Origin: Candidatus Bathyarchaeota archaeon
GTDB taxonomy: Archaea > Thermoproteota > Bathyarchaeia > 40CM-2-53-6
Assembly (NCBI GenBank): GCA_005888745.1
Contig: VBBS01000027.1
Span: 55,045-119,044, forward strand
DNA length: 64,000 nucleotides
Direction of reading: 5' to 3'
The notes beneath the pieces were generated by a model. The model was given only the letters and a program-made list of their open reading frames with translations. It did no database searches and was not told the origin of the DNA. Shown here one piece after another: positions 1 through 64,000 of the stretch. Both the position numbers and the translations under genes were made by a program. Every line of letters starts with the position of its first letter. Positions within the stretch are counted from its first letter, which is position 1.

Positions 1-147
1 ATCGTCCAAGATAATGCACGGATACGGTATCTCCCTTCTGTGCTTTCAGATCCGTCGAGTTCAACTCGAATCTTGAGCCTGAACCGTTAGGCCTCGTAAA
101 TAGCTAACGGTGGTGCCGTAGTCAAGAAGGGCGCATCTTAATACGCG

Positions 148-453
148 ATGGGCATGTCTAGTTACCTCATGATGGCTGAGAGACAGAAGTACAAAGCAAG
201 GTTCACGAGCAAACTTCCCAACGGAGACTTTCTCGGCCTGACGGTATGGCCGGGAAAGAGCGACCCTAACGCTGAGGTGTTGACCATCCAGATTCGACGT
301 CAAGGAAGTGCCGGCTGGGAAACTGTTCATCGAATAGCAATCTATCGGACCTCCGATGGCAGATACTCTCTCCTGCCGGAGCGGACTCCAGCTTCGCAAC
401 CTGCGAAGGCCGAGCCGGTCGGCGCCGACGAATCGAGCGAGTCGTTCGAATAA
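148..453 (+). CDS. hypothetical small protein
   Basis: 101-aa ORF with ATG start and no recognisable motif. Its 3' end overlaps the probably non-coding 5' extension of the next ORF. Confidence 0.35.
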   Translation: MGMSSYLMMAERQKYKARFTSKLPNGDFLGLTVWPGKSDPNAEVLTIQIRRQGSAGWETVHRIAIYRTSDGRYSLLPERTPASQPAKAEPVGADESSESFE

Positions 454-520
454 AAGGTCCCGAGAACCCTTCAGGGTTATAACGCAGGGTCAGATAACCG
501 TTGGCACGTCGGGAAGCACA

Positions 521-922
521 TTGGCTACAAGCGAGGTTATTCTAGAGGAAACGCCTTACCTCAACCTAACTACTAAGGGTCGACGGACCAGCTTGTCTCG
601 CACCGTCGAACTCTGGTTCGCTTTCGAAGATGGAAAGCTGTACTTCTTAGCTCATGAAAATTCTGATTGGTGGAAAAACGTGAAGAAGACCCCCAGGGTG
701 GAGATTGAAGTTGGGGAGATACTTTTCGAGGGAAGCGGAAGTCTTGCTCAGGAGAAGCTCGACTATGTATTCGACCTCTTTCGACGGAAATATGGTGACG
801 ATCAAGTAAACAGATGGTATGGCGGCCAACGGTCCAACCGTAGAGTTGTCTCAGTGGACCTTGGAAGAGTCCTGGGCAAACGACCATCTGAGAAGATGCG
901 GCCTATTGAACTGGCAGCGTGA
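521..922 (+). CDS. PPOX/DUF385-like split-barrel (F420/FMN-dependent reductase-like) protein
   Basis: The ORF track calls 356..922, but its first ~55 codons are Arg/Ser-rich junk. The conserved part (ELWFAFEDGKLYFLAHENSDWWKNV...) begins near 500. Possible starts are TTG 521 or ACG 506, and there is no internal ATG. Confidence 0.5.
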   Translation: MATSEVILEETPYLNLTTKGRRTSLSRTVELWFAFEDGKLYFLAHENSDWWKNVKKTPRVEIEVGEILFEGSGSLAQEKLDYVFDLFRRKYGDDQVNRWYGGQRSNRRVVSVDLGRVLGKRPSEKMRPIELAA

Positions 923-1001
923 AAATCCTAGAGAACGAAGCCTCAACAGCTGACCCGATAGTCATATAGCAGGTTCACTCTAGAGAGCTGCTGGATTTAC
1001 G

Positions 1002-1265
1002 ATGGCTTACGGTTTAGCCGAAGGTTTCAGAAAGACCGCAATAAGGCTCGGTGGCAAAAAGAAGAACCGCGCGGTTATTGTTGCGACTTTTGGAAACCAT
1101 TTCACCTTGAACGATGCCCTAGAAAAGTTTCGCGCGGAAGGTTTGCGCTTCGAGACGGAGAAGGGCCATATTGTCAAGATTTTCCTGGACAAGAACACAG
1201 AAGAGAGAGCTGAGAAAGTGCGCAAGATCATACGCGAAGGTTTCGGCTACGTAGAACCTCTTTAG
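1002..1265 (+). CDS. hypothetical small basic protein
   Basis: 87-aa ORF with ATG start and balanced composition. No antisense overlap. Confidence 0.45.
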   Translation: MAYGLAEGFRKTAIRLGGKKKNRAVIVATFGNHFTLNDALEKFRAEGLRFETEKGHIVKIFLDKNTEERAEKVRKIIREGFGYVEPL

Positions 1266-1398
1266 CCCACCGCAATCTTCCACATCGTCACATCCATATT
1301 TTTGTTGAAGAAAGGAACCGGCAACAACGTGCTTAGACGTGACCGTCTACAAAACTTCAGCCTGAATATGTCTGGCTTGCCCAAGTTAGGGTTTTATC

Positions 1399-1614
1399 AT
1401 GGCCCGACCAGATGCGTTTCGCACCTCCATGTCTCTTCCCAAGCCCGGTGACAACGTCAAGGTGACATTGATGAGCGGCGAAACAATCGAGGGTATTGTA
1501 GAATGGATCGATGGAGCGGGCGCATGGGTCAAAGGTACCCAGAAGAGCCGATGGGTGCCCCTAGAAGCATTCCAACCGCAAACGCAGCAAGCAGATCCAA
1601 AAGACGATGAGTAA
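1399..1614 (+). CDS. hypothetical small protein
   Basis: 71-aa ORF with ATG start. Confidence 0.4.
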   Translation: MARPDAFRTSMSLPKPGDNVKVTLMSGETIEGIVEWIDGAGAWVKGTQKSRWVPLEAFQPQTQQADPKDDE

Positions 1615-1650
1615 CTAGTCCTGTGAAACTGTGTCCATGTGAGGACGAGG

Positions 1651-2997
1651 CTATTTTACGAAAACGAGCCCTTTCCCGGAGTCTATCTCGAAAGTCTCCG
1701 TGTCAAGCTTTGACGCGGACCCGTTCAGCTTCCGGACCTTCAATTCTCGCCCGTTCGGATCAGAATCGTCCTTGTCCAGATCGATAACGCACGAAGCCGT
1801 ATCCTCCAACCACTTCAACACATCCTTAGGAGCTTTCGAGAGATCCACCGTCAGGACCAGTGTCACACTCGAATCTCGCAGCTTGTCCAGCATCTCGCTC
1901 AATCGCTTGACAAGATCCTTGGGCGCAACCTTCGCAACAACCGGATCGATGGAGTCGAACAGAATCTTGGTCTTCTCGCCGATAAACATGGAACTATTCT
2001 TGACGAGGGCGTCCTGTATCGAATCGAAGTCAAACGCCTTCTCAACATAGTAAGGCTCAAAACTGAACGAGTCGGACTGCGACGAGAACCCGTCCACCAG
2101 TAAGAACCTGTATTGAGACTCGGCCTCCGAAGGATCCGCGCCCATCTTCTTCATCTGCTCCCTGAGCGCCGCCGGCGCCTTATCGTAAGTAACGAACATG
2201 CAAGGGTTTCCATGCTTCAGAAAACTGCTCGCGAGTCCGGAGCACAAAGTCGTTTTCCCAGAGCCTGGACTGCCATTCACAACCACGAGACCGGAAGATT
2301 CGAGGTTTCCTTGGGTAAGCTCGAAGATGTGGTCGAAACTCTGAGAGACCCTTGGAGCGCTGGGACGTTTCTGAGCCTCTTCTCGAGTCGGTTTCTCCGG
2401 CTTGTCGGCAGAGGGTGGGTAGAATTTCGGTTGGACAGTTTCCTTTGTAGGTTGCTCCACAGATTCGGGAGTTTTCATGGAGCGGACTGGAGTCGCTGGC
2501 TGTGGAGGTGCAACACTTGGCTTGTCTGGCTCAGGACCTTTCTTTCCGCCTGGAATGATCGTCATCGGCCTGCTTGTGGGGGTTGCTCTGGGTGGCACCC
2601 ATTCTGGACTGCTCTGCAGCGCGAACCCTCTCGGCTGCTCCCCGCCAAACGAGTTCGCATCGGGTGGCAAATCTTTGAGCAGAGATTGAAGCAGTCTACT
2701 GAGAGAACTATCCTCGTCTGCCTGGGTAGGAGCGGGGGAGCTTCTCGGAGGCTGATAGAAACTGGTGCTCATGGGTTGAGGGCTGGGAGGAGTAGGTGAG
2801 CTTGATGAAATAGGAGGAGCTTGGACCGGAGTCGACGTGACAGGAGGGGTAGGTGCCGACGTTGATACTGATGTGGACGCATCTTCCGTTCCCTGGCCTT
2901 CTTTCTCGTCTTTCTTCTTGCGTCCGAACATGGTGAGTATTCCTATAACAGTGAAAAGGGTCCAGATGGGATCCAGACTTGCAAGTTGGACTAGCAT
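1651..2997 (-). CDS. membrane-anchored KaiC/RecA-superfamily ATPase
   Basis: N-terminal hydrophobic helix (LFTVIGILTMFG), followed by a ~250-aa P/S/T-rich low-complexity linker. The C-terminal domain carries Walker A (VVNGSPGSGKTT) and KaiC/RadA-like architecture. Confidence 0.75.
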   Translation of the reverse strand: MLVQLASLDPIWTLFTVIGILTMFGRKKKDEKEGQGTEDASTSVSTSAPTPPVTSTPVQAPPISSSSPTPPSPQPMSTSFYQPPRSSPAPTQADEDSSLSRLLQSLLKDLPPDANSFGGEQPRGFALQSSPEWVPPRATPTSRPMTIIPGGKKGPEPDKPSVAPPQPATPVRSMKTPESVEQPTKETVQPKFYPPSADKPEKPTREEAQKRPSAPRVSQSFDHIFELTQGNLESSGLVVVNGSPGSGKTTLCSGLASSFLKHGNPCMFVTYDKAPAALREQMKKMGADPSEAESQYRFLLVDGFSSQSDSFSFEPYYVEKAFDFDSIQDALVKNSSMFIGEKTKILFDSIDPVVAKVAPKDLVKRLSEMLDKLRDSSVTLVLTVDLSKAPKDVLKWLEDTASCVIDLDKDDSDPNGRELKVRKLNGSASKLDTETFEIDSGKGLVFVK

Positions 2998-3178
2998 TCG
3001 TTCAACCCATACCTAGTGATCATTCACTCTCATCCAAGGATTCTTGTCTCTCAGGAAGTATCTCGAACAGGAGAACACAGCATGAGTTGTTCTTGGATAG
3101 GAGTGATGTTACCTTAGTGAATGGTCATCGGAAACAGCCTAGATACCACACGCACTCCAATATTATTCATCACTAGAA

Positions 3179-3751
3179 CTATCTCTTTGTCTTCAGAATA
3201 TCCGACTTTGTCAGAATGCCGACAAGGTTCTCACCCTTCGAAACGAGGACGCCGTAGTTGCTCTGCAAAAGTCCTAGAACCAGATCGAGTGGAGTATCGC
3301 TGTTGACCACTGGTAATGGCGAATCCATGATCTCGCGAACCTTGAGGCCCAGGACAGATTCTAAGGACTCACCCCGAGCAGCCCGATCAAGAATCGTTTT
3401 CTCCGAAATGCTTCCGACACATCTTCCGCTTTCGAAAACAGGAAGCTGCGAATAGCCCCTACGTCGCATCAAGTCAACAGCATCCCGTACAAGCTGTGTT
3501 CTGGCCACGGAAACGACGGGACGACTAATGAGCTCATCCACCCGACGCGCGGGGCTCTCGACCCCCGCCCTTTCCAAGGCGCCGAACAGTCTCTGAACGA
3601 TAGAATAAGATGGGTCCACGGAACCGGCTTCTATCTTTGCTATAATCGACTGACTTACTCCAGCGGATACAGCGAGTCTCGACTGTGTTAGTCCCAGCTC
3701 TTTCCTCTTCTTCGGAATCTCCCCCAACGACGGTAGCATGCCCCCGAACAT
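3179..3751 (-). CDS. HTH (XRE-type) plus CBS-pair domain regulator
   Basis: N-terminal ELGLTQSRLAVSAGVSQSIIAKIE helix-turn-helix. The C-terminal region has the typical CBS pair pattern (ISRPVVSV... VGILTKSDIL). Confidence 0.8.
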   Translation of the reverse strand: MFGGMLPSLGEIPKKRKELGLTQSRLAVSAGVSQSIIAKIEAGSVDPSYSIVQRLFGALERAGVESPARRVDELISRPVVSVARTQLVRDAVDLMRRRGYSQLPVFESGRCVGSISEKTILDRAARGESLESVLGLKVREIMDSPLPVVNSDTPLDLVLGLLQSNYGVLVSKGENLVGILTKSDILKTKR

Positions 3752-3857
3752 GTTGGACCGTGCTCTTATTCCTATCGGAATACATTAGGGCTATTCCTAA
3801 CGGAATATGAGTACGATAGAACTTATATAATTAGAATAACGAAACGGCAACGAAAAC

Positions 3858-4841
3858 ATGTCTCCGGAAATCCAGCTTGCGGGAATTCACCCGCGGTCAG
3901 AGAGGCTAATTGAACTCACCCGGTCGTATGAGCGGGCAAAAGCTAGCTGGAGCCAAGTAGAAGTCCAACTTGGGCAGGAGACAAGGGAAGTCATCAAGCT
4001 TCAGGAGAGCCTCGGCTTCAAGCACTTTTCCGACGGTTCCTTAGACTGGCAGGACCAACTTAGACCTGTCACGCGATCTCTGAAAGGAGTGGAGTCTGGA
4101 ACCCGATACTCAAGATGGTTTGACACTAATACATTCTACCAAAAACCCATCATCGTAGGCAAGATTTCCGCCGGCGACATCGACCCCAAGAACTTTCTTC
4201 GAGCCGAACTCTTGACAGAGAAAAGGGGTCGAAAAGTCACTCTCCCCGGACCGTACACATTCTCTCAACTGTCAGAAAACAAGCACTACAAGAATTATGC
4301 TGATTTGCTCTTCGACATTGCAATTGCCGAGCTCGAGATTATTCGGAGGCTCAAGAACGAGGGCGTTACCCTCTTCCAACTATCGGAGCCCTGTTTAGTC
4401 TATCAACCCTACAGGGAGAGCTTCAGGGACCATTCAGAAGTTGAGCAAGCCCTTGGAGCAATCCGTTCCCTAGTAAGAGAGAAGCCAGGAGACTTTCTGG
4501 TCCAGACCTATTTCGGCGACGCTGCCCCCTTACTCCCTGACCTTTTAGATCTGCCGGTCTTCGGTGTTGGAATTGACCTGTTCGAAACTGACGTTTCGTC
4601 GCTCAGCGAACAGGAAAAGACTTCGAAGGCACTCGTGTTGGGAGTTGTCGACTCACGTGAATCCTTCGTTGAAAATCCGAATTGGATCGCTGCCACGGCG
4701 AGGAAATTCTCCGAGAAAGTAGATGCCCGCGACCTGGTTTTTGCTTCCAATTCAGACCTGAAATTTGTGCCTCAAGGGATCGCGAACCAAAAGTTGGAGG
4801 CGCTGTCTAAGGCATCGGAACTGTTCGAGGAGAGCCGATAG
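3858..4841 (+). CDS. cobalamin-independent methionine synthase (MetE)-like protein, N-terminal-domain-like half
   Basis: UROD/MetE-like fold with a degenerate FQLSEPCL (IQIDEP-like) motif. Its stop codon directly abuts the ATG of the catalytic MetE half (TAGATG). Confidence 0.7.
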   Translation: MSPEIQLAGIHPRSERLIELTRSYERAKASWSQVEVQLGQETREVIKLQESLGFKHFSDGSLDWQDQLRPVTRSLKGVESGTRYSRWFDTNTFYQKPIIVGKISAGDIDPKNFLRAELLTEKRGRKVTLPGPYTFSQLSENKHYKNYADLLFDIAIAELEIIRRLKNEGVTLFQLSEPCLVYQPYRESFRDHSEVEQALGAIRSLVREKPGDFLVQTYFGDAAPLLPDLLDLPVFGVGIDLFETDVSSLSEQEKTSKALVLGVVDSRESFVENPNWIAATARKFSEKVDARDLVFASNSDLKFVPQGIANQKLEALSKASELFEESR

Positions 4842-6047
4842 ATGCCGAAGCTCTTCCCCGTTCAAGAGATAGGGAGTCTCGCAAAGCCCAAGTGGAGAAC
4901 GAAGGGGTTGCGACAACAACTCTCTTCGCAGGACCTCTCCGAGGCTGAAGAATGGGCTACGAAGCTGGGAATTCAGGACTTCCATGACCGAGCAAAGAGC
5001 ATTTTCAAGACCGGTGACGACAAGATGCGGGTCAAAGCGATTCTTGAACTCTCCACCTTGTATGGGCTGCGCCTCTTCGAAATCGCGGGTGTAGACAACG
5101 AAGGTGTCGGGGGAGAACAGCAACGAGTCGAAATGTACGAGCACGTAATCAAGGCCGTACAGGGAATGAACCTCCTCGGCCACGTCCACTCCTTTGACAA
5201 CAAGTACTTCAACAAGGGAGTTGCAGAGTCGAAGATCTCTAGAAAACATCCTATCTACGTGCCTGAATTTCTTGATGTCAAGAAATACGCCCACCGGGAC
5301 GTGAAGGTGCCGATTACCGGACCGTACACACTAGTAGACTGGTCCTTTAGCGGGTACTACATCCAGAAGCAACACGCCTCCTCTCCCAAGACACGGAGGA
5401 TCGAGGCAAAGCGCGAATTCCTCCTCGATATCGTAGAGCAAGTCATACGACCCGAGATCCGAGACCTAGTTGATGCGGGAGCCTCTTGGATACAGATAGA
5501 TGAGCCGGCGGTGACTACTCATCCAGAACCTCAGGAAATGGAGCTTTTCGTTGAGGCGTGGAATGAAACGGTCAAAGGGTTCAACTGCAAATTCAGTGAC
5601 CACACGTGCTACCCATCCGAGATAGGATACAAAGTGCTCTCGGAATACGCGCCGAAGCTAGACAAGTGCGACCAGCTCGCGTTGGAGTTCGCCAACCGAG
5701 ACACTTCGCGTCTTGGAGTCGACAAGGACTCGCGGGAAGGCTACGGCGACCTCAAACATTTCGTCGATGCTGGTTTCAGCGGAGAATTCGGGCTCGGTGT
5801 CGCCCACGTACACGATTTCACAGGAAACGTGTCCTCCGGTGCAGGAAAATCCGTGGGACGAGACTTTATCGAGTCTCCGGAGCTAGTGCGGGACCGTCTT
5901 CTGTTCGCTACCAGGATTGTAGGGGATCCGGCGAAAATCTGGGCGAACCCAGACTGTGGACTTCGGACCAGAACTTGGGATGTGGCCTTCGCGAAGCTCG
6001 CAAACGTCACGCATGGAGCCGAACTGGCAAGGGAGACATACCAGTGA
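4842..6047 (+). CDS. metE: cobalamin-independent methionine synthase, catalytic (C-terminal-type) subunit
   Basis: IQIDEPA motif, His/Cys zinc-ligand motifs (SDHTCYPS, NPDCGLRTR). Confidence 0.85.
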   Translation: MPKLFPVQEIGSLAKPKWRTKGLRQQLSSQDLSEAEEWATKLGIQDFHDRAKSIFKTGDDKMRVKAILELSTLYGLRLFEIAGVDNEGVGGEQQRVEMYEHVIKAVQGMNLLGHVHSFDNKYFNKGVAESKISRKHPIYVPEFLDVKKYAHRDVKVPITGPYTLVDWSFSGYYIQKQHASSPKTRRIEAKREFLLDIVEQVIRPEIRDLVDAGASWIQIDEPAVTTHPEPQEMELFVEAWNETVKGFNCKFSDHTCYPSEIGYKVLSEYAPKLDKCDQLALEFANRDTSRLGVDKDSREGYGDLKHFVDAGFSGEFGLGVAHVHDFTGNVSSGAGKSVGRDFIESPELVRDRLLFATRIVGDPAKIWANPDCGLRTRTWDVAFAKLANVTHGAELARETYQ

Positions 6048-6949
6048 GACTAGGTGATCGGGCGAGGCGTCATAACCTCGTTACGGTTGAACTTATTCCG
6101 GACAGAGTGGTTACTAGCGATTTGGCTCTCCTTAGGGGAAGAGTTGACGCTATCACCGTTCCGGCCTTGCGGAATGGCCATAATGACCCAAGTTATCCAA
6201 AGTCTTTCGCGATAACGCCCCAACGCCGAAGTCTTGCTTCCGCATCTATCATCAATAAGGCTGGGATAACCGCTGTTCCCTCGCTAACATGTCGTGATTG
6301 CAGCAGGCTGGACTTGTCAACTGTCTCGAACCAAGTGGAACAAGGGCTTGAGAACGTACTGATAGTCTACGGGGACCCTTATCCAGAGCCTCGTCCCGGG
6401 ACCTATGAGTTCACCAAAACGAACGAGCTAATTCGGGAGGTCTCCTCCCTAAACGACGGAAACGACCCATGCATTGGGGCAGTGACAAACCAACACGCTG
6501 ACAACAGGGAAGGCGAAATCTCCCGAACGATATCACGAGTAGACGCGGGCGCGGACTTTATTGTCACAAACGTCGCCTTCGACTCGGAGAGTGTACTTGA
6601 CCACAGGGATTCCCTACTGGAAGCAGGGTTAGACGTGCCACTCTTCATTCAAGTCTCTATTCCGCTCAACCTAGACAATGTGTTGTTTGTGAGCCAGAAA
6701 TTCGACATACCCGTCCCGGCTCAGGTCAGGAGAAAACTTCTGGAGGATCCGACTGGAGGAAGTCTCGCTGTTGCCGCTGATGCCTACGAGGCCCTACGTG
6801 GAGAAGCGAATGGTATTCACTTCTCATACCTGTTCCGACAACGAAATCCGATTCCCACTTATCGCCATCTGCTGGAGATAATTGGGATAGCAGGCCCGAC
6901 ACTGGCTCCGCTAGCCACGTCTCCTGTGAAAACATATCCCGTTGTCTAG
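6044..6949 (+). CDS. metF: 5,10-methylenetetrahydrofolate reductase
   Basis: MTHFR-like N-terminus (LVTVELIPDRV) begins at GTG 6044, which overlaps the metE stop (GTGA). The longer ORF from 5606 runs out of frame through metE and is rejected. Confidence 0.7.
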   Translation: MRLGDRARRHNLVTVELIPDRVVTSDLALLRGRVDAITVPALRNGHNDPSYPKSFAITPQRRSLASASIINKAGITAVPSLTCRDCSRLDLSTVSNQVEQGLENVLIVYGDPYPEPRPGTYEFTKTNELIREVSSLNDGNDPCIGAVTNQHADNREGEISRTISRVDAGADFIVTNVAFDSESVLDHRDSLLEAGLDVPLFIQVSIPLNLDNVLFVSQKFDIPVPAQVRRKLLEDPTGGSLAVAADAYEALRGEANGIHFSYLFRQRNPIPTYRHLLEIIGIAGPTLAPLATSPVKTYPVV

Positions 6950-6983
6950 AGTTCTTCGAACGATCAGTGCAAGAATCAGAGTG

Positions 6984-7469
6984 TTAACTGTCTTGCTTGG
7001 CTGTCTCGACCGGTAGTGGAGCGTCTTCCCCAAGCTGGAGTACTTTCTTCAGTTCTTTTTTCATGAGTGATGGGTCATGGTTGAGATTGAAGTAGTCTGC
7101 GAACGTTGTAGTCGTCCTTAGCATTCTGGTTCTTCCGATCCTCTCGTCATTAATCAGGTCCATGTCCTTCAGCTGTTTCACATGGCCGTAGGCCAGTTTA
7201 CCGCGAACCCGTACCACGTAGGACTGGGTGACAGGCTGCTTCAGAGCTATGAATGATAACGTCCGAAGGGGTCCTGGTGTTAGAAGCGGTCTGTTCGCCA
7301 GTTTTCGAACGTGCTTAGCGAATTCTGCCTTTAGCTGCATGACAAAGCGTCCGTCGGGAAGTTCCACGACTTGAATCGGACTACTGGCGGTTTTGTAACG
7401 TTCAGAAACCGCCGTTGCGATTCCGCGTATCTTGTCCTCTGATCTAGCGCCTACGACAGACCCGATCAT
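6984..7469 (-). CDS. scpB: segregation and condensation protein B
   Basis: ScpB-like winged-helix sequence. Located downstream of scpA and smc on the same strand. Confidence 0.8.
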   Translation of the reverse strand: MIGSVVGARSEDKIRGIATAVSERYKTASSPIQVVELPDGRFVMQLKAEFAKHVRKLANRPLLTPGPLRTLSFIALKQPVTQSYVVRVRGKLAYGHVKQLKDMDLINDERIGRTRMLRTTTTFADYFNLNHDPSLMKKELKKVLQLGEDAPLPVETAKQDS

Positions 7470-7554
7470 CTTCAGGTCTAGTGGTCTTCCGGATACGTAC
7501 AGTGCAGCCTCGCAGAGCTGCTGCTGTAGGTCAGCAGTTTTCTGCTGAGCTGTG

Positions 7555-8232
7555 TTAGTCGAAACTTGTGTTTCCGTCGTCTCTCAGCTCGATTTCGATA
7601 TCACCGAACTCTAAAGGCTGGGCGAGGCCCACTCTTCCTTCTACTGCCAAGAATAGCAGCATGATGAACATTCTGACCGCTTCGAGAGGGTCTCCCTTTC
7701 CAAGGAGGGTTAGGAAGGACAATTTTGTTCGCGCGGATCCAGCTTTTGCTACTAGTCTCTGGAGAAACGCTTTGATATTCTCTTCAATCTTGACGAGGAA
7801 ATCGTCGACTTGTTCAAACACCTCGGGCGTCCTGAGAACCATCTGTGCGTTTGCCGGGAGCATTCTCTCCGCCGTCAACACCTCCAGTAATCCTTTGATG
7901 ACTTCCTCAACAGATGTGGTTGTCGACTCGTAGCGTAAGGGAAAGGATAGGGGAGGGGGAACGAAGTCTGTCGGCCTCTCGAGGGGGGGCTTCGGCGGTT
8001 CCTCCATCTTGAGGATTAGTTCTGATTTCATGCGCAGAAGGATTGCTGAAGAGAGAAGGGCTGTCCCAGAAACGGAGAAGTCGATGAACCCTCGACCCCT
8101 CATCTCATGAAGAAGCTCCTCCAGTATGTTTGCGAGGTTTACGTCCCACGGTTTGACGCGGTGAAGATGGATGAGGTCGAAGAGAACGGCATATGGTGCC
8201 TTCAGCCAGTACGCCTCTTCGTGAAGCGTCAA
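7555..8232 (-). CDS. scpA: segregation and condensation protein A (kleisin)
   Basis: ScpA-like N-terminus (LIHLHRVKPWDVNLANILEELL). Its start overlaps the smc stop by 4 nt. Confidence 0.8.
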   Translation of the reverse strand: MTLHEEAYWLKAPYAVLFDLIHLHRVKPWDVNLANILEELLHEMRGRGFIDFSVSGTALLSSAILLRMKSELILKMEEPPKPPLERPTDFVPPPLSFPLRYESTTTSVEEVIKGLLEVLTAERMLPANAQMVLRTPEVFEQVDDFLVKIEENIKAFLQRLVAKAGSARTKLSFLTLLGKGDPLEAVRMFIMLLFLAVEGRVGLAQPLEFGDIEIELRDDGNTSFD

Positions 8233-11200
8233 TTGTTCTCCTCCCTCGAGGGCAGGGACACGATCTGACTGCTGCCCTTGTCGATGAAGACTCCGAACAC
8301 CCTCTCCGCCCTCGATATTGTCGTATCCTTGAGCGAGATTACTATGAACTGGGACATGATACTCCTCGTCCGAAGGAGGGTCGCTAGGCGTTTTGCGTTT
8401 AACACATCCAAGTGTGCGTCAATCTCGTCCATTACGTAGAATGGCATGGGATGGATTTGTTGGAGTGCTAGAAGGTAGCAGACCGTTGAGACAGACTTCT
8501 CTCCTCCACTCGCGCTCCCAATCGTAAGCTCTGTTTTTCCGGGGAACTGAAGCAGGACGTCGAGTCCGCCTTCAAACGGGTTTTCAGGATTGTCCAGGAC
8601 CATTCTTCCGTTTCCCTCACCAGTCATCTCGCGAAAAATGCTCTGGAATGTCTCGTTGACCTTGTGGTATGCGCTCATGAACGTGTCAAGCTTCTTCCTC
8701 TCGAGCTCGTTCATGAAGTCGAGGATAGCCAGCTTCTCTCTTTCGAGTTCTCCGATCCTAACTGAGAGATGTTTGTATCCTTCTTTCTGTGATTCGTATT
8801 GTTGGGCAGCGAGCTGGTTGATAGCACCTATCTCGTCCCGTTCCTGTTCGAGGACGCGTTTCATATCTTCAGCCTCCTTGATGAGATCCGGGTGAGTCTC
8901 GAGCGGCGTCTCGAATCCAAGGCCTCTAAGTTGTCCTTTGAAGATTGTTAGTTGAGCGTCGACTTCCCTTAGGCCCGCCTTTAGATCGGTCACGCTTGCA
9001 TTGAGTGGATCCATCATTTGCAGAAGTTTCCGAGTTGCTTTTTCGACTTCCACAAACTGTTCTTCGTACTTCTTCCTCTCATCCCCAACGCTGTCCAAAT
9101 TTCGGACCAGCCGCTGCTTTTCCTCGTTGAACTTTTTCATCTCTTTCTCCAATGTTTCGAGTCGTTCGTGCGCTTCTTTGGCTCGGGCCTCTTCGCGATG
9201 AATCTCAGAGTCAAGCGAGCGCAGTTGTATTCGGATCTGGTCGATTCCCGGCCTCAGGGTCTCGAGAGTAGACTGTTGGGAGGAGAGACGTGTTTCTAGC
9301 TCGAGCTTCTCTCGGAGAATGAGTTGGTTCTCGGTGGTGGCTTGGTCTCGCTCCGTTTCGAGTTGAGAGAGCGCTGACCTTCTGGAATCAATCCTCAGCC
9401 TCGTTCTTTCCTCTTCTATGACCGCGAGCCGCCTCTTCATCTCCGCTTGTTTCTCCGCGGTCTCCTTCAACAAGACTTGTTCTTTCGCCATGGAGTTCTG
9501 GAGGCTGTCAATTCGCCGGGTCGTCTGTTGCAAGAATGTTCTTGTTCTCTCGAAACTCTTCTTGGCAAGTTCTACGTCCCTTGCCAAGGCCTCTCGGGTC
9601 TTGCTCGCGGATACTCGGTCTTCCAACAGCTCGTTTAGCTCAATCTCGATACGGTCAACGTCGGACCGTGAGCGTTGCACAACGGTCTCCAGCGATTTCA
9701 CTGTTTTCTCGAGGCTTTCAAGTGCAGTGGATCGGGGAACTAGGTTTGAGATCTCGAGCGGGGCTCTATAGTAGCCGCTCTCGAGGCCTCCTCCTGGCTC
9801 GTAAAGGTCTCCGCTGGTTACGACGCATCTTTGTCCCTTGGATGCTGTCAGGAACGCTGCTCTTTGCGTCGTGGCGAGTACAGTATCGCCGAAGACGAAT
9901 TTGACAGCGGGGGCAACTGACTTGTCGGACCGTATTACCTTCGAAAGCGGACCAATTATTCCGGAGACGTTGCCAGCGTCGGGCTCCAGATCCGAGAGTT
10001 CAAGATCTTCTATCGGAACGATCTTGACGCGTCCAAGCTTAGTACGTTTCAGGCTTTCGACGCACCGGATTGCTACCTCGAGGTTTTTCACAACTAGGGC
10101 TTTCATCCAGCCGGCGCTGGCTGCCTGTATTGCCTTACGGTATTCTTCGGGAAACTTGACGAGATCTTCTAGACGGCCGTAGACGCCTTTCAGAGCGCCT
10201 TCATCAGCCATCTCTTCGATCTTCTCGATAGCTTTGTCTTCTGCTCCCATGCTGTCCGCTAGGATCATTTGTGTGTTGAATTCCACCACGGTGACTCTTG
10301 CCTTCTTTGCGACGTCGAGGGCTTCGTCGATCTCTTTTCTGCGCTGGTCCTTGAGTTCACTGTATTCTTTTGTTTTCTGCTCGATTGATTCGAGCCGTTT
10401 TTCCTCTTCCTTCTGAAGTTTCTCCATTTCGCGGATTCTATTCTTCAGCTCTTCTGAGAGCTGGGCGAACTCTTTCTGGCGGGCTTCGAGGGTTTGCAGA
10501 TGGCTGGCGGTTAGGTCGAGTTTTGTCGAACTGCCCTTGCTTTGAGCGGTTAGGTTTGAAAGTTCCTTTCCCAGGCCGTCGATCTCGTCCTGGACTTCAC
10601 GCAGTTTCTTGGCGTCGAGGTTGAGAGACGATCGGGTGTCGGTAAGCTTTTGGCCGATTTTTTCGACCTTGAATGTGGAATCCTCTAGCTTGTCCTCTAG
10701 GATTTTCTTGTGTGAATGGAGACTTTTGATCGAGCTGGCAAGTGGTTTGACTGAGGTTTCCATCTCTTCCGCCTGTTTTGTGAAGGCTTCGCGCTGTCTT
10801 GCGCGGGTTGTGACCAGGTTCTTCGTTGTTTCCGCGGCGGATTTTGCTTCGACGATGCCCTTGCTGGCTTCTGCGATAAGTCTTTCGAGATCGAAGAGTT
10901 CTTGGTTTCCCTGGGTGACTATTTTCTCTTCGAAGCTTCGTCGGTCTTGTTCGATCTTTGCTCGCTGTTGAGTTAGGTCTTCTCTTTCGTGTCTCACCTG
11001 AGAGAGCTTGACCTGTTCCTGCTCGAGGGTCTGTGACATTTCCTGATGCCGGTTTTCGAGTGCAAGGATCTGGGCGGAGAGGATGCGCGCTTGCTGGCTG
11101 TTTATCTCGGTCTTGAGAAGATTGAACCTGAGAAGGTCGTTTCTTTCTCGTTCCAGCTGTTCTATTCTCTGTCTCACCTCATCAACTCTCGCAGCGGCGA

Positions 11201-11765
11201 CTTTGAGGTTCAGATCGGCCTCTTGTAATTGCACTCTTGCCTCGGCCTTCTTTGTCTCGAAGGTTCCGATTCCGATTAGGCTTTCAAGAATCCTTCTTCG
11301 TTCTTCTGTACTGATCTCCGCGAGGCGAGTGATGGCGTGTTGTGAAATAAGGTTGAAGCCGGTGACTTGGATGTCGGCTGAGCTCATTATGTCCTGGACT
11401 TGTTTTCTGGAGAGGCGTCGTCCGTTAAGGCGGTAGATTCCTTCTCCGCCTTTCGAGAACTCTCTGGATATAGTTACGAGGTCAGAATCTACGGGCAGCT
11501 TTCGGTCACTGTTGTCGAACTGCACTGCCACGTAAGCGGATCGTGCTCCTTCGCCCTGTGACTTGTGGACTAGGTCGGATAGGCTTCTGCCTCGGAGTTC
11601 TCTGGGGCTTAGCTCACCGAGCGCGAACTTGAGACTGTCCAGGATATTGGACTTGCCCGATCCGTTGGGTCCGGTTATGACTGTGAATCCTGTTCCGAGG
11701 TTGATGGAGACCTTCTTGTTGAAGGTCTTGAATCCTCGGATGTCGATTCTCTTGATGAACACCAA
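8229..11765 (-). CDS. smc: chromosome segregation ATPase SMC
   Basis: 1178 aa. N-terminal Walker A (GPNGSGKSN), long coiled coils, a hinge, and C-terminal signature and Walker B motifs. Confidence 0.95.
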   Translation of the reverse strand: MVFIKRIDIRGFKTFNKKVSINLGTGFTVITGPNGSGKSNILDSLKFALGELSPRELRGRSLSDLVHKSQGEGARSAYVAVQFDNSDRKLPVDSDLVTISREFSKGGEGIYRLNGRRLSRKQVQDIMSSADIQVTGFNLISQHAITRLAEISTEERRRILESLIGIGTFETKKAEARVQLQEADLNLKVAAARVDEVRQRIEQLERERNDLLRFNLLKTEINSQQARILSAQILALENRHQEMSQTLEQEQVKLSQVRHEREDLTQQRAKIEQDRRSFEEKIVTQGNQELFDLERLIAEASKGIVEAKSAAETTKNLVTTRARQREAFTKQAEEMETSVKPLASSIKSLHSHKKILEDKLEDSTFKVEKIGQKLTDTRSSLNLDAKKLREVQDEIDGLGKELSNLTAQSKGSSTKLDLTASHLQTLEARQKEFAQLSEELKNRIREMEKLQKEEEKRLESIEQKTKEYSELKDQRRKEIDEALDVAKKARVTVVEFNTQMILADSMGAEDKAIEKIEEMADEGALKGVYGRLEDLVKFPEEYRKAIQAASAGWMKALVVKNLEVAIRCVESLKRTKLGRVKIVPIEDLELSDLEPDAGNVSGIIGPLSKVIRSDKSVAPAVKFVFGDTVLATTQRAAFLTASKGQRCVVTSGDLYEPGGGLESGYYRAPLEISNLVPRSTALESLEKTVKSLETVVQRSRSDVDRIEIELNELLEDRVSASKTREALARDVELAKKSFERTRTFLQQTTRRIDSLQNSMAKEQVLLKETAEKQAEMKRRLAVIEEERTRLRIDSRRSALSQLETERDQATTENQLILREKLELETRLSSQQSTLETLRPGIDQIRIQLRSLDSEIHREEARAKEAHERLETLEKEMKKFNEEKQRLVRNLDSVGDERKKYEEQFVEVEKATRKLLQMMDPLNASVTDLKAGLREVDAQLTIFKGQLRGLGFETPLETHPDLIKEAEDMKRVLEQERDEIGAINQLAAQQYESQKEGYKHLSVRIGELEREKLAILDFMNELERKKLDTFMSAYHKVNETFQSIFREMTGEGNGRMVLDNPENPFEGGLDVLLQFPGKTELTIGSASGGEKSVSTVCYLLALQQIHPMPFYVMDEIDAHLDVLNAKRLATLLRTRSIMSQFIVISLKDTTISRAERVFGVFIDKGSSQIVSLPSREENN

Positions 11766-11806
11766 GGCTGGGGCCCTGGACTCTCACTCGCAGGTGGGAC
11801 GTGTTC

Positions 11807-12589
11807 TCATCGGCCGTATCTTCTGTAGCGCCTCTGGTAGAGTCTGATGGCCCTTAAGAAATCGATTCTTCGAAACTCGGGCCAATAAACGTCTACGAAG
11901 ACCAGTTCGCTGTATGCGGATTGCCATAGGAGGAAGCCGCTTAGGCGCTCTTCGCCTGACGTCCGTATAACCAGGTCCGGGTTTGGGTTGGGGAGGTGTG
12001 CGGTGTAGAGGTATTTGTGGAATATTCCCTCATCGATGTCTTGGGGTCTCAGGTTTCCTTGGTAGACATCGTCAACGATCTTTTTGGTGGCGTCGACGAT
12101 TTCCGCTCGTCCTGTGTATGCGATTGCGATGTTTAGGAAGTGTCCTGTGTACTCGCTCGTGTCGTCTTCAAGTTTCTTCAGCGCGTCTTGGAGGCTTTCT
12201 GGGAGGAGGTCTGTTCTGCCGAGGGCTTTGACCCTGACCTTTTGTGTGTGGAGACGATTGTCTCTCCCAAGTTTTCGGGCTTCTTCCTCGACGAGTTTGA
12301 GGACGGCGTTTACTTCTTCGGCGGGCCGGTCGAAGTTTTCGGTTGAGAACGTGTAGAGGGTTAGGGTCTTGATTCCGTATTCGAGGCACCAGTCCAGCAC
12401 TTCTTCTCCAACCTTCGCGCCAATAGTGTGTCCGTCGTTGGGCCGGAGAGCTTTTTCCACGGCCCATCTTCTGTTACCGTCTAGTATTATTCCAATATGT
12501 TCAGGTAGCGGTTTTCCCTTGACCTGCTCGGTGAGCCATTTTTCATAGGCGGTGTATACTCCTGCTATTCTGAGTAGGCTGTCTAACAC
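11807..12589 (-). CDS. uppS: undecaprenyl/di-trans,poly-cis-prenyl diphosphate synthase
   Basis: HIGIILDGNRRWA motif of cis-prenyltransferases. Confidence 0.9.
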   Translation of the reverse strand: MLDSLLRIAGVYTAYEKWLTEQVKGKPLPEHIGIILDGNRRWAVEKALRPNDGHTIGAKVGEEVLDWCLEYGIKTLTLYTFSTENFDRPAEEVNAVLKLVEEEARKLGRDNRLHTQKVRVKALGRTDLLPESLQDALKKLEDDTSEYTGHFLNIAIAYTGRAEIVDATKKIVDDVYQGNLRPQDIDEGIFHKYLYTAHLPNPNPDLVIRTSGEERLSGFLLWQSAYSELVFVDVYWPEFRRIDFLRAIRLYQRRYRRYGR

Positions 12590-13389
12590 GTTTGTTCTTT
12601 GACCTCCGGTTTGTTGAGTTGGGCTTGGGCGAGCGCTCTTGCGCAGGAGCAGCCGTCTCTCGTGTCAGGTATCTTGCCTATAGCTTCTATGAGAATCTTG
12701 TTCAGGATCTGGCTGGTCTCTTTTCCCTTCTCTTCCACCTCTCTTGCTGAGAGTGTTCTCTGGAGGCCGGCTGCCATGTTAGAGACGAAGCTGATTGATG
12801 CATAGCATATCTGGAGCTCTCTGGCGAGGAAGGCTTCTGGGGCGCCTGTCATTCCCACGATCGCGCCGCCGAGTGTCTTGAGCATGCGTATCTCCGCTGG
12901 TGTCTCGTATCTTGGGCCTTCGGTGGCGGCCATTACGATGTCGTTTCGAATGGTTTTCTTGCTGTCAGAGCCGGCGCTGGTTATCGCGTTTCTCAGGGTT
13001 GGGCAGTATGGTTCGGATACGTCGACATGTGTGACCGGGGAGTCGTCGTAGAAGGTTCCTTGTCGAGATTTCGTAAAATCGATCAGGTCTGAGGGTACGA
13101 CTATCTCTCCTGGTGTGAGAGTGGTGTCTATTGCACCGACGGCGTTTGTAGCGATTATTCTTTCAACCCCGAGACTTTTGAGTCCCCATATGTTGGCTCG
13201 ATAATTTACCTTGTGGGGTGGAGCGGTGTGTCCTTCGCCGTGTCGTGGTAGATAGACTGCTTCTCGTCCTTTAACTTGTCCGATGGTCAGGGTTGGGGTT
13301 GGACCGTATGGTGTGCCGAGGATCTTTTCTTCGCCTTTGACGAGGGATTTGACTCCTGAGCCACCGATTATTGCGATGGGCGGTTTCAT
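12583..13389 (-). CDS. mtnP: 5'-methylthioadenosine / purine nucleoside phosphorylase
   Basis: MKPPIAIIGGSG N-terminus. PNP/MTAP family fold motifs. Confidence 0.9.
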   Translation of the reverse strand: MKPPIAIIGGSGVKSLVKGEEKILGTPYGPTPTLTIGQVKGREAVYLPRHGEGHTAPPHKVNYRANIWGLKSLGVERIIATNAVGAIDTTLTPGEIVVPSDLIDFTKSRQGTFYDDSPVTHVDVSEPYCPTLRNAITSAGSDSKKTIRNDIVMAATEGPRYETPAEIRMLKTLGGAIVGMTGAPEAFLARELQICYASISFVSNMAAGLQRTLSAREVEEKGKETSQILNKILIEAIGKIPDTRDGCSCARALAQAQLNKPEVKEQTC

Positions 13390-14150
13390 TCCTCTTCCTC
13401 GTAGAGTGCGCTCAGCTCGTGGAGGGAGAGCTTTGCGCCCTGGCTGAGCTTCTTCTTCGCAGCCTCTTTCAAGTTCTGCTTGTGAGTTTCTTCTTTTTGG
13501 CGCTGACTCATTTTCTCAGCTAGATCAATCGATTTTCTGACTACTTGGTATTGCTCGTCTGCGTCCTTGTATTCTCCGCGGAGCTGGTTGAGGGATTTTC
13601 TAACATCTTCCTGTTTTATCTTGAGTGCTTCGAACCGTTCGGATAGTATTACGATCTCCTCGTGATGCTTCTGGCTTTCCTCCGCGAGCTCCTGGACCTT
13701 CGCGTGTAGCTCGTCTGCTTCTTGGTTGGCTTTTGTGACCTCATCTCGTAGTCGGTTGATCTTCTTGGCCGCGTTTACTTGGGTTTCGAGAGCTCGGATC
13801 TTTATCATCAGACGCTTTTCTTCTTCCTTGCCTAGTGGTGCGGTTTGTACTTGCCATTCGAGCTGTTGTAGCTCGTGCTCGGCTGTTACAGACTGGAGGA
13901 GCTTGGGCGCTGTTTTCTGGAGAATCTTCAGTTTTGTGATGTTCTGTTTTGCTTTGTCTCGAAGGTTGTCTCGGGTTTTCTTGAGGGCTCTGACTGTCTC
14001 GTTGAGTTCGTCGCGGGTCTTCCGGCTTGCTTGGAGTTCTGTGCGTGTAGTGTCGAGTTTGCTTCTTACCTCGGATAGTGCTCCTAGGAGTTTGCGTTCG
14101 TCGGTTTTGATCCGCTGCCGCTCGTCGGCGAGCATTTCGAGATTGGTCAT
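13386..14150 (-). CDS. coiled-coil protein
   Basis: 254 aa, heptad-rich with K/E/Q/L throughout. 4-nt start/stop overlap with mtnP. Confidence 0.55.
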   Translation of the reverse strand: MTNLEMLADERQRIKTDERKLLGALSEVRSKLDTTRTELQASRKTRDELNETVRALKKTRDNLRDKAKQNITKLKILQKTAPKLLQSVTAEHELQQLEWQVQTAPLGKEEEKRLMIKIRALETQVNAAKKINRLRDEVTKANQEADELHAKVQELAEESQKHHEEIVILSERFEALKIKQEDVRKSLNQLRGEYKDADEQYQVVRKSIDLAEKMSQRQKEETHKQNLKEAAKKKLSQGAKLSLHELSALYEEEE

Positions 14151-14248
14151 AGCTGGATCCCCGTTTGTAACTGACGGGTCTGATTGTTGGAATATGGGGA
14201 AGCCGCCTTATAGACGTTCAACTCACTCCCTTCCAGAAGGGAGGTCAG

Positions 14249-14938
14249 TTGGGGCTGGAAAGGGTTGGGAGTCGTCTGTCCCTGATCGGGACGGTGCACG
14301 TGGACCCTGCCAGCGCTACGAACGTTCGAGGCACTATTGTAGCGATGAAACCGGAGGTCGTGGCCTTGGAGCTGGATGAGGCCCGGATGATGGCGCTGGA
14401 GAATCCGAAGGCTCAGAGCGGACGCGGAGCTGGAGTGTCATTTCTGACCTTGGCTTTGTTGGAGAGGTTTGCTGGACAGATGACCGGGTCGCCTCCCGGA
14501 ACAGAGATGTTGGAGGCAGCTAGGACGGCGAAGGCTGTCGGGTCCAGAGTGGAATTCATCGATCTGCCTATCACGAGTACGGGCGCCGCGTTGAGGGGGC
14601 TGCCTCGGAAGGAGAAAGCGAAACTGGTGGTTGACGCGCTCGTCAGCCTTGTCGTCTTGCCGTTCAGCAGGATAAACTGGTCGAAGGTGACGGAGGACTT
14701 GGATTCGCAGATCGGGGCTTTCCGGAAAAGATATCCAGTTTTGAGCAAGATATTGATCGATACGCGCGAGGAGCACATGATCAACCGTTTGAAGATGGTG
14801 ATGGACTCGACGACCGGGCAGGTCTTGGCCGTTGTAGGTTTTGGACACCGGGCTTCGCTGGCGCGGGCGTTGGCTGGGTATATGGAAGGACCGGGGTTCA
14901 GTACTAGTATTTCCTGGAACGTGTCGACCGGCAGCTGA
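14249..14938 (+). CDS. TraB/PrgY/GumN family protein
   Basis: LIGTVHV...VALELDE N-terminal motif characteristic of the TraB family. Confidence 0.7.
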   Translation: MGLERVGSRLSLIGTVHVDPASATNVRGTIVAMKPEVVALELDEARMMALENPKAQSGRGAGVSFLTLALLERFAGQMTGSPPGTEMLEAARTAKAVGSRVEFIDLPITSTGAALRGLPRKEKAKLVVDALVSLVVLPFSRINWSKVTEDLDSQIGAFRKRYPVLSKILIDTREEHMINRLKMVMDSTTGQVLAVVGFGHRASLARALAGYMEGPGFSTSISWNVSTGS

Positions 14939-15116
14939 TGGCTGGATTCAGCCATGGAGGAAGGAGGGAGTGGCATGGGTAAGTGAACGTGGGTTCTAAG
15001 CGTTTTCACGAAGAGCGGGGCGCGGGAAAACAGACCACTCCGGGGTCACATAATAGTTAACGGAAAAAATAGTTACAAGAAAAGTTAGGATACTCAGAAC
15101 TCTCGTACCGTGCCCT

Positions 15117-15917
15117 TCACGGATCTTTCTGACGCGAGCGGGCTGACTTCGCGAGTTCGCGTAGGAGGTATGCGATGGCGTTGTCCAGCCTTGCGTGAGA
15201 GTTGGGGTCTACGCTGTAGACATGAAGCTGGATTAGGGTCCGGATTCCACCCTCGCGGCCGCGGGGATGGGACTTGAAGTATAGTCCTGGAAAGGCCTTC
15301 CGCGTGCGGTCTAGGGCCGGCGCGAGTGCTGACTCAATAATTCCAACCAGGCCAATGGACACTTCCTTGGGAGCTTCTGTCTTCGAGGATCTCAGCATCG
15401 GAGTAACGGACCCTTGGAAGATGGCTTTCATCTCTGAGGGAACCCCTGGAAGAGAAACAAGCCTCGTCTTGCCAACTTTGATCGTGACTCCCGGAGCAGT
15501 TCCAACGGGATTGGGAAGAGGCTTAGCGCCCTCAGGCAAGGTGGCCATCTTTCTACGAAATCGGGTTAGACCTGTAGAAGCTTCCAGCATACTGTACCGG
15601 GCCTTGACCATCGCGAAAGCTTCCGAATCCAGCACGAGCCGCTTGTTCAGAGCGAGGGCGACTCCTTTGAGAGTCATGTCATCATGGGTCGGACCAAGAC
15701 CGCCGAGAGTGATCAGAACGTCAGGTCTTCTTCGAAGAGCGCCTCCAACTCCATCCTTTAACGCCGCAAGCGAGTCGCGAAGGACAGTGATCCTCTGAAG
15801 GGTCCAACCGAAACTTGTGAGACGTCTTGCGATCCAGTGAGAATTGGTATCAAGTGTGTGTCCGATCAGTAGTTCATCGCCGACAGAGATTATCTCTGCT
15901 GTCGGAGACTTCCTCAC
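15117..15917 (-). CDS. CinA-like / MoaB-MogA molybdopterin-binding domain protein
   Basis: AEIISVGDELLIGHTLDTNSHWIARRL and LITLGGLGPTHDDMT motifs. Confidence 0.75.
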   Translation of the reverse strand: MRKSPTAEIISVGDELLIGHTLDTNSHWIARRLTSFGWTLQRITVLRDSLAALKDGVGGALRRRPDVLITLGGLGPTHDDMTLKGVALALNKRLVLDSEAFAMVKARYSMLEASTGLTRFRRKMATLPEGAKPLPNPVGTAPGVTIKVGKTRLVSLPGVPSEMKAIFQGSVTPMLRSSKTEAPKEVSIGLVGIIESALAPALDRTRKAFPGLYFKSHPRGREGGIRTLIQLHVYSVDPNSHARLDNAIAYLLRELAKSARSRQKDP

Positions 15918-15943
15918 TCAGCAAGACCCCGAAAAAGCCCTGA

Positions 15944-16570
15944 CTAGTGTCTCTCCAACGAGACGACAGCTGCCAGTGCGCCTGAAAGAGCTCGGTTCGC
16001 GTCTTTCCCAAACCCAATGATCACGAGGTCGTTCTCAGAGGGATGGAAGAGTTCTCGAATCCGAGCATCTTCACGTGGCGACAGTTCGGCAACTTTCTTG
16101 TTATCGGGCGGTATCGAGAGCTTCCCGTTAACGACCGCTATAGTTAGGGTCCCTTCCGCGCCGACCTTGATCGCTTCGTCCCTTTGTAACACCCCTGTGA
16201 TTCCGGGCTTGTACCTCTTGGACAAGTGGACTCCTACCGACACTTTGCCGGGGACCAGTTCCATCTCATCTAGTGTCCTGATCTTGCGCACGGCTATCTG
16301 CTTAAGATACCGTTGCAATGTTTCCCGTCCTTGCCTAGAAAGCTTGGCACCCGTTCCCTCGCCAACTTCAACCAAGCCCTGTTCCGCGAGCCTTTCCAAC
16401 AAGCCCCGGGTAACGCCATCATTGATTTGAAGAGCTTGAGCCAAGGCACGGCGTCCAACCGGGCCCTCAAGGTCAATGAGGACTAGGGCGCTCAGAAGCT
16501 GGACTGGAGTAAGCTGGGGAAGCGGACCCCTGGCTCCGCGACGCCACTTCTCAAGCATTTCCTCAAGCAT
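15944..16570 (-). CDS. winged-helix DNA-binding protein with C-terminal DUF4443-like domain
   Basis: N-terminal wHTH-like segment. The C-terminal part has no catalytic motifs. Confidence 0.5.
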   Translation of the reverse strand: MLEEMLEKWRRGARGPLPQLTPVQLLSALVLIDLEGPVGRRALAQALQINDGVTRGLLERLAEQGLVEVGEGTGAKLSRQGRETLQRYLKQIAVRKIRTLDEMELVPGKVSVGVHLSKRYKPGITGVLQRDEAIKVGAEGTLTIAVVNGKLSIPPDNKKVAELSPREDARIRELFHPSENDLVIIGFGKDANRALSGALAAVVSLERH

Positions 16571-16687
16571 CGAATCCGACAGCCAGTGTGATCATGCCAC
16601 TGGAAAGTTAACTCTTCCCAAGAAACGCGCAATTGCTTAGTCCTGCTTTCACCAGACAGAAATTATAGAGGAAGCTGTGAGGAGTCA

Positions 16688-17194
16688 GTGAGGTACAGAC
16701 TTCGTGAACGAGTTTCTAGTCAGGTCAATTCAGGCATCGGATCGCGGTTGGGTGGAGGCTTTCATCAAGTCCCATTGGGTTCAGAGATTGTTGTCGCAAA
16801 GGGCCGGGTCATTCGTCCCGCGGAACTTGGCGGTTTTGCAGCCTTCAGGGGAAAAGACGCCGTCGGTCTGCTGACTTATCAAATAGAGGGACGTGACTGT
16901 GAGATTGTCACACTCGACAGCATCACTGAACGCGAGGGAATTGGGATGTCGCTTGTTGAAGCTGTCAAGGAAAGAGCGAAGGCGAAGGGTTGTAGGAGAA
17001 TTTGGCTCATAACTACCAACGACAACCTGAACGCTTTAGGATTCTATCAAAAGAGATGTTTCCGTCTGATAGCTCTCTACCCTAATGCTTTGGAAGCTTC
17101 TAGGAAGCTGAAGCCTCAGATCTCCATGAAGGCCGCCAATGGCATTCCGATTAGAGATGAACTTGAACTCGAACTTGAGCTGTCAAGCCGGTAG
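16688..17194 (+). CDS. GNAT family N-acetyltransferase
   Basis: Acetyl-CoA binding-like segment (EGIGMSLVEAVKERAKAKGCRRIWL...NALGFYQKRCF). Confidence 0.7.
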   Translation: MRYRLRERVSSQVNSGIGSRLGGGFHQVPLGSEIVVAKGRVIRPAELGGFAAFRGKDAVGLLTYQIEGRDCEIVTLDSITEREGIGMSLVEAVKERAKAKGCRRIWLITTNDNLNALGFYQKRCFRLIALYPNALEASRKLKPQISMKAANGIPIRDELELELELSSR

Positions 17195-17246
17195 CCACAC
17201 ATTGTAGGAGAACAACGTCAACGAGATTTTGGGAAAACGTAGCTGA

Positions 17247-17459
17247 CTACTTTTTCTTGTCGCTCAGCCACCATTTCAGATAGTCCTTGTGGCGGCGTTT
17301 CTTCTCTTCGTCTGCCGACTCTTCGGTGCGAAGCATCTTTTCTCGTCCTTCTAGAAGGTTTTGCTGGGTGAAGGTTAGGCCGCAGCTCTTACAGGCATAT
17401 TGCTTGATTGCAGGGTCATAACTTAGGTTTCCACCGCACTCCAAGCAATAATTAGGCAA
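17247..17459 (-). CDS. zinc-ribbon protein
   Basis: CLECGG...CKSCG four-Cys ribbon followed by a basic tail. Confidence 0.55.
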   Translation of the reverse strand: MPNYCLECGGNLSYDPAIKQYACKSCGLTFTQQNLLEGREKMLRTEESADEEKKRRHKDYLKWWLSDKKK

Positions 17460-17613
17460 ACTTCTCCTCGAGAAGAAATTTGGCTCGCGAACCAGATAAA
17501 GATTCGGTTACTCAAAAGGGCCAAAGGATGAAAAATTCGGCCGTAGGCGACGAAATTGGGTGTTGGCGGAGAACGGTTAATATGCCGACTCTGTCAGTCG
17601 GAATTCGATTCGA

Positions 17614-18012
17614 TTGCCTCGATATCATGGCAACCAGCACAAGAAGAAACCCACTGGTGGGGTCAAGCGTAACTGGCGGGGAAAACGCGCCTTCGAGGCC
17701 GGCGGAGAACCGGTCGAGACGACCCTTGGCAAGGTTAAGCAGAGAAGAGTTGGAATCCGAGGCGGGGCTACGAAAATAAAACTGGCGTCGGCTGACTGGG
17801 CTGTTGTCACCGACAAGTCGACGGGTAAGTCGTCGAAATCGAAGCTTCTGCGAGTTGTTAAGAATCCGGCGAACGTTGACTATCAGAGGCGGGGAGTAAT
17901 CACGAAGGGTGCGATCGTCGATACGGAACTCGGTCAGGCGCGAGTGACCTCTCGTCCCGGACAAGACGGGGTCATCAACGCAGTCCTCGTATCCCAAGCC
18001 AGCAAGTCCTAA
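17614..18012 (+). CDS. rps8e: 30S ribosomal protein S8e
   Basis: NPANVDYQRRGVITKGAIVDTELGQARVTSRPGQDGVINAVL is diagnostic of S8e. TTG start. Confidence 0.9.
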   Translation: MPRYHGNQHKKKPTGGVKRNWRGKRAFEAGGEPVETTLGKVKQRRVGIRGGATKIKLASADWAVVTDKSTGKSSKSKLLRVVKNPANVDYQRRGVITKGAIVDTELGQARVTSRPGQDGVINAVLVSQASKS

Positions 18013-18032
18013 GATAGAACGGTGAAACCAGG

Positions 18033-18356
18033 GTGAAAAACCCGGGTCACGTCATCATCTGGCCATTCCACATAGACAGTACGAAGACCAGGGGCCAGGG
18101 AAGAAAACTTCCGATAGCGCGAGCGATAAAACAGCCAAACCTCAGAGAAATTGTGCAGGCGGCGACAATCCTAGGTTATGTTCCGGAACCGAAGGAAAAA
18201 TCGGCGATGCCCAGCCTTCACTGGGAGAAGGCAGGAAATGTTACGGTGAAGAAGACGGCTCCCAAGGTTACAATGCTGAAATCGATTGCCGGGGAGATCG
18301 TGAAGATACGGCAAAAAGAGGCCCAGGCTGTCGAGCCGAAGAAAGACCGACGATAG
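18033..18356 (+). CDS. srp19: signal recognition particle 19 kDa protein
   Basis: VIIWPFHIDSTKTRGQGRKLP N-terminal SRP19 signature. GTG start. Confidence 0.85.
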   Translation: MKNPGHVIIWPFHIDSTKTRGQGRKLPIARAIKQPNLREIVQAATILGYVPEPKEKSAMPSLHWEKAGNVTVKKTAPKVTMLKSIAGEIVKIRQKEAQAVEPKKDRR

Positions 18357-18363
18357 ACCCGAC

Positions 18364-19419
18364 CTATCCGTGTTTCTTGTTCGGATACATTATGATCTTT
18401 CCCGAACGTCCAGACTTCATCAATGCAAATGCCTTGGAGAACTCTTCGAGATCGAATCGGTGAGTTATGAGCTTCGACAGGTCGACTTGGCCCGCTTTCA
18501 ATACCTCAGCTGTCTTGTACCATGTTCCGAAGAGCCGACGGCCAAAGACACCTCGAACGTGGGCGTCTTTGAAGACAATCCAGTTGGCTACGTCTAGCTC
18601 GACCTTTTTCGAAGGCAGACCGAAGAGGATGACGGTCCCTCCTGGGCGAAGAGCTTTGAATCCTTCTTCGAAAGAGGGTTGCGCTCCTGACATCTCAAAA
18701 AACACATCAACTCCGCGCCCGTCTGTCAAGCGCATGATCTCCTTCACAGGGTCCTGTTGAGACCCATCGATCAGGACGTCTCCACCCATATCCTTCGCCA
18801 GCTTCAACCGGTAGTCGACAATATCGATGCCGAAAATCTTAGTCGCGCCAAACGACTTGCAGAGCCCGATCAAGCAAGCACCGATTGGACCGCACCCAAA
18901 AACGGCGACACTATTCCCCGAGATCTCTGCAGCGGAGGCTGCATGAACAGCGTTACCCAACGGCTCTTGAGCTGACGCAACCTCTATCGGAATCTTCCGA
19001 TCGTTCAACCATGCATGCTGCTCGTTTAGAACATGATATTCCGCGAAACAACCGTCCGTGTCTACGCCTCTGAGAAGCATTCGCTCGCAGATGTGAGCGT
19101 TACCAGTCCGACACTGGAAGCACTTGCCGCAGAAGATGTGAGTCTCGCCGGAGACAATATCGCCCTCGCGGAGGTCCGAGACCTCCTTGCCAACTTCCAT
19201 GATTTTTCCGGCGAACTCGTGTCCCATGACCATTGGAGGCTTGACTTTGTCTCTGATGGATTCGTGCCAGTCGTAGATGTGCATGTCTGTTCCACAGATC
19301 GAAGTGGCCTCGATCCGGACGAGAATGTCTCGCAGACCGAGTTTGGGTGTCGGCCATGGTTCGAAGACTGCGCCGGGACCCGGCGACGCCTTCACAACAG
19401 CGTGCATCTTTTCTTTCAA
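18364..19419 (-). CDS. tdh: L-threonine 3-dehydrogenase (Zn-dependent MDR)
   Basis: Zinc ADH signature (GHEFAGKIMEVG), GxGxxG (VFGCGPIG). Divergent from kbl. Confidence 0.9.
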   Translation of the reverse strand: MKEKMHAVVKASPGPGAVFEPWPTPKLGLRDILVRIEATSICGTDMHIYDWHESIRDKVKPPMVMGHEFAGKIMEVGKEVSDLREGDIVSGETHIFCGKCFQCRTGNAHICERMLLRGVDTDGCFAEYHVLNEQHAWLNDRKIPIEVASAQEPLGNAVHAASAAEISGNSVAVFGCGPIGACLIGLCKSFGATKIFGIDIVDYRLKLAKDMGGDVLIDGSQQDPVKEIMRLTDGRGVDVFFEMSGAQPSFEEGFKALRPGGTVILFGLPSKKVELDVANWIVFKDAHVRGVFGRRLFGTWYKTAEVLKAGQVDLSKLITHRFDLEEFSKAFALMKSGRSGKIIMYPNKKHG

Positions 19420-19504
19420 CAGATTTCCTCGAAACTGGATGTTAGCCGCACAAAGAGCGCTGTAAAACGTTTTAGATTAGGAACAAATTATCGATCTTGA
19501 GAGT

Positions 19505-20707
19505 ATGAGCCAAGAGTCCGGTTTGCAGAGAGCACCGCTTCTAGATGCATTGAGGGAAGAGCTTAGAGGACTGGATCAGCAGGATTTACTGTGGCGCATC
19601 AAGACCCTTCAAAGTCCATCTGCGCCGCACGCCAAAGTGGATGGCAAGAACGTCATTGTTCTCTGTTCGAACAACTATCTTGGACTGGCAAACCATCCCA
19701 AGCTCAAGAAAGCAGCTATCGCTGCAACTAGAAAGTACGGAGCGGGGAGCGGGTCGGTTCGAGTTATCGCCGGGACTATGGACTTACACGCTAAGCTGGA
19801 AAAGGAACTAGCGGCTTACAGAGGAACCGAGTCCTCGATTACCTTCCAATCTGGTTACGCAACGAATCTTGGGACGATCATGTCCTTGGTCGATGAACGT
19901 GATCTGATCATCAGCGATGAACTGAACCACGGCAGCATTATCGATGGCTGTCGCTTGACGAGAGCGGAGAGACGAGTCTACAAGCACAAAGACATGGGCG
20001 ATCTCGAGAAACAGCTCCAGGGAACAGAACGGTTTCGGAGGATTCTAGTCATAACTGACGGAGTCTTCAGCATGGACGGAGACATAGCACCACTGAAAGA
20101 CATTGTAAAGCTGGCGCAAGAACATAATGCGATGACCTATGTTGATGATGCTCACGGAGACGGTGTTCTCGGTAAGAACGGCCGTGGAATAACGAATCAC
20201 TTCCATCTTGAAGGGAAGGTGGACGTTGACATGGGAACCTTCTCGAAGGCCTTCGGATGCGTCGGAGGATACGTGGTCGGCTCGAAAGACCTCTGCGTAT
20301 ATCTCCAGAACAAGGTCCGAAGCTACCTACTCTCCGGGTCCCATCCACCAGCTGTCGCAGGCGCATGCATTGCAGCGCTTCAGCTCGTCCAGAAACAACC
20401 GTCCTTGGTCAAGAAGCTCTGGGACAACACCCACTACTTCAAGAAAGGCCTGAAAGACATAGGCTTCGATACCGGGAATAGCGAGACCCCTATTACTCCA
20501 GTAATAGTCGGAGAGGCCGGGAAGGCTCGCGAACTAGCAGACAATCTCTTCAAACTAGGAATATTCGTCCTTCCGATCGTCTTTCCGATGGTCGCTCGGG
20601 ACAAAGCTAGGGTCAGGACCATAGTGACAAGTGCTCACACGAGAAAAGATCTCTACACAGCATTGAGAGCCTTTGAGAAGGTTGGCAAACAACTAGCACT
20701 AATCTAA
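19505..20707 (+). CDS. kbl: 2-amino-3-ketobutyrate CoA ligase (glycine C-acetyltransferase)
   Basis: PLP-dependent class II aminotransferase fold with conserved Lys region (TFSKAFG). Confidence 0.9.
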   Translation: MSQESGLQRAPLLDALREELRGLDQQDLLWRIKTLQSPSAPHAKVDGKNVIVLCSNNYLGLANHPKLKKAAIAATRKYGAGSGSVRVIAGTMDLHAKLEKELAAYRGTESSITFQSGYATNLGTIMSLVDERDLIISDELNHGSIIDGCRLTRAERRVYKHKDMGDLEKQLQGTERFRRILVITDGVFSMDGDIAPLKDIVKLAQEHNAMTYVDDAHGDGVLGKNGRGITNHFHLEGKVDVDMGTFSKAFGCVGGYVVGSKDLCVYLQNKVRSYLLSGSHPPAVAGACIAALQLVQKQPSLVKKLWDNTHYFKKGLKDIGFDTGNSETPITPVIVGEAGKARELADNLFKLGIFVLPIVFPMVARDKARVRTIVTSAHTRKDLYTALRAFEKVGKQLALI

Positions 20708-20735
20708 CTACGACAATCCTTGCTCGGGATCAGAG

Positions 20736-21257
20736 TTGGCAACCCAGAAAAAGAAACGAGCGAAGAAGCCCCGAAGGCCGGCGTTCACTGTCCGTAAGGC
20801 CACCTTGAAGGATCTTCCGATCCTGGTTCACCAGCGCAGGGCGATGTGGCGTGATCTCGGGGCGAGAGAACAGAGAGAGTTGGATAGAGCCGACAAGATC
20901 TACGCGCGATGGGCAAGGTCGAGAATGAAGAGTGGGAGTCTGATGGGCTGGGTGGCGGAGAACGGAGGTAAGGTTCTCGGTGGAGGATGCGTGTGGCTGC
21001 AGCCTGTCCAACCGAGGCCAGGATACAATCTCATGATCCAGCCATACTTGCTGTCAATGTACACGGAGCCTCGCTCCAGAGGACTTGGCGTCGCCTCAGG
21101 TATTGTAGAGAAAGCGTTAGAGTGGTGCAGAAAGAACCAGTTTCTCCAGCTTCGCCTGCATGCTAGCGAGATGGGACGCAAGGTCTACCTCAAACACGGG
21201 TTCGAGCGGACATGGGAAATGAGGCGCAGAATCAAGAAGCTCAGAGAAGACAGCTAA
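20736..21257 (+). CDS. GNAT family N-acetyltransferase
   Basis: GNAT motif region (RGLGVASGIVEKALEWCRKNQF...LHASEMGRKVYLKHGF). TTG start with a Lys-rich N-terminal tail. Confidence 0.75.
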   Translation: MATQKKKRAKKPRRPAFTVRKATLKDLPILVHQRRAMWRDLGAREQRELDRADKIYARWARSRMKSGSLMGWVAENGGKVLGGGCVWLQPVQPRPGYNLMIQPYLLSMYTEPRSRGLGVASGIVEKALEWCRKNQFLQLRLHASEMGRKVYLKHGFERTWEMRRRIKKLREDS

Positions 21258-21309
21258 CAGGTCAGCTTAGAAAGAAGCTTAGTTATCCAGATTTACCGCG
21301 ATTCGAATC

Positions 21310-21477
21310 TTGTCACGCCTGGTTCCGAGATGCTCCTGCGGTGGAGAGCTAGTAATCATAGGTGAGAATAGGAGTGCGGAAGGCTGGCGGACAGGCTTCA
21401 AGCTTCAATGCAAGAAATGCAACAAGCGATGGATCTACACTGGCGGAACCTACCACGCGGACCCAACCTCGGGCTGA
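21310..21477 (+). CDS. small zinc-ribbon protein (candidate, non-ATG start)
   Basis: 55-codon frame from TTG: CSCGG...CKKCNKRW (CxC...CxxC). It ends 10 nt before the SIS gene and was not called in the ORF track. Confidence 0.3.
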   Translation: MSRLVPRCSCGGELVIIGENRSAEGWRTGFKLQCKKCNKRWIYTGGTYHADPTSG

Positions 21478-21486
21478 GAACGAAAT

Positions 21487-22425
21487 ATGTCCGTCCTCGC
21501 AATGGCAGAAGAGATCTCGAACCAGACGCAGGACCTTCCAAGGTTCGCTTCTCAACTTCGAAAAAAGCACCTGCCAAAGATCCAACCTTCCAGATTGATC
21601 TTCGCAGGGTCAGGCGATTCATACGCAGCAGCCGTCTTTGCCCAAGAACTCTCCCAGGGAGAGTCTACAGCCTCGGACCCTTACGAGCTGCTGACGAACA
21701 TTAGGCGAATCCGAGGAAAGAATCTCGTAATTATCTCGGTCAGCGGCCGAACGAAAACCAACATCGAGCTAGCCAGAAAGGCAAAAAGAATCTCAACAAA
21801 CACGTTAGCAATCACTGCCAACCTGGAGAGCCCACTAGCTGGAGAATGTGACGAGACCCTTCAACTACAATATCGAACTACCGGAACACCCACCTCTGGG
21901 ACAATCAGTTTTACGACTAGCTTGTTGGCTTGTGCGTTCCTTCTTAGGAATCTGCCAAGGACTGTCCAAGTGAAGACCGCTCCCATCGACACTGCCGGGT
22001 TGGCAACGAAATTGAACCAAGCTGGGAAAGGAGCATTTGTCTTTGCAGGATCGGGAGCAGACTACGCCCTCTCCCTCTACGGCGCAGCAAAAATCAACGA
22101 GGTATTGGGTGCAAAGGCAGAGGTCGTATACCCTGAACAGCTTGGGCACGCGAAACTGTTCACAATAGACAAGAAACGGGACTTTGTTGTGTGCATTTCA
22201 TCAGGACGAGACAAGGCCAGGGAGACGTATCAATTGCTCATCAAGGAAGGCTTCCAGGGCTCAATCATTGCCTTTCCAGATAGTCACGTGGTCAATCGAA
22301 GCTTGAAGATTGCAATCTACCTTCAACGACTCGCACTCTCTCTTGCCCGGATAAGGGGAATCGAAGAGTGCGCGTTCCTCTATGACAAGAGTAGGTTGAG
22401 TCTCAGCAACCGTATGATCTATTGA
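21487..22425 (+). CDS. SIS (sugar isomerase) double-domain protein
   Basis: FAGSGDSYAAA and FVFAGSGADYALSL SIS-domain motifs. Confidence 0.7.
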   Translation: MSVLAMAEEISNQTQDLPRFASQLRKKHLPKIQPSRLIFAGSGDSYAAAVFAQELSQGESTASDPYELLTNIRRIRGKNLVIISVSGRTKTNIELARKAKRISTNTLAITANLESPLAGECDETLQLQYRTTGTPTSGTISFTTSLLACAFLLRNLPRTVQVKTAPIDTAGLATKLNQAGKGAFVFAGSGADYALSLYGAAKINEVLGAKAEVVYPEQLGHAKLFTIDKKRDFVVCISSGRDKARETYQLLIKEGFQGSIIAFPDSHVVNRSLKIAIYLQRLALSLARIRGIEECAFLYDKSRLSLSNRMIY

Positions 22426-22440
22426 ACGACCGGCGACTTC

Positions 22441-23088
22441 CTAGGGAACAGTTTGAAGATACTTGTATACGTCAAGAAGATCATCAGTATCCATGCTGTG
22501 GGACGCAGCGGCTTTCACTTTGGGGACCTTCGCGTTCAAAGCCACAGAATAACGCACAATCCTGAAGACAGGGACATCGTTCACCCAATCTCCCACGTGA
22601 GCACATCTTGATGGGGGTATGCCTGTCCATGCACAATATTTTCGCAAACCAAGTCGCTTGTCCGGCAGAGTTTCTATCTCGTCCGTGACGATTCCATCCT
22701 TGATGCCAACTTTAGATCCAACGTAGCCTTCGAACCCGAACCTTTCAATCAAGTACGCACAGAGAAAATCTGGATTATCAGTCAGGAGAACAACCCGAAT
22801 TCCATGACCTTGCAACTTCTCAACTGTTTCCCGGACATTCCTGATAACCTCGACCTTTGAGACCTCTCGAAGAACGTCTGCCAGCTTCATTCCCTGGAGG
22901 AGCTTGTATTCAGAAGCAAGGCATTCTCTAAGGGTGATTCTCTGATGATGATACCTTTGGTCGAGAGCGTCCCATTTCTCTCCAATTCCTAGAGATCGGG
23001 CCACTTGGGTGAGAGCTGCCTTTCGGAAGATGGTCCCGTCAACATCGAAGGAAACCATCGAGAGGGAAGAGAGCGGCAGGATCTTCAC
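22441..23088 (-). CDS. HAD-superfamily phosphatase (phosphoserine phosphatase-like)
   Basis: FDVDGT motif I. Late HAD motif GDWVNDVP. Confidence 0.75.
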   Translation of the reverse strand: MKILPLSSLSMVSFDVDGTIFRKAALTQVARSLGIGEKWDALDQRYHHQRITLRECLASEYKLLQGMKLADVLREVSKVEVIRNVRETVEKLQGHGIRVVLLTDNPDFLCAYLIERFGFEGYVGSKVGIKDGIVTDEIETLPDKRLGLRKYCAWTGIPPSRCAHVGDWVNDVPVFRIVRYSVALNAKVPKVKAAASHSMDTDDLLDVYKYLQTVP

Positions 23089-23100
23089 TCCTCTTTGAAG

Positions 23101-24288
23101 TCAAGTGTATTCGATTGTCTTGAACTCTTTCCGCAGTCTTGTCGCCGATCTGCGTACGCTGCTCGGTTCTTCGCCCTTGTAGATTCTAATGATCAGTTCT
23201 GCAATTCTCTCCATATCTCTCGCTTTCATTCCGCGTCGAGTAGACTCGTTTGTTCCGAGCCGGATTCCATGATCCACTATCATGTTTGCTTCTTCCAGCT
23301 TCTCGGAAAACCGGTTCACATTCTCTTCGCCGTTGATGTCGAGGAAAACCTGGTGCGACTCAGTAAATCCATAGTCTGGGCATCTGACAGGTAGACCTCC
23401 TTCGTGAAGCGCCTCGGCCAAGGCTTTCGCGTTCGCAATTACTTGAGGCGCATATTTCGTTCCTCTTCTCCGAACCTCGTCCAGCGCCCATGTTAGAGCT
23501 GCGATCCTGTTCCAGTGGGCGTTATCGACTAAGCCTGGGAACTGTTGGTCCTTGACCCGCGTTTTCAGTCGGGCCGTTCCGAGGATTATTCCTCCTTGAG
23601 GCCCGAAGAAGCTCTTGTGAGTAGAGCCTAGCATGAGGTCCGCTCCCTCCTTCAGGGGACGCTGGAACTCGCCGCCTCCGATCAGGCCCAAGACATGGGA
23701 AGCGTCGAAGGCAACTTGAGACTCAGCTGCTCGGCAGGTCTCGGACAATTCCTTGACGGGGTGAGGGAAGAGGAAATAGGACTGGCCAAAGACTACGAGA
23801 GATGGTTTTTCGTCCTCAATTAGCGTCTTGGCCTTTTCTACGTCAATATTCATTCGTTCAGAATCGTATGGGAAAAAGAGATTTTTCACATTGACGAACG
23901 GGGGATAGCCACGGTTCCCAAGTCCATCATACCCACCGTTCGAAGGATTGACGGTGAGGATCGAGCCTCCGGGCTTCGTCAGGGTGGATACCATTATCGT
24001 GTCGGCAATGTGCCCGGAGAGTGGTCGGAGGCTTGCCCAGTCAGATCCGAAGACCTCGCACGCTAGCTTCTCTCCCAGGCTCTCAAGCTCGTCGATGAAA
24101 CGTGTCCCCTTGTAGAACCCATCCCAAGCAGTATAACGATGGCCCATATCGCCAGAGAGAAGTTGGCGAACAGTGTGACTGGTTACGTTCTCAGATGGGA
24201 TGAGGTTGAGGCATTCTTCTGCACGCCAGCGTTGATGCTTGTCAACGATCTTTCTGATCTCGGACGCGTAGGACGTTGTGGTCGACAT
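23101..24288 (-). CDS. glyA: serine hydroxymethyltransferase
   Basis: PLP-Lys region (GSTHKSFFGPQGG). The ORF track extends to 24342, but that would overlap rps11. An internal Met (MSTTTSYASEIRK...) fits SHMT N-termini. Confidence 0.9.
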   Translation of the reverse strand: MSTTTSYASEIRKIVDKHQRWRAEECLNLIPSENVTSHTVRQLLSGDMGHRYTAWDGFYKGTRFIDELESLGEKLACEVFGSDWASLRPLSGHIADTIMVSTLTKPGGSILTVNPSNGGYDGLGNRGYPPFVNVKNLFFPYDSERMNIDVEKAKTLIEDEKPSLVVFGQSYFLFPHPVKELSETCRAAESQVAFDASHVLGLIGGGEFQRPLKEGADLMLGSTHKSFFGPQGGIILGTARLKTRVKDQQFPGLVDNAHWNRIAALTWALDEVRRRGTKYAPQVIANAKALAEALHEGGLPVRCPDYGFTESHQVFLDINGEENVNRFSEKLEEANMIVDHGIRLGTNESTRRGMKARDMERIAELIIRIYKGEEPSSVRRSATRLRKEFKTIEYT

Positions 24289-24298
24289 TAGTTGAGAA

Positions 24299-24706
24299 CT
24301 AGACTCTTCGACCGCGTCGACCGCCGGGTCTTCGGGTCCCATCGTGAGGGACTGGTGTCACGTCTTCTATTCGGCCGATTCTGAAACCGTGACGGGCAAG
24401 CATTCTGATGGCTGCTTGCGCCCCCGGACCAGGAGTCCTGGCACCGTGTCCACCCGGAGCTCGTACTCGAATGTGAAGGGAGGTAATTCCCTTGTCCTTT
24501 GCGGTCTTGGCGGCGGCCGCAGCGGCCTGCATCGCGGCGTATGGTGTCCCCTGGAGTCTGTCGGCTTTGACGTGTTGCCCGCCGGCGCTTCGAGATATTG
24601 TCTCGGCGCCTGTGAGGTCTGTTATGTGGACCATGGTGTTGTTGAAGGATGAGTAGATGTGGGCTATTCCCCATCTGTCCGCCGGTGCTTTCGTCTTCTC
24701 CGCCAT
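24299..24706 (-). CDS. rps11: 30S ribosomal protein S11
   Basis: [18 protein letters not shown]...[13 protein letters not shown] is diagnostic of uS11. Confidence 0.9.
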
Positions 24707-24747
24707 GCAGAATTACCTGATAGATTGCGGCTTGACCCTCACGCGAA

Positions 24748-24753
24748 TTTAAA
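24748..24753 (+). promoter_or_regulatory. TATA-box-like element (TTTAAA) about 30 nt upstream of the polB start
   Basis: AT-rich hexamer in the 73-nt divergent rps11/polB intergenic region. The spacing is consistent with a leaderless archaeal transcript. Confidence 0.3.
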
Positions 24754-24779
24754 CTCTCCTTGGAGGATATCGTCCCAAG

Positions 24780-27119
24780 TTGAAACTAGACTTCTGGCTC
24801 CTAGACCTCAACCACGATGCCCATGAGGGCAAGTCTGCGATCTGGCTGTGGGGAGTCACACGTGACAACAAACGAGTCCTAGTTATCGACGCCAACTTTC
24901 AGACGTCCTTCTATCTCCTGCCTAAGAAAGGGCAGGACATCGACCAATTGAAAGAGAGGATAGAGAGAGAAAAACCACATCCCTCAGTTGAAAGAGCCGA
25001 TATCGAACAGAAGAAACGCCTCGGGGAAGATAGACAAGTTCTCAAGGTGTCTTGCAAAGATCCTGACAATTTGGAGAAGTGTGCGAGAGACTGCGTAAAG
25101 CAGCTCGGTGTGGAGGCGAGCTTTGAGGACAAGCTTCGTTATTCGATAAAATACCAGATCGAGTTCGAGATCAGACCCTGCCAATGGTACAAAGTCGAGG
25201 GAACAGAATCCTCTATTGATCCTCGAAAGTATCATGTTGACAGGGTCTTTGAGACCAGTGGGCATCCAACTTCCATCCCAAGGGAAAATGCTCCCAAACT
25301 TCGACTGCTCTCCTTTTCTATCCTATCTGTCAGTCCCACAGGTTCTCCGAGCCCAATCCGCGACCCCGTATGTCTTGTCGCATGGAAAAAAAAGGATGGC
25401 CAGGCAAATACCATCCAGTCAGAAAAAACCTCTGACAATGAACTAATCGAAGAATTCTCGCAGGCTCACCAGAAATTTGACCCCGATGTTGTCTTCTCGT
25501 TTGGCGGCAACACATTCGACTGGCCCTACCTGATCAAGCGAGCCGATAGGACCAAGGCAAAGCTTTCCGTTGGAAGGGACGATGGTCCAGCCCGCCAGAG
25601 CCTCTATGGCCACTTCTCCCTCACCGGACGAGCAAACGTGGATCTGCAGGACTTCTCAGGAGACCTCTATGATGTAAAGATCAAGACCGTGGAGAATGTC
25701 GCTAGGTTTCTCGGAGTCGAAGCATCTACTCCAACAATCGACGAGACAGAATACTACGATCACTGGATCGGCAAGGATCGCCCGGCATTAGTAGAACAGA
25801 TGAAAGCGCGCGCGATTTCAATATTCAATGTCGGAGACGACGCACTTGATTACACCCTACAACTCTCGAATCTCTCAGCGCTCCCACCCGACCAAGTTCT
25901 TGCAGCTGCGGTCGGGTTCAGGGTCGATAGTTACTTGTTGATGGAGGCGCGCAAGCTCGGCGAGCTGATCCCTGCCAGATCAGAACTGAACATCATCCCC
26001 TACAAGGGTGCAATTGTCCTAGAACCCAGTGTAGGACTTCACGACAATGTTGCAGTGCTCGACTTCTCCGCGATGTATCCTAGTCTCATGGTGAAGTACA
26101 ACATTTCCCCTGACACTCTCGTCGATGAGGGAGGCGATGATGCCCTTGAGGTTCCCGAGGTCGGGCATCATTTCCGGAAGAACCCTCCAGGATTCTACAA
26201 GATCGTTCTAAGTCAGCTCATCGCAAGTCGACAGGCGGCGAAGAAAGAGGCCGCTAAGACACCGCGCGGAACTCCCGAACACAAGATCCTGAAAGCACGT
26301 GAAAAGGCGACCAAGGTCATTACCAATGCCACCTACGGGTATGCGGGTTGGGCCGGGTCCAGATGGTACTCTCGTGAGGTCGCAGAATCAGCCGCCGCAC
26401 TCGGAAGAGACACAATCAACAAATCCATTGATATCGCCAAGAATCTCGGACTCCATGTTCTCTACGGAGACACAGACAGCCTCTTCGTCGAATACGAGGA
26501 AAAACTCGTCAACCAATTCATCAAAGAGATCGACAAGAATCTAGGTCTTGAAATCAACCTGGGACAATTGTACAAGCGAATCCTGTTCACCGAGGCCAAG
26601 AAGAAGTACGCTGGACTACTGGAAGATGGCGAGCTCGATATTGTCGGAATGGAAGCAATCAGAGGAGACTGGTCTAACCTCGCGAGAAGTATCCAGAACG
26701 AAGTTCTCAAACTTGTCCTTCAAGGTGGCAATCCAACTGAAGCAAAGTCATACGTGCAGAGCCTAGTCAAGGACCTGGAATCCTTCAAGGTTCCGAAGTC
26801 TTCGCTGGTGATATGGAAGACCCTTACCAAACGTCCTGATGAGTACGAGGTAAATGCTCCACATGTGGAGGTTGCTCGGAAGATGGCAAAGGAAGGCTGG
26901 CCCGTGACTGTGGGAGACAAGGTTGGTTTCATAGTCACAAAGAAACCCGGCAAGCTCTACCAAAAGGCAGAGCCGCACTTCAAGGTCTCCCTTGGGCAGG
27001 TGGATTACGACTATTATGTTCACAATCAGATTGTCCCGGCTGCGGCTAGAGTTCTAGAGGTCTTTGGGATACATGAGGAAGATCTTCTTGAACCGAGTCG
27101 CGGTCAAGTCAATTTGTAA
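24780..27119 (+). CDS. polB: family B DNA polymerase
   Basis: Motif A DFSAMYPSL, motif B KVITNATYGYAG, motif C YGDTDS. TTG start. Confidence 0.9.
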   Translation: MKLDFWLLDLNHDAHEGKSAIWLWGVTRDNKRVLVIDANFQTSFYLLPKKGQDIDQLKERIEREKPHPSVERADIEQKKRLGEDRQVLKVSCKDPDNLEKCARDCVKQLGVEASFEDKLRYSIKYQIEFEIRPCQWYKVEGTESSIDPRKYHVDRVFETSGHPTSIPRENAPKLRLLSFSILSVSPTGSPSPIRDPVCLVAWKKKDGQANTIQSEKTSDNELIEEFSQAHQKFDPDVVFSFGGNTFDWPYLIKRADRTKAKLSVGRDDGPARQSLYGHFSLTGRANVDLQDFSGDLYDVKIKTVENVARFLGVEASTPTIDETEYYDHWIGKDRPALVEQMKARAISIFNVGDDALDYTLQLSNLSALPPDQVLAAAVGFRVDSYLLMEARKLGELIPARSELNIIPYKGAIVLEPSVGLHDNVAVLDFSAMYPSLMVKYNISPDTLVDEGGDDALEVPEVGHHFRKNPPGFYKIVLSQLIASRQAAKKEAAKTPRGTPEHKILKAREKATKVITNATYGYAGWAGSRWYSREVAESAAALGRDTINKSIDIAKNLGLHVLYGDTDSLFVEYEEKLVNQFIKEIDKNLGLEINLGQLYKRILFTEAKKKYAGLLEDGELDIVGMEAIRGDWSNLARSIQNEVLKLVLQGGNPTEAKSYVQSLVKDLESFKVPKSSLVIWKTLTKRPDEYEVNAPHVEVARKMAKEGWPVTVGDKVGFIVTKKPGKLYQKAEPHFKVSLGQVDYDYYVHNQIVPAAARVLEVFGIHEEDLLEPSRGQVNL

Positions 27120-28386
27120 TCGTAGGGCCCGGACTGAACGAAGAGAGATCGCTCAGAGTCATCACGTTCACGTTGGGTGGCTTCTTGGCGCCGTCGGATA
27201 TCCTGTCGCCAATGACGAATCGGATGTTCTTTCCGGCGGCAATGTCCAACAATCTCTGAGTGACAACTCCATCGAAGAGGATCAAATGCGCGTTCTCTAC
27301 GCTTGGAATCTTCTCCGCAAGCTCGCTGACAGGCATTCGGGATAGCTCCTTTCCTGCTTCGTCGAATATCACTGCCTCCAGAGTTCCGCGCAGGTCTTTT
27401 GCTGCGTCGAACACCGTTGGCGAGAGACTGGGTCTTGGGATGGGCGGTGCTTCTACGCGAGGTTCAGATGGGCCGTATCCTCTTTCGTAGGGTCGCTCGT
27501 ATCGTTCCTGTCTCTCAGGTCTTTCCTGGCGGGCGAACTGAACTCTTTCTGGTCTCTCGATAGGTCGAGCTAGATTGATTGGGACCTTTTCTCTGAGGGC
27601 TTTCATTAGCTCCTTAGGAGTGAGCTCCTCTACCTCTTTGCCGAAGGGTGCACGTGCAACGTAGTCTATGTCTGCGACCTGTTGTAGTTCTTTGAGGATC
27701 AGGTCTCCTGCCCTGTCACCGTCCAGGAAGGCTGTGACTTCCTTGTCCTTGGTGAGTTTGATGATGGTATCAGGTACCTTGGTGCCGTTGAGCGCGATGA
27801 CGTTCTTTATCCCCACCTTCATGAGGAGAATGACGTCGGCTCTGCCTTCAACGACAATTAGTGAGCCGCTCTCGACCTCCGGACCCGCAGGGAGCTTCTC
27901 GGGACCGTACTCGATAAGATCGACACCCCTTAGGGAGGAAGCGACTTCTTTGACGACCTCTTCAGTGCTGGGAGATGATTCGACTACCCATTTGCGGAGA
28001 ATGTCCTTCGCCTTGGTTAGGATGGCGTTTCTTTTTTCTTCGCGGACATCCTCTACCTTCTCCAGTGTAATCTTGGCTTCGCAGGGGCCGATTCTGTCGA
28101 CGCTCTCGATCGCGGCGGCAATAATGGCTGTAGAGACCTTGTCTAGGCTTGAGGGTATTACGATTGATCCTGTTGTCTTGTCGCGTTTGGAGTCGAGGTT
28201 GATCTCGATTCGTCCTATTCTTCCTGATTTTTGTAGTTCTCTAAGGTCTAGATCGGGTCCGAAGAGTCCTTCTGTTTGTCCGAAGACCGCACCCACAACA
28301 TCAGGTTTCTCGACGACGCCTTGAACGTCGAAGTGTGCTTTTACTATGTATTTTGTAGTCGTAGCGTACTGAGACTGTTCAACCAT
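27109..28386 (-). CDS. dnaG: archaeal DnaG primase
   Basis: N-terminal VVGAVFGQTEGLFGPDLDLRELQKSGRIGRI and a Toprim domain. 11-nt convergent overlap with polB. Confidence 0.9.
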   Translation of the reverse strand: MVEQSQYATTTKYIVKAHFDVQGVVEKPDVVGAVFGQTEGLFGPDLDLRELQKSGRIGRIEINLDSKRDKTTGSIVIPSSLDKVSTAIIAAAIESVDRIGPCEAKITLEKVEDVREEKRNAILTKAKDILRKWVVESSPSTEEVVKEVASSLRGVDLIEYGPEKLPAGPEVESGSLIVVEGRADVILLMKVGIKNVIALNGTKVPDTIIKLTKDKEVTAFLDGDRAGDLILKELQQVADIDYVARAPFGKEVEELTPKELMKALREKVPINLARPIERPERVQFARQERPERQERYERPYERGYGPSEPRVEAPPIPRPSLSPTVFDAAKDLRGTLEAVIFDEAGKELSRMPVSELAEKIPSVENAHLILFDGVVTQRLLDIAAGKNIRFVIGDRISDGAKKPPNVNVMTLSDLSSFSPGPTITN

Positions 28387-28553
28387 GAAAGTTTAACCTC
28401 CATAATTCAATACCTTCTTTCTGATACCTTCTCTTTTCGATTTGTAAGCGGTAAAGCTTGAGAGCGTAAAGGGTCCAGCCCTAGTATTAAAGCCCGTCTC
28501 CAATCCTCACGATTATCGGTATTGCTGGCTATTTCGAAAGCAATCATCACAAT

Positions 28554-28931
28554 TTACGCTTTACAATCAGCCTGAGGAACCACGGGAGGGCGTCGATCCA
28601 TCTTACTCGTTTGGGGCGCATGATCCGCAACCGTGTTTGTTTCCATCGCTGGTTCCATGCGTCTGGCAAGGATAATCAATAGGATTCCTAGAACAATGAA
28701 GGTTATGCTCGAGAAGAACGCTGCATTACGGACAACATCGTACCAAAAAAACACTCCTGGAACGCAGCCGGTTGCTGGGCAGGATTCTGGTCCGCCGGTG
28801 AGAAGGCTGATGAAGAACAAGACTAGACCGATCAGTGTAAGGCCGAATCCGAGAGTCTGAATGGCATACTTGTCAAATCGTGGCAAACGAACCCACCCTG
28901 CAAAAGAAACGTAGGCATCTCTAAAAAGCAA
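28554..28931 (-). CDS. hypothetical membrane protein
   Basis: Two predicted TM helices. Confidence 0.45.
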   Translation of the reverse strand: MLFRDAYVSFAGWVRLPRFDKYAIQTLGFGLTLIGLVLFFISLLTGGPESCPATGCVPGVFFWYDVVRNAAFFSSITFIVLGILLIILARRMEPAMETNTVADHAPQTSKMDRRPPVVPQADCKA

Positions 28932-29110
28932 GATGGTCTTTCCGTAAGCACTTCCTAGTCCATGTCATACCTCTTCCTGTTCTTCTTCCGCGGTCGCTCA
29001 CCAGATCAACGCTCGATGCTCAACATGAAAATCTCTAGCCAAAAAAAGACCCTGACAAGGACGGTTATGTCTATTAGAAACCATCAGGCCCATAACCCTG
29101 ATGTGTTTGT

Positions 29111-30148
29111 ATGCCTAAGCCGGCGGCCAAGGTTGGAGTAAACGGTTTTGGAGTCATCGGCAAGCGTGTTGCCGAGGCTGTGTCGAAGCAGAAGGACATG
29201 AAACTCATCGGCGTCTCCGACGTCGTCGCAGATTATCGCGTGAAGATGGGGCAGAAGAAGAATTTCGCGATATACAGTTCCATTCCCGAGAAACTTCCCG
29301 ATATGAAAAAGGCGGGAATAGAGGTGTCAGGGGTTCTAGAGGACCTAATCAAAAAGGTCGACGTCATGATCGACTGCACTCCAGCAGGCCTCGGCGCAAA
29401 GAACAAGGAACAATACGACAAGCTCGGCATCAAATCCGTCTTTCAGGGCGGCGAGAAACACGATCTCACGGGATCGTCATTCGTTGCCCAGTGCAACTAT
29501 GAAGAGAATCTGAACAAGAACGCCACGCGGGTCGTGAGCTGCAACACAACCGGAATCTGCAGAACCATCGGGGCGCTACAGAGCGGGTTAGGAGTGAGAA
29601 AAGCGAGAGTAGTCGTGTTTCGAAGAGGAACAGATCCGTGGGAGAGTCACAAGAATGGGCTCATCAATACTGTGGTCCCGGAAGCGCATATTCCATCTCA
29701 TCAGGGACCCGACGCACAGACCGTCTTGCCCAAGCTAGACATTACAACAATGGCCGCGAAGGGACCTTTCAACATCGGCCACCTCCACTTCGCCATGGTA
29801 CAATTGAAGAACAAACCGGAGAGAAAGGACGTTCTGAAAGTATTGAAGAACGCGCCCAGGCTGGCCCCTGTCAGGACGACTGATGGAGTTGACAGCATGA
29901 ACGCTGTAGCCGAGATGATGCGAGACATGCACAGAGCCAGGGCCGACATGTGGGAGGTCGCGTACTGGGAAGACATACTCAACGTCACTGACGGCGAGGC
30001 GAACCTCGTCTACCAGGTCCATAACGAGAGCGTAGTGGTTCCAGAGAACGTTGACGCCATAAGGGCACTCACGGGCTTGGAAAGTGAAGGACGGAGGTCT
30101 ATTGCGAAGACTGACGAGGCTCTCGGAATCACAAACAAGTTCCTCTAA
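29111..30148 (+). CDS. gap: type II (archaeal) glyceraldehyde-3-phosphate dehydrogenase
   Basis: KVGVNGFGVIGKRV N-terminus. SCNTTG active-site Cys motif. Confidence 0.95.
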   Translation: MPKPAAKVGVNGFGVIGKRVAEAVSKQKDMKLIGVSDVVADYRVKMGQKKNFAIYSSIPEKLPDMKKAGIEVSGVLEDLIKKVDVMIDCTPAGLGAKNKEQYDKLGIKSVFQGGEKHDLTGSSFVAQCNYEENLNKNATRVVSCNTTGICRTIGALQSGLGVRKARVVVFRRGTDPWESHKNGLINTVVPEAHIPSHQGPDAQTVLPKLDITTMAAKGPFNIGHLHFAMVQLKNKPERKDVLKVLKNAPRLAPVRTTDGVDSMNAVAEMMRDMHRARADMWEVAYWEDILNVTDGEANLVYQVHNESVVVPENVDAIRALTGLESEGRRSIAKTDEALGITNKFL

Positions 30149-30181
30149 GATAGACTGCACGAAAAAACTCTAGGTTTTTCT

Positions 30182-31042
30182 TCAGGTGACAACAAGGTCG
30201 ATGTTTGCGCTACTGTCAGGGACGCGCCCCCCGTATCCGTAAACAGAGTATCGGATCGTTGCGGGACTAATACTGGGATCGGTCGCGAAAGTAACCACCG
30301 TGTAATTCGATCCACCGGGCTTCAGAAATACGCTCGCGGGACTAATCGTTACTGTCGGAGTGAGTCCGCAGTGATTGCATGAGCTTTGCCATGTGAAATT
30401 GATCATCCCGCCGAATGTTCCAAGACTAGTGACTGTGATCGTTGAGGTGGCTGATTGCCCCTTGGGAATGGAGAGCTGGGTGGGGGAAGCTGAGAGTTTG
30501 AATGCGGGTGGGGTAGGTCGTGGTGGAGCGTACTGCCCATTTCGCCACGACACAGTGAAACCAATAGGACGGGTCGAAGAGTTGAGGACCGCAATGTAAT
30601 CATAACCCCCCCAGGAACTCAAGTAAACTGTATTTCCACTCTTTAGCGGAATGGTTTGACCAGCCAGACAGTTGACCGGACAGGTGAGCGAGAGAGTTAG
30701 GTACCCACGGGGAAGGGTAAAGATGGGAACGAGGGGGAAGTATTGAGGGTCACGACACATGAAACAAGTTAACGTGTCGAGCGGAAAAATCTTCAGAGCA
30801 TAATTTCCGGAGCAGCTGAACTCGACAGTGTGATTGCCTCCTCCCGTTGCGATTGTCGTCACGCTTAGAGTTGGACACTGGGGTTCCGCGTAACGAATTA
30901 TAGAGACCGCAGGGAAATTCTGGTTCCCTAAATAGGACTCAACCAGGATGATGATCAGCAAGGATGACTCCAGGATTAGAGCCAAGATTAGGAGAGCCAG
31001 GAACCACTTCTTCTGAAGAAGACCCTTGATGCCTGCCCGCAT
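30182..31042 (-). CDS. secreted / membrane-anchored hypothetical protein
   Basis: N-terminal signal/TM segment, then a Thr/Ser-rich extracellular region. No catalytic motifs. Confidence 0.5.
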   Translation of the reverse strand: MRAGIKGLLQKKWFLALLILALILESSLLIIILVESYLGNQNFPAVSIIRYAEPQCPTLSVTTIATGGGNHTVEFSCSGNYALKIFPLDTLTCFMCRDPQYFPLVPIFTLPRGYLTLSLTCPVNCLAGQTIPLKSGNTVYLSSWGGYDYIAVLNSSTRPIGFTVSWRNGQYAPPRPTPPAFKLSASPTQLSIPKGQSATSTITVTSLGTFGGMINFTWQSSCNHCGLTPTVTISPASVFLKPGGSNYTVVTFATDPSISPATIRYSVYGYGGRVPDSSANIDLVVT

Positions 31043-31226
31043 TTAGTACGACAACGACCTGAACCGAGCCAAGTAGAAAGGAATTGTGTCGAGACTATCT
31101 GACCAACTCGACCAACCCCCGCCACCACGAGAGCTGATCGAATATGGCCGAGTGGTTTAGAATCTCCAAACCAAATATAGCGGTTGGAAGGCTGACCTGA
31201 GTTTCTATACTCGGAGAGAATTACAA

Positions 31227-32735
31227 GTGGAGTTGCGTGAGAATGATGTTAAAGTCCTGAGAACTCTCCGGGACGCGGGCGGAATCGCTTCAGCTGAAGA
31301 TATAATCCGGAAAGCCGGCATAGTCGACGCGGCTGTTGCCCGCGCGTCACTCACACTGTCAGAACTAGGCCTAGTCAAGGAACAGACAACAAGGACCACC
31401 GAAATATTTTGTACCGAGGAAGGACATGATTATCTGGCTAATGGACTACCCGAGCGAAGGGTCGCCACGGTAGTTCACGATGCCGGGGGAAAACTCTCGG
31501 TCAGCGAAGCGGTCCAGCAAGCGGGTCTGCCACAAGACTTTGTCTCAATAGTCACAGGCTGGATTGCCCGCAAACGCTGGGGAAAGATCGAGAAAACAAG
31601 TTCAGGCAATATTCTACTGATCTCGAAAAACCCGCCCAAAGACGAAGATGAAGAGGTTCTCGAGAGAATTGGCCATGTCAGCATTCCAATAGAAGAATTG
31701 CCGAGCAACCTGAGACAAGCAGCCGATAGACTCCTCAAGAGAAACATCCTGGCCTCGAAGGAACGAGTACAGCGGAAACTACAGATCACCCCTCAAGGGT
31801 TGGACGCGATTCCGGCCCAAGCATCTGTCGATGAGATTAGCAGTCTAACAAGCGAGATGATTCTCTCTGGAGACTGGAAGAGAGTCCACCTTCGATCGTA
31901 CAATGTTTCTTCACCTGTCCCTTCGCTCAGTCCTGGAAAGTATCATCCTTACTTGCGATTCTTGCGGAGGGTCAAACGGAAGCTTGTTGCGCTCGGGTTC
32001 AGAGAGGCTGTCGGACCCCTGGTCGAAACCGCCTTCATCAACGACGACTGCCTCTACATGCCGCAAGATCATCCAGCGAGAGAAATCCACGATCTCTACT
32101 ACCTGAAACACCCGTCCAAAGCGAGCCTGGAATCATGGAAGGAAATCGTGGAGAAGGTAGCGCAGACCCACGAGAACGGCTGGAAGACAGGGTCCACCGG
32201 ATGGGGCTACAAGTACTCGAGAGAAGAAGCCTCCAAACTAGTCCTTCGGAGCCACGGCACCGCTCTAAGTGTCCGGTCAATGATTTCCAAGGACCTTCAG
32301 ATTCCAGGCAAATACTTTGCTATCGCGAGGTGCTTCCGGCCCGAACTCCTCGACAGAACTCACTTGACAGAATTCAACCAGGCGGAAGGGATCGTTCTCG
32401 ATCCCAGCCTCAACCTACGCAATCTCCTCGGGGTCTTGGAGATGTTCGCTCGCGAGGTCGCGGGGGCCGACAGGGTCCGTTTCAAACCCGACTACTTTCC
32501 ATTTACAGAACCCAGTGTCGAGTTGCAAGCCTACAAGGAAGGATACGGATGGATGGAGTTCGGCGGCAGCGGAATATTTAGACCCGAAGTCACAGAACCC
32601 CTCGGCATCAAAGTACCCGTGATCGCGTGGGGGCTCGGAATAGACAGGCTGTTCATGATGAACCAGCAGATCCAGGATATCAGACAGCTCTTCACAACTG
32701 ACCTCGAATGGATAAGGCAACAGAAGGTCGGCTAG
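31227..32735 (+). CDS. pheS: phenylalanine--tRNA ligase alpha subunit
   Basis: Class II aaRS motifs (FRPELLDRTHLTEFNQAEG, GSGIFRPEV). GTG start. Confidence 0.9.
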   Translation: MELRENDVKVLRTLRDAGGIASAEDIIRKAGIVDAAVARASLTLSELGLVKEQTTRTTEIFCTEEGHDYLANGLPERRVATVVHDAGGKLSVSEAVQQAGLPQDFVSIVTGWIARKRWGKIEKTSSGNILLISKNPPKDEDEEVLERIGHVSIPIEELPSNLRQAADRLLKRNILASKERVQRKLQITPQGLDAIPAQASVDEISSLTSEMILSGDWKRVHLRSYNVSSPVPSLSPGKYHPYLRFLRRVKRKLVALGFREAVGPLVETAFINDDCLYMPQDHPAREIHDLYYLKHPSKASLESWKEIVEKVAQTHENGWKTGSTGWGYKYSREEASKLVLRSHGTALSVRSMISKDLQIPGKYFAIARCFRPELLDRTHLTEFNQAEGIVLDPSLNLRNLLGVLEMFAREVAGADRVRFKPDYFPFTEPSVELQAYKEGYGWMEFGGSGIFRPEVTEPLGIKVPVIAWGLGIDRLFMMNQQIQDIRQLFTTDLEWIRQQKVG

Positions 32736-32736
32736 A

Positions 32737-34422
32737 ACGCCCTCAGTCCAATTCTCTCTGGCGGATCTGGAAGATCTCCTTGGACAGAAGGTTCCCCGAG
32801 ACGAAGACGGGCTCAACCAGCTCCTCGCCTACGTCAAGGGCGACGTGGAATCCCTCGACGAACAGAATGACAGCGTCAGCATCGAGGTCAAAGACAGCAA
32901 CCATCCCGACATCTGGTCGGTAGAGGGAATCGCACGCGCTCTCCGCACTCATCTCGGTCTTACCAAGCCCAAGGCTCCAATCCTTACCGGAAAATCCGGT
33001 CTGAGAGTCACAATAGATCGTAGACTAGGTGCAGTCCGGCCTTTCATCGCAACCTCCATCGTGAGAAACGTCAAGCCAAGCGAGGACGCCCTGAAGAGCT
33101 GGATAAGCCTACAAGAAAAAATGGACCTCACGTACGGTAGAAAGAGAAAACGTGCCTCAATCGGGTTCTACCAAGCCGACCTGATCAAGTCACCTCTTCG
33201 CTACACTGTTGGCAATCCTGAAGACACAGGGTTCGTCCCCCTAGGCTCAACAGAGAAGATGTCTCTCCGAGAGATTGTAGAGAAGCATCCTAAGGGAATT
33301 GAGTATGGAGGAACAATCTCATCTTTCAAAGACTGGCCGCTCCTGGAGAACGGCGACGGCAAGATTCTCTCTCTTCCACCAATCATCAACTCCAACGATC
33401 TGGGCAAGATCGCCTCAGATACGAAGAACATCCTGGTAGAGGTCACAGGGACGAATATCGAAACCGTAGGCAATACGCTGAAGATAGTCGTAGCCGCTCT
33501 CGCCGAAAGAGGAGGCAAGATCTACAGCTGTACTCAAACCTACACGGACAAGTACTCCAAGCCGATAACTACGCCAGACCTGAAATCCAGCATCAAGGAA
33601 TTATCAGTCAACTATGCTAACAGACTTCTTGGATCCACGTTCAAACCAGCAGAGATGATACGATCCTTAGTGAGAGCCGGCCATCCTGCTCGACAGGTGA
33701 GTAAGGACATCTTGCGCGTGGAGAGCCTCTGCTACCGTATCGACATCATGCATCAAGTTGACCTCGTCGAGGATCTCGCGATCGCACTTGACATTAACAG
33801 GCTAGATCCTGAATGGCCGAGAATCTGGACTCTCGGGGGACTAGCGCCTGAAACAGATAGACACGAGACTCTTGCCGAAATCATGATCGGGCTAGGATAC
33901 CAGGAGCTTCTGACCTACAGTCTGACATCCCCTGAAGTCTTCGTTGACAAGATGGGCATAAAACGCGAAAAATACGCGGAGCTGATGAATCCTAAGATGT
34001 CAACCCATACCGCATTGAGAACCTGGCTTCTACCCAGCATTCTCAATTTGCTCAAGGACAATACTCATGTCGATTATCCTCAGAGAGTCTTCGAGATCGG
34101 ACCTTGCGTAGTTGTCAAAGAAAATGGCGAAGGTCAGACGGAAACTCGATACAAGATCGCTGCGGCGACAGTTCACACAGCAGCCGGCTTCACTGAGATT
34201 CGATCTTGCCTCGACACACTCCTCGCAAGCATCGGGGTCAAGTTCGAGGTCGTGCCCACGGTTCAACCGAGCTTTCTCGAGGGACGCACTGGGGAGGTGA
34301 TGTCAGGGCAAGAGCGACTAGGAGTAGTTGGAGAGTTGCACCCGAAGATAATCCGTGCTTGGAGTCTCAGCCTCCCCGTCGCAGCTTTCGAACTAGAGAT
34401 TCCACCAATGGAGGCTGGTTAG
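32737..34422 (+). CDS. pheT: phenylalanine--tRNA ligase beta subunit
   Basis: The PheT-like N-terminus (PSVQFSLADLEDLL...IEVKDSNHPDIW) runs in frame back to ACG 32737, 2 nt after the pheS stop. The ORF track starts at GTG 32845, which removes the conserved N-terminal domain. Confidence 0.85.
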   Translation, partial: TPSVQFSLADLEDLLGQKVPRDEDGLNQLLAYVKGDVESLDEQNDSVSIEVKDSNHPDIWSVEGIARALRTHLGLTKPKAPILTGKSGLRVTIDRRLGAVRPFIATSIVRNVKPSEDALKSWISLQEKMDLTYGRKRKRASIGFYQADLIKSPLRYTVGNPEDTGFVPLGSTEKMSLREIVEKHPKGIEYGGTISSFKDWPLLENGDGKILSLPPIINSNDLGKIASDTKNILVEVTGTNIETVGNTLKIVVAALAERGGKIYSCTQTYTDKYSKPITTPDLKSSIKELSVNYANRLLGSTFKPAEMIRSLVRAGHPARQVSKDILRVESLCYRIDIMHQVDLVEDLAIALDINRLDPEWPRIWTLGGLAPETDRHETLAEIMIGLGYQELLTYSLTSPEVFVDKMGIKREKYAELMNPKMSTHTALRTWLLPSILNLLKDNTHVDYPQRVFEIGPCVVVKENGEGQTETRYKIAAATVHTAAGFTEIRSCLDTLLASIGVKFEVVPTVQPSFLEGRTGEVMSGQERLGVVGELHPKIIRAWSLSLPVAAFELEIPPMEAG

Positions 34423-34423
34423 G

Positions 34424-35578
34424 ATGGTCGAGGAGAAGTTCGTCGTAACCCCTTGGGAGGTCAAGGGGGCGGTCGATTATGACCGACTGATCCGGGACTT
34501 CGGAACCCAACCGATAGCCGGCCTGCTGACCAAGAGGATGGAGGAGATTATGGGTGATGCTGGCTACCTCATCCGCCGGCACATCTTCTTCTCACACCGA
34601 GACCTCAACCTTGTTCTCGACGACTACTCGAAGGGCAAGGGATTATTCCTGTATACTGGTCGTGGACCTAGCGGTCCGATGCACATTGGCCACATACTCA
34701 GCTTCTACTTCACAAAGTGGCTGCAAGACAAATTTCATTCAAACGTCTACATTCAGATAACGGATGACGAAAAATTCCTTGAGGAGAAGCGGAACCTAAC
34801 CTACGAAGATACTCAACGATGGGCTGTAGATAATATTCGTGAAATTGCCGCGGTTGGCTTCGACCCTGATCGGACTTTCATTCTCCAAGACACGGAGTTC
34901 ATCGGACACGCGTATCCTCTAATTCTGAAAATAGCCCGGCGAGTCAATTTCAGCCTCGCCAAGTCAGTTTTCGGGTTTACTGGCGAGACAAACATCGGTT
35001 TCGCTTTCTACCCATCGATCCAGATTCTTCCAACCCTTCTCGAAAAAAGGCGCTGCCTCATCCCGTCGGCCATAGACCAGGACCCATACTGGAGGATACA
35101 ACGCGACATTGCCGAATCCATGGGATACTACAAGGCTGCTGCCGTTCACAGCAAGTTCCTGCCCCCGCTAACAGGGATGAAAGACAAGATGAGCTCATCA
35201 AAACCCGAGACTGCAATCTACCTCAGCGATGATGACAAGACGGTTCGGAACAAGGTATACCGGTACGCTTTTTCTGGTGGACAAGCGACCAAGGAGGAAC
35301 ATCGGAAGAAGGGTGGAGACCCCGATGTTGATGTTCCCTTCCAGTGGCTCTACATGTTCTTTGAGCCCGATGACAAGAGAATAGAGCAGATACGCGTCGA
35401 GTACAAAAGCGGCCGAATGCTTACAGGGGACCTCAAAGACATACTCATTGAAAAGGTGACAACATTTCTCAACCAGCACCGACAACGTAGAGAGAAAGCT
35501 GGCGACCTCATACATTTCTACAAGAAAGACGGGACGCTTGCACAGGAAATGTGGACTCGTGACTTCAGTAAATCGTAG
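34424..35578 (+). CDS. trpS: tryptophan--tRNA ligase
   Basis: Class I motifs (PSGPMHIGH HIGH-like, KMSSS KMSKS-like). Confidence 0.9.
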   Translation: MVEEKFVVTPWEVKGAVDYDRLIRDFGTQPIAGLLTKRMEEIMGDAGYLIRRHIFFSHRDLNLVLDDYSKGKGLFLYTGRGPSGPMHIGHILSFYFTKWLQDKFHSNVYIQITDDEKFLEEKRNLTYEDTQRWAVDNIREIAAVGFDPDRTFILQDTEFIGHAYPLILKIARRVNFSLAKSVFGFTGETNIGFAFYPSIQILPTLLEKRRCLIPSAIDQDPYWRIQRDIAESMGYYKAAAVHSKFLPPLTGMKDKMSSSKPETAIYLSDDDKTVRNKVYRYAFSGGQATKEEHRKKGGDPDVDVPFQWLYMFFEPDDKRIEQIRVEYKSGRMLTGDLKDILIEKVTTFLNQHRQRREKAGDLIHFYKKDGTLAQEMWTRDFSKS

Positions 35579-35583
35579 TTCAT

Positions 35584-36543
35584 ATGTCAGAGGAGTATCC
35601 TTTCAAGCATAGCAAACTTAGGAGTATGGTGGATTCAGTGTACGATTCGGAAGCCCTGAACTCTTTCCGGAAATCAGGCCAGATCATCGCAAAGCTCCGG
35701 AAGGAAATAGCCTCCATCGTCAAGCCGGGAAAACCCGCGCTGAAGATATGCGTGGAAATCGAAAGCCGGATTCGGGAGCTCGGAGGCAAGCCGGCCTTCC
35801 CCGTCAATATCGGGATCAATGAGATTGCCGCACACTACACGTCGCCGCCCGGCGACACTCTAACCATTCCCTCCGGGTCAATGGTGAAAGTTGACTTCGG
35901 GGTCCACGTGAACGGTTACGTGACGGACACGGCTGTGACCGTTTTCTATGATCCGAAATTCGAACCGATGGTGAAGGCTGCTGACGATGCATTGCAGAAC
36001 GCAATCAAAACATTCAGAGGAGGAGTCAAACTATCAGATATCGGACGAGTCATCCAGACAACGATAGGAAAGTATGGGTTCCGACCCATTAGCAATCTCA
36101 CAGGTCACAGCATCGAAAGGTACAGCATTCACGCAGGTAAATCCGTGCCAAACGTTCCAGTGCTTGCCGCAGGGAAGGCAAACGAAGGCGAAGTGTTCGC
36201 CATCGAACCTTTCGTAACCCTGCCCGACGCCGCAGGCTCCGTCACAAACATGCTGCCGGCCCAGATCTACCGCTACATAAAATCCAAAGGCGTTAAAAAC
36301 GACGAGTCCAAGAAAGTCCTCGACGACATATACGCAAGATTCTCAACCCTGCCCTTCGCACCCCGCTGGCTGGAAGACAAGTTCCCTAGAGAGACCGCTA
36401 AGCGCGCGATGCTAGACCTGACACACAACAAGTGTGTAGGCGGATATCCTGTCTTAGTGGAGGAGACTCGGAGACCCGTTGCCCAGTCAGAACATACGGT
36501 TCTGGTCGGACGGGATGACTGTACCGTACTTACAACAGACTGA
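35584..36543 (+). CDS. map: methionine aminopeptidase type 2
   Basis: Pita-bread fold metal ligands (VDFGVHVNGYVTD, FAIEPF, HSIERYSIHAGK). Confidence 0.9.
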   Translation: MSEEYPFKHSKLRSMVDSVYDSEALNSFRKSGQIIAKLRKEIASIVKPGKPALKICVEIESRIRELGGKPAFPVNIGINEIAAHYTSPPGDTLTIPSGSMVKVDFGVHVNGYVTDTAVTVFYDPKFEPMVKAADDALQNAIKTFRGGVKLSDIGRVIQTTIGKYGFRPISNLTGHSIERYSIHAGKSVPNVPVLAAGKANEGEVFAIEPFVTLPDAAGSVTNMLPAQIYRYIKSKGVKNDESKKVLDDIYARFSTLPFAPRWLEDKFPRETAKRAMLDLTHNKCVGGYPVLVEETRRPVAQSEHTVLVGRDDCTVLTTD

Positions 36544-36548
36544 CAGGG

Positions 36549-36935
36549 CTACTTTTTCGGCGACCCTTCGGTGTAGATCCCGTTGATACTGAGGTCTCCA
36601 GTAGTACACTGGGTGCACTTGCCGAGCGTCTTGAAAACAAAATCTCCCAAAGCGAAGTTCTTGATCTGTTTGAAGCTGCACTGGCCGCACTTGACTACGG
36701 AAAGCACTTTTGGCGGTGTGAATGCGCCTATCCGGACTCCTCTCCTCATCCTCGTGAAAGACAGGACAACGAACGTGAAGGCGAGAACCGCGATTGTGAA
36801 ATAGAGAATCTGAATTGTCGGATCCAGATTACCGTTCAGAGCGAGACCGATAGTGTAGAGGCCGACTACCGCCATGACGGCGGCTACTATGGTTATGACT
36901 ATTGATGAGCCGCTACGTGGCTTAGGCTGCGACAC
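36549..36935 (-). CDS. membrane protein with C-terminal zinc ribbon
   Basis: Three TM helices, then CGQC...CTQC. Confidence 0.5.
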   Translation of the reverse strand: MSQPKPRSGSSIVITIVAAVMAVVGLYTIGLALNGNLDPTIQILYFTIAVLAFTFVVLSFTRMRRGVRIGAFTPPKVLSVVKCGQCSFKQIKNFALGDFVFKTLGKCTQCTTGDLSINGIYTEGSPKK

Positions 36936-36948
36936 CCCCGATATCCTT

Positions 36949-38061
36949 CTATTGACCGATACCGATGGTGTTGCCGATACCGGCGACTATTATAGTATCG
37001 CCCGGCTTGCTCCGTTCCAGAATGAGGCTCTTGATCCTCTCGATAACTTTCTCTCCAGCCTCCATTATCTCCTTCTTCATCGGCGTAATCGCTTCCTGAA
37101 TACTCTCCTTTACGATAACAGCGTAGACCGGAATCTTGTGGACTGTTGCTTCCTGTTCGATCTTGAACCGTTCCGTGCCGACGCCGCCGATAGCCGCCCC
37201 AATTCCTTCGCTGATCTCGCCTGAAGTCTCGCCCTCGAACTTCACCGCCGCATCCACCATGACCACCATCGAAACCTTACCAACATTTTCTTCGATGATC
37301 GTCTTGATGGCGTCCCCCGGTTTCCCAACGTTTCCGCCAGGACCCTCCGCCTTCAAAGCGATCACTCTACGGTCCTCCATCATCGTCTCCGCAACAACAA
37401 CGTCCTTCTCGACCTTCCGCTTCTCCTTGTCCTTCATCAGCCTCGAAGCAACAAGTGGTCCGATTCCATCCCCGATAGGCTGGCCCTCAGCGAACGCCTT
37501 CGCGGCGCCCAAGTAGGCCTCAGCCTCTTGGATAATCAGTGGAAGCAACGCTTGAAGCTGGATAATGATGAAGATACTGTTAGTCTTCTTCCCCATCAAG
37601 TAGAAGTGTCGGATAATCCTGTAGATCGTGTTAAGAGCCCAAGAGGCCTCCACCAAGTTCTCCAGGTTCATAACCTGAGAAGAGTCCGCGCCGGGCGCGA
37701 TCCTTCGAACATCCTCCTTGAACTTCGCATCTCGAACATCCAGCAAATGATCGATCTTGCCGACGATTCCAGCTGGGTCCATATCGACCGGCGAGATTAG
37801 GAATTGCTCCATCAACACATTGATTTGTGGACCGGGATCAGTTGAAGGTTTTCCGATTTCCTTGACGGTCTTGAGCGTTAGATCCTTCGCTGAGTTTCGG
37901 AACATGTCCAGTCTCCGCAATCCCTTGTCGATCTCCCAAAGGAACTGGCGCATCTGCAGCTTCTGACCAAACCCGAAGAACAGTGCGATGAAGAGAACAG
38001 TAAAGAGTAATTGACTGATGGTGCCCAGATTTCCCAGGATCGCATCGAAAGGTGTAGCCAA
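36949..38061 (-). CDS. membrane-associated hypothetical protein (DUF1512-like)
   Basis: N-terminal TM helix. Conserved-looking but without a recognisable catalytic motif. Confidence 0.5.
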   Translation of the reverse strand: MATPFDAILGNLGTISQLLFTVLFIALFFGFGQKLQMRQFLWEIDKGLRRLDMFRNSAKDLTLKTVKEIGKPSTDPGPQINVLMEQFLISPVDMDPAGIVGKIDHLLDVRDAKFKEDVRRIAPGADSSQVMNLENLVEASWALNTIYRIIRHFYLMGKKTNSIFIIIQLQALLPLIIQEAEAYLGAAKAFAEGQPIGDGIGPLVASRLMKDKEKRKVEKDVVVAETMMEDRRVIALKAEGPGGNVGKPGDAIKTIIEENVGKVSMVVMVDAAVKFEGETSGEISEGIGAAIGGVGTERFKIEQEATVHKIPVYAVIVKESIQEAITPMKKEIMEAGEKVIERIKSLILERSKPGDTIIVAGIGNTIGIGQ

Positions 38062-38236
38062 TTAGCCAGGGCTCCGAAATCTAACCGATTATTCCCGTCT
38101 GAATGTTATAAACGTTGATCCCTAAGACTAGCCCAAAGTAATCCGAAAGATATCCGACAGGAAAACCGTTACTTCTTGTTGAAACAGAAAATGAGGTTGG
38201 CAGCGGTCTAAGCTTCGCGTGGGCTTTCGCACCACA

Positions 38237-38503
38237 CTACCACATAGATCGCCTGGGAGATTCACTTCCGTGCTTCCGGTACGAGTCAAGCATCGCCCTA
38301 AGTGTTCCTGCCTTGCCAACATCACTGAATCCGATCCTATCACAGAATCGGAGCAAGTTGTCCCTGCCAAGGATGGCTAACTTCCAACTTGTAATCGTGC
38401 TCCTTCGAACGCCAGCCTTGGTGTCCAAGTACAACTTGGAGTCGATGCCCATTTCGGTGAGCATCCCGCCGATGTTTTCTAGGAGCATACTATTTGTGTC
38501 CAT
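38237..38503 (-). pseudogene. LAGLIDADG homing-endonuclease C-terminal remnant
   Basis: SWKLAILGRDNLLRFCDRIGFSDVGKAGTLRAML resembles the region downstream of the second LAGLIDADG motif of DOD endonucleases. No motif of its own. Confidence 0.35.
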
Positions 38504-38539
38504 GATGCTTTTCTCGTTCTTTCGGAATGGGTACGGGTC

Positions 38540-40552
38540 CTAGCTCCCAGCTATGGCCGCCAACCCCGTGAGCAATGCCCCCCGGAGTCGGCTAGATAAG
38601 CCTTGTCCGAAATCAGGCCTAGAAGCATACGCGGGCGGTGCTTCAACCGGATGGTAATATTGCGACGCTGGCTCGCGCCTTCGCCTTGATACTAGAGCTA
38701 TCAGAACTACGAGGAACAAGAGGGCTAACCCCGCAATGAGGTAGATGAAGGGAATCCCCACGACCTTCAGATTAGTCAGGTTTGGAATCCCATTTATCGT
38801 AACGGTCAAAGTGTTTTGCCCTGAGGCGAACCCGGGCTTCGAGGCCTGAACGGTGACAGTTGGGTTCGAGGCCTGGAGAGGCGTAGTGTAGACGGCCGTG
38901 TAGTTACCGTTACCGCCATCAGTTGGGCTTGAGAAGCTTCCACCAGCCGAGGATGAGAGAAAGATCGTGGCCCCTGTTACGGGGCTGGTTCCGTTTGTGA
39001 CTCGAATCATCAGGACAATCTCACCTCCCGGAGTGATCGAAGCAACGCTAGGAACGGCAGCTACGGTCAAAGGCGGAAACGGATTCAGAGTGATCGTCGT
39101 CAGAGCAGATCCACTTATGAAACCATTTTCACTCGCAATTACCTGAATTATCGAGCTGACAAGAGAGTTCACAAGCGGTGCTGTGAAATTGGACGAATAT
39201 ACACCGATGCTGCCCATGATAGGTTGAGTGAACCCGCCGCCAGCCGATGAGCTAAGAGCAAGAGTCACACCGGCCTGAGGAGTCGACCCATTCGTAACCG
39301 TGATGGTCAGAATCGAAACCTGTCCAGGCTTCAAGCTCGTCACGCTTGGAAATATCGTCGCCTGCAACCTAGGTGCGATTACGCCCAACGCGTAGACCTT
39401 CGTATCCCATGACCCGAAGAAGGCCCTAGAATCCGCGATGGCAGGGGACGAAGATATGCCGGCACCAGTCGTGTACTTCCAGAGCAAAGCCCCCCCAGTC
39501 GCGTTCAGCGCGTAAATGCTGTGGTCACTCGAGCCGAACAGTAGAGTATTCGAGCCGAGCGCCAGGGCTGGAGAAGATGAAATTCCCCCGATCGTACCTG
39601 CTTTGGGATACGTCCAGAGCTGGGCACCGGTCGTGGCGTTGAGCGCGTATAGAATGCCTCTGCCTGTTCCAAAATAAACTGCTCCATTGCTGACCGCTGC
39701 AGAAGTAGCGTTGAATGCTCCGATGTTGAACGTCCAGATAATGGCACCAGAAGTCTGGTTCATCGCGAGAAACCTATTGCTGTCAGCTCCAACGTACACC
39801 CTACCGTAAGCAAGAGCTGGAGCCGTGCTTATCGACGCCGCCACTCCAATAGGAACCTTCCATAGCTGAACACCCGTGGTCTCGTTAACCGCAACAACAT
39901 AGCCATTGTTTTGTCCGAAGACAACTCGACCATTATTGACCGAGGGAGATGACTTGATCGTGTCATCTCCAACATACTGCCAGGCGACCGTGTTGTTTGT
40001 ATAGACTGCCAAGAGAACTGAGTTGAACCTGACAAACCAGGTTCCGTAGAAGATCTTCCCACCAGCATAGACTGGCGAGGATGTGATCGGACTGATGTTC
40101 GCCCTCTGCCAGATCACCGATCCTGTCTGCTCATTGAGAGCATAGACCATCGAGTTTCTTGAGGCGAGATAGACTACGCCGTTCGCGACTGCAGGTGTCG
40201 CGTAGATCGGAGCTGAAGTGCTGAAGACCCACCTCTGAGCCCCGTTGTACTCGTCGAGCGCGTAGAGGTTTCCATCCCAAGATGGGATCAAAACCAGCCC
40301 GTCAACAACGACGGGGGAGGGATACACGTAGGATCCAGTTGTGAAAGTCCACATGAGGTTTGGCCCACTGGGCGAGGATGCTGGAGTAGTTCCGGTTCTC
40401 AGAGCGTCGTGATGGAACATCGTCCAGGGATAATCTGTAGGACCCGGAGAAGCGGCGGGAAAATGTTGCGGAGTCGCTGGTGTTTTGCTAGCGGGTATTC
40501 CTATGCTGAGAAGGAAGAGGGAAAGGATCAGAATAACAACTGCCCATCTCAA
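38540..40552 (-). CDS. PQQ-repeat beta-propeller surface protein with C-terminal membrane anchor
   Basis: Signal peptide, multiple PQQ/BamB-like repeats (YALDxxTGxxLW pattern), Thr/Ser-rich Ig-like region, C-terminal TM helix plus basic cytoplasmic tail. Confidence 0.7.
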   Translation of the reverse strand: MRWAVVILILSLFLLSIGIPASKTPATPQHFPAASPGPTDYPWTMFHHDALRTGTTPASSPSGPNLMWTFTTGSYVYPSPVVVDGLVLIPSWDGNLYALDEYNGAQRWVFSTSAPIYATPAVANGVVYLASRNSMVYALNEQTGSVIWQRANISPITSSPVYAGGKIFYGTWFVRFNSVLLAVYTNNTVAWQYVGDDTIKSSPSVNNGRVVFGQNNGYVVAVNETTGVQLWKVPIGVAASISTAPALAYGRVYVGADSNRFLAMNQTSGAIIWTFNIGAFNATSAAVSNGAVYFGTGRGILYALNATTGAQLWTYPKAGTIGGISSSPALALGSNTLLFGSSDHSIYALNATGGALLWKYTTGAGISSSPAIADSRAFFGSWDTKVYALGVIAPRLQATIFPSVTSLKPGQVSILTITVTNGSTPQAGVTLALSSSAGGGFTQPIMGSIGVYSSNFTAPLVNSLVSSIIQVIASENGFISGSALTTITLNPFPPLTVAAVPSVASITPGGEIVLMIRVTNGTSPVTGATIFLSSSAGGSFSSPTDGGNGNYTAVYTTPLQASNPTVTVQASKPGFASGQNTLTVTINGIPNLTNLKVVGIPFIYLIAGLALLFLVVLIALVSRRRREPASQYYHPVEAPPAYASRPDFGQGLSSRLRGALLTGLAAIAGS

Positions 40553-40699
40553 TGGAATCCCCTAGCTGAACCCGAACACCTTGCTCCAAGAGAGATTTGG
40601 AGAATCCACAACTAAAGAGACATGTAACTCACGCTTCCACAATCGCGGATGCGACAATCGGAGCAAAGCCGAAAACTAGATTAATCTAGACACGGCACA

Positions 40700-41002
40700 A
40701 CGCCCGAACAAGGTGCAACCTGTCTGATATTCGCCTTCTTAATCTTCTACCGGGTTAGACCGCTGTCTGAGGCAGATAAGAAGAAAGCCACAGCCGACTG
40801 GGCACGGTTCAAGAAAACACTGTCCAAAGAACTCGCGATAGTAGCGGAGTACGCGCACATCTGGGGAACAACCTACAACGGCATGATCCTCGTCGAGTCA
40901 CGTGACCTCTCCACATTCCACGACTTCTGGCACCGTTTCCGCGAAACTACAAGATGGTACGTGCCAGAGACAAGAACATACATCGCCCAGAAAGAAGAAT
41001 AG
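40700..41002 (+). CDS. small alpha/beta protein (DUF3303-like), candidate ACG start
   Basis: Clean 100-codon frame (..LIFYRVRPLSEADKKKATADWARFKK...FHDFWHRFRETTRWYVPETRTYIAQKEE). It has no in-frame ATG, GTG or TTG before a downstream Met. There is an in-frame ACG at 40700. Confidence 0.35.
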   Translation, partial: TPEQGATCLIFAFLIFYRVRPLSEADKKKATADWARFKKTLSKELAIVAEYAHIWGTTYNGMILVESRDLSTFHDFWHRFRETTRWYVPETRTYIAQKEE

Positions 41003-41263
41003 GCCAGAACTATCCCGAGTATTTCGACTAGGCTCTATACCAAGAATTTCCGACACCCGCATCTCAGTGGGGCACTCAACTCTCCGTCGGATTAGGAGAG
41101 ATTGTGCCACTGTTCCGGAAGGATTCTTAGCTTCGGCACCTTTCTCTCTGTCTTTTGACTGGAAACGCGCTCACTTGCCAGGGGTCTGGCCAGTGAAAAC
41201 GGTCAATAGGAAAATTCGCCCCCTAAGCGACCTTCTAAGCCCGTAGCCCTAGGATGTTACGAA

Positions 41264-41956
41264 TTGCTCACCGAGTCGCAGTCAGAGATGCTTGGGATAC
41301 TGTTCGGAGATGGGTCGATGTCTGAGAATCACAACTCCGTTCAGATCGTCATAACCGGTCACAAATTCGATGACGTAGAGTACCTAATTGGCCGCGTAGG
41401 TCCGATGTTCGCGGAACTCTTTGAAATGCCCCTCAAGGTACATCTAGTGAAAGATGAAAATACGATGATCCTCTACGCTTACTCCAAACGAATTGCCCTG
41501 ACCCTTCACGAATGGGGAATGCCTTTTGGCCGAAAAAAACTGGCCTGGCTCACACCGCACGTCGCATTGGATGAAGTATCTTTCGTCAGAGGCTTATTCG
41601 ACACAGATGGCTGTGTCTATCGCAAGTATGGCCCTTATTTGCAAATCCAGTTTAAGTTCGCTTCCCTTTCGCTCCTTGAGTACGCGAGGGAGTGTCTGGT
41701 AAGACTCGGCCTGAATCCCACATCGATCAGGTGCGACGATACGAAGTTCAGGTTCTATCTCAGCAGACAAGCCGAGGTAGACCATTTCTTTAGGGTCGTA
41801 GAACCCAAGAACCCAAAGCATCTTAATCGTTTCCAAAATGCTTCTCGGAATCGGTCCTACCGCCCATACACACATCGTCCTGAAGCACTCAGAAGAATTG
41901 GAAACCAACCAAGCCTTATAGGACCAATTCTGTGGAAAACACACTCGGTGGGGTAA
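41264..41956 (+). CDS. free-standing double-motif LAGLIDADG homing endonuclease
   Basis: Motif 1 LGILFGDGSM and motif 2 VRGLFDTDGCVY. TTG start. Confidence 0.8.
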   Translation: MLTESQSEMLGILFGDGSMSENHNSVQIVITGHKFDDVEYLIGRVGPMFAELFEMPLKVHLVKDENTMILYAYSKRIALTLHEWGMPFGRKKLAWLTPHVALDEVSFVRGLFDTDGCVYRKYGPYLQIQFKFASLSLLEYARECLVRLGLNPTSIRCDDTKFRFYLSRQAEVDHFFRVVEPKNPKHLNRFQNASRNRSYRPYTHRPEALRRIGNQPSLIGPILWKTHSVG

Positions 41957-41982
41957 CTAAGGAAACCTTTCGACATAGGGCT

Positions 41983-42163
41983 TGGGGCCGTAGTCTAGCC
42001 AGACCCACTCCGGGTCCTAGTAAGGGACGACGACGGGCTCCAGAATCTATGAAACATGCACACCGACCAATATCGAGGGATGAGGAAATTCGGGAGCGCG
42101 TGAAGATACCCGTAGACGAGGGACTCGGCGGATGTCGTGGGTTCAAATCCCACCGGCCCCACC
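41983..42163 (+). tRNA. tRNA-like gene with ~100-nt insertion (putative intron) and genomically encoded CCA
   Basis: 3' end GTGGG-TTCAAAT-CCCAC-CGGCCCC-A-CCA gives a perfect T-arm plus 3' acceptor strand. The only complementary 5' acceptor strand (GGGGCCG) lies at 41983, followed by TA and GTCT-AGCC-AGAC. A 9-bp helix forms between 42009-42017 and 42119-42127. Anticodon not resolved. Confidence 0.45.
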
Positions 42164-42619
42164 AGTGTAGGGCAAATCGTCAGGGACTGGAAAGATCAGG
42201 ATCTCCTCAGCACAGACTTTGGGTCTAACCATGGCTCTTCAATCCGCCTTCGAGTCTGTTGAGGAATGAATCAATGTACTGCCGTGCGATCCCCCAATCA
42301 AAACGGCTGAGAGAGTCCGATCCGGCCCCGTGAGGACGCGTGTCGCATTGTCATCGATTCTAAGCTAGGTTCACGTAGAATGTCTCGGTCCACGTAAGCG
42401 AGTCCATGATGATTTTCAACTCAATACTGCCCGTTGTCTTGTCTGCTTTTGTGGCGTTCCATCTAGCATTCTGAACCACGAGCAGGAGTGCGTCCCAAAC
42501 CTTCTCAAAGGCGTGGGCAAATCTACCTTCTTTTCTAAAGGCAACTTCTCACATTGGGCCTGCAACCTGGCAATAAACTCACACCCCATCGTCTCCTCAA
42601 TGCTCGGGGCAAATTGAAC

Positions 42620-43081
42620 CTACTTCTCTGTTCGATGGAGATGTTTCGCGTCTAACGCCTTGGCGCGCTGTATTAGTTTGGCGTCAATTCCAGTAGTTAC
42701 TGCACTGCTCGAAAACCAGGAGTCGAGTATCTCTTTTGCGATGGCGGTCGAGGTGCTTCTGAGGCTCATAGCCAATACGTTGGCGTCGTCCCACATTCGA
42801 GCACCTTTCGCGGTTTCCGCGTCCCAGCACAAGGCGGCTCGGACCTCTCGGACCTTGTTGGCGGCAATCGTAACCCCGGTTCCAGTCCAACAGAACAGAA
42901 CACCCTGGTCCGCTCTCCCGCTGCTCACGTCTAGTCCTACTTTCTCTCCAACATCAGGCCAGCCCATCGCCTCTCCTTTCAAGGGACCAAAGAGGGTGAC
43001 AGTGTGACCCCTCTTCTTCAACTCCTCGACGACATAGTCTGTCAGAACAGTTTTCTCGTCGCTTCCAACAGCGATCTTCAA
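42620..43081 (-). CDS. rpiB: ribose-5-phosphate isomerase B (RpiB/LacAB family)
   Basis: MKIAVGSD N-terminus and family motifs (GTGVTIAANK). Confidence 0.85.
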   Translation of the reverse strand: MKIAVGSDEKTVLTDYVVEELKKRGHTVTLFGPLKGEAMGWPDVGEKVGLDVSSGRADQGVLFCWTGTGVTIAANKVREVRAALCWDAETAKGARMWDDANVLAMSLRSTSTAIAKEILDSWFSSSAVTTGIDAKLIQRAKALDAKHLHRTEK

Positions 43082-43170
43082 GTCTCGATCGAGAACCCCG
43101 TATACCTCAACATAGGTTTTGTGCCGGGAAAGCTAAAGTCTCTCTAGATCACGCTGTGAACTGACACATC

Positions 43171-43665
43171 TTGAGTAGGCCTTCAAAGCAGGTAAGCACT
43201 TCCAAGACCACTCTCTCCAGTCAGATGATGCCTGTGGACGCCAATCCGATGGGAAACGTGCACGGGGGCACAATTCTCAAACTTGTCGATGTCGCCGCCG
43301 GAGTCACGGCCCTGCGACATGCGAGAACTATTGTGGTCACCGCAAGCATCGACCGTATGGACTTTTACCATCCAGTCTATGTCGGCAACCTTCTCAACTT
43401 CAAGGCCTCAGTCAACTACGCTGGAACAACCTCGATGGAAGTCGGAGTAAGGATAGAAGCTGAGGACCTGAAGACTGGTAGAATAACACACACCGGCTCA
43501 TCCTACCTCACCTATGTTGCTATAGATGAGAACGGACAACCAGTCGAGATTCCCGACGTCATCCCGGAGACACTTGACGAAAAACGACGCTGGAGAGAAG
43601 GAAAAAAGCGAAGGGCCGAACGCCTCAAGATCCTACAAGATCGAAGGAGCAAGGGCAAGGCCTAG
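43171..43665 (+). CDS. acyl-CoA thioesterase (hotdog fold, YciA/PaaI-like)
   Basis: MPVDANPMGNVHGGTILKLVD hotdog signature. TTG start, with an internal ATG at 43225 also possible. Confidence 0.8.
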   Translation: MSRPSKQVSTSKTTLSSQMMPVDANPMGNVHGGTILKLVDVAAGVTALRHARTIVVTASIDRMDFYHPVYVGNLLNFKASVNYAGTTSMEVGVRIEAEDLKTGRITHTGSSYLTYVAIDENGQPVEIPDVIPETLDEKRRWREGKKRRAERLKILQDRRSKGKA

Positions 43666-43677
43666 GGTCGACAAAGA

Positions 43678-44562
43678 ACGAAAGTCGCAATTGTAGGGTT
43701 CGGCATGATGGGCCGGCAGATAGCCCAAGTATTCGCCCAAAATGGCCACGAGGTCGAGGCCACGGATGAGGATCAGCAAGCACTGAAGGCGGGGCTCAAC
43801 GAAATAGCAGACGGGCCCTACGGATTGCACGCGGCTGTTTCAAAAGGAAAACTGGCTGCAGAGCAAGCTCACAGGACTCTAGCAGCCATCAAGACAAGAC
43901 CCGAGCTAGCGGATGTTTGCAAGAACTCGACTCTTGTGATCGAGGCAGCCTTCGAGGAGCTGCAACTCAAACAGAATCTGTTTCACAGAATTGAATCTGC
44001 TGCGCCACCAACTGCGATCATAGCATCAAACACTTCAACCTTGAGCCTGGACAAGATCACCCAAAGAATCTCAAGGAAGGACAGAACGATTGGAATGCAC
44101 TTCTTTAATCCAGCCCAGCTCACAAAACTCGTCGAGATCGTCCGAGGAACGTCGACATCACCTGAAACACTAGAGAAAGCGTCCCAAATCGTCCGGGAGA
44201 TCGGTAAGACCCCTATCCTCGCCCAAGATGAGCCTGGTTTCATCGCCAACCGTCTCGGACTCACCCTCTACATGGAGGCTTCAAGACTGCTAGAGGATCG
44301 TGTCGCAAGTCTCTCTGACATCGACACGTGCATGAGACTCGGATACAACCATCCAATGGGACCCTTCGAACTAGCCGACTTCGTCGGACTTGACACCAGA
44401 CTTCGGAATCTAGAATCACTCTACAAGTCAACGAATGAAAGTAAATGGATACCACCTCAGATTCTAAGAGAGATGGTCCAACAAGGATACCTCGGCGACC
44501 CTGCTAGAAAGAAGACGAGCAAGGGCGGATACTACGAGTATCTCCGGATAAAGCGAGGATAA
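43678..44562 (+). CDS. hbd: 3-hydroxyacyl-CoA dehydrogenase
   Basis: Rossmann motif VAIVGFGMMG plus C-terminal HAD domain. The ORF-track start ATG 43705 cuts through GxGxxG. The frame is open back to the stop at 43663, and the only start-like codon there is ACG 43678. Confidence 0.85.
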   Translation, partial: TKVAIVGFGMMGRQIAQVFAQNGHEVEATDEDQQALKAGLNEIADGPYGLHAAVSKGKLAAEQAHRTLAAIKTRPELADVCKNSTLVIEAAFEELQLKQNLFHRIESAAPPTAIIASNTSTLSLDKITQRISRKDRTIGMHFFNPAQLTKLVEIVRGTSTSPETLEKASQIVREIGKTPILAQDEPGFIANRLGLTLYMEASRLLEDRVASLSDIDTCMRLGYNHPMGPFELADFVGLDTRLRNLESLYKSTNESKWIPPQILREMVQQGYLGDPARKKTSKGGYYEYLRIKRG

Positions 44563-45019
44563 GAAAATCCCAACCCTTTATACAGAACATAAGCCGTGTC
44601 AACTCCACTGGTTGTTATTTGGTGTGTTAACTTCGTTCGTCTCCAGCCGTTACCTTCGAAGTATGACTCTTCACATGTTAGGCGGTCGTCGCATGAACCT
44701 GTCACGTTGGGATGAGGGGGATGACTCCGATCAGGTGACGGGTCAGAAATGGGATAGCCGGTTGGCTGGCCACCGTAAAATCCTTGCTTGGCAATCGGCC
44801 AAGTTACCACGCTATGGGCGTGAGGGGGCGGTTGAGGTTCGACCGTTCCCTGCCAAAAAGAGACTACATGTCTCTGAGGCGCAAGGGCTCGCAGGTGAAG
44901 CAGTGAAGAGGAACCCGCCGACGACGGTAATCCTCCGAGCAGATGAGAGCAAGTCTAGTCCCCCAGCAACGGAAGACTCGACAGAACCCAGAACACAACC
45001 CACAAACCATCGATGATGA

Positions 45020-45793
45020 TTGCTGTACACACACATTCTAGTTGAGACTGAGCCGCCTATCGGAATCATCCGACTGAACCGTCCGAAAGCTCTCAACGCC
45101 CTCAACTTCGAACTTATCCAAGAAACAGTGGAGGCACTCGAAGGCTTCGACAAAGACGACAGGATCAAAGCGACGATCTTGACAGGGGGAGACGACGCCT
45201 TCTCTGCTGGAGCAGACATCAAGGAACTAGCGGAAGCGACTCCTGTCACCTTGATCGAGGAGAACAAGTTCGCCCTCTGGGATCGCTTGAAGAAGATCGC
45301 AAAGCCGATCATAGGAGCGGTCAGCGGCTACATCTACGGAGGAGGATGCGAACTGGCAATGAATTGCGATATCATCATTGCATCCGAGACCGCACGATTC
45401 GCACAGCCTGAAATCAACATCGGAATAATGCCCGGAGCTGGCGGGACACAGCGTCTCACAAGAACCATCGGAAAGTATAGGACAATGGAGATGGTTCTAA
45501 CCGGACAACCCATGACCGCGCGAGAGATGGAGAAACACGGTCTCGTCAACAGAATCGTCCCCGTCGAGGCCTACTTCGATGAGGCACGCAAACTCGCCAT
45601 GCAAATCGCCCAGAAAGCCCCCATAGCCACACGGCTAGCGAAAGAGGCGGTGCTGAAAGCTCTCGACACACCGCTCGAGGAAGGGCTACAATTCGAGAGG
45701 AAGAATTTCTACCTCCTCTTCTCAACAGAGGACATGAAAGAGGGAATGAAAGCCTTCACGGAAAAACGGCCCCCCAGATTCAAAGGACGATAG
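45020..45793 (+). CDS. enoyl-CoA hydratase (crotonase)
   Basis: Crotonase motifs (ITLNRP-like IIRLNRPKALNAL, AVSGYIYGGGCELAMNCD). TTG start. Confidence 0.9.
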   Translation: MLYTHILVETEPPIGIIRLNRPKALNALNFELIQETVEALEGFDKDDRIKATILTGGDDAFSAGADIKELAEATPVTLIEENKFALWDRLKKIAKPIIGAVSGYIYGGGCELAMNCDIIIASETARFAQPEINIGIMPGAGGTQRLTRTIGKYRTMEMVLTGQPMTAREMEKHGLVNRIVPVEAYFDEARKLAMQIAQKAPIATRLAKEAVLKALDTPLEEGLQFERKNFYLLFSTEDMKEGMKAFTEKRPPRFKGR

Positions 45794-45796
45794 TTC

Positions 45797-46591
45797 TTGG
45801 CACCTGAAACACTCATCGTCGAAGAACACGACCACATCACAAAGATCACACTGAACAGGCCGAGCGCCCTAAATGCGATAAACGACAAGATGGGCGAAGA
45901 ACTACTCGCGACTCTCAAAGAGACAGAGAAGAGCGACACTACCAGATGTCTTGTCATAACAGGGGCAGGAAGAGCTTTCTCAGCAGGAGAAGACATATCA
46001 GCTCTGAAAGACCGCTCTGGGACAGGAGACCATCCCTCACTCGGGGATCATCTCCGGAAGAAGTATCATCCAATCATAACCCGGATCCGAAACATCGAGA
46101 AACCAGTAATCGCCCGTCTGAACGGCATAGCAGCCGGAAGCGGGGCAAGCTTGGCCCTCGCCTGCGACATCCGAGTAGCCTCAGAGGAGGCGGGCCTCAA
46201 ACAGGCCTTCATCGGGGTAGGCTTGATACCGGATTCTGGAAGCAGCTACTTCCTAACACGAATGATCGGTCCCGGAAGGGCCCTCGAACTCATCATGACA
46301 GGAAAAACAATACCAGCGAAAGAAGCTGAACAACTTGGCCTCATCAACAAAGTCGTCCCCGCCGCCGAGCTTGACAAGCATACAGACGAGCTTGCCCATC
46401 AGCTCGCAACCGGCCCGACCAAAGCACTAGGACTCTCCAAGCGAATCGTGAACAAAGTCATAAGCCTCGAACTTCCAGAAGCCCTGGAGTATGAAGCCTA
46501 CAACCAGGACATCGCTGGACGAACCAGCGACCATCTAGAAGCCGTCAAAGCCTTTCTAGAAAAACGACAGCCGAAGTTCTTAGGGAAATGA
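45797..46591 (+). CDS. enoyl-CoA hydratase/isomerase family protein
   Basis: Second crotonase (ITLNRPSALNAI, LNGIAAGSGASLALACD). TTG start 3 nt after the preceding stop. Confidence 0.9.
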   Translation: MAPETLIVEEHDHITKITLNRPSALNAINDKMGEELLATLKETEKSDTTRCLVITGAGRAFSAGEDISALKDRSGTGDHPSLGDHLRKKYHPIITRIRNIEKPVIARLNGIAAGSGASLALACDIRVASEEAGLKQAFIGVGLIPDSGSSYFLTRMIGPGRALELIMTGKTIPAKEAEQLGLINKVVPAAELDKHTDELAHQLATGPTKALGLSKRIVNKVISLELPEALEYEAYNQDIAGRTSDHLEAVKAFLEKRQPKFLGK

Positions 46592-46658
46592 GACACGGTG
46601 TGTTTTCCAGGTTTCACGTTTAAGTAACAAGCTCCTCAATCGCGAGAGTTGAATAACC

Positions 46659-47660
46659 GTGCCGGGAAGGAACAAGAAACGGCCGAAATTGGACCTCAAC
46701 ATCTTCCCCGGAAACTGGACTGTCACGAATGACCGGATGTTCAAGGCCTTCGACCTGTCCTTCGCCCAGAACTGGAACCCTGCTACTTTTCCTTGGGATG
46801 AACTTGACCAGAAGAATTTCGACTCGAAGGAGAGAATAGCGCAAGCCTACTGGATGTCCAAACTGGCTCTCTTCGAGAAATCTGGAATTGGAGCCTTCGG
46901 CTTTGGGGCCGTAAGAGCCGCAGAACTGAACATGGAAGACCCCACGAAGAAGATGCTTGCCTCCATCACATACGATGAATGCCGGCATGACGAAGTCTGC
47001 CGAAGAGCCTGCGACAAGCTCTGTCCCAACTGGCCATACGGATACAAGCCACAATCAGATTTCGAATCAAGGGCCCTCCGAAACATCAAGGCACTCTACG
47101 ATGACGGCAGACGCTACTGGGAAGGATTCCTAAAGGCGTGGGAATATTTGCCGCCTGAGATTCTGTTCGCTGGCTTCTTTTTTGCGGAAATAGGCGCAGA
47201 AACGATCTTCAACGCGATGCGCCAGACCAGCAAACTCGGAATCTACCAACAAACCTTCCGAAATATTACACGAGACGAGACTCGCCATCTCGTTGCGACA
47301 ATGGCCCTGCTCCGGGCCATGGCCGAGAAGTTCTCGGAGGAACAGAAGATGACTATTACCCGGCAGATGAAGCAGGGCTTCATCTTTCTCTCACCCCTCC
47401 TCTACCAGCACAAGCCCGAGTTCTGGCATCTCCCCGCAGACTTTGACAAGGTCGACCAGGAGATGGAGGAAGCGGCCAGGGACGCGGGACTGGGAGTGCT
47501 CACCCTTGAAGAGAAGGTGAAGTTCTGGAAGGAAGCGATTGAGAAGAAACGGTCCGAGATAGAAGAGATGGGAATCAAGGTACCCGCCATCCCAGAGCTG
47601 GGAGTTGAGGGCGAAGAGGTTCAGGTTAAGAAGAACGAGACTATAGCCACGAGCTTCTAG
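46659..47660 (+). CDS. ferritin-like diiron-carboxylate oxygenase (PaaA/BoxB/acyl-desaturase-like)
   Basis: Two ExxH motifs (YDECRHDEV, TRDETRHLV) in a helical context. GTG start. Confidence 0.65.
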   Translation: MPGRNKKRPKLDLNIFPGNWTVTNDRMFKAFDLSFAQNWNPATFPWDELDQKNFDSKERIAQAYWMSKLALFEKSGIGAFGFGAVRAAELNMEDPTKKMLASITYDECRHDEVCRRACDKLCPNWPYGYKPQSDFESRALRNIKALYDDGRRYWEGFLKAWEYLPPEILFAGFFFAEIGAETIFNAMRQTSKLGIYQQTFRNITRDETRHLVATMALLRAMAEKFSEEQKMTITRQMKQGFIFLSPLLYQHKPEFWHLPADFDKVDQEMEEAARDAGLGVLTLEEKVKFWKEAIEKKRSEIEEMGIKVPAIPELGVEGEEVQVKKNETIATSF

Positions 47661-47667
47661 GAAGTGG

Positions 47668-47985
47668 TTGAAGATCACGAAGATCATAGTCCTGTTCGGA
47701 CAACCGAAAGACCCCGAACTATTCGATGAGCAATACTGGAAAGACCATGTTCCAATAGCGAAGGCGATGCCAGGTTTGAAGAAATACACAGTTCACAAGA
47801 TCGTTGGGGCACCACGAGGAGAACCGGCATACTACCAGGTTGTCGAACTGGAATTCGAGAATATGGACAGCCTGAAGAAAGCATTGGAAAGCCCGGCCGG
47901 ACGCGAATCAGGCCGGCACGGCGTAAAGATTGCTACTGGTGGCATAACTTTCCTTTACGCGGAATCAAGAGAAGCGATGCCGTAG
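47668..47985 (+). CDS. EthD/Dabb-family small alpha-beta barrel protein
   Basis: KIIVLFGQPKDPELFDEQYWKDHVPIA N-terminal pattern of the EthD family. TTG start. Confidence 0.55.
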   Translation: MKITKIIVLFGQPKDPELFDEQYWKDHVPIAKAMPGLKKYTVHKIVGAPRGEPAYYQVVELEFENMDSLKKALESPAGRESGRHGVKIATGGITFLYAESREAMP

Positions 47986-48077
47986 AACAACAACAGTCTA
48001 GCCCGGTTCCATCTGACATATTCCTCGGAAAACGTTCTTCTAATCAGACCCGTCAGTTCTAGGACAGGAGCGGGGAA

Positions 48078-49235
48078 GTCTTAGGCCGCATCGGAATCGT
48101 TGGAGTTGGACATTCAAAGTTCGGAAAAAGGAGCGACGCCTCCCTCCGAGAGCTAGCATTCGAAGCGTACAGTTCCGCCCTAGATGACGCCGACATCGAC
48201 TCTTCAAAAATAGACGGTTCAATAGTTTGCTCCGCCACTCACTACGACAAGCAACGATCGCCTGCAGGTGTTGTTGCGGAATATCTCGGACTCAATCCCC
48301 AACCAACATTCAACGTTGAGGCAGCCTGCGCCTCCAGCGCTGTTGGCCTTCGGACCGCGTGGGCGCTTGTCTCATCAAAACTTCATGATGTGGTGGCCGT
48401 TGTGGGGGTGCAGAAGATGACCGAACTCTCCTCGGAGGAGATCCAGGAGCTCATGGGCAGAGCAGGGGACGTCATGTGGGAGTCTCCCTTCGGAACAACA
48501 ATGCCCGCATACTACGCCTCCTATGCTAACGCCCACATGGCCAAGTACGGAACTACAGAGGAACAAATGGCGCTCGTGTCGGTGAAGAACCGAAAATACG
48601 GATCCAAGAATCCTAACGCCATGTTTCAAAAACCCATCCAATTGGAAGAGGTCCTAAAATCGCGAATGGTATCTTATCCTCTAAAACTATACGATTGCTG
48701 CGCCAATGCTGACGGGGCGGCATGTCTGCTCATTACTAGTGCCGAAAAAGCAAAGAAAATTTCTGATAGACCCGTATGGATCTCCGGGCTTGGCCTGGCT
48801 TCGAGTCCCATGTCGCTTGCTGGAAGAAAAGGTCCATTGACGAGTTTCGATGCCACAAGAAATGCGGCGAGAACGGCATACGAAATGGCCAATATCAAAC
48901 CACACGACGTACATGTGGCGGAGGTTCATGACTCTTTCTCGGTAACAGAAATCATCAATTATGAAGACCTCGGATTCGCACGACCTGGAAGGGGTGCTAA
49001 GCTTCTGGAAAACCAAGGCACGGAGCTCGGCGGGAGAATCCCCGTCAACATCGACGGAGGCTTGATTTCCAAAGGCCATCCAGTCGGAGCCACAGGCGCG
49101 TCCCAGATCTTCGCATTGGTCAAACAACTACGGGGGGAAGCGGGTAGCGTTCAGGTCGACGGCGCTAAGATTGGTCTCGCACAGAACATAGGGGGAATAG
49201 GAATGTACTGCTCCGTTACGATCTTGCGCTCATGA
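48078..49235 (+). CDS. thiolase (SCP-x-type acetyl-CoA C-acyltransferase)
   Basis: Thiolase N-terminal domain (GRIGIVGVGHSKFG...AACASSAVGL active Cys) is in frame with the called ORF 48390..49235. The frame opens at 48063, and there is no ATG, GTG or TTG before 48390. Start position uncertain. Confidence 0.75.
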   Translation, partial: VLGRIGIVGVGHSKFGKRSDASLRELAFEAYSSALDDADIDSSKIDGSIVCSATHYDKQRSPAGVVAEYLGLNPQPTFNVEAACASSAVGLRTAWALVSSKLHDVVAVVGVQKMTELSSEEIQELMGRAGDVMWESPFGTTMPAYYASYANAHMAKYGTTEEQMALVSVKNRKYGSKNPNAMFQKPIQLEEVLKSRMVSYPLKLYDCCANADGAACLLITSAEKAKKISDRPVWISGLGLASSPMSLAGRKGPLTSFDATRNAARTAYEMANIKPHDVHVAEVHDSFSVTEIINYEDLGFARPGRGAKLLENQGTELGGRIPVNIDGGLISKGHPVGATGASQIFALVKQLRGEAGSVQVDGAKIGLAQNIGGIGMYCSVTILRS

Positions 49236-49281
49236 GTACATTCTCCAAGCTCTATGACGAAAAGCGAGGGCGAATCTAGGA

Positions 49282-50208
49282 TTGCAGGTGGACATTCAAG
49301 AGTTGACCCCCATTCAAAGCTTCGGCAGAAGAATTCGAGCCTATGATAAAGCCACACGCCTCGCAAAGGAAGGTCGCCCTGTCACTGAAATCTCGAAAGA
49401 GACGGGAACGCCTGACGCTACCATCAGGGGATGGCTCGTAAACGGTCGAAAACCTTGGACCCGCTGCGAACTCTTCAAACCAACGTACTCTGATCAATTA
49501 ACATATGTTATCGGTGTTTACATGGGAGACGGCTCGATTTCCCGATGGAGAAATCGTTTTTTACTGCGATTAGATGTCAAAGACAAAGAATTCGCCGATA
49601 AGTTTTCTTCAACATGCGCACATGTTCTGGGTAGGAAACCATATTCTGTGAGGCATGTCAGGGATAGGGACACATACGAGACTATCATTTCAAACGCGTC
49701 TTTCTGCAAGTTCCTCAACCGAGGCCTCACCCACCTGGATCGGTATGTACGGGAGCATCCCTCTGGCTTTGTTAGAGGTTTAGCTGATAGCGATGAGTGC
49801 CCCACTGTGACAACAACAAAAAAGCGGGGCAAACCCTGGTTCTTCGTCCAAGTTGTAGTAGCAACATCCAAGAGCATACGCTTACTGAGCTATACTCGGA
49901 CGATCCTGAGGGAATGCCTCGGACTCAAAGCGACGCTAGTGTACAAAGGCAAGCCAAGACCCAGTGTGTTCAAGAACAAGTTGCTCCGTTCAAGAAAGAG
50001 GGTCTTTGACCTTAGGATATCGCGCTTTGGTGACGTGAAACGATTCTCCCGGGTTGTTGGTTTCGAATTGGCTCGGAAACAAGAGAAGCTTGCCGCTGCT
50101 ATCTTCGTCCGTGAAGGATTTGGTTCTGGTCAGGATGCGGTGAAAGAGTGGACCCGTCGCTGGGAGCATGGCACCACTGAGTGGATTCTCAAGAAAGGAG
50201 TGGACTAG
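49282..50208 (+). CDS. free-standing LAGLIDADG homing endonuclease with N-terminal HTH
   Basis: Motif 1 YVIGVYMGDGSI and motif 2 FVRGLADSDECP. TTG start. Lies between the thiolase and DUF35 genes. Confidence 0.8.
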   Translation: MQVDIQELTPIQSFGRRIRAYDKATRLAKEGRPVTEISKETGTPDATIRGWLVNGRKPWTRCELFKPTYSDQLTYVIGVYMGDGSISRWRNRFLLRLDVKDKEFADKFSSTCAHVLGRKPYSVRHVRDRDTYETIISNASFCKFLNRGLTHLDRYVREHPSGFVRGLADSDECPTVTTTKKRGKPWFFVQVVVATSKSIRLLSYTRTILRECLGLKATLVYKGKPRPSVFKNKLLRSRKRVFDLRISRFGDVKRFSRVVGFELARKQEKLAAAIFVREGFGSGQDAVKEWTRRWEHGTTEWILKKGVD

Positions 50209-50211
50209 GCA

Positions 50212-50620
50212 ATTGGGTTTTGAAAAGTTCGGGAGATTTGGTTATGTCTCCCAGACCAAGATCAACCCCTTGTTATCCTATCTGGAAAAGGGGCAGATTG
50301 CCGCGACCAAGTGCAAGAAGTGCGGGAGAACGTACTTTCCACCAAGAGCCGAGTGCCTGGACTGCCGCCACAGTACGATAGAATGGGTTGTAGTGGACGG
50401 GAGGAGCAAACTGATCACATTCACCCAGGTTTTCTTCGCACCACCCGCCTTTCAGCACGAAACCCCGTACATGCTAGGACTTGCGGAACTCACGAATGGG
50501 CTTCGCGTATTCGCGCCTGTCAGTCCTGCAGTGGAAAAGGAGCAACTCAAACCGGGCGTCGAGCTGACCTTGAAGGTTGCAAAAGGCTCACGTGACAACT
50601 TGTACTACTGGCTCGAATGA
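50212..50620 (+). CDS. DUF35 OB-fold/zinc-ribbon protein (thiolase partner)
   Basis: CKKCGRTYFPPRAECLDC ribbon plus OB-fold. The ORF track starts at ATG 50168 inside the endonuclease gene. TTG 50212 with an upstream AAAGGAG gives the typical ~135-aa DUF35 length. Confidence 0.7.
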
Positions 50621-50645
50621 AGAACATGTGAATCGTCTTTCGGAG

Positions 50646-51509
50646 CTATTCGAGCCGCGGTAATCGGAGATCATCGCCCGCTGTTCGATAGCCGAGCTTG
50701 AGGGCCAATGGTGGGCGTCTCTTGTGCTCTGACTTCAACCAGCGTTCTCGAACTCTCCTGACTAGTGCCAGCTTCAAGCTCGTTTCATCCACTATCTCTT
50801 CTGGTGTCATCCATCTTTCAAGGCCCCAAAGAATCCTGTCCAGCTTCTCATAGCTGAGGCCTAATTCTTTCTCCGCTGTCTGACCTGGCCATAGCTCAGG
50901 GCTAGAAGCTTTCACGCGAATCCTCTCCGGTATGTTCAAGTGTCTGGCCAGGTTCCGGACTGATGTCTTGTAGAGATCTGCGAGGGGGAGTATGTCGCAG
51001 GCTCCATCGCCAAACTTTGTGAAGTAGCCTAGCATAATCTCACTCTTATCGCCAGTTCCCACGACGAGACCGTGCTCCGTGTTAGCATAATAGTAGAGGA
51101 CTATTGCGCGAAGCCGCGCCTTGACGTTTCCCCAAGGAATTCCCTTCGCGCTCTTTGCGTCTAGAGCGTTTCGAGAGGTTTTGACAATGGGCGTAATGTC
51201 AATTAGCTTGAAGCCTATTCTATGCTTCAACGCCACAAGTCTCGCATCTTCCACGGCCTGATCATTCCTCGTCTCATTCTCCGGCAGAGTTATCCCAAGA
51301 ACCCGCCTGCCCCCGACCGCGCGGGCGCATAGCGCCGCGGCAACACTAGAATCTAGACCACCAGACATGCCAAGGACGAGGCAGCGTGCACCGGCTTCTT
51401 CCAGGTGAGTCGTAAGAAATCGTTCAAGCCGACTTACTGTTTCCTCTGGGTCCCGAATGGCGAAAGGATCCTCGCCGTATCTAGAGGACATGGTGTCCTC
51501 GACTTTCAA
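50646..51509 (-). CDS. nadE: NH3-dependent NAD+ synthetase
   Basis: PP-loop SGGLDSS motif. Confidence 0.9.
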   Translation of the reverse strand: MKVEDTMSSRYGEDPFAIRDPEETVSRLERFLTTHLEEAGARCLVLGMSGGLDSSVAAALCARAVGGRRVLGITLPENETRNDQAVEDARLVALKHRIGFKLIDITPIVKTSRNALDAKSAKGIPWGNVKARLRAIVLYYYANTEHGLVVGTGDKSEIMLGYFTKFGDGACDILPLADLYKTSVRNLARHLNIPERIRVKASSPELWPGQTAEKELGLSYEKLDRILWGLERWMTPEEIVDETSLKLALVRRVRERWLKSEHKRRPPLALKLGYRTAGDDLRLPRLE

Positions 51510-51537
51510 GCCAGTGTAATAAGCCGAGAGTCCTTGT

Positions 51538-52797
51538 CTAGCTGATGATGCGTGAGCCGCGATCTTCTGAGGCGAGGTTCTTGAACAATGGCAGCATCCT
51601 GTCCATCGTCACCCAGCGCTCACTCGCGAACGAAGCCTCGCTCGCCGCTTCCTGAACAATATTCTTCAAGTCCCGAGGCGTCACAACGTACTGCTCGCGA
51701 ACTGTAACCCCTCGTTCAGGGATCGATGCTTCGTACAATTGTTTCCTAGACCTAATCGTCCTCCAGATATCCGCGAAGGCCTCGTCAGTCAATCCTCCAC
51801 GATAGTTCGAGACTGACGGATCCAGCTCTACCTTGGAGCAGTAAAAGTCCAATAATCTCTTGACTTCATCCATCGACCTTGGAGGCGGAACATAGATGAT
51901 CCGCTTGATCCGATCCAGAAGCGCTTGATCTATGACACTGGGATAGTTGGTGGCGAATATCACGGACACGTTTCTGTTAACGTGGAAGCCTTCTCCGAGC
52001 TCTGTAAGAATCTGGTTAAGCATTCCCTGAACATCCCTTCCCGCGTCAGTCGTCGCTTCCATCCTCGCGCGTCCAATAGCATCAGCCTCATCTATGAAGA
52101 GAACTGTAGGAGCAGATTCTCGCGCGAGCTTGAAGACCTCCTTGACGTTCTTCGCAGACTCGCCCAGCCATTTTGACACTATCTCGTAGCTCTCTATTTT
52201 GAGGAAGCTTGTCTCCTGACCCCTCTGCCCGATCGTCCCCGCAACAGCCTTCGCCATGTACGTCTTCCCAGTCCCGGGTGGACCGAAGAGAAGTATCGAC
52301 CCGGCTTCTTCAAGCATCCGTGGGTCTCGGATGATCTGCTCGCGTCGAGCTCGGACCTGAGGATCAAGTATCCACTCGACCGCCTGCCGCAGGCTGTGCA
52401 GCTCTTTTTCGAGGCCAACGACGTCTTCATAGAAGACCTTGGGCGACTTTTCCACCTGATATTCTAAGAGTGAACGCTCGCGTAAACGGTCAATCACGTC
52501 GACAATGACTCCCTTCGTCGGAGAGAGAACCGCGTCCACGTCGGTGGACACTTTTTCCCTTATCTCGGGAGGGATGCTAACCTGAAACGCTTGGCCGCCT
52601 GATAGCCGAACCAGCGCCATATCCCCCTTGACATCTTCTATGGTCCCGATGGGACGCATACCTTGCTTGAGCTCTTCCATCAGGTTGTGGTATCTGCGGA
52701 GCTCGGTCTGGAGATACTCTATCTGTCTCTCCTTTCTTGTCAGTTCTCTTTCGAGGTCAAGTGCAGGAGGATATTCTGGCGAGTTCTGCTCGGCCAT
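51538..52797 (-). CDS. pan: PAN-like AAA+ ATPase (proteasome-activating nucleotidase family)
   Basis: N-terminal coiled coil, OB segment (IGTIEDVKGDMALVRLSGGQAFQV), Walker A GPPGTGKT, Walker B LFIDEAD. The C-terminus ends ...RIIS, with no HbYX. Confidence 0.8.
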   Translation of the reverse strand: MAEQNSPEYPPALDLERELTRKERQIEYLQTELRRYHNLMEELKQGMRPIGTIEDVKGDMALVRLSGGQAFQVSIPPEIREKVSTDVDAVLSPTKGVIVDVIDRLRERSLLEYQVEKSPKVFYEDVVGLEKELHSLRQAVEWILDPQVRARREQIIRDPRMLEEAGSILLFGPPGTGKTYMAKAVAGTIGQRGQETSFLKIESYEIVSKWLGESAKNVKEVFKLARESAPTVLFIDEADAIGRARMEATTDAGRDVQGMLNQILTELGEGFHVNRNVSVIFATNYPSVIDQALLDRIKRIIYVPPPRSMDEVKRLLDFYCSKVELDPSVSNYRGGLTDEAFADIWRTIRSRKQLYEASIPERGVTVREQYVVTPRDLKNIVQEAASEASFASERWVTMDRMLPLFKNLASEDRGSRIIS

Positions 52798-52990
52798 GCA
52801 GCTTCTGAACTATGATACCCGTTCGGGGAATAAATAGATATGGGCTTGCCCGAGCTGCCAACTTTGTGGTCTTTCACGTAGAGACCGAGTTCGAGACTCA
52901 ACAAAGTCCCGTTTTCAAGAACTCGAGAATGGCGAACAGTTCGAGAAAAAAGTGATTGATCTATTGCAATGAATCGAGAACGCGGTCCGG

Positions 52991-53758
52991 CTAGGTGCCA
53001 ACCATCGTGCCCATGCTCGGTCTCTTTCGCAAGAACCCGAACCGCGGAAGCTGAAGCTGAATCCCTATCCCGTTTATGATATCGAACCGTACGAGCCGCG
53101 GTATAATCTGGCGACGATCCATTTTCCTGACGAGCAAGTATCGACGTAGCACCTGGTGCTCTTCTACCATTCGCAGTTCTACCACGCCGTCCACGAGACT
53201 CTCGACCTTGTGAAACAGTTCCGGCTGGACACTGCCCGTTGAGAGGGTGGCTATCATTTTTCCTCCCACCTTCTTGACTTTCGCGGCAATACTCTGGATG
53301 AAACTGACGGCATGTTTCGGCTCAGCTTCGCTAAAGATCGGCATCAACGAGTCAAGTATGATGGTCACCTGGTGATTGCCCATCTTTTCCATTACGGAGG
53401 TCAAATGAATGCTGACATTGGTCAGGTCGAATGGTTGAGGAACCACTCCCTCGGTAACTCCAGCGGTTGCAGAGTAACAATCAATGATGCCAAGTTTGTT
53501 GAGCAACTGGTACTTCCTCGGGTCCCAGCCAAACTGGCTCATTCTCTCGAGAATGTTCGAAGGAAACGTGTCGTATGTGACTATGATACAGGGTCTCGAT
53601 CTCTGAAGCTCCTCGTAGAGGATCTGTTGTGCAAGAGTCGTCTTTCCACTACCTGGGTCGCCTGTGATCAGCACAGACGAGGAATCGGGCAGACTGCCCC
53701 CTATGAGCGCGTAAAATCCCTTGAAGGGCGCGGACCTAGTCTCCAGTTGTGAGTTCAC
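52991..53758 (-). CDS. KaiC-like / RecA-superfamily ATPase (single domain)
   Basis: Walker A ITGDPGSGKTT and KaiC-like layout. Confidence 0.8.
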   Translation of the reverse strand: MNSQLETRSAPFKGFYALIGGSLPDSSSVLITGDPGSGKTTLAQQILYEELQRSRPCIIVTYDTFPSNILERMSQFGWDPRKYQLLNKLGIIDCYSATAGVTEGVVPQPFDLTNVSIHLTSVMEKMGNHQVTIILDSLMPIFSEAEPKHAVSFIQSIAAKVKKVGGKMIATLSTGSVQPELFHKVESLVDGVVELRMVEEHQVLRRYLLVRKMDRRQIIPRLVRFDIINGIGIQLQLPRFGFLRKRPSMGTMVGT

Positions 53759-54336
53759 CTAAGGCAAGCTAAACGTCGAAAGCTACTATTTTCCAACAGG
53801 ACCGTTCAGGCGTATGAATGGGAATTGTAACCTATCCATCCATCAAGGAGTGACCGAGCTCGTGAGGCAGCGAGAAAGCGCCCCCGCAGAACGTCGAATA
53901 AGTCAATAATGCTGAAGTGTGTCGCAAGAGGGCACTGCGAAAGGCTCGGACTGGGAACTTCGACTAGTCTAGCTGGCCTTCAAAATGGCTCGTTTCGACC
54001 CTTAGACGGAAATGAAGCTCCAGCAGATTCATCAACGTCGCAATCTCGTCGAGGTCTTCGGCATTGTCCATCCGCCTGAGGGGTTTCCCCTTTCAAGCCA
54101 CCGACGCATACGATTTCCAATCAGCTGCCGCTAGCACAGGGATTATGGTTCTGCTTAGTTTTGGTTGGATAGTTGTTGTTGGCTTGTTGACTTAGCTTGC
54201 CTCCATCGTCATCAGGGAGAGTGACCTAACCCCTCTCAATCCGACGAAGAGTTAACAGTGCCTCATTTTCTCATGCATTGTTCTCTACCAACACGAAATT
54301 ACGTGAACGGAAGACAGAAAAAAGGAGATGATCGAA

Positions 54337-55353
54337 CTAAATCTTTGGAGGCGGTAGCGGCCTTCGCACCTTGATCGCCAAAAGAATTAGGAAAAGCGCC
54401 ACACCGAAGATCGTCAATAATACGATTGCTGAGACGACAGGAGCAGAAGAAGTACCACCCGCATTCAGTGTTACGGTGCTGACCGGAGCGACTGAAGCAT
54501 CTTCCGACCATGTTCCCTGGTCTTGACCCTGGTAGAGAACGTGCGCTGAATAGGGTCCGATTGGAATATCGCCGAGTTGAACTGTTCCCTGACTGTCGGT
54601 CGTGAAAGTTCTGCTTGTTGCGTTGGCGAAGGTGATTGTTACCGATGCGCCCTGAATCGGACTGTTCAGCTTGTCGACAACTTTGACGGACGCCGGGTAC
54701 GCGCTCACCCCGACAATGGCAGAGGCTGAACCCAAGGCGAGGTCAAGGGGTACTGGGGCAGGCAGAGCTCCTTGGTAGCCTTCCCAGGTCGCCGAAGTAA
54801 CCGTCCAAGAAGTCGCGGCCAGCCACTGGCCAGAATAGGACGAGGTTGTAACACTCGAACCTGCACTCGACAATACGACAGACGTTGGACTCGGAACGAG
54901 TGATTGCCCTGCAGCATCTTTGAAGGTCAACGTATACTGGAACTGCTTATCGAACTTGGCGGTGAAGGGTCCTCCATCCAATGATCCTGTGTAATTGTAG
55001 AGCATGATCGGAGTCTGCATCATCAGAGTGGGGGTCCACTGCAAACTGGAACGGACCCATTCGTTCCATACATAACGTGCTCCTGAGGACGCTGACAAGG
55101 TTGTGTTCAGAACGGTAAGAGTATGTCGACTATTGTTTGCGAATGAGAACGTGTGTGGTAGAGGATAAACTAAGCCAGTATTGTTGTCGAGCTCAACGTA
55201 CACTGTTCCATCCGCACCAGGCACGGTTGTGTCTGCTTTGAGAAGACAGCTTGTGATGCACCCGCTGGTCGCATGAACATCTGCCAGGAAGAGCGGGACA
55301 ACCATGATTGAAAGTGCCAGAATCAGCAATGAGGCACGAGCCGTCTTCCTCAA
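54337..55353 (-). CDS. cell-surface protein with signal peptide and C-terminal TM anchor
   Basis: N-terminal hydrophobic signal segment, Thr/Ser-rich beta-rich body, C-terminal TM followed by a basic tail. Confidence 0.55.
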   Translation of the reverse strand: MRKTARASLLILALSIMVVPLFLADVHATSGCITSCLLKADTTVPGADGTVYVELDNNTGLVYPLPHTFSFANNSRHTLTVLNTTLSASSGARYVWNEWVRSSLQWTPTLMMQTPIMLYNYTGSLDGGPFTAKFDKQFQYTLTFKDAAGQSLVPSPTSVVLSSAGSSVTTSSYSGQWLAATSWTVTSATWEGYQGALPAPVPLDLALGSASAIVGVSAYPASVKVVDKLNSPIQGASVTITFANATSRTFTTDSQGTVQLGDIPIGPYSAHVLYQGQDQGTWSEDASVAPVSTVTLNAGGTSSAPVVSAIVLLTIFGVALFLILLAIKVRRPLPPPKI

Positions 55354-55643
55354 CAGAGATGCTCACTAACGGTTGAGGAAATTGGAACTCTATGCCTTAG
55401 GACATCTTTAACCACAGTCAATCGGTGTAGGGAACAACCAGGCTTTTGAATTGAACTCATTGGGAAGCCGGTCTAAACGGTGCTCGCACGAGAAATGCAT
55501 AGTGCAATCCACATAGTGGAGCCGTTCTTGAGCCTCAACTCTTACATTGAGCATCCTTCTCCCGGATTCCCGGTCCTACGGATAGTGATGTTTCTCCGGA
55601 CATTCGAAGACTTCTAGCTCCGACCGGAATAGAAAGTTACATA

Positions 55644-56051
55644 TTGTGGCAGGCGTATGACAAGTCAGCTTTGGAACTTGGAGATCTCGAGGCAGCTGTC
55701 CTCGGGACAGTTGTTCGGCTTGGCAACGCTTCTGCCCGCCAAGTCGCTCAGGACCTGCATGCTACCCGTGGACTCGCATACACTACAATCAGTACAACGC
55801 TGGATCGTCTTTACAGGAAGGGGATCTTGGCCCGTGATGAGGCTGTTGGCAGAGGAGGGTCCAGATACGTGTATCGCCTTCACTCCGAGGACAAGGTCAA
55901 GGGTCGAGTCGTGAAAGGATTCGTTGACAGGTTGCTCACAGCCTTTGGACCCAGCATTATCTCGACGTTGCATGACTACATGGATGAGATTCCAAAGGAG
56001 GACCTGAAGAAGCTGGAAGAAAGAGTTCGTAGGGAGTCCGGGCAACGATAA
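55644..56051 (+). CDS. BlaI/MecI/CopY-family winged-helix repressor
   Basis: ARQVAQDL...LAYTTISTTLDRLYRKGILAR matches the penicillinase-repressor family pattern. TTG start. Confidence 0.7.
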   Translation: MWQAYDKSALELGDLEAAVLGTVVRLGNASARQVAQDLHATRGLAYTTISTTLDRLYRKGILARDEAVGRGGSRYVYRLHSEDKVKGRVVKGFVDRLLTAFGPSIISTLHDYMDEIPKEDLKKLEERVRRESGQR

Positions 56052-56956
56052 GCCTGGAACTGTACTCGCTCTACTTCCTTTCGACAGCTACCCTGGGAAT
56101 TGTAGCAACAGTTCTGATAGTCCAAATTGCTTCCTATATCGCCTACCGATCAAGTGTGGGAAATCCCTCTCGCAGATCCAGCCTCCTATATCCGATACTA
56201 TCCTCTTCTGTTTTCTTCTGGTCGTTTCTTGGAACTAGCCTTGTAGTGTGCACGCTCTTCCTCAATATGTACGAGTGGCAATCACAACGAGTGATAAGAC
56301 TCGTGTTTGGAAGTTCGCTGGTAGCATCTATCGGAATCTCCTCTCTCATGTCCCTTATTGCTCGAAGATACGCGTTCCCTAGAATGCTTGGGGGAATGAT
56401 CGCAGGAACATTCTCGAGCTCTAGACTGAGCGAAACATGTGCGGAGCTATGCAACAAGATGGGTATCAAAGGAGTCGACCTTAGAGAAGCTAGGGTGGGA
56501 AACGCGTTTTCTTTGGACAATGGGAGTTGGAAGGTCGTTGCCGTATCTCCCGAGCTGGTGAGTTCCATGTCACCGGCGGAAGTCGAGGCGGTCATTGCTC
56601 ACGAGATCTCTCACTTGAAGAACAAGGATTCTCGAGAGAAGGGACTTGCAAGGCTGGCTAAACTGGCCTTCGTTTTTGACCCCGTGCTGCATCTTGTTGA
56701 GGCTGCGGTCCACAGAGAACGTGAACTCCTCGCCGACCAGTTGTCAGTGGAATACACTCAGAAGCCGTTGGCACTCGCATCAGCTTTGCTGAAGGTTCAT
56801 TCAGCCTTCCACGCCCCATTGCCTGGGCCTGGAGCCGGATTGTTTGTAGGTCGAAAGACAAGAGGTCTCTTGAGCAGGTATCCCGACCTTGATCGAAGAG
56901 TCCAGCTGCTAATTGACATGGACCGAGAGATGAAGACTCAGACGATCCCCGCCTGA
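56045..56956 (+). CDS. M48/M56-family zinc metallopeptidase (HtpX/BlaR1-like), membrane
   Basis: HEISH (HExxH) and downstream ELLAD (ExxAD) zinc-ligand motifs. The N-terminal TM helix (ISLELYSLYFLSTATLGIVATVLIVQIASYIAY) lies upstream of the called GTG 56156, in frame back to ACG 56045, which overlaps the blaI-like stop (ACGATAA). Confidence 0.7.
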   Translation, partial: TISLELYSLYFLSTATLGIVATVLIVQIASYIAYRSSVGNPSRRSSLLYPILSSSVFFWSFLGTSLVVCTLFLNMYEWQSQRVIRLVFGSSLVASIGISSLMSLIARRYAFPRMLGGMIAGTFSSSRLSETCAELCNKMGIKGVDLREARVGNAFSLDNGSWKVVAVSPELVSSMSPAEVEAVIAHEISHLKNKDSREKGLARLAKLAFVFDPVLHLVEAAVHRERELLADQLSVEYTQKPLALASALLKVHSAFHAPLPGPGAGLFVGRKTRGLLSRYPDLDRRVQLLIDMDREMKTQTIPA

Positions 56957-57025
56957 AGGAACGCTCTTTTATAGCCTCACCAGGTTTGGATTGCGGACTT
57001 GACAGTTCAAATTCAGAAATACAAA

Positions 57026-58431
57026 ATGCTGATCGGGGGAGAGTGGAAGGACAGCGCAAATGGCGCTGTTTCATCAGTTCTTGATCCTTCAAACAACGTA
57101 CAAGACAGGACGCGAAAGCTGCAGTCGTGAGTGCGAAGATCGCGCTGGAGTCGGCCGGCTGGGTCGACATTGATCCCAGCAAGAGAGGGCGTCTCCTAAC
57201 TAAGCTCACAACTCTGGTCAGGGAGAATTCAGAGCAGCTGGCAAAGCTTGAAACCATGAGTGAGGGGAAGACTCTCCGAGAGTCTAAGGGTGATGTTGCC
57301 TGGGCGGCCAGGGCGTTCGAGTACTGGGCAGGACTGGCGGACAAGGTTGAAGGAGAAACCATACCTGTTCCGCCGAGACGTCTGAACTACACTCTTCGTG
57401 AGCCGCTAGGCGTAACGGTCCATATTGTTCCTTGGAATTATCCGATCGCGCTTGCTGCTAGAAGTTTGGCACCGGCAATTGCAGCAGGGAATACTGTTGT
57501 CGTGAAACCGTCTGAGATTACTCCTCTTACAGCGATTATGCTGGGAGATCTAGCGCTTAAGGCCGGCATCCCCAAAGGTGTTATCAACGTTGTAACTGGA
57601 TCAGGTGCTGAAGTAGGCGAAGCACTTGTGTCGGACCCGCGAGTGGACGGGATAGTTTTCACAGGGTCCGCTGAGACAGGAACGCAGGTGATGGAGTCAG
57701 CCGCGAAAAATGTTACAAGGGTACTTCTGGAGTTAGGCGGTAAGAACCCGCATATTGTCTTCCCTGACGCCGACTTGGCGAAGGCCGCTAAGAGCGTGAA
57801 GGAAGGCATTTTCACCAATGCTGGACAAATGTGCTGGGCCGGATCTAGGGCATTCATTCACGAGAGCATATACGATGATTTCGTAAAGGACCTCGTCGCC
57901 AAGACCCGAGCGATAAAGGTCGGGCCTGGAAGAGATGATACCAGCGAGATGGGACCCTTAGCCTCAAAGGCTCGGCAAGACGTGGTTCTCGGGTTTGTCA
58001 AGGACGGCCTCGAAGAAGGGGCAAGTCTTCTCTGCGGGGGGAAGAAACCATCTGACCCAGGACTGCAGAAGGGAAATTTCGTCGAGCCCACCATTTTCGA
58101 GAACGTCAACGGGAAGATGAAAATCGGGTGCGACGAGATTTTCGGACCTGTTCTGGGCCTTACCCAGTTCAAGACTCTCGACGAGGTTGTTGCTATGGCC
58201 AATGAGACAGATTATGGACTATACGGGGGAGTCTGGACGAGCAATTTGAAAGTCGCTCATGAACTCGCTGTTCGTCTCCAGGTCGGTGGACTAGCCGTGA
58301 ACGAGTATTTGGTGACCTTTCCGCAGACCCCGTTCGGCGGCTACAAGGACAGCGGAATAGGACATGAAAACGGCATACGCTCGTTAGAATTCTACACACG
58401 AACCAAGAATGTCTCGATAAACCTTTCCTAG
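57026..58431 (+). CDS. aldehyde dehydrogenase, interrupted by a -1 frame change near 57085-57127
   Basis: Main body 57127..58431 (catalytic Cys region AGQMCWAGSR, ELGGKNP). The conserved N-terminus MLIGGEWKDSANGAVSSVLDPSNN is encoded from ATG 57026 in the frame offset by +1 and stops at 57130. The body frame opens at 57085. Confidence 0.75.
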
Positions 58432-58767
58432 ACACTATCGCCAGCTCCCTACAATTATCCTCTGAAGAGGCATGCGGAGAGCATTGCCACGAAAAATAGC
58501 CCATTTTCAGACCCCTGATATCGAGTCTGGGGCCCTTCTCTACACTGACTAGGAAAATCGTTCTTGACACCGCATTTAGAACCGCAGGAACCATCATGTC
58601 GTTTAGGCCAAATGCCAAGCTCTGAATCGCGAGACTCGCCCGGAATCAGTGCCAGACACGGAGCGACCTCTCAGGAGCGTGTCTTACACAGAGCATCTCG
58701 TGACGCCAGAGTGTTTGAGAGCGCGAAATCCACTGCCGAGCTTGGGAACAGTGGAGGTTCTTTCGAA

Positions 58768-59694
58768 CTAGGTAAGCTCGTCCAGCAACGGCGTAATATC
58801 ACGGTTGTAAATATCCTGCTCGACAAAGGGCTTTTCTTTCAGGGCGGGCATTCGAAGAGCCAGCTGGTCCTCGAAGGTAGGAACCTCCATCTTGAAGAAA
58901 ACCCCGATCGGTATCTTGTCGCCCCACTCGAAAGACTTCACCAGGGCATTTCCCTTCTTTGTGTTAACCTCGTCCGTCGTGGGATCGGCAACCGTACCAT
59001 TGTACCCTGAATCCTCCAGCTTGTAGAGCCTCGGTGCCTTGACCGGAAGATCTTCGCCACCATACCATTCTTTCGTGTTGATGTCGTTATAGGTCGGGCA
59101 TGTTTGCAGAACATCTACGAACGCGCTTCCCCGATGTTCTATTGCCGCTCGAAGGGTTTGCTTCAAGTGGCGAACGTCAAGAGCATAACTCCGCGCAACG
59201 AACGTATAGCCCGAAGCGACTGCCATAGCGATCGGATTCACACGCTCAATGATCGCGGGGGCAGGCATCGATTTCGTTTTCACACCCTTCGGCAGGGTCG
59301 GAGATGCCTGACCTTTTGTCAAGCCGTAGACTCCATTATCGTAGAGCACGTATGTGAAATCCAGGTTCCTTCGACCAGTATTGACGAAGTGGCCTGCTCC
59401 TATTCCCAGTCCGTCTCCGTCGCCACCAACAGCGACAACGGTCAGTCCTGGGTTAGAAAGACGGGCACCAGTAGCGATTGGAAGGACACGGCCATGGAGA
59501 GTATGGAACCCGTACGCGTTAACAAAATGAGGTGTCTTGCCTGAGCATCCGATTCCCGAGAAGATCGCGACCCTGTGGGGTTCAAGCTGCATTTCTAGAA
59601 GGGTCATCTGAATCGCGTTGACGATTCCGAAGTCTCCGCAACCAGGGCACCAGTCGTTGTGAACCTGTGTCCGGTAGGTCTTTAGCTCAAGCAT
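58768..59694 (-). CDS. korB: 2-oxoacid:ferredoxin oxidoreductase beta subunit (TPP-binding)
   Basis: CPGCGDFGI motif and TPP-binding GDG region. Confidence 0.9.
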   Translation of the reverse strand: MLELKTYRTQVHNDWCPGCGDFGIVNAIQMTLLEMQLEPHRVAIFSGIGCSGKTPHFVNAYGFHTLHGRVLPIATGARLSNPGLTVVAVGGDGDGLGIGAGHFVNTGRRNLDFTYVLYDNGVYGLTKGQASPTLPKGVKTKSMPAPAIIERVNPIAMAVASGYTFVARSYALDVRHLKQTLRAAIEHRGSAFVDVLQTCPTYNDINTKEWYGGEDLPVKAPRLYKLEDSGYNGTVADPTTDEVNTKKGNALVKSFEWGDKIPIGVFFKMEVPTFEDQLALRMPALKEKPFVEQDIYNRDITPLLDELT

Positions 59695-61536
59695 GAGATA
59701 CGGTTACCTCTTTGATTCCGTTCTTTATTATGTCTTTGACACCCTCGTAGATTTCGTTCTGGGAAAACGGTCTTCCGTCGAACTTTACAATAGTATTGTC
59801 CATTGCAATACCGGTTTTCTCACGGATCAACCCTGCCATCTGTGCGGAGTAATTGTTTTCGATCGCGATCTTCCGCCGGGCCGAACCAAGTGCCTGCTGA
59901 ACGAAGCTTGTTGGGAACGGGCTAACGTATCGCACCTGTAGAAAGTTTGTTTCTATCCCGTCGCTCTTGAGGTCTTCCATGCCGTCGAGTATCGCTCCCT
60001 TCGATGACCCCCAGCCAACGAGTGTAATCAGAGCCGATGTTGGTCCGTGCAAGGTTGCCTTCTTTGAGTCCGGTATTACTTGTCCAGCAAGCTCGATCTT
60101 TCTCATTCTCTTCCTCATCATCTTGATCCGGATATCCGGCGCCTCCGTGATATGACCATACTCGTCATGCTCATCTCCAGTTGTCCAGAAGATCCCCCCT
60201 TTCTGACCAGGAATTGCTCGGGGGGAAATTCCCAGTTCTGTCCAACGGTAGCGTCGATGCTTATGGCGAGATCTGATTCTCGAACCAAGTCTCCCCGATC
60301 GACCTTCAGGTTGTCGCCGTTGAAAGGAGGAATATCTTGGTAGGTGCTCGCCAGGAACTTGTCGGTCAGAAGTATGACGGGCACTTGGTAGCGTTCCGCG
60401 TAGTTGAACGCGTCGAACGTGTCGTAGTAAGTTTCGACCACATCTCCGGGTGCAATAATTATCCGAGGAAATTCTCCATGGGCAGCGTGAAGAGCAAATC
60501 TTAGGTCTGCTTGCTCCGTCCGAGTCGGCAGCCCAGTTGCAGGACCTGCCCGCTGATATAGCACGACAACTGGTCCAGGGGCTTCAGTTATCCCGGCCCA
60601 CCCCAAGCCTTCGGCCATAAGAGAAAAGCCCGGTCCAGATGTAGAGGTAGAAGATCTGAGACCAGCGTGAGCCGCACCGGTGGCCATGTTGATCGCGGAA
60701 ATCTCGTCCTCTGCTTGTACGACTATCATATTGTAGTCCTTCTGGTGGGACTCCAAGTACTCGCTCTCGTCCGTTGCTGGTGTAATGGGATAGTAGGTTT
60801 GGAATCCACATCCGGCCTTGAGTTTCGCGATAGCCACGGCTTGTACACCTCTGATCATCATTCGCTTTCCAGACAGCGGTTGCTTTCGCAGCTTTATCGG
60901 AAACGCATCTTCGCCGAAACCCGCCTTTGCATAATCGTATCCGCGTTTCGCGGCGCTGACGTTTAGGTCGCCGAGAGCTGCCTTGCGTCCGGTGAACCCT
61001 TCTCTAATGGCCTCGGTTGCGAGGTCAAAGTCGTAATCGGCGAGGCCAAGGGAAGCCCCTAGAGCAATCGTGTTGACCATAACCTGGTACTTGCTCAGTT
61101 CCTTGTCCTTTCCAAACTCCTTCAGCGCCTCGACAAGGAGATCCATGTAGGGGATCGGAAAGAGTTTGATATCATCACGCCCGAAAGAGTCAGGTGACAG
61201 GTTCAAGCTGCGATCGTAGATTATTCCACCTCCAGGGCTGACCTCGTGTCTATGCCCTCGATGGGTAGGACGAAGCTTGTTCATGTCGCCGAAGATTGTT
61301 TCCCGGTCGAGGGCTACGAGTAAGTCTACCCAGTCCACGTGGGATCTGGGCGCCTTTGACTCTACTCTGAGCCTGTAGTAGCTATGTTCGCCCTTGATGT
61401 TGGAGTGATACTCGATGTTGGCAAATATGTGAAGTCCTCCACGAATGCATGCTTTTGCAAAGTTCTCTGCAACCGAGTTGATCCCGCTGCCTTGAGGACC
61501 GCCTATCATCCAGGTGAAACTGTTGGTTACTGTCAA
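59687..61536 (-). CDS. korA: 2-oxoacid:ferredoxin oxidoreductase fused gamma-alpha subunit, split by a -1 frame change near 60250-60280
   Basis: Called as 60118..61536 (472 aa) plus 59687..60121 (144 aa). The downstream frame, extended upstream, reads RYRWTELGISPRAIPGQKGGIFWTTGDEHDEYGHITEAPDIRIKMMRKRMRKIE, the conserved alpha-subunit segment. The upstream ORF's last ~45 aa are out-of-frame junk. Confidence 0.8.
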
Positions 61537-61630
61537 ATTCCCGCACCATTAGGGGATCTGCTAGCATAGAAAATTCTTTGCCCCGTCGAGGTCTTGGGTC
61601 CTAAGGCGGGGAACTTGCCTTGGTCTGAAG

Positions 61631-62407
61631 TTGGGTGTCAAGCAGGGCGCCTCAAAACAAGCGCTATATACGTATAGTCCAGCGAGAATTCGTTTCGCCA
61701 TGAATCAGATGGGACGAGTGGCACTGGCTGAGGCTTATGGGACCTTTCTTCTCACTATGATCGGCCCGGGGACAATCATGGCGGTCACGTTGCTCGATTT
61801 CGGGGGTACGGGTGCCGGACTCGGCTTTATCGGTCTCGCCCATGGGGTAGCCCTCCTGTTGGCGGTGTACACCATAGGCCGCGTGACGGGCGCCCACATC
61901 AATCCCGCGGTCACAATTGCTCATTGGGCTACGCGGAGGGTAGAGACAAAAAAAGTAGCACCGTACATTCTTGGACAGCTTGCAGGCGCATCCGTCGCGG
62001 GCTTCATCCAGCTCGCATTGTGGACGTCAAGCAACAGCCCAATACTTGTGCAGGCCGCTCGCTCGACCTTCTTTGGAGATACCATTCCAAACCTTGAATT
62101 CGGCATCGGTGCCGTACTTCTAGCTGAGGTGACTGGTACTGCCATCCTCGTCTTCACCGTGTTCGGGGCTACGGACAAGGCTGCTGACCCAAGCCGGGCA
62201 GGAGTCACGATAGGATTCGCTCTGGCAGCCATGGTCTGGATGTTCGGCCCGATTTCTGGGGCATCTCTTAACCCAGCTAGAACATGGGGGCCGACACTGG
62301 CTTCATCAATTTTCAGCCTGACCCCTCTGGGAAACTTATGGATCTATGTCGTTGGACCGGTCTTAGGAGGTTTGCTTGGAGCTTTCCTGTACGACGCGTT
62401 TAGGTAG
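61631..62407 (+). CDS. aqpM: aquaporin / MIP-family channel
   Basis: Two NPA boxes (HINPAVT, SLNPART). Six TM segments. Confidence 0.9.
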   Translation: MGVKQGASKQALYTYSPARIRFAMNQMGRVALAEAYGTFLLTMIGPGTIMAVTLLDFGGTGAGLGFIGLAHGVALLLAVYTIGRVTGAHINPAVTIAHWATRRVETKKVAPYILGQLAGASVAGFIQLALWTSSNSPILVQAARSTFFGDTIPNLEFGIGAVLLAEVTGTAILVFTVFGATDKAADPSRAGVTIGFALAAMVWMFGPISGASLNPARTWGPTLASSIFSLTPLGNLWIYVVGPVLGGLLGAFLYDAFR

Positions 62408-62488
62408 GGCCTAGACGAGGAAATGAGTCAAAGATTCTTCAGGAATATTTCTGATTGAACACAGTCTGATGTTGAGGCGGTGGGTGGC

Positions 62489-62827
62489 TCAAGCCTTCGT
62501 CTGAGCTGGCGTCGCCGGCTGGACCGCCGGAGGAGTGTAGCCGGGGTTGACTCTCTGGTTGATCTCGTTGGCGAGAGCATGTCCGTGGAGAATAACCGTG
62601 ACCTTCTTTACACCTTCGAGCTTGGACGTAAGTGTCTTTATGCTCATTCCAATGTCTTCCGCGAAGATCGGGGGACAGAACGGTGCAGTAAGATGATATT
62701 TGATGAAAATCTCTCCATTCTCTTGGATGTTTATCTCGTCAACTAGGTGCATCTCTGTGATCGGAAGTCCGATCTCAGGATCCACAACCTTCTCAAGCTC
62801 CTTTTCGACTAGGTCTACGGTGATCAT
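62489..62827 (-). CDS. DUF59 (MIP18/SufT/PaaD-like) Fe-S assembly family protein
   Basis: VVDPEIGLPITEMHLV and cysteine-containing APFCPP motif. Confidence 0.7.
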   Translation of the reverse strand: MITVDLVEKELEKVVDPEIGLPITEMHLVDEINIQENGEIFIKYHLTAPFCPPIFAEDIGMSIKTLTSKLEGVKKVTVILHGHALANEINQRVNPGYTPPAVQPATPAQTKA

Positions 62828-63006
62828 GCTCTTCGAGTAGATGAGTGTGACCGTTTTGATTTATAGGTTCCTTGGAGGTGTAAAAACGGATGTTCGTGTG
62901 GGGTAAGCTGATAATGGGCGACTTCGCATCGAAGCGAAGACTCTTCGGATTATGACATAAGTTATGTTTAAATAGATTTTGCGAACTATTAGTCAACGTC
63001 GTCTTA

Positions 63007-63456
63007 TTGATCATTCCTTGTGAAGTTGCAGCGAAATCCGTCATCCCCGCACTACGGGCAATGATAGCTCGAGAGCTGATAGAAGACTATGGAATGAAAC
63101 AGGAGCTCGTCGCAGAACGACTGGGAATTACACAAGCAGCAGTGAGCAAATACAGACACCAGGTTCGCGGAGAAGCAATAGATTTGGGAGCATCATCAGA
63201 GGTCCGTCAGATGAGTAGAGATATAGCCTCCACTCTTGCAAGCAACCCGAGCCCGCTGGAAGTGTCAAGAAAGCTGTGTCAAGCCTGCACAGATATCCGG
63301 GCTTTAGGCCTCATGTGCGAGACCTGCAGGAAGGTCGACCCTGGGTGGGATGTCGAGCATTGCACGATTTGCTTTGGACATCACAGCTGCGCAGAGATTG
63401 TGAGTATCGAAACCAGCAGCATTGCAAAGTACAGAAAGATACCGATTCGACAATAA
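63007..63456 (+). CDS. HTH transcriptional regulator with C-terminal Cys-rich metal-binding domain
   Basis: HTH (ELVAERLGITQAAVSKYR), then CQAC...CETC...CTIC...C. Confidence 0.55.
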   Translation: MIIPCEVAAKSVIPALRAMIARELIEDYGMKQELVAERLGITQAAVSKYRHQVRGEAIDLGASSEVRQMSRDIASTLASNPSPLEVSRKLCQACTDIRALGLMCETCRKVDPGWDVEHCTICFGHHSCAEIVSIETSSIAKYRKIPIRQ

Positions 63457-63799
63457 CTCAGTTCCTACAAGTTTGACCCTAAGTCGCGGCCTAGTAATTC
63501 TCCTGGTTTTTCCAACCGAGTCGACGCATTACCGACCTGAGTTATGACTAGAGCTCTTGAATTCTCAACGATCGGTTCCAAGTTCTAGTACTTGATGATT
63601 CTTCCACTGGAGGACTTCCGATAAGGACCTCTCTTTCGACGCCGAGCCTTATCCTTGGACTCTCTTCTTCGAATTATCTTGTCTTCAACATTCAGAGACG
63701 TTTCCCTCCTACAGTCCTATCCTCGCAGGCTGCGCAAGTCAATTCTTAAATGCCTAATAAGAAAAGCTTACGTGCATCCCAGGGGACACGCGCAACACT

Positions 63800-64000
63800 T
63801 TGAGACTAGGCGTGGGCAAGTCAAAGCAAAAGGATCCGCCTCCGGGAGCAAACGTTCAGCCTTCAGCAACCAGCCGGCTGAGAGAGCTGTGCGGTGGGGA
63901 CGAGGAACTCTACATCGCCATGTCGCACCTGATGTTCCTGGATCCGAAGAAAATCACAATGCCTTTCGAAGGGGTGCTTAAAGAGGCTCAAGACTACGAG
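63800..64000 (+). CDS. partial CDS running off the window end (hypothetical)
   Basis: Open frame from 63761 to the window edge (..RLRELCGGDEELYIAMSHLMFLDPKKITMPFEGVLKEAQDYE). The start is uncertain: candidates are TTG 63800, GTG 63812, ACG 63770 and ACG 63788. Confidence 0.25.
   Translation, partial: MRLGVGKSKQKDPPPGANVQPSATSRLRELCGGDEELYIAMSHLMFLDPKKITMPFEGVLKEAQDYE

Follow-up and report, generated by a model that had tools for sequence, protein, structure and literature searches.

Translation of pheT, the gene for the phenylalanyl-tRNA synthetase (PheRS) beta subunit, normally begins at an ATG, GTG or TTG codon, but in this Candidatus Bathyarchaeota archaeon an ACG triplet stands at that place. 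This raises the question of where the protein begins and how a ribosome could start there. The gene was analyzed within the window, which is the whole stretch of 64,000 nucleotides, and was compared with related loci. An earlier note on this DNA, made from the sequence itself, had proposed ACG as the start.

The pheS-pheT junction

The features of the junction and its surroundings are as follows.

31227..32735, forward strand: pheS (PheRS alpha subunit), with a GTG start and the stop TAG at 32733-35 (Pfam tRNA-synt_2d, 2.9e-81)
32723..32728, forward strand: SD-like GAAGGT at the 3' end of pheS, 8 nt ahead of ACG (junction alignment)
32733..32736, forward strand: pheS stop TAG plus a 1-nt spacer (sequence)
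32737..32739, forward strand: ACG, proposed pheT start at the Met1 position (comparison and profile/structure alignment)
32737..34422, forward strand: pheT (PheRS beta subunit), 561 codons plus stop (TIGR00471; Pfam B5 and tRNA_synthFbeta)
32740..32844, forward strand: pheT codons 2-36, conserved N-terminal coding sequence 5' of any canonical start (substitution pattern)
32758..32760, forward strand: CTG codon 8, the GenBank start (TMI09171.1, 554 aa), not conserved (annotation)
32845..32847, forward strand: GTG codon 37, where other gene callers begin the protein (525 aa); relatives do not conserve it as a start (ORF calls)
34424..35578, forward strand: trpS, with an ATG start 1 nt past the pheT stop (ORF, Pfam)

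The window sequence at the junction reads ...GTC GGC TAG(32733-35) A(32736) ACG(32737-39) CCC TCA GTC CAA TTC... The gap between the pheS stop and ACG is one base, and not 2 nt as the earlier note had counted. The pheT frame is open from 32716 because the preceding in-frame stop is TAA at 32713-15. The ORF check agrees with the note that this frame has no ATG, GTG or TTG before GTG 32845; CTG occurs in this frame at 32758 and 32767. The pheS gene has an ordinary start in relatives (GTG, ATG or TTG, with GGAG before the start codon). The ATG of trpS shows that tight junctions elsewhere use ordinary starts.

The PheT translation (TPSVQFSLADLEDLLGQKV...) scores 472.7 bits against the archaeal pheT profile TIGR00471 (cut-off 282.65), with residues 2-555 aligned to profile positions 2-547 of 551. 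With this full-length match over the cut-off, the gene encodes the archaeal PheRS beta subunit (TIGR00471 pheT_arch). It contains the PF03484 (B5) and PF17759 (class II-like core) domains and has pheS directly upstream. Profile position 2 falls on residue 2, and residue 2 of the P. horikoshii PheT structure 2CXI also aligns with residue 2 of the window PheT; therefore, ACG occupies the Met1 position. A canonical start codon is absent at profile position 1, where the codon is ACG, which is a matter of gene structure and not of family membership. The presence of ACG at the Met1 position is thus confirmed as the earlier note described it, by the profile, the structure and the orthologues.

Conservation of the ACG codon

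Among related loci the codon at the PheT Met1 position is ACG in 77, ATG in 18, GTG in 3 and GCG in 3 (L099, L100 and L102). The 77 ACG loci represent 56 distinct sequences with a PheT identity of 58-100%. The ATG and GTG carriers are outgroups (more distant Bathyarchaeia) and one derived subclade. ACG is near-cognate, being one base from AUG at a position where orthologues carry the initiator Met. The earlier note had pointed to the orthologue starts and to a possible T/C difference at 32738 as ways to check its reading. Orthologues with canonical starts begin at the equivalent of 32737 (ATG or GTG, giving MPSVQF.. or MPTI..) and not of 32845. Two SRA assemblies made independently from one strain, that of the window (L023 and L024), both have C at 32738, and 75 further related loci from many samples and projects share C at the equivalent position.

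The ACG triplet is constant in the 56 distinct sequences, while each of codons 2-36 shows at least two codon variants. On a 68-tip tree, positions 1, 2 and 3 of ACG require 1, 2 and 0 parsimony steps, respectively. Third positions elsewhere require a mean of 10.9 steps (range 2-21) compared with 0 for the third base of ACG, and nearby four-fold sites require 13-21. The variable sites in codons 2-36 number 20, 13 and 35 at the first, second and third codon positions. The changes are mostly synonymous, and many residues are a single amino acid encoded by 2-5 synonymous codons. By this pattern codons 2-36 are coding sequence, and the pheT ORF of 561 codons is intact and under purifying selection. 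Since the third base of ACG is frozen while its neighbours drift, it is the triplet that is selected and not the amino acid threonine.

The clade-wide presence of ACG and the selection on it were missed in the earlier note, and they make ACG a real feature rather than a possible error. The ACG start probably became fixed in the ancestor of a large clade of soil Bathyarchaeia and has been retained since. These comparisons support the note's interpretation of ACG as a start. On balance, the pheT ACG is likely to be a genuine non-standard start under selection, which gene finders annotate wrongly.

Other candidate non-canonical starts were found in the lineage. The start of an M48 peptidase gene is an invariant 'ACG ATA' overlapping the stop of a blaI-like gene in 9 loci. 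This pair is apparently a second conserved non-canonical start at a stop-start junction, and in ORF surveys of two relatives (L105 and L107) the M48 peptidase was the only further gene found to lack a start. In the window ScpB gene, an ACG (7577-75) falls in alignment on the TTG with which ScpB of one relative (L113) starts. This is suggestive only, as the ScpB N-terminus is of low complexity and the gene order differs. Two other ACG triplets were rejected. The first follows the pheT TAA directly at trpS in L041 and L042; this trpS has internal deletions or frameshifts, different in the two contigs, which suggests a copy in decay, and it was not counted as an independent ACG start. The second lies between the trpS stop and the M24 peptidase gene of many relatives; it belongs to a conserved intergenic motif (TTCWTACGT), often with TAA directly after it, and is not a start.

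Possible explanations for the ACG codon

The best explanation, to which we give somewhat better than even chances, is that pheT is translated from ACG 32737-39 as a near-cognate codon, coupled to the termination of pheS. A ribosome finishing pheS at TAG 32733-35 would remain on the mRNA, where the SD-like GAAGGT 8 nt upstream would hold it after termination. It would then re-initiate 1 nt past the stop at ACG, which the initiator Met-tRNA would read with a central C.A mismatch. ACG would be poor for free ribosomes, so that beta synthesis would depend almost wholly on alpha translation, and this dependence would link both subunits of the (alpha-beta)2 enzyme. The initiating residue would be cleaved off anyway, since Pro follows it. 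The predicted N-terminus is (M/T)PSVQFSLADLEDLLGQK, or PSVQFSL... after removal. We infer both the use of the initiator tRNA at ACG and the coupling to pheS, as well as the selective reason for keeping ACG, for which the stoichiometry argument is a rationalisation.

The architecture of the junction is consistent with coupling. The distance from the pheS stop (TAG, TAA or TGA) to ACG is 0-3 nt in all ACG loci. The CAGA.GGT.G columns are invariant in 25 diverse ACG junctions, and other sublineages have ACGGTG or ATGGTG at the SD-like site. The GGT.G lies 8-11 nt upstream and overlaps the coding constraint of pheS; it has 4-5 nt of complementarity to the anti-SD sequence, which we assume from general archaeal knowledge as the 16S rRNA is outside the window. 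The distance between the co-directional genes is within the range for archaeal termination-reinitiation, about -8 to +10 nt, and this process is enriched among subunits of heteromeric complexes (PMC10666635). SD motifs aid archaeal termination-reinitiation (PMC6728339). Against coupling, as cited in the latter paper, the one archaeal gene pair with adjoining stop and start tested in Sulfolobus was not coupled.

Several points count against near-cognate initiation. Only one subclade has fixed the easily made C-to-T change to ATG, which simple tolerance of ACG does not explain. The GCG of three loci would make two mismatches to the CAU anticodon, and the SD-like motif is weak. ACG initiation in systems tested elsewhere is only a small fraction of that at AUG, which seems low given that beta is essential and has to match alpha 1:1. 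In favour of near-cognate initiation, E. coli starts translation with Met at ACG, though weakly (bioRxiv 10.1101/063800), and near-cognate codons make up about 30% of the putative alternative starts mapped by ribosome profiling in Haloferax (PMC7261190).

A broader proposal is that this Bathyarchaeia lineage has a dedicated NCG-start route that would regulate pheT together with a few others, among them the gene of the blaR1-like M48 peptidase. The route might be site-specific C-to-U editing of mRNA, or a variant of the initiator tRNA or of an initiation factor able to read a central C; if true, each of these would be the first case in archaea. This proposal is speculative and we consider it doubtful.

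Editing taken by itself is unlikely. C-to-U editing of the mRNA before translation would turn ACG into AUG and GCG into GUG, as at plant-organelle starts, and the genome would keep ACG as the editing site. Both variants are indeed ATG or GTG with T replaced by C (77 ACG loci and 3 GCG loci), and a regulated step could account for the failure of ACG to revert to ATG. The invariant ACG in the start region of the M48 peptidase and the ACG in the window ScpB also fit. However, we know of no C-to-U editing of archaeal mRNA, tRNA C8 editing being the only archaeal case known to us, so such editing would be without archaeal precedent. The 25 diverse ACG junctions gave no conserved RNA structure (RNAalifold -1.5 kcal/mol, 0 covarying pairs). 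They also showed no conserved cis element, as the upstream conservation is accounted for by pheS coding and the SD. No deaminase-like gene is among the Pfam-annotated genes at 24.8-42 kb of the window. The Pfam-annotated neighbours are PolB, primase-like Toprim, GAPDH, M24 peptidase, DUF1512, PQQ propeller and LAGLIDADG, with no initiation factor among them. The exact Met-initiated version of PheT is also absent from a collection of 15 billion sequences, although this collection is mostly DNA-derived.

Altered initiation machinery is quite improbable. Here ACG would be made cognate in the lineage, for example through an additional initiator tRNA carrying a CGU anticodon, modification of base 35 in the initiator tRNA, or an altered fidelity of aIF1. 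A CGU anticodon is cognate for ACG and would read GCG by first-position wobble, as CAU reads GUG. Several genes in the 64-kb window (pheT, the M48 peptidase, ScpB and a thiolase) lack a canonical start ahead of the conserved N-terminus. However, most genes start with ATG, GTG or TTG, including those at tight junctions like trpS, and the thiolase (TTA) and ScpB cases are seen in this genome only. Rfam and ARAGORN found no tRNA or other RNA genes in the whole window.

It is very improbable that PheT begins downstream, either at the GenBank start (CTG, codon 8) or at the one called by Prodigal (GTG, codon 37), with the upstream codons untranslated or the protein truncated at the N-terminus. Public annotations have adopted such starts, and the PheT of the clade appears in databases as fragments of 524-554 aa. 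The choice of start in these annotations is almost random. Codon 8 is CTG in just 22 of the 56 distinct relatives and CTA, CTC, CTT or TTA in the remainder, and many relatives have no start codon at codon 37. Among relatives the first canonical codon past ACG lies anywhere between codon 4 and codon 109, and in some of them it is 92-108 codons downstream. Codons 2-36 also show a clear coding pattern, with 35 of 35 third positions variable compared with 13 second positions, and the codons before GTG 32845, which a downstream start would lose, align to ordered residues in PDB 2CXI. The earlier note was right that a start at 32845 cuts into the conserved N-terminal domain, as 36 conserved residues would be lost, but these are just the beginning of the first domain and not most of it. 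An upstream start is impossible because the pheS stop abuts ACG in L074/L075 and an in-frame TAG lies 3 codons upstream in L002-L005. No conserved start other than ACG exists.

A PheS-PheT fusion protein, made by frameshift or readthrough at the pheS stop or from the out-of-frame ATG 32708 with a frameshift, is extremely improbable. The genes adjoin and are in the same frame in L074/L075, but the spacer is 0, 1, 2 or 3 nt depending on the sublineage and the frame relation is not kept; therefore, a frameshift or readthrough fusion is excluded. The last pheS codon (GGC, GCC, GAC, GAG, GGT or GGA) and the stop also vary, no slippery heptamer was seen by eye in the junction sequences, and the ATG/GTG relatives share the architecture. 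A sequencing or assembly error, or a pseudogene, has a negligible chance of being the answer: a single T-to-C change would suffice and the same MAG has a thiolase start TTA where close relatives have ATG, but C occurs at 77 loci from many projects, two of them independent assemblies of the strain, the intact ORF is under purifying selection, and the comparative data already refute it.

Comparison with known systems

Literature searches turned up no conserved ACG start for archaea or Bathyarchaeota. A clade-aware annotation rule would repair the PheT records. ACG has been kept through roughly 40% protein divergence against a one-step change to ATG, which implies some benefit from a start that is weak or conditional. 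If editing or an altered tRNA proved true, it would add a new kind of step to archaeal gene expression. In archaea, start codons are selected by eukaryote-like factors, namely aIF1, aIF1A and aIF2 (PMC7531240). The pheT gene is a natural test case for how these factors handle near-cognate codons, and its junction also probes whether reinitiation relaxes the choice of start codon.

Conserved non-NTG starts are very rare in prokaryotes, and the textbook case is bacterial infC. Like pheT, infC (IF3) is an essential translation-related gene whose non-standard start is widely conserved and selected rather than drifted. It uses AUU, for a reason that is understood: IF3 discriminates against AUU and thereby regulates its own synthesis. 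In contrast, PheT has no known role in start-codon fidelity, and its codon is ACG, in an archaeon, 0-3 nt from the stop of the partner subunit.

The termination-reinitiation cases (Huber et al. 2019 and 2023; PMC6728339, PMC10666635) share with pheS-pheT a co-directional pair of subunit genes, a distance in range and an SD-like motif in the upstream 3' end. They use ATG, GTG or TTG, however, and a near-cognate reinitiation codon is not reported there; the pheS-pheT coupling is putative. The ACG-to-AUG editing of plant organelles (for example in ndhD, psbL and rpl2) also involves a genomic ACG at a conserved Met that is kept across lineages. It differs in requiring PPR/DYW factors and in being confined to organelles, and archaea are not known to edit mRNA.

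ACG initiation is described for Sendai virus C' and AAV VP2 in references given in PMC9845219. In the eukaryotic, viral and E. coli cases the initiator Met-tRNA pairs with a middle mismatch, as proposed for pheT. These cases mostly give minor or alternative isoforms, whereas here an essential housekeeping protein would depend wholly on ACG as its start.

The pheS-pheT junction

The genes for the alpha (pheS) and beta (pheT) subunits of PheRS meet in the window as follows.

31227-32735, + strand: pheS, ending in the stop TAG 32733-32735
32736: spacer, a single base A between the pheS TAG and the ACG
32737-32739, + strand: ACG, followed by CCC TCA GTC CAA TTC, at the Met1 position of PheT
to 34422, + strand: pheT frame, 561-codon product, archaeal PheRS beta subunit
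1 nt 3' of the pheT stop: trpS, with an ordinary ATG start

The 561-codon PheT scores 472.7 bits against TIGR00471 (cut-off 282.65), and Pfam matches its B5 and core domains. By family the protein is an ordinary archaeal PheT; the unusual part is its start. Residue 2 falls on position 2 of the TIGR00471 profile and aligns with residue 2 of the P. horikoshii structure 2CXI; therefore, the ACG occupies the Met1 position, as an earlier note had proposed. The frame, open after TAA 32713-32715, contains no ATG, GTG or TTG before GTG 32845, as that note also stated. CTG codons occur in the frame at 32758 and 32767.

Related loci (genome and metagenome contigs, L-numbers) restrict the start further. 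The pheS stop directly abuts the ACG in L074 and L075, only one codon separates the two in L076-L079, and many relatives have an in-frame TAG three codons upstream of the ACG (e.g. L002-L005). The position of the first canonical codon downstream ranges from codon 4 to codon 109, and in seven loci it is 92-108 codons downstream. pheT has no other start available. The GenBank record TMI09171.1 (554 aa) starts pheT at CTG 32758; this is codon 8, a CTG in no more than 22 of 56 relatives. Among close relatives, public gene calls use many different starts, with products of 524-564 aa, and the public PheT records of the clade (P0001-P0085 and P0362) range from 453 to 564 aa for the same gene depending on the pipeline. 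Such scatter is typical of a gene that lacks a canonical start; the PheT of the whole clade is systematically mis-annotated.

Distribution and conservation of the ACG codon

The codon aligned at the Met1 position was compared in 22 loci from a genome scan and 80 from a metagenome scan.

Codon at the PheT Met1 position in the compared loci
ACG: 77 loci
ATG: 18 loci
GTG: 3 loci
GCG: 3 loci

The ACG loci, which all come from soil Bathyarchaeia, represent 56 distinct 108-nt N-terminal sequences and share 58-100% PheT identity with the window. L023 and L024, Logan assemblies built independently from different sequencing runs, have the same ACG and an identical 525-aa call. The ACG is not an error. 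A neighbor-joining tree of PheT places a single origin of ACG at the base of a large clade, with ATG or GTG in the sister group (L084, L086, L092) and in all deeper Bathyarchaeia. The clade contains one ATG subclade (L089, L094, L096, L098, L101) and one GCG lineage (L099, L100, L102). The GCG is found at locus position 1798-1800 in L099 and L100 and 1555-1557 in L102, aligned to 32737-32739 of the window, and its flanks are identical to those of the ATG-bearing sister lineages. The GCG lineage has ~88% nucleotide identity to these sisters, with 6 synonymous and 4 non-synonymous changes in the first 25 codons. Codon 23 is changed from AAG to GTG in the GCG lineage.

Codon 1 is ACG in 56/56 distinct sequences, whereas codons 2-36 each have 2-17 codon variants. 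Variation at the first, second and third codon positions affects 20, 13 and 35 sites, respectively, and includes synonymous changes such as CCC/CCA/CCT/CCG at Pro2 and five codons at Leu8. This contrast shows that purifying selection acts on codons 2-36, which are translated, and that the ACG does not behave as a threonine codon. In Fitch parsimony on a 68-tip ingroup tree, the third base of the ACG requires 0 steps, compared to a mean of 10.9 (range 2-21) at neighboring third positions and 13-21 at four-fold sites. The two second-base changes are C to T and both fall in the ATG subclade; the only first-base change, A to G, is that of the GCG lineage. Therefore, the one-step transition to ATG has been resisted almost everywhere, and selection acts on the ACG triplet itself.

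Other candidate non-canonical starts in the window

A rough survey of ORFs across the window flagged three more genes with conserved N-terminal sequence before any canonical start.

56033-56956, + strand: BlaR1-like M48/M56 peptidase, frame opening at 56033, with ACG ATA AGC at 56045-56053
6984-7583, - strand: ScpB, frame opening at 7583, with ACG ACG at 7580-7575 and the ScpA stop at 7557-7555
48063-49235, + strand: thiolase-domain gene, with TTA 48081-48083 where relatives have ATG

The peptidase ACG ATA AGC overlaps the stop of a blaI-like repressor gene (TAA 56049-56051; TAA or TAG among loci). In nine loci (relatives L107, L109, L110, L112, L114-L117), GCA ACG ATA is invariant and later codons vary synonymously, and none has an ATG, GTG or TTG before the conserved first transmembrane stretch. 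In public calls the protein is cut short, with many different truncation points. The peptidase is a second case of a non-canonical start shared across the clade at a stop-start junction, either ACG or ATA; the two are inseparable, as this stretch also codes for the C-terminus of BlaI. The ScpB gene has no canonical start before its conserved 'EAALYVSGRPLDL' motif, and its putative start overlaps the ScpA end by ~20 nt. The ACG at 7577-7575 with the following GAA ACA aligns with the TTG GAA ACA start of one relative (L113), which is only suggestive of a start there.

The thiolase codon is ATG in four fetched related loci (L105-L108), the proteins of relatives begin with Met at this point (M[GS]RIGI), and the loss of the start codon is seen in this genome only. 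The first canonical codon, GTG 48390, is 109 codons into the open frame, 103 after the TTA and beyond the active-site Cys; the GenBank start is ATC 48090. Free-standing LAGLIDADG-like ORFs occur at 49282-50208 (+) and 41264-41956 (+). One of them separates the thiolase gene from its DUF35/OB-fold partner gene (50168-50620); it is syntenic in relatives (L105 and L107) and fragmented in L107.

Two further candidates are spurious on inspection. In L041 and L042 an ACG replaces the trpS ATG directly after the pheT TAA; this trpS is interrupted near codon 318 by internal deletions or frameshifts, different in each of the two contigs, and is probably a decaying gene copy. The motif TAG TTCWTACGT directly follows the trpS stop in most relatives at 75-90% PheT identity (L005-L070), and the window has TTCATATGT at 35576-35587, with ATG 35584 at the position of the others' ACG. 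In many relatives TAA follows this ACG at once; therefore, the M24 peptidase gene probably has its true start further downstream (35638 in the public call). Given the pheT and peptidase cases, non-standard starts at putatively coupled junctions recur in this lineage; ACG is not claimed as a general start codon there.

Mechanism and precedents

The ACG start of pheT is real, conserved and selected. The junction resembles that of a translationally coupled pair: pheS and pheT encode the two subunits of a single enzyme, the stop-to-ACG distance is 0, 1, 2 or 3 nt by sublineage, and an invariant Shine-Dalgarno-like GGT.G lies 8-11 nt upstream of the ACG inside the pheS end (here GAAGGT 32723-32728). 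Termination-reinitiation in Haloferax and E. coli is functional only over ~-8 to +10 nt; subunits of heteromeric complexes are over-represented among the genes that use it, and such SD motifs often aid it (PMC10666635, PMC6728339). Near-cognate initiation has been documented too: E. coli GFP initiated at ACG carries an N-terminal Met (bioRxiv 10.1101/063800), and in Haloferax ribosome profiling ~30% of the putative alternative initiation sites were near-cognate (PMC7261190). aIF1 reportedly discriminates against non-canonical starts (cited in PMC8211752). On these grounds it is proposed that ribosomes finishing pheS re-initiate on the ACG, presumably with initiator Met-tRNA. The weak ACG may block independent pheT starts by free ribosomes and would thereby tie beta synthesis to alpha. 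Coupled re-initiation is plausible and the most likely mechanism, although in every system measured ACG initiates poorly, and PheT has to be supplied 1:1 with PheS. Initiator tRNA would need a double mismatch in the GCG lineage.

There is a small but real probability of a more exotic mechanism, C-to-U editing or an initiator reading the central C. Replacing T by C in ATG and GTG gives exactly ACG and GCG, as such a mechanism predicts; the exact Met-initiated PheT is absent from a 15-billion-protein collection that is mostly DNA-derived. RNAalifold found no conserved structure in 25 diverse junctions (-1.5 kcal/mol, no covariation), and Rfam and ARAGORN found no RNA genes in the 64-kb window. 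Mere tolerance of ACG leaves its retention against ATG unexplained. Frameshift or readthrough fusion is ruled out as a general mechanism, since pheT has no conserved frame relation across sublineages to pheS or to the out-of-frame ATG 32708 (inside the pheS 'EWI' motif), with the 0-3 nt spacer, a stop of TAG, TAA or TGA and a variable last pheS codon.

In the literature searched, no archaeal ACG start codon is described. Of what is known, bacterial infC with its conserved AUU start comes closest, together with ACG initiation in eukaryotes and viruses, the editing of ACG to AUG in plant organelles and coupling by termination-reinitiation.

Follow-up and report, generated by a model that had tools for sequence, protein, structure and literature searches.

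We observed that ACG stands in the start-codon column of pheT, hbd, scpB and SHMT in a 64-kb stretch of DNA from a soil Bathyarchaeota lineage (hereafter, the window; Table 1). This observation is largely real: the codons are genuine, recur across species and are not sequencing errors. The data suggest that ACG, and in other genes CUG, probably serve as true translation starts in this lineage. ACG codons are present at 32737, 43678, 56045, 40700 and 506 of the window, where an earlier note on this DNA had placed four ACG starts (pheT, hbd, an M48 peptidase and a small ORF) and a possible fifth (a DUF385-like gene); scpB and SHMT were absent from that list.

ACG accounts for roughly 1% of internal codons, so the four exact matches to Met columns are not explained by chance. 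ACG (position 2) and CTG (position 1) each differ from AUG by one mismatch and are near-cognate, whereas the TTA of the thiolase gene has two mismatches and is not. The homolog-defined N-terminus, with no canonical alternative, coincided exactly with the codon in pheT, hbd and scpB and probably in M48; for the small ORF this held only for CTG 40724. TTG starts were about as common as ATG starts in the window, and non-canonical codons made up about 10% of its curated starts. CTG occupied the start columns of several genes, and none of the third-position near-cognates AUU, AUC and AUA was seen as a conserved start. An Rfam scan of the window gave no match.

Table 1. Start codons and associated features in the window.
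Feature	Position	Strand	Coding region	Remarks	Predicted N-terminus
scpB ACG start	7575..7577	-	7577..6984		(M)ETQVSTNTAQQK
SHMT ACG, conserved start column	24274..24276	-		kept in 4 relatives	
pheT ACG start	32737..32739	+	32737-34422	1 nt past pheS stop TAG (32733-32735)	(M)PSVQFSLADLEDLLGQK
pheT Shine-Dalgarno-like AGGT	32725..32728	+		8 nt upstream of ACG; GGAGGT or AGGTGA here in outgroups	
hbd (3-hydroxyacyl-CoA dehydrogenase) ACG start	43678..43680	+	43678-44562		(M)KVAIVGFGMMGR
M48/M56 peptidase probable ACG start	56045..56047	+	56045-56956	overlaps BlaI-like stop (ACGATAA)	
Small conserved ORF, CTG start column	40724..40726	+	40724-41002		
Thiolase, TTA in start column	48081..48083	+	48081-49235		
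EthD-like gene, start region	47668..47676	+		ancestral column 47674 is ATC in the window	
DUF385/F420H2-quinone-reductase-like TTG start	521..523	+	521-922	ordinary start	

Independent assemblies and species

The same ACG codons were found in independent assemblies of the same strain, covering at least five samples and several sequencing centres, and in many further species-level lineages from different studies. In favour of an artefact of sequencing, assembly or binning, or of pseudogene decay in a single genome, the window does hold an ALDH gene broken by a 25-nt deletion as well as a thiolase TTA seen at that column in this strain alone. However, the sites are identical in the independent assemblies, and ACG is kept across many species in intact ORFs under purifying selection, one of which, pheT, is essential. 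For pheT, hbd, ScpB and SHMT this refutes an artefact, random or systematic; the earlier note had judged random error unlikely. Taken over all cases, we consider error or decay extremely unlikely.

ACG in the start columns of pheT and hbd

In pheT, position 2 of the NCBIfam pheT_arch profile aligned to the first residue past the ACG, and the ACG itself aligned to residue 1 of 2cxi, the solved P. horikoshii PheT fragment. The reading frame is closed by a stop 7 codons before the ACG, and downstream no canonical start comes before GTG 32845, 36 codons into the conserved domain. The ACG was kept in 8 independently assembled GTDB species representatives (58-89% protein identity) and in two more contigs that branch deeply (about 58% identity); in outgroups the column reads ATG or GTG. 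No sequence in the nearest PheT clusters of the database (roughly 85 clusters, at roughly 70% identity or above) begins with a canonical codon at the Met column.

The distance from the pheS stop to the ACG was 1 nt in one sub-lineage (L003-L010) and 2 nt in another (L126/L127), which means that the two genes do not keep a constant frame relation. Relatives also vary in the stop codon of pheS (TAG, TGA or TAA). A PheS-PheT fusion by +1 frameshift is ruled out by both observations.

The hbd ACG sits 12 nt past the stop of a 4HBT thioesterase gene, with AGGGT (43664-43668) 9 nt upstream. Orthologs have ATG at the identical codon (MKVAIIGFG), GTG or TTG also occur there, and the column is ACG in some close relatives and ATG in others. 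The first ATG, at 43705, falls within the GxGxxG motif. A 4HBT-Hbd fusion by TAG readthrough is ruled out because the frame relation of hbd to the upstream gene varies among relatives, and no fusion is conserved.

These alignments uphold the earlier note on both genes: pheT by the profile, the 2cxi alignment and conservation in ten lineages, and hbd by orthologs that start at the same codon. Orthologs that all began downstream of the ACG, which the note had named as evidence against its proposal, were looked for; the orthologs start exactly at the ACG.

ScpB, SHMT and the M48 peptidase

The scpB ACG at 7577 aligned with the ATG of about 115 homologs (MEAQVSTNT at the N-terminus). It overlaps the 3' end of scpA by 23 nt, is preceded by a second ACG (7580-7578) and has no clear Shine-Dalgarno motif upstream. 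The SHMT ACG is the sole possible start in three relatives (L004, L005 and L007); the window also has an ATG (24288-24286) four codons upstream, at the site of the relatives' Shine-Dalgarno motif.

The M48 ACG was present in 15 of 15 relatives, with mostly synonymous changes 3' of it, and the downstream GTG 56156 was not conserved. GGGAG (56032-56036) lies 8 nt upstream, and ATA 56048 and CTG 56054 are alternative starts. Because the ACG overlaps the last BlaI-like codons and TTG stands three codons downstream in a single distant homolog, we rate this predicted start as probable only. We discounted conservation of its third base as evidence, since the codon overlaps the BlaI-like reading frame.

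Could the true starts lie elsewhere, at a downstream canonical codon, at an upstream in-frame start, or within a fusion made by frameshift or readthrough? Public gene calls do place them downstream (PheT 525 aa, Hbd 285 aa, ScpB 161 aa, thiolase 272 aa), and the distant M48 homolog with TTG fits such a position. However, downstream starts would delete 36 residues of the PheT B1 domain, Hbd strand beta-1 together with half of GxGxxG, and the conserved ScpB N-terminus. Codon changes in the stretch from the ACG to the called starts are also mostly synonymous, in-frame stops lie 2-7 codons upstream, and the fusions fail as described above. Such relocated starts are therefore very unlikely. Short gene calls proved an unreliable proxy for non-canonical starts: MTHFR, called at 211 aa, begins with an ordinary GTG (6044) that forms part of a GTGA overlap.

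CTG, TTA and TTG start columns

In the small conserved ORF, the start column held CTG in 19 relatives, GTG in 8-9 and ATG in 2, and a conserved AAGGTG (40710-40715) lies 8 nt upstream of the CTG. The ACG at 40700-40702 was rejected as a start: distant relatives lose the frame or have a stop, and the codon lies in the 5' leader.

In the thiolase gene, TTA was found at the start column in this strain only; relatives have ATG, TTG, CTG, ACG or GTG. AGGAG (48066-48070) lies 10 nt upstream of the TTA. The first canonical start is GTG 48390 (codon 109 of the stop-to-stop frame, 103 codons past the TTA), and a database look-up of the 281-aa GTG form returned no record, whereas the neighbouring crotonase led to the region. 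In the EthD-like gene, the column at 47674 holds TTG, ATG, CTG or GTG in relatives, and TTG 47668, two codons upstream, probably took over as the start. The DUF385-like gene needs no ACG: TTG 521 gives 133 aa, the ortholog length, and the ortholog has TTG in the same column with a stop 5 codons upstream, so ACG 506 was dismissed.

Across relatives, a single start column held CTG, ACG, TTG, GTG and ATG in thiolase, UppS, DUF7121, MoCF and the small ORF. This interchange fits a graded set of near-cognate codons, which leaves the thiolase TTA, with its two mismatches, unaccounted for.

Of the four ACG cases in the earlier note, pheT and hbd thus stand as exact. M48 stands as probable on account of its conservation in all relatives, tempered by the BlaI-like overlap and the distant TTG. 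The small-ORF ACG was misplaced, the conserved column and its Shine-Dalgarno motif pointing to the CTG 8 codons downstream, and the possible fifth case is a gene with a normal TTG start. Framing the phenomenon as ACG alone was too narrow for a lineage that also has CTG, one TTA column and TTG at about the frequency of ATG.

Codon constraint and Shine-Dalgarno motifs

The start column was ACG in all of 9 PheT, 13 Hbd and 5 SHMT sequences, with an invariant third-base G; these sequences are phylogenetically related, and the counts overstate independence. At conserved 4-fold-degenerate columns a single codon was kept in 3/83 cases (PheT), 6/81 (Hbd) and 31/128 (SHMT), and none of the 26 all-Thr columns in the three genes was all ACG. 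Synonymous sites around the start ACG were scrambled. In the stretch 4-13 nt upstream of the codon, Shine-Dalgarno k-mers were present for 74% of ACG starts compared to 24% of internal ACG codons, and for 96% of CTG starts compared to 21% of internal CTG codons.

An invariant third base would likewise be expected if the codons were repaired by C-to-U mRNA editing, ACG becoming AUG and CUG becoming UUG before translation. In plant organelles, such editing creates AUG starts from ACG, for example in ndhD and psbL. The genomic C at the start codon where relatives have T is in keeping with this, as is the finding that both recurrent codons, ACG and CTG, become canonical by a single C-to-U change. 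ACG and ATG also swap freely among close relatives, like edited sites. However, the sites share no sequence context apart from the Shine-Dalgarno motif, C-to-U editing could not repair the thiolase TTA, and no deaminase gene was seen in the window or in the flanks of related loci. Editing also does not predict the long retention of the pheT ACG across lineages at 58% identity, since C-to-T reversion would be neutral or better. We know of no description of mRNA C-to-U editing in archaea; tRNA C8 editing in Methanopyrus is the only known archaeal C-to-U editing. On balance, editing appears quite improbable.

Operon position and reinitiation

All four ACG starts in the window lie -23 to +12 nt from an upstream same-strand stop; among the 56 canonical starts, only 14 have such a stop within 30 nt (hypergeometric P about 0.005). 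Individually, the distances were +1 (pheT), -7 (M48), +12 (hbd) and -23 (ScpB), and +22 for SHMT in relatives. The pheT and M48 values fit the range expected for coupling, in which the start overlaps the upstream stop or is separated from it by no more than about 10 nt. The values for hbd, ScpB and SHMT in relatives fall outside the range of efficient reinitiation in H. volcanii (PMC10666635).

A reading in which these starts reflect pure termination-reinitiation, with little or no codon-anticodon check and ACG as a tolerated remnant of a lost ATG, would explain why every ACG start in the window adjoins an upstream stop. Calicivirus reinitiation tolerates non-AUG restart codons. PheS/PheT and ScpA/ScpB are, moreover, subunits of complexes (PMC10666635). 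However, the G and indeed the whole ACG are strictly kept in pheT, hbd and SHMT where no reading frame overlaps, an indication that the codon is read. In addition, the small ORF has a CTG start with no gene upstream of it, and in the thiolase column the nearest upstream gene is 95 nt away. We therefore regard reinitiation as the sole explanation as unlikely.

Possible basis of initiation at ACG and CUG

Of the three alternatives in the earlier note (non-canonical initiation, C-to-U editing and systematic error), non-canonical ACG initiation was the best supported. We infer the following mechanism. A Shine-Dalgarno-like motif 8-9 nt upstream would set ACG or CUG in the ribosomal P site, where the ordinary initiator Met-tRNA (anticodon CAU) would pair with it despite one mismatch. 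Start-codon discrimination in the lineage may be relaxed, as the near-equal frequencies of TTG and ATG starts suggest, so that ACG and CUG are tolerated. Ribosomes arriving from translation of the upstream gene probably offset the weak codon, often in coupled operon positions.

In tested systems ACG is a poor start. Initiation at ACG in yeast is about 0.5% of that at AUG (PMC4705826), and in E. coli even the seventh-best codon reaches 0.3% (Hecht 2017, as cited in PMC10666635). Unmodified machinery is thus hard to square with dependence of the essential PheRS beta subunit on ACG. Altered machinery could make ACG and CUG cognate-like, through a second initiator tRNA (CGU), a modified anticodon, or changed aIF1 or aIF2. 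The share of non-canonical starts and the frequency of TTG in the window are consistent with this, as are the evolution of ACG as a near-equivalent of ATG and its retention by an essential gene across deep divergence. The window has no tRNA genes, 60 related loci gave few elongator-type calls and no initiator tRNA, and no initiation-factor gene was seen. Against altered machinery, the confinement of ACG to coupled operon positions suggests a still-weak codon that needs help. We consider altered machinery unlikely.

Discussion

Established archaeal start codons are AUG, GUG and UUG only (PMC7531240, PMC4705826), and putative near-cognate alternative initiation sites in Haloferax volcanii ribosome profiling were set aside (PMC7261190). 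Our literature and full-text searches found no specific report of ACG or CTG starts in archaea or Bathyarchaeota, and conserved ACG/CUG primary starts appear to be undescribed in archaea. Initiation in this lineage resembles the established archaeal mode in being Shine-Dalgarno-led and operon-coupled with heavy GUG/UUG use, and differs from it in having ACG and CUG as conserved primary starts and TTG at the frequency of ATG. Archaea are known to couple genes by termination-reinitiation, and genes for subunits of heteromeric complexes are over-represented among the coupled ones (PMC6728339, PMC10666635). The starts described here similarly lie a few nt from an upstream stop, with PheS/PheT and ScpA/ScpB as complex-subunit gene pairs; known coupling, however, uses ATG or GTG in ATGA/TGATG overlaps where ACG stands here, and +12, +22 and -23 are beyond the efficient range measured in H. 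volcanii.

In eukaryotes, Met-tRNAi reads near-cognate ACG and CUG starts under the control of eIF1 (PMC4705826), and archaeal aIF1, aIF1A and aIF2 are homologs of eukaryotic initiation factors (PMC7531240). Both systems would use CUG and ACG besides GUG and UUG, with a single mismatch to the CAU anticodon. Placement differs, by scanning in eukaryotes and by Shine-Dalgarno motifs in operons here, as does the role of the codon: eukaryotic near-cognate starts serve isoforms or uORFs, whereas here they are the sole start of housekeeping genes conserved across species.

The bacterial infC gene has an AUU start and is autoregulated through IF3. It shares with the present case a weak non-canonical start conserved in a translation-related gene, and differs in domain, codon and fidelity factor (IF3 rather than aIF1). 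Plant organelles likewise have genomic ACG at conserved Met positions with ATG in relatives. They differ in that no editing machinery is known or was seen in archaea and TTA is not repairable.

For annotation, the data indicate that current gene callers shorten or miss ACG- and CTG-start genes in soil Bathyarchaeota. In the window, the calls shortened PheT and ScpB by 36 aa each and thiolase by 112 aa, and left the small ORF uncalled. The same N-terminal truncations recur in hundreds of database entries, so soil Bathyarchaeota proteomes and metabolic reconstructions are systematically wrong at N-termini.

PheRS beta and several housekeeping genes have ACG or CUG as the sole available start in many species of a widespread soil lineage. 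If the codons were edited, Archaea would gain their first reported case of mRNA editing, a process whose known occurrence has so far been limited to plant organelles and a few eukaryotic systems. If they are read directly, the lineage would be a natural experiment in relaxed start-codon stringency and, its factors being homologous to eukaryotic ones, would bear on the evolution of AUG fidelity.

Window, relatives and start-codon census

The window has a G+C content of 52%. By exact protein matches it belongs to a soil metagenome-assembled Bathyarchaeota genome (ENA ERZ28573795, scaffold_26), and independent assemblies of near-identical strains (99.8–100% DNA identity) exist from at least five further samples. 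A scan with one genome per species gave 22 loci containing pheT, and a thiolase-anchored metagenome scan gave 80 further loci covering window positions 38–59 kb. A ~105-nt indel separates the window from one near-identical strain (L120). The AT skew is strongly negative (−0.24 to −0.29) over a segment that coincides with an extended block of minus-strand genes (SMC-ScpA-UppS-PNP). Scattered between the conserved genes are three ORFs that match LAGLIDADG_3 (homing-endonuclease-like) weakly; relatives differ in whether they carry these ORFs and in ORF length. ARAGORN and Rfam searches found no tRNA or other RNA gene within the window.

We assigned start codons to 62 genes, curated by ortholog columns where possible, with the left third of the window less well checked. 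The census gave 24 ATG, 23 TTG, 9 GTG, 4 ACG, 1 CTG and 1 TTA, so that TTG is nearly as common as ATG. Several TTG starts are fixed among unique relatives (crotonase, 34/34; RpiB, 14/14; PolB, 4/4).

Window features and start positions
Feature	Window position	Strand	Start codon or remark
DUF385-like gene	521		TTG
MTHFR	6044-6949	+	GTG
ScpB	7577..6984	-	ACG
AT-skewed segment	8001-16000		
SHMT start column	24276	-	ACG column
PolB	24780		TTG
pheT	32737		ACG
LAGLIDADG_3-like ORF	38237-38503	-	
Palindrome	40676-40689		CTAGATTAATCTAG
Small conserved ORF	40724-41002		CTG
LAGLIDADG_3-like ORF	41264-41956	+	
RpiB	43081		TTG
hbd	43678		ACG
Crotonase	45020		TTG
Thiolase	48081-49235	+	TTA
LAGLIDADG_3-like ORF	49303-50208	+	
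Indel versus L120	54229-54334		
M48/M56 peptidase (M48)	56045		ACG (probable)
ALDH	57026-58431	+	frameshifted

ACG at the start position of pheT and hbd

The earlier note had reported ACG in the Met position of pheT, hbd, M48 and a small ORF, at 32737, 43678, 56045 and 40700, and we found ACG at all four sites. For pheT (PheRS beta subunit) and hbd (3-hydroxyacyl-CoA dehydrogenase), comparison with orthologs, profiles and solved structures confirmed the Met position. A stop 7 codons upstream of the pheT ACG closes the frame, which then lacks ATG, GTG or TTG before GTG 32845. Position 2 of the NCBIfam pheT_arch profile aligned to the residue directly after the ACG, and residue 1 of the solved N-terminal fragment of P. 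horikoshii PheT (2cxi) fell at the ACG itself (MPKFDVSKSDLERLIG vs xPSVQFSLADLEDLLG). The same codon was ACG in eight species representatives (L003–L010; 58–89% PheT identity), with flanking codons that differ at many synonymous sites, and in two deep-branching contigs (L126 and L127; ~58% identity), 7 nt after GGTGG or GGTGA. It was ATG or GTG in the L021 relative (70% identity) and in all more distant Bathyarchaeia. None of the ~85 closest PheT database clusters (roughly ≥70% identity) started with a canonical codon at the Met column; gene callers had placed their starts at assorted downstream GTG or ATG codons.

The hbd ACG is followed by KVAIVGFGMMG, and the first ATG (43705) lies within the GxGxxG motif. 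The N-termini of profiles and solved homologs fall 0–3 residues from the ACG. Across unique sequences, the start column held ACG in 12 plus the window, ATG in 18, GTG in 1 and TTG in 1. In the close relatives L004 and L006 the gene opens with ATG-AAG-GTC, compared to ACG-AAG-GTC in the window and in L007.

Further non-canonical starts

On the minus strand, ScpB has no canonical start ahead of its conserved N-terminus. About 115 homologs begin MEAQVSTNT, and their Met falls exactly at the ScpB ACG; the sequence ACGACG is identical across six independent assemblies. The SHMT column is ACG in the window, L003, L004, L005 and L007. Three of them have no other plausible start, because a stop lies 4–5 codons upstream and AGGGT 9 nt upstream; in the window, an ATG has arisen four codons upstream of the column. 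An ordinary GTG start, which overlaps the end of the preceding gene as GTGA, was found for MTHFR, publicly called at 211 aa; truncated calls in this genome thus do not all mean a non-canonical start.

The small ORF does have a non-canonical start, although not the one proposed. ACG 40700 lies ahead of an open frame of 100 codons, in which ATG first occurs at codon 66, but this frame is not maintained in more distant relatives and has an in-frame stop in one of them (L082). The start column is instead that of CTG 40724 (relatives: CTG 19, GTG 8–9, ATG 2), with a conserved AAGGTG at a fixed distance 5′. The ‘PEQG’ conservation upstream is this Shine-Dalgarno (SD) motif translated as protein. Also upstream of the ORF lies a perfect palindrome, conserved in ~20 relatives, which may serve as a promoter (TATA box) or as an operator.

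M48 probably starts at ACG 56045, where a hydrophobic N-terminal segment begins. This ACG is present in every relative whose N-terminus can be aligned, and GTG 56156 lacks conservation. Downstream of the ACG most substitutions are synonymous, which places the coding start at or near it. However, the ACG overlaps the stop of a BlaI-like repressor gene (ACGATAA), so its conservation is confounded with that of the last BlaI-like codons (CAA CGA TAA). Two distant homologs differ at the column of window CTG 56054: L124 has TTG, and L125 has CTA and keeps the ACG 8 nt after an SD motif. A possible fifth case, ACG 506 in the DUF385-like gene, proved unnecessary, since TTG 521 gives a 133-aa protein like that of the L110 ortholog (TTG at the same column, stop 5 codons upstream).

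Among relatives, CTG replaces the start in UppS (L105–L107), DUF7121 (L112) and thiolase (five loci), and ACG does so in thiolase (L093, L103) and a CinA-like gene (L112). Counted over unique relatives, the thiolase column was ATG 47, TTG 6, CTG 4, ACG 2 and GTG 1. It is TTA (48081-48083) in this strain only, on the agreement of three independent assemblies, and TTG in the closest relatives. TTA is two mismatches from ATG; AGGAG is retained 10 nt upstream, and no canonical or single-mismatch start was found at an SD-compatible distance. ALDH carries a 25-nt deletion just after 57100 relative to all relatives (L026, L032, L039), and is thereby frameshifted, either as a pseudogene of this strain or through an assembly fault. 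This makes some gene decay in the strain possible, with which the thiolase TTA may be connected.

Tests of whether ACG is read as a start codon

Ordinary Thr codons of an N-terminal extension would be expected to drift at the third base. We assessed conserved four-fold-degenerate columns in the ACG-bearing sequences of PheT (n = 9), Hbd (n = 13) and SHMT (n = 5). One codon was kept in 3/83, 6/81 and 31/128 columns, respectively, and the start column was always ACG; none of the 26 all-Thr columns was uniformly ACG. No second reading frame overlaps these start columns. SD-like k-mers occurred 4–13 nt upstream of 74% of ACG and 96% of CTG start columns, compared to 24% of internal ACG and 21% of internal CTG codons of the window, in an effective sample that is small because the sequences fall into few families.

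Longer forms were rejected on in-frame stops 2–7 codons upstream, and downstream canonical starts because they would remove conserved structure. Sequencing or assembly error, raised in the earlier note, is excluded by agreement of independent assemblies and conservation across species. Pseudogenisation is excluded for pheT, hbd, SHMT and ScpB, whose ORFs are intact and evolve under purifying selection. A fusion with the upstream protein was rejected as stop codons, stop-to-ACG gaps and frame relations vary among relatives.

Possible mechanisms of initiation

Direct near-cognate initiation at ACG and CUG is the most economical explanation. The SD motif would position either codon in the P site, Met-tRNAi would pair despite one mismatch, and start-codon discrimination would be relaxed in the lineage. 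At ACG, ribosomes delivered by translation of the upstream gene would probably help. For all four window ACG starts, the distance from the stop of the preceding gene on the same strand is −23 to +12 nt; of the canonical starts, only 14/56 lie within 30 nt of such a stop (P ~ 0.005, hypergeometric). Termination-reinitiation is known from archaea, with enrichment among subunits of complexes (PMC6728339, PMC10666635), as PheS/PheT and ScpA/ScpB are. Its measured efficiency falls steeply beyond ~10–20 nt (PMC10666635), which suggests that coupling is not the whole story for hbd, SHMT and ScpB. The CTG starts have no adjoining upstream gene: the small ORF follows a divergent promoter region, and 95 nt separate the thiolase column from the previous gene.

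Three points count against simple near-cognate initiation. ACG is very inefficient as a start in tested systems, the third-position near-cognates AUU, AUC and AUA were not seen as conserved starts here, and a C-to-U change would turn both recurrent codons canonical. They leave room for other readings: mRNA editing may create the start codons, or the lineage may have an altered aIF1 or an initiator tRNA dedicated to them. A scan of the window and 60 relatives found no initiator tRNA gene.

Implications

Reviews give AUG, GUG and UUG as archaeal start codons (PMC4705826, PMC7531240), and ribosome profiling of Haloferax volcanii noted near-cognate putative alternative sites and then set them aside (PMC7261190). 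Full-text literature searches on archaea and Bathyarchaeota did not turn up conserved primary starts at ACG or CUG. The recurrence of ACG starts is real and stronger than the earlier note could know, although that note partly mislocated them and left out CTG. Overall, our data show that ACG and CTG occur lineage-wide at start positions in a clade of soil Bathyarchaeota, probably as a form of non-AUG initiation, and this has immediate consequences for annotation.

Follow-up and report, generated by a model that had tools for sequence, protein, structure and literature searches.

The window analysed here, a stretch of 64,000 nt, comes from a soil Bathyarchaeia archaeon and contains a LAGLIDADG endonuclease gene followed by a tRNA-like element with an apparent insertion of about 100 nt. 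This raises the question of whether the element is an intron-containing tRNA gene or a tRNA disrupted by a mobile element, and what the neighbouring endonuclease gene has to do with it. The best reading, to which we assign a probability of roughly 75%, is that a multi-intron tRNA-Trp would lie here beside a free-standing member of a homing-endonuclease family specific for tRNA-Trp; within this reading we infer the endonuclease activity, its target site and the direction of evolution. The window was compared with a sample of about 60 related Bathyarchaeia loci, in which alleles carrying an intron in the D-loop of tRNA-Trp are termed alpha and those with an intron at position 25/26 beta.

Standard annotation misses the element. 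Neither ARAGORN at default settings nor Rfam at gathering thresholds detected a tRNA anywhere in the window, and Rfam at E-value thresholds returned no tRNA either, just partial matches of the tmRNA/mascRNA type that were driven by the T-arm. With introns allowed, ARAGORN called a tRNA-Trp(CCA) with a 64-nt intron. The earlier note on this DNA had described the 3' part as T-arm, acceptor strand and encoded CCA, with the 5' acceptor strand upstream, and the letters read exactly so; the stop codon of the endonuclease ORF ends 27 nt before G41984. The supposed insertion consists of three BHB introns (22 + 64 + 18 nt, 104 nt in total), which bears out the suggestion of a tRNA with multiple or non-canonical introns in a locus that belongs to the Bathyarchaeia (Table 1).

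When the three introns were removed in silico, ARAGORN called the spliced 77-mer a tRNA-Trp with a full cloverleaf. It has a 7-bp acceptor stem, D, anticodon and T arms, the conserved G18 and G19 and a TTCAAAT T-loop, while its D-stem is formed by three pairs plus U13-C22. The tRNA-Trp identity elements, anticodon CCA and A73, are present. In seven relatives the exons are identical at 76-77 of 77 positions, at a dS of 0.7-0.9 for the adjoining ORF, and the T-stem variants found among relatives are compensatory (GUGGG/CCCAC, GUCGG/CCGGC, CGGGG/CCCCG). Judged from this sequence evidence, positions 41984-42164 are probably a functional tRNA-Trp(CCA) gene.

Table 1 Features of the tRNA-Trp locus in the window, with positions counted from the first letter of the window
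Feature	Position	Strand	Description	Source
Promoter/leader-like block	41025..41076	+	CGACT..CTCTATACC 41033-41041..AGAATTTCC..GTGGGGCAC 41068-41076	
Segment including the ORF	41077..41983	+	907 nt in the window; 23 nt in L175, a syntenic allele without the endonuclease	blastn
LAGLIDADG endonuclease gene (predicted)	41264..41956	+	230 aa, TTG start	Pfam LAGLIDADG_3, E 6e-9
TATA-like CCTTATAGG	41914..41922	+	in ORF tail, ~62 nt before the tRNA	by-eye similarity to L001, L139
tRNA-Trp(CCA) gene (predicted)	41984..42164	+	181-nt precursor including encoded CCA	ARAGORN with introns allowed
5' acceptor strand	41984-41990	+	GGGGCCG	
Exon 1	41984..42000	+	acceptor 5' strand, U8 A9, D-stem 5' strand GUCU, D-loop AGCC (to nucleotide 17)	
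Intron 1	42001..42022	+	22 nt, D-loop, after nucleotide 17	strict BHB scan
Exon 2	42023..42043	+	remaining D-loop (AGGGA), D-stem 3' strand CGAC, G26, anticodon stem ACGGG, loop CUCCAG	
Anticodon	42040-42042	+	CCA	
Intron 2	42044..42107	+	64 nt, canonical 37/38	ARAGORN; alignment of 39 distinct intron-2 sequences
Exon 3	42108..42115	+	A38, anticodon stem 3' strand CCCGU, A44 G45	
Intron 3	42116..42133	+	18 nt, 45/46, variable loop	strict BHB scan
Exon 4	42134..42164	+	G46 U47 C48, T-arm, acceptor 3' strand, A73, CCA	
T-arm	42137-42141 / 42149-42153	+	GTGGG / CCCAC	
3' acceptor strand	42154-42160	+		
Discriminator	42161	+	A73	
Encoded CCA	42162-42164	+	tRNA 3' end	

Introns 1 and 3 were returned by a strict BHB scan, run blind over positions 41970-42175, at exactly the sites needed to restore the cloverleaf; the window background of such motifs is about 3e-4 per pair of site and length. 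Measured against the BHB definition (two 3-nt bulges on opposite strands with a 4-bp helix between them), introns 1 and 3 have all four central pairs and intron 2 has three of four, with the predicted cuts falling after the second bulge nucleotide as BHB geometry prescribes. Intron 1 has the central helix CTAG 41995-98 / CTAG 42017-20, the bulges CCA (41999-42001) and TAA (42021-23) and the inner helix GACCC 42002-06 / GGGTC 42012-16. It recurs in ten other distinct relatives, where variation is confined to the hairpin loop and bulge. The outer helix of intron 2 is the anticodon stem, its bulges are AGA and AUA and its central helix is CUCC 42038-41 / GAAG 42102-05; a conserved block within it, GGGATGAGGAAATTCGGGAGCGCGTGAAGAT, pairs through UUCGGGAGC with the anticodon loop. 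Intron 3, which is kept in alpha and beta alleles alike, combines the central helix CCGT 42110-13 / GCGG 42128-31 with the bulges AGA and ATG and the inner helix CGAG 42117-20 / CTCG 42124-27, the latter replaced by GGUC/GACC in L092.

None of the three introns shows the strict hBHBh' form with helices on both flanks: the intron-side helix of introns 1 and 3 spans 5 and 4 bp with 0-1 bp on the exon side, and intron 2 has the anticodon stem on its exon side and an intron-side helix of just ~2 bp. They are relaxed BHB forms like those of other TACK archaea. Since introns 1 and 3 have no outer exon helix, their removal would require a broad-specificity splicing endonuclease; this point and the incomplete central helix of intron 2 weigh against the present reading. 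Among relatives the helices of these two introns are nearly invariant, and one-sided changes (C to U, giving G-U) preserve pairing. The archaeal splicing endonuclease EndA and the ligase RtcB would remove all three introns to yield the canonical 77-nt tRNA-Trp. As the BHBs of introns 1 and 3 would borrow nucleotides of the D-arm and the anticodon stem, the precursor would have to refold, and splicing would probably proceed stepwise.

Two further structures had been pointed out in the earlier note. The 4-bp stem with a 4-nt loop is present (GTCT 41993-96, AGCC, AGAC 42001-04) but turns out to be a by-product, GTCT being the 5' strand of the D-stem and AGAC the start of intron 1. The 9-bp helix is real in the minimum free energy fold, although it is shifted by 1 nt (42010-42018 with 42120-42128), and it pairs intron 1 with intron 3. 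We rejected it as a meaningful structure: it competes with both BHB hairpins, beta-type relatives are without one partner yet have an unchanged intron 3, and no compensatory change was seen. The helix is probably incidental, and the fold of the whole element is not unusual (z -1.8).

The element might instead be a pseudogene or an att-type remnant of an integrating element, as the earlier note had also considered. Such an origin would fit the failure of default ARAGORN and Rfam to find it and the partial tRNA-Trp copies at the same locus in relatives, but it is very improbable, since all four arms are complete once the three BHB-bounded segments are removed, the exons are conserved and this copy is the one left intact at every locus. 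Moreover, the ARAGORN and BHB-motif searches recovered the motifs whose absence that note had associated with a remnant, no integrase or recombinase was found in the locus, and neither a tRNA repeat nor tRNA-Trp fragments were detectable in the window.

The adjoining ORF is predicted to encode a monomeric two-motif LAGLIDADG homing endonuclease. Its start codon is kept in the closest relatives, motif 1 reads LGILFGDGS (aa 10-18) and motif 2 VRGLFDTDGC (aa 108-117), and the acidic residues of both motifs are conserved (GDG aa 15-17, DTDG aa 113-116). An AlphaFold2 model (pLDDT 85.5) is confident for aa 1-197, the folded core (41264-41854), which is followed by a predicted disordered, unconserved tail (aa 198-230). 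The model and Foldseek agree on the alpha-beta-beta-alpha-beta-beta-alpha x2 fold with two motifs, the top match being I-Tsp061I (2dch; E 1e-11, TM 0.69/0.77), followed by I-DmoI. Comparisons with L088, L089, L001, L090 and L091 gave dN/dS values of 0.18-0.29 (0.23 for L089 and 0.18 for L001). Homing endonuclease genes reside in introns or inteins or are optional between conserved genes; here the gene is optional at a conserved locus, and it is intronic in type A relatives and outside an intron in the window.

Members of this endonuclease family almost always adjoin tRNA-Trp in the roughly 60 Bathyarchaeia loci: a tRNA-Trp profile matched the fetched DNA in 57 of 62 locus records of the family. 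At one locus, L111, no tRNA-Trp lies within 1.4 kb of the ORF, and in the group of L009, L115 and L116 an intact ORF stands beside a tRNA-Trp with the canonical intron only. On at least four independent contigs the ORF lies inside tRNA-Trp, as a BHB intron of 620-622 nt at position 25/26; in L099, which is contig Ga0172364_10068730, and in L098, L100 and L004 profile positions 1-40/44 match just upstream of the ORF and positions 42/43-193 just downstream. In these type A loci the ORF fills nearly all of the intron, whose ends are joined by the inner helix. The 25/26 BHB pairing holds at 89.5% in relatives versus 29-46% in slid controls, and it covaries, with 20 double-sided changes versus 7.5 +/- 2.2 in shuffles (0/500). 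Rfam covariance models found no group I intron at E<=0.1 in type A loci and none in the window region. Short 25/26 introns without the ORF (31-46 nt) that share their ends with the 620-nt intron are widespread, and a search of the literature gave no account of an ORF-bearing BHB intron in an archaeal tRNA. On the sequences compared, the tie between the endonuclease family and tRNA-Trp, intronic members included, is not incidental. The window ORF could still be an inert passenger heading to decay and unrelated to the tRNA introns, as many sister copies are already pseudogenes and the window tRNA-Trp has no 25/26 intron; this is improbable given the intact frame of 230 codons, the low dN/dS against L089 and L001 and the family-wide association.

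The idea of the earlier note that the endonuclease could target an uninterrupted allele has strong circumstantial support, because homologues sit in tRNA-Trp at 25/26 and because endonuclease-less alleles with an uninterrupted 25/26 junction exist. Among alleles, an intron in the D-loop and one at 25/26 exclude each other. In the window the 25/26 junction is uninterrupted as well and the D-loop intron lies 9 nt away, so that intron-based immunity is not obvious for this allele. A strict rule by which ORFs of the window clade accompany alpha alleles was discarded, as L092, L097, L127/128 and L007 are beta. The ORFs of L097, L127 and L128 have stop or frameshift defects, and the match of L092 is without the first 17 residues. 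A virus-borne origin was rejected, as IMG/VR contained no close relatives.

A blastn comparison of the window with the endonuclease-less allele L175 gave two colinear blocks, 40033-41076 and 41984-42164. Of six syntenic loci reached through the neighbour gene DUF1512, four (L175, L177, L178, L180) lack the endonuclease gene, while it is decayed in L176 and intact in L179; across the sample the ORF is frameshifted or stop-bearing in about 20 loci. A homologue of the block at 41025-41076 directly precedes the 5' end of tRNA-Trp in L175, L001 and L139, and the block may act as a promoter. The TATA-like CCTTATAGG, which is followed by GGTGGGG (41947-41953), may with low confidence be named as a candidate promoter/leader of the tRNA-Trp; within the window alone the apparent promoter/leader duplication is not significant.

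Fragments of tRNA-Trp flank the free-standing ORF in L001, L010, L095, the L139 type, L008, L005 and L112, and L095 has the order alpha fragment, decayed ORF, beta fragment and window-clade ORF. Upstream of the window ORF no tRNA fragment was detected (nhmmer E>1; Smith-Waterman p ~0.05). The sequence CCGTAGCCCTAGG (41241-41253) was not retained as a remnant of exon 1: it resembles exon 3 just as much, has a chance twin in a coding region at 62820 on the minus strand and gave nothing in nhmmer. Likewise, an inverted repeat flanking the ORF (CTAAGCCC/GGGCTTGG in the window, ATAGAGCC/GGCTCTAT in L001) was considered as a processing stem or BHB by which the ORF would be cut out of the leader. This reading was dropped, since the L139 group does not conserve the repeat and its 3' arm looks like an anticodon-arm relic.

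We propose that the endonuclease family is dedicated to the tRNA-Trp locus of Bathyarchaeia, being present, decayed or absent in otherwise syntenic genomes. One clade carries the gene inside the tRNA as the 620-nt BHB intron at 25/26, and in the window it is free-standing between the older promoter/leader block and tRNA-Trp. The enzyme would cut tRNA-Trp alleles without the endonuclease gene, and repair would copy in the gene together with the adjacent 5' part of the tRNA. The copied part, with an intron near the cut site, would likely be resistant, and the recipient's old 5' part would remain as a fragment.

Judging by relics in relatives, the intronic state seems to have given rise to the free-standing one, although the direction is uncertain. 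In L005 the sequence at the 3' splice junction of the ORF intron (TTAGTAAA, followed across the junction by ACGGG) is retained directly after the now free-standing ORF, and L001 has CAGTACAAG-GGGCTCTAT before its functional tRNA; both are easier explained by descent from an intronic state. Furthermore, the endonuclease tree, which is unrooted, places type C inside type A. The reverse history ('collaborative homing'), in which a gene first free-standing beside an intron-bearing tRNA-Trp, as in the window, later moved into the 25/26 intron of the type A clade and the window would represent the ancestral state rather than an escape, runs counter to these observations and is doubtful, if far from negligible: free-standing arrangements dominate the sample and occur in several clades, the ORF-less introns with the ends of the 620-nt intron are widespread, and F-CphI beside psbA, as summarised in PMC6083498, offers a precedent. 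It is unlikely that the protein has been domesticated as a DNA/RNA-binding factor or a maturase-like helper for pre-tRNA-Trp that is no longer mobile, with the linkage reflecting co-expression. Purifying selection (dN/dS ~0.2), the position next to tRNA-Trp with possible co-transcription and faint LAGLIDADG_WhiA Pfam marks on some homologues would agree with such a role. However, both catalytic acidic positions are conserved, and many close relatives with the same tRNA-Trp introns lack the gene or have it frameshifted, so that it is dispensable for splicing. To our knowledge, BHB splicing needs no maturase.

The origin, movement and persistence of archaeal tRNA introns is an old question, for which protection against integrating elements and intron transposition have been proposed on little direct evidence. 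The locus described here ties non-canonical tRNA introns to an endonuclease family that is intronic, free-standing or missing depending on the genome, and it thereby provides a concrete and testable way in which introns could be gained and lost at the DNA level. It may be speculated, quite tentatively, that Bathyarchaeia harbour the first known homing-endonuclease-bearing BHB tRNA introns together with a full homing cycle, cassette transfer and immunity-driven intron spread. If this is true, the tRNA-Trp locus records the empty site, the ORF-bearing intron, the ORF-less intron and the free-standing gene flanked by discarded tRNA halves. A free-standing endonuclease, as in the window, would then travel as a cassette with an intron-interrupted, cleavage-resistant tRNA 5' part, and small non-canonical tRNA introns would spread and persist because they confer immunity to the resident endonuclease. 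Gain and turnover of tRNA introns in archaea would then have a mechanism at the level of DNA. On the practical side, the enzyme would be a compact LAGLIDADG scaffold with a predictable putative target of ~20 bp in a universally conserved gene, and genomes of this abundant soil lineage would seem to be without tRNA-Trp, as standard annotation misses the window gene completely.

Several known systems share parts of this arrangement. Multi-intron tRNA genes with non-canonical BHB introns have been described in Thermoproteales and other archaea (PMC4033280, PMC4090602); they likewise have as many as three introns in one tRNA, at the canonical site and at others, and relaxed BHBs without an exon-side helix, presumably spliced by a broad-specificity EndA of the (alpha-beta)2 or epsilon2 type as outlined in PMC5829648. 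Unlike these, the host here belongs to a mesophilic soil lineage of Bathyarchaeia, alleles of a single gene differ in their intron sets and the locus includes an endonuclease gene. BHB introns of archaeal rRNA encode the LAGLIDADG homing endonucleases I-DmoI and I-Tsp061I (PMC4496867), which share the protein fold and, with type A, the position of the ORF within a BHB intron, whereas the host gene here is a tRNA and the window gene lies outside the RNA gene. At the tRNA-Thr locus of Caldiarchaeum subterraneum, a 5' tRNA fragment is followed by an insertion of 1.8 kb with a recombinase gene and then by a tRNA copy richer in introns (PMC3293823). An upstream 5' fragment, a protein-coding insertion, a complete downstream tRNA with a different intron set and population heterogeneity are common to both loci; in contrast, the gene inserted here is a LAGLIDADG endonuclease of ~0.6 kb rather than a recombinase or transposable element, it also exists as a spliceable intron, and relatives, unlike the window, show clear fragments.

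As summarised in PMC6083498, free-standing F-CphI lies beside psbA, an intron-containing gene of cyanophage S-PM2 (Zeng, Bonocora and Shub 2009). In both cases an endonuclease gene stands free beside a target gene with an intron that may shield the resident allele, and free-standing states are found as well as, in relatives, intronic ones. By the same summary, the enzyme of that phage system is of the Endo VII type and the intron belongs to group I, whereas here cleavage and immunity are putative and the window intron lies 9 nt from the site used in intronic relatives.

Finally, the tRNA-Trp intron of Haloferax and other Euryarchaeota contains a box C/D guide (Clouet d'Orval 2001, cited in PMC7714728). 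The intron here shares both the tRNA and the canonical position and has GAUGA and CNGA boxes. Unlike that guide as cited there, window intron 2 has a short hairpin in place of a guide to position 39, a spacing of 16 nt, the terminal box GUGA and no Rfam match, and it was rejected as a box C/D sRNA. Neither the distance between boxes (16-17 nt) nor the terminal box agrees with the 12-nt rule of archaea. The introns of some relatives follow the D' guide rule for box C/D RNAs; in many relatives an ACGGGU guide places its fifth nucleotide upstream of a D'-like box opposite position 39, the target in Haloferax.

The earlier note had recognised a 230-aa LAGLIDADG gene ending 27 nt before a tRNA-like element with T-arm, acceptor and encoded CCA; the gene reads as described and the tRNA parts were confirmed in the sequence, with ~150 nt between GGGGCCG and the T-arm (Table). 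Default ARAGORN detected no tRNA in the whole 64-kb window, Rfam at gathering thresholds returned nothing for the window, and a permissive Rfam scan of the region gave just partial matches driven by the T-arm. When anticodon-loop introns were allowed, ARAGORN called a tRNA-Trp(CCA) with an intron after G37, a call that comes at the price of a poorly formed acceptor/D arm and a 'variable loop' of 23 nt. Both faults were resolved by reading the sequence by hand and then by a blind scan for bulge-helix-bulge (BHB) motifs, the splice signals of archaeal introns. The scanned geometry comprised a 4-bp central helix between two 3-nt bulges and an intron-side helix, with the cut placed after the second bulge nucleotide. 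This strict scan of 41970-42175 revealed four motifs, two of which are short introns exactly where the cloverleaf is restored; the other two (101 and 37 nt) would restore no tRNA. The window contains such motifs at roughly 10 per kb and strand, a background of ~3e-4 per specific site-and-length pair, and because this background is low, two motifs on the few acceptable splice choices are not chance. The suggestion of multiple or non-canonical introns is borne out by the product of in-silico splicing, a canonical 77-nt tRNA-Trp that has G18 G19, A73, CCA and the variable loop AGGUC. In standard numbering, the D-loop intron follows nucleotide 17 and the other two sit at 37/38 and 45/46. The sequence shows the window element to be a tRNA-Trp that is complete and under constraint, its three introns each bounded by a BHB. 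Multi-intron tRNAs occur in Thermoproteales and other archaea (PMC4033280, PMC4090602), and the three-intron tRNA-Trp adds a member to this known kind.

Table Positions of the features in the window.
Feature	Position	Strand	Details
LAGLIDADG ORF	41264-41956	+	TTG to TAA, 230 codons
tRNA 5' acceptor strand	41984-41990		GGGGCCG, after 27-nt gap 3' of ORF stop
Intron 1	42001-42022		22 nt; central helix CTAG/CTAG, inner helix GACCC/GGGTC; BHB scan
Intron 2	42044-42107		64 nt, canonical; outer helix is the anticodon stem, central helix CUCC/GAAG (3 of 4); ARAGORN
Intron 3	42116-42133		18 nt; central helix CCGT/GCGG, inner helix CGAG/CTCG; BHB scan
T-arm	42137-42153		GTGGG TTCAAAT CCCAC, perfect by reading the sequence
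tRNA 3' acceptor strand	42154-42160		CGGCCCC, complementary to 5' strand, then A73
Encoded CCA	42162-42164		3' end of tRNA gene
Joined exons	41984-42000, 42023-42043, 42108-42115, 42134-42164		spliced tRNA-Trp
Tryptophan--tRNA ligase	34424-35578	+	NCBIfam equivalog matches; 6.4 kb upstream of tRNA-Trp
88-aa ORF	38237-38503	-	C-terminal LAGLIDADG fragment-like; weak hits to intein endonuclease regions
Another LAGLIDADG-type ORF	49258-50205	+	profile E 9e-10; LAGLIDADG part aa 79-279, N-terminal extension

The competing explanation, a tRNA disrupted by an insertion or left as an att remnant, is contradicted by the comparison with orthologous loci, in which the same tRNA is present. Among eight sequences of the alpha type (alleles with the D-loop intron), the exons are identical at 76-77 of 77 positions and intron 3 at 16-18 of 18, changes in intron 1 are limited to the hairpin loop and bulge, and dS in the adjoining ORF is 0.7-0.9 over the same relatives. 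Compensatory T-stem variants occur in more distant relatives. This pattern marks the tRNA-Trp gene as strongly constrained and no remnant. ORF homologues carry Bathyarchaeia/Bathyarchaeota annotations, the closest coming from soil metagenomes.

The 9-bp helix noticed earlier does exist, at 42010-42018/42120-42128, where it pairs introns 1 and 3, contains two G-U pairs and forms part of the MFE fold. It competes with the BHB hairpins of both introns and would block both. Since relatives of the beta type (alleles with a short intron at 25/26) lack one partner and still keep intron 3 unchanged, we regard the helix as incidental; it might set the order of splicing steps, or be chance.

Intron 2 holds a conserved GGGAUGA...UUCGGGAGC...GUGAAGAU block, whose UUC(U/G)GGAGC pairs with the anticodon loop and the first intron nucleotides and covaries with this partner in the relatives L009 and L004. 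Box-C'/D'-like motifs are found at 42084-42107 and in the canonical intron of L004, L005, L008, L098-L100, L007, L090 and other relatives; many relatives also carry an ACGGGU guide upstream of a CNGA box. The N+5 rule directs this guide to position 39, the target of the Haloferax tRNA-Trp intron guide (PMC7714728). The window clade has a hairpin in place of the guide, which is lost in the window intron, and the box spacing there does not fit archaeal C/D rules.

The neighbouring protein is matched by Pfam LAGLIDADG_3 and has an acidic residue in both LAGLIDADG motifs. Modelled by AlphaFold2 with 14 homologues, it has a confident fold over residues 1-197 (pLDDT mostly above 90), and residues 198-230 are predicted to be disordered. 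In structure it comes closest to I-Tsp061I, an archaeal intron-encoded enzyme (2dch; E 1e-11, TM 0.69/0.77), and next to I-DmoI; the relation to solved structures at the sequence level is weak. As dN/dS is 0.18-0.29 against L088, L089, L091, L001 and L090, the window's copy is maintained by selection; the gene is intact and constrained.

We collected about 60 loci with family members of 49-99% identity by looking up exact proteins and by scanning genomes and metagenomes. A pre-tRNA-Trp profile matched 57 of 62 locus records, the misses being mostly truncated contigs. In type A (L099, L098, L100, L004=L117) the ORF lies inside tRNA-Trp, at 25/26: a promoter-like, A/T-rich stretch is followed by tRNA positions 1-25, which stop 7-15 nt short of the ORF's ATG, and the profile is split into 1-40/44 upstream and 42/43-193 downstream of the ORF. 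The final codons of the ORF extend into G26-ACGGGCUCCAG, and this accounts for the ...IKTGSRM terminus of several database proteins. A textbook BHB (..UAUG AC|A CUGGG ... CCCAG CAUA AA|G ACGGG) encloses the 620-622 nt in between; its inner helix of 8-9 bp joins ends 600 nt apart, and the spliced products are canonical tRNA-Trp; Rfam found no group I core in these loci. Among 19 distinct introns at 25/26, long and short, 89.5% of cells pair compared to 29-46% in slid controls, with 20 double-sided changes against 7.5 +/- 2.2 in shuffles (0/500). The intronic family members occupy tRNA position 25/26.

Type B, to which most loci belong, the window among them, has a complete tRNA-Trp after the ORF. 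This tRNA carries either the D-loop intron (alpha, the type of the window) or an ORF-less 25/26 intron of 31-46 nt (beta) that has the same ends as the 620-nt intron; the two never occur together. Many of these loci (L001, L010, L095, L139 group) keep a 5' tRNA-Trp fragment upstream of the ORF. Type C (L008=L110, L005) is the mirror image, with a complete tRNA, the ORF and a 3' partial copy from position 26. In these relatives, tRNA fragments flank free-standing ORFs. The order in L095 (alpha fragment, frameshifted ORF, beta fragment, then a second ORF, this one from the window's clade) looks like the trace of several insertions in succession. In the window, an upstream fragment was undetectable (nhmmer E>1, Smith-Waterman p about 0.05), and a look-alike 12-mer near the ORF was rejected, as the same 12-mer occurs by chance in a coding region. 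A candidate second promoter/leader copy before the window tRNA (CCTTATAGG 41914-41922, GGTGGGG 41947-41953) resembles those of L001 and L139 by eye and is not significant on its own. Tandem partial (profile 1-128) and complete tRNA-Trp copies follow the ORF in L112 (2203-2354 and 2490-2695), and L119 has a complete inverted copy upstream of it (970-1136, minus strand).

About 20 family loci carry frameshifts or in-frame stops, which are common to independent contigs. Sampling the locus through the neighbouring DUF1512 gene (proteins 86-99% identical), regardless of the ORF, gave six syntenic loci. Four lack any trace of the ORF: L175, L178 and L180, with alpha tRNAs and an uninterrupted 25/26 junction, and L177, with a beta tRNA. 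The ORF is frameshifted in L176 and intact in L179. By blastn, window and L175 share the colinear blocks 40033-41076 and 41984-42164, separated by 907 nt in the window versus 23 nt in L175. The final part of the upstream block (41025-41076) is TATA-like and leader-like, and its L175 homologue directly precedes the tRNA. Judged from these sequences, the endonuclease gene is optional, with presence/absence and decay polymorphism at a conserved locus. Close relatives were absent from IMG/VR.

BHB introns are removed by the splicing endonuclease EndA and the exons are joined by RtcB. Where the BHB motif is relaxed and non-canonical, splicing depends on an (alpha-beta)2 or epsilon2 enzyme (PMC5829648, PMC4033280). 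LAGLIDADG enzymes cleave alleles that lack the intron, close to its insertion site, and are spread through the ensuing repair (PMC6083498). The free-standing state would derive from the intronic state, free-standing copies would move as cassettes with the intron-interrupted 5' part of the tRNA, and the window enzyme would still cut some tRNA-Trp allele. Introns near the cut site would confer immunity, a step weakened by three observations. The window 25/26 junction is uninterrupted and the D-loop intron lies 9 nt away. In L009, L115 and L116, an intact ORF precedes a tRNA-Trp with the canonical intron alone, without D-loop or 25/26 intron. Finally, the association of window-clade ORFs with alpha alleles is not strict: of the beta-linked copies, those in L097, L127 and L128 each contain a stop or frameshift, the match in L092 is missing its first 17 residues, and L007 has neither stop nor frameshift.

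Across relatives, the endonuclease-tRNA-Trp system is a variation on known systems. BHB introns of rRNA are known carriers of LAGLIDADG genes, which many rRNA introns encode according to PMC4496867, whereas the carrier in Bathyarchaeia is a tRNA gene; in Caldiarchaeum, the protein-coding insertion beside tRNA fragments encodes a recombinase (PMC3293823) instead of a LAGLIDADG endonuclease. Cyanophage psbA, with its 'collaborative homing', is a known case of an intron-protected target that has a free-standing endonuclease beside it (PMC6083498). In a full-text literature search of incomplete coverage, neither a tRNA gene with an ORF-bearing BHB intron nor this Bathyarchaeia family was found described.

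The other LAGLIDADG-type ORF, at 49258-50205, is inserted between the end of a thiolase-like gene (about 49235) and the start of a DUF35-like zinc-ribbon gene (about 50245) and looks free-standing, with no RNA gene nearby. The 88-aa ORF lies between DUF1512 and the PQQ-repeat gene, where L001 and L179 have a 142-aa LAGLIDADG_3 gene. Compared to L175, window 38090-41076 shows mosaic conservation, with DUF1512 proteins 99% identical and the PQQ-repeat region about 72% (DNA); no PQQ gene was called in L175 and L180. Downstream of tRNA-Trp and ahead of the 4HBT gene, L001 has a TnpB-like gene (Cas12f1-like_TNB; 5492-6691, plus strand) and no called rpiB; the window has an intact rpiB there on the opposite strand. 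L098 has a 5S rRNA gene (Rfam 68.7 bits; 524-643, minus strand) some 800 nt upstream of its type A tRNA-Trp. The block TrpRS - M24 peptidase - small ORF - DUF1512 - (PQQ protein) - tRNA-Trp is syntenic in L005 and L175-L180, in which the PheRS alpha and beta genes follow TrpRS.

Follow-up and report, generated by a model that had tools for sequence, protein, structure and literature searches.

ACG as the likely start codon of a 3-hydroxyacyl-CoA dehydrogenase gene in soil Bathyarchaeia

The hbd gene of a Candidatus Bathyarchaeota archaeon, which encodes a 3-hydroxyacyl/3-hydroxybutyryl-CoA dehydrogenase (Hbd), is likely to be translated from an ACG codon at positions 43678–43680 of the window (the whole 64-kb stretch of DNA that was analysed). 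This reading rests on positional homology with the start codons of orthologues, conservation of the triplet, coding-type evolution downstream of it, non-coding behaviour upstream of it, and recurrence of the same substitution in other genes, all of which are established by sequence comparison; there is no protein or RNA evidence, the organism being uncultured. The position of the N terminus is held with more confidence than the manner in which the codon is read: pairing with the initiator tRNA, methionine as the first residue, and any role for an SD element or for translational coupling are inferred. The features of the locus are as follows.

43171–43665, plus strand: 4HBT-family acyl-CoA thioesterase gene, the upstream cistron (TTG start, TAG stop at 43663–65; Pfam PF03061, E = 1.3e-19).
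43663–43677, plus strand: stop codon and 12-nt spacer, TAG-GGTCGACAAAGA (clade consensus TAG-GTCGATCAAGA); non-coding, with a possible SD-like element AGGT..GATC.
43678–43680, plus strand: ACG, the inferred hbd start codon, aligning with the ATG, GTG, or TTG of 51 loci.
43678–44562, plus strand: full hbd coding sequence, 294 codons plus TAA, 3-hydroxyacyl/3-hydroxybutyryl-CoA dehydrogenase, identified through Pfam, PDB, and homologues.
43696–43713, plus strand: GxGxxG dinucleotide-binding motif, GGG TTC GGC ATG ATG GGC (GFGMMG), read from the sequence and kept in all relatives.

The annotated start and the N terminus of Hbd

Following the thioesterase stop at 43663–43665, the codons read GGT CGA CAA AGA ACG AAA GTC GCA ATT GTA GGG TTC GGC ATG ATG GGC. 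None of the 12 codons between this TAG and the ATG at 43705 is ATG, GTG, or TTG. The record that NCBI names Candidatus Bathyarchaeota archaeon (P0001, 285 aa) is called from the ATG at 43705–43707, which encodes residue 4 of GFGMMG and lies inside the GxGxxG motif. An earlier note on this stretch had made both observations, namely that the called ATG falls within the motif and that no canonical start separates the stop from the motif, and both held when read directly from the sequence. Its further inference, that translation must begin upstream of the Rossmann motif with ACG standing in for ATG, is supported by the comparative evidence set out below.

If started at the ACG, the protein reads (M)KVAIVGFGMMGR... 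and carries a complete beta1-GxGxxG Rossmann element. The 3HCDH family is defined by an N-terminal Rossmann domain with beta1-GxGxxG, and this criterion is satisfied only if translation begins upstream of 43705. The Pfam profile 3HCDH_N (E = 8.1e-60) aligns its positions 1–179 with residues 6–188 of the translation from 43666, so that profile position 1 falls on the lysine codon at 43681, one codon past the ACG; the C-terminal helical dimerisation domain is also present (3HCDH, E = 2.5e-25). Hbd chains in the PDB match the window protein with E values from 1e-58 to 1e-64, with full-length alignment to 9fbd, 4kug, and 6aa8, and residue 2 of the ACG-started protein aligns with residues 2–5 of the solved chains. 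Both the Pfam and the PDB alignments thus place the N terminus at the ACG.

Hundreds of Hbd homologues were recovered by protein search. The translation contains GMHFFNP, KLVEIVRG, and GFIANR, which correspond to the catalytic His/Glu/Asn motifs, the residues being assigned by homology only. The window gene therefore has the two domains (3HCDH_N and 3HCDH), the GxGxxG motif, and the HFFNP, VEIV, and GFIANR elements of the Hbd/HAD family, departing from it in the start codon only; the protein is otherwise ordinary. Its neighbourhood comprises the thioesterase, two enoyl-CoA hydratases, a thiolase, and a DUF35 protein, and the thioesterase–hbd gene order is kept in relatives. Relatives at around 80% identity are 293 aa long and begin MKVAIIGFG; the closest relatives (83%–89% identity) are mostly called at 283–285 aa and begin MMGRQ or MGRQ. 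Across the 120 best protein clusters at 90% identity, the called start falls inside GxGxxG in 89.

Conservation of the ACG triplet and its surroundings

DNA was taken for 28 loci from representative species and 80 from metagenomes, and 96 of them were aligned on the G.G.MG motif. In these, the sixth codon ahead of the first glycine is ATG in 48, ACG in 45, GTG in two, and TTG in one; ACA, ACC, ACT, or any further codon was found at the hbd start position in none of the 96. The 45 ACG loci represent 40 distinct coding sequences, and in 42 of the 45 the interval from the in-frame upstream stop to the ACG contains no canonical start. In two loci (L055 and L058), an in-frame TAA lies just two codons upstream of the ACG.

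A sequencing or assembly error at 43679 is excluded by recurrence of the triplet in dozens of independent assemblies: the 45 loci with ACG come from many samples and assemblers, and among them is an independent contig that is 100% identical (L029).

The ACG is invariant in 34 local haplotypes, and all eight third positions vary in codons 2–9 that follow it. Third-base conservation was assessed in 36 distinct coding sequences of the ACG clade, in which four-fold sites show a mean pairwise difference of 0.39 (maximum 0.66). The third base is invariant in none of the 56 conserved four-fold codons and in none of the six conserved threonine codons, while nine of 289 codons are fully invariant, five of them being ATG or TGG. 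On an NJ tree built from 59 distinct sequences of the ingroup, parsimony assigns 0, 1, and 0 changes to the three start-codon positions, and between 1 and 17 (median 7) to each of 48 four-fold sites.

Within the stretch leading from the ACG to the ATG at 43705, both glycine codons and the phenylalanine codon undergo third-position changes only within the ACG clade, and the alanine codon also changes synonymously; the other changes in the eight codons after the ACG are mostly K/R or V/I/L exchanges. Because the glycine, phenylalanine, and alanine codons change synonymously, the stretch after the ACG is translated, and the eight codons between the ACG and the ATG evolve as coding sequence. The 12-nt spacer preceding the ACG is itself fairly conserved; hence, local conservation by itself is weaker evidence than positional homology.

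These data bear on the possibility that translation does begin at the ATG at 43705, yielding a truncated and probably inactive protein from an hbd gene that is decaying as a pseudogene in the clade. In its favour, gene callers and NCBI annotate this ATG, and the window does contain one frameshifted gene (ALDH). Against it, the open reading frame (ORF) is intact at 293–294 codons in every complete ACG-clade sequence but one (L009, which has an early stop). These sequences share 78%–88% nucleotide identity with the window, and their four-fold sites are heavily substituted. Substitution is also of the coding type in the eight codons upstream of the ATG, and the translation retains the catalytic motifs. 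Without beta1 and two of the three GxGxxG glycines, a protein of the Rossmann fold would not be expected to bind NAD. Truncation is accordingly regarded as very unlikely.

Initiation might instead occur at another non-canonical codon within 43681–43704, such as the ATT at 43690, giving a slightly shorter N terminus and leaving the ACG conserved for some other reason. This ATT is a second near-cognate codon in the interval between stop and ATG, and the earlier description of the ACG as the only possible start was thus overstated, albeit the ACG alone is conserved in relatives. In Escherichia coli, ATT, ATC, and ATA are the better near-cognates, reaching 1%–2% of AUG and outranking ACG (bioRxiv 10.1101/063800), and ATT is common at the 43690 position across the clade. 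The position is, however, GTT in four of the 34 local haplotypes and ATC in one, and each other codon of the interval, AAA, GTC, and GTA included, varies as well, so that only the ACG is invariant. Moreover, initiation at 43690 would delete part of strand beta1, and it would leave unexplained both the coincidence of the ACG with the ATG of orthologues and the identical substitution in pheT and scpB described below. A start at the ATT or at another codon of this interval is considered unlikely.

The thioesterase ORF (43171–43665) and hbd share one frame in the window, a relation that the earlier note overlooked and that makes readthrough of the TAG a rival worth testing. Under this reading, the in-frame TAG, which is all that separates the two ORFs, would be decoded through pyrrolysine or suppression to give a thioesterase–Hbd fusion. 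Among 43 ACG-clade loci, however, the thioesterase stop lies 11 nt upstream of the ACG in 29, which places the genes in different frames, and 12 nt upstream in 14. The genes are in frame in these 14 loci only, and two of the 14 end the thioesterase with TAA. The spacer ranges from 9 to 14 nt in the ATG clade, and since its length varies between loci, it is not translated. In addition, 32 of the window's 80 long stop-to-stop ORFs close with TAG, which is a normal stop here; this speaks against the codon being recoded in general. Readthrough is all but excluded, and the shared frame in the window is a coincidence.

Most spacer positions are nonetheless well conserved despite the change in length, and the consensus TAGGTCGATCAAGA resembles the archaeal SD sequence AGGTGATC with a one-base bulge. 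With an assumed anti-SD (16S tail), the predicted pairing energies have medians of -10.2 kcal/mol for the ACG clade and -5.0 kcal/mol for the ATG loci taken together; the immediate ATG sister group, however, reaches -8.3 to -8.9 kcal/mol, and the spacer of the window itself, at -5.8 kcal/mol, does not rise above background. Compensation of a weak codon by an SD-like element is therefore a possibility that these values merely suggest, the anti-SD having been assumed. A conserved RNA structure around the hbd start is unsupported (z-score -1.37), the RNAalifold covariation term there being -0.8 kcal/mol with a compensatory change in one of 28 pairs, and no Rfam match was found over the start region. 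Scans of the window for tRNAs and Rfam families returned no initiator tRNA.

Regarding the history of the codon, ACG sequences are monophyletic in none of 100 NJ bootstraps, the 18 nearest ATG sequences in 80, and the ACG and ATG sequences jointly in 99. The simplest history would be a single change from ATG to ACG in a clade of soil Bathyarchaeia followed by one reversion, NJ on saturated sites not being decisive in this matter. The C has been kept across around 40 diverged lineages although one transition would restore ATG, which suggests that the ACG is maintained and not merely tolerated. One conceivable reason would be that it keeps expression low or coupled.

Other probable non-canonical starts in the window

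Thirty-one ORFs, hbd included, were translated from their upstream stops and the Pfam domain boundary was compared with the first canonical start, with 10 of them rerun against NCBIfam. Three further genes appear to lack a canonical codon at the expected start position; no missing start beyond those of hbd, pheT, scpB, and the thiolase gene was found among the 31 extended ORFs screened.

32737–32739, plus strand: ACG at the start position of pheT (PheRS beta, 32737–34422), 1 nt past the pheS stop TAG at 32733–35.
7575–7577, minus strand: ACG at the start position of scpB (6984–7577), which overlaps the 3′ end of scpA (stop TAA at 7555–57).
48081–48083, plus strand: TTA at the start position of the thiolase gene (ORF 48063–49235), with an SD-like AGGACAGGAGCGGGG (48061–48075) upstream; the true start is uncertain.

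Position 2 of the NCBIfam profile pheT_arch aligns with the residue right after the ACG at 32737–39. PheT relatives begin MPSVQFSL, and archaeal PheT generally begins MPTI. The start region reads TAG GCCA ATG CCA TCA GTC CAA in one relative (L129) and TAG A ACG CCN TCA GTC in the window and three others (L109, L115, and L118), while a distant lineage at 64% identity (L130) has TAA AG ACG CCA AGT GTC; the ACG is thus common to four related lineages and one distant one. In the window, no canonical start occurs in frame until the GTG at 32845, 36 codons downstream. As pheT is essential, its ACG must support useful initiation. The N-terminal peptide predicted from this start is (M/T)PSVQFSLADLEDLLGQK, or PSVQ... 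once methionine has been removed.

For scpB, relatives of the protein begin MEAQVSTNT, and the Pfam domain SMC_ScpB begins 16 residues ahead of the first ATG. The start region reads ACG ATG GAA in one relative (L120), ACG ACG GAA in the window (7580–7572), and ACG AGG GAA in another relative (L119), the start position being the middle codon (ATG, ACG, and AGG, respectively); ACG ACG is present in eight independent contigs of the window's population.

In the thiolase gene, the match to Thiolase_N begins at residue 12 of the stop-to-stop ORF, and the first canonical start is a GTG at 48390 (codon 110), downstream of the catalytic-cysteine motif EAACASS. The start position is occupied by ATG in the sister clade, by CTG in four lineages of the ACG clade, and by TTA in the window. 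Upstream of it, TCTAGGACAGGAGCG is conserved at the nucleotide level, and its distance to the CTG or TTA differs by one base; hence, TCTAGGACAGGAGCG is non-coding and SD-like.

Comparison of 17 syntenic genes with their relatives gave non-canonical starts in hbd and the thiolase gene only, with pheT as the third. All four genes (hbd, pheT, scpB, and the thiolase gene) are internal cistrons. The distance to the upstream stop is 11–12 nt for hbd, 1 nt for pheT, and around 95 nt for the thiolase gene, and the scpB start lies around 20 nt upstream of the scpA stop. The choice of start codon thus appears to be relaxed in the internal cistrons of this lineage.

Three further candidates were rejected. 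ALDH (57085–58431), flagged by the Pfam screen as missing its start, carries a frameshift after a normal ATG; the truncated call of MTHFR reflects the choice of the gene caller, a GTG being present at the orthologous start; and an EthD-like gene with ATC in place of ATG has an in-frame TTG two codons upstream.

The pattern across genes raises another rival, in which C-to-U editing of the mRNA converts ACG into AUG, and the thiolase CUG into UUG, before translation, as occurs in plant organelles. The three conserved cases are all ACG, the clade-wide thiolase variant is CTG, and a single C-to-U change would turn ACG into AUG and CUG into UUG; bacteria, in addition, initiate poorly at ACG. Conserved genes here, like those of plant organelles, carry a genomic ACG at the initiator position, which under this reading would become a canonical start at the RNA level. 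The Bathyarchaeia variants AGG (scpB in L119) and TTA (the window thiolase), however, do not fit the organellar precedent, being irreparable by C-to-U change. Editing in organelles needs PPR/DYW-type factors. No archaeal mRNA editing was found in the literature searched, there are no RNA data here, and archaea are not known to edit their mRNAs. Editing is thus viewed as unlikely; if true, it would give Archaea a first example of mRNA editing, here with the effect of creating start codons.

Initiation at ACG: proposed mechanism, precedents, and implications

The preferred reading remains direct initiation at the ACG. In the proposed mechanism, ACG would act as a near-cognate codon for the initiator Met-tRNA, the two being mismatched at the middle base. 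Translation of the upstream gene would deliver ribosomes to hbd, as an internal cistron starting 11–12 nt past the thioesterase stop, and the SD-like element AGGT..GATC in the conserved spacer may help initiation. Published work offers some bearings on these steps. Ribosome profiling of Haloferax volcanii found near-cognate codons at around 30% of putative alternative initiation sites (PMC7261190), and in yeast ACG belongs to the stronger of the non-AUG codons (PMC4705826). In E. coli, where all 64 codons were measured, ACG falls in a class giving 0.1%–1% of AUG, with an N terminus that is mostly methionine and in part threonine (bioRxiv 10.1101/063800). Archaeal aIF1 discriminates against AUU in vitro (PMC4705826).

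Termination–reinitiation in archaea and bacteria (Huber et al. 2019, 2023) offers a close model for the role of coupling. Shared features are the internal position of the cistrons, the 1-nt gap ahead of pheT, and an ATGA stop/start overlap between hbd and the upstream gene in distant orthologues (62%–65% identity); this overlap indicates that the operon was translationally coupled in origin. The gaps of 11–12 nt for hbd and around 95 nt for the thiolase gene differ from that model, and the published cases have canonical restart codons. In both H. volcanii and E. coli, termination–reinitiation drops steeply with distance and is nearly abolished by around 20 nt (PMC10666635); reinitiation across the hbd gap may therefore already be weak.

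A broader version holds that start selectivity has become heritably relaxed and eukaryote-like across the lineage, through altered aIF1, initiator tRNA, or rRNA, such that ACG serves as a fourth regular start for internal cistrons. This version is considered slightly less likely than not.

Non-canonical starts as such are known already. What is new here is an archaeal ACG start, conserved across a diversified clade and recurring, within 64 kb, in three genes or more, of which one is essential; the literature searched contained no account of archaea starting a native gene at ACG. Among bacteria, infC and pcnB have AUU starts, and CUG is used rarely. The bacterial cases likewise involve a rare codon conserved in a specific gene, plausibly setting expression, and missed by gene callers; they are, however, mostly AUU, AUC, AUA, or CUG, whereas here ACG occurs in at least three genes within 64 kb.

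Among viruses, AAV VP2 and Sendai C′ are examples of non-AUG starts (ACG/CUG), and the yeast CYC7 series is a further named case of near-cognate initiation. In these eukaryotic and viral systems, ACG is likewise read through a second-position mismatch with the initiator tRNA, and ACG and CUG count among the near-cognates that work better with machinery of the eIF1/eIF1A/eIF2 type, homologues of which are used by archaea. The present case differs in that the mRNA is prokaryotic, polycistronic, and of the SD type, without cap scanning, and in that ACG is the sole, clade-fixed start of housekeeping or metabolic enzymes and not the source of an isoform or a uORF.

If these readings are correct, public databases contain numerous proteins of these abundant soil archaea that have been cut short at the N terminus, with 89 of the 120 closest Hbd clusters annotated without part of the NAD-binding motif; such truncations would distort domain annotation, structure prediction, and metabolic reconstruction. 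If the ACG does initiate translation, archaeal start selection would, in at least one lineage, exceed the set of AUG, GUG, and UUG that every gene caller assumes. A preference for ACG and CUG would lie nearer to eukaryotic than to bacterial use of near-cognate codons, and would bear on how AUG stringency evolved with machinery of the eIF1/eIF2 type. It would also follow that selection can hold a weak start over the long term in core genes, including the essential pheT, making these archaea a natural system for the tuning of expression from internal cistrons.

ACG at the start positions of pheT and scpB

Two genes carry ACG at the start position:

32737-34422, plus strand: pheT (PheRS beta), with ACG at the start-codon position (32737-32739), where orthologues have ATG
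7575-7580, minus strand: start region of scpB, reading ACG ACG, versus ACG ATG in close relatives

The PheRS beta gene is essential, and its ACG lies 1 nt 3′ of the pheS stop. Gene callers either place the pheT start 14-36 codons late or run the call into pheS; ACG at this position is common to four related lineages and to one further lineage at 64% identity. The ACG ACG of scpB is seen again in 8 independent contigs, and the same two codons read ACG AGG in another lineage, L119.

The thiolase start and nearby elements

The thiolase and other features found in this part of the window are as follows:

48063-49235, plus strand: thiolase (start region 48061-48092)
49258-50208, plus strand: free-standing LAGLIDADG-type ORF, second of two
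41264-41956, plus strand: free-standing LAGLIDADG-type ORF, first of two
44563-45019: insertion of 457 nt, with hbd on one side and the first enoyl-CoA hydratase gene on the other
41984-42164, plus strand: tRNA-like gene of 181 nt, with sequence GGGGCCGTAGTC ... GGGTTCAAATCCCACCGGCCCCACCA

The thiolase ORF offers no canonical start in its first 109 codons. At the orthologous ATG position, the window has TTA, preceded by a strong SD-like AGGACAGGAGCG, and four relatives have CTG. The TTA is only a putative initiation codon, with a nearby ATC at 48090 a further possibility.

The second LAGLIDADG-type ORF is an insertion that splits the thiolase from its DUF35 partner gene, and three related loci (L109, L112, and L117) are without it. 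It shares 26% identity with the first, of which relatives hold remnants. The 457-nt insertion is absent from its site in most relatives, in which the spacer is ~55 nt; two related loci (L044 and L046) have copies of it at a different site, with 86% identity, and two others (L038 and L054) have fragments. Its flanks suggest a target-site duplication of ~13 bp, and the insertion may therefore be a small non-autonomous mobile element.

ARAGORN made no call for the tRNA-like gene at 41984-42164, and Rfam gave there only a sub-threshold tmRNA match (36.8 bits). The gene probably contains one or two introns and could have the anticodon CCA (Trp). An archaeal initiator tRNA is ruled out because the acceptor stem has G1-C72.

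Frame breaks and start-codon usage

Two further genes of the window are

57085-58431, plus strand: ORF of the aldehyde dehydrogenase (ALDH), with a break region at about 57027-57130
47668-47676, plus strand: start region of an EthD-like gene, with ATC at the orthologous start ATG

The ALDH start is normal (ATG, MLIGGEWKDS...) and lies in one frame, with another frame following after about 57085. The frame change is a frameshift, a pseudogene, or an assembly error, accompanied by a short deletion that falls between two motifs, NP and DAKAAV. On related contig L115, several genes are called far shorter than their orthologues (450-1811, 15309-15539, and 15568-16287), these calls being PheRS beta (453 aa), DUF35 (76 aa), and NAD synthase (239 aa); the cause could be frameshifts, errors in the assembly, or more genes with problematic starts.

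The EthD-like gene has an in-frame TTG two codons upstream of its ATC, and therefore, a canonical start is still available. Across the window, including the 32.7-55.4 kb region, conserved start positions very often hold TTG or GTG: TTG in ECH1, ECH2, DUF35, 4HBT, and CarbPepReg, and GTG in M24, a 334-aa hypothetical protein, and a KaiC-like protein. Their frequency suggests that selection for ATG is generally weak in this lineage.
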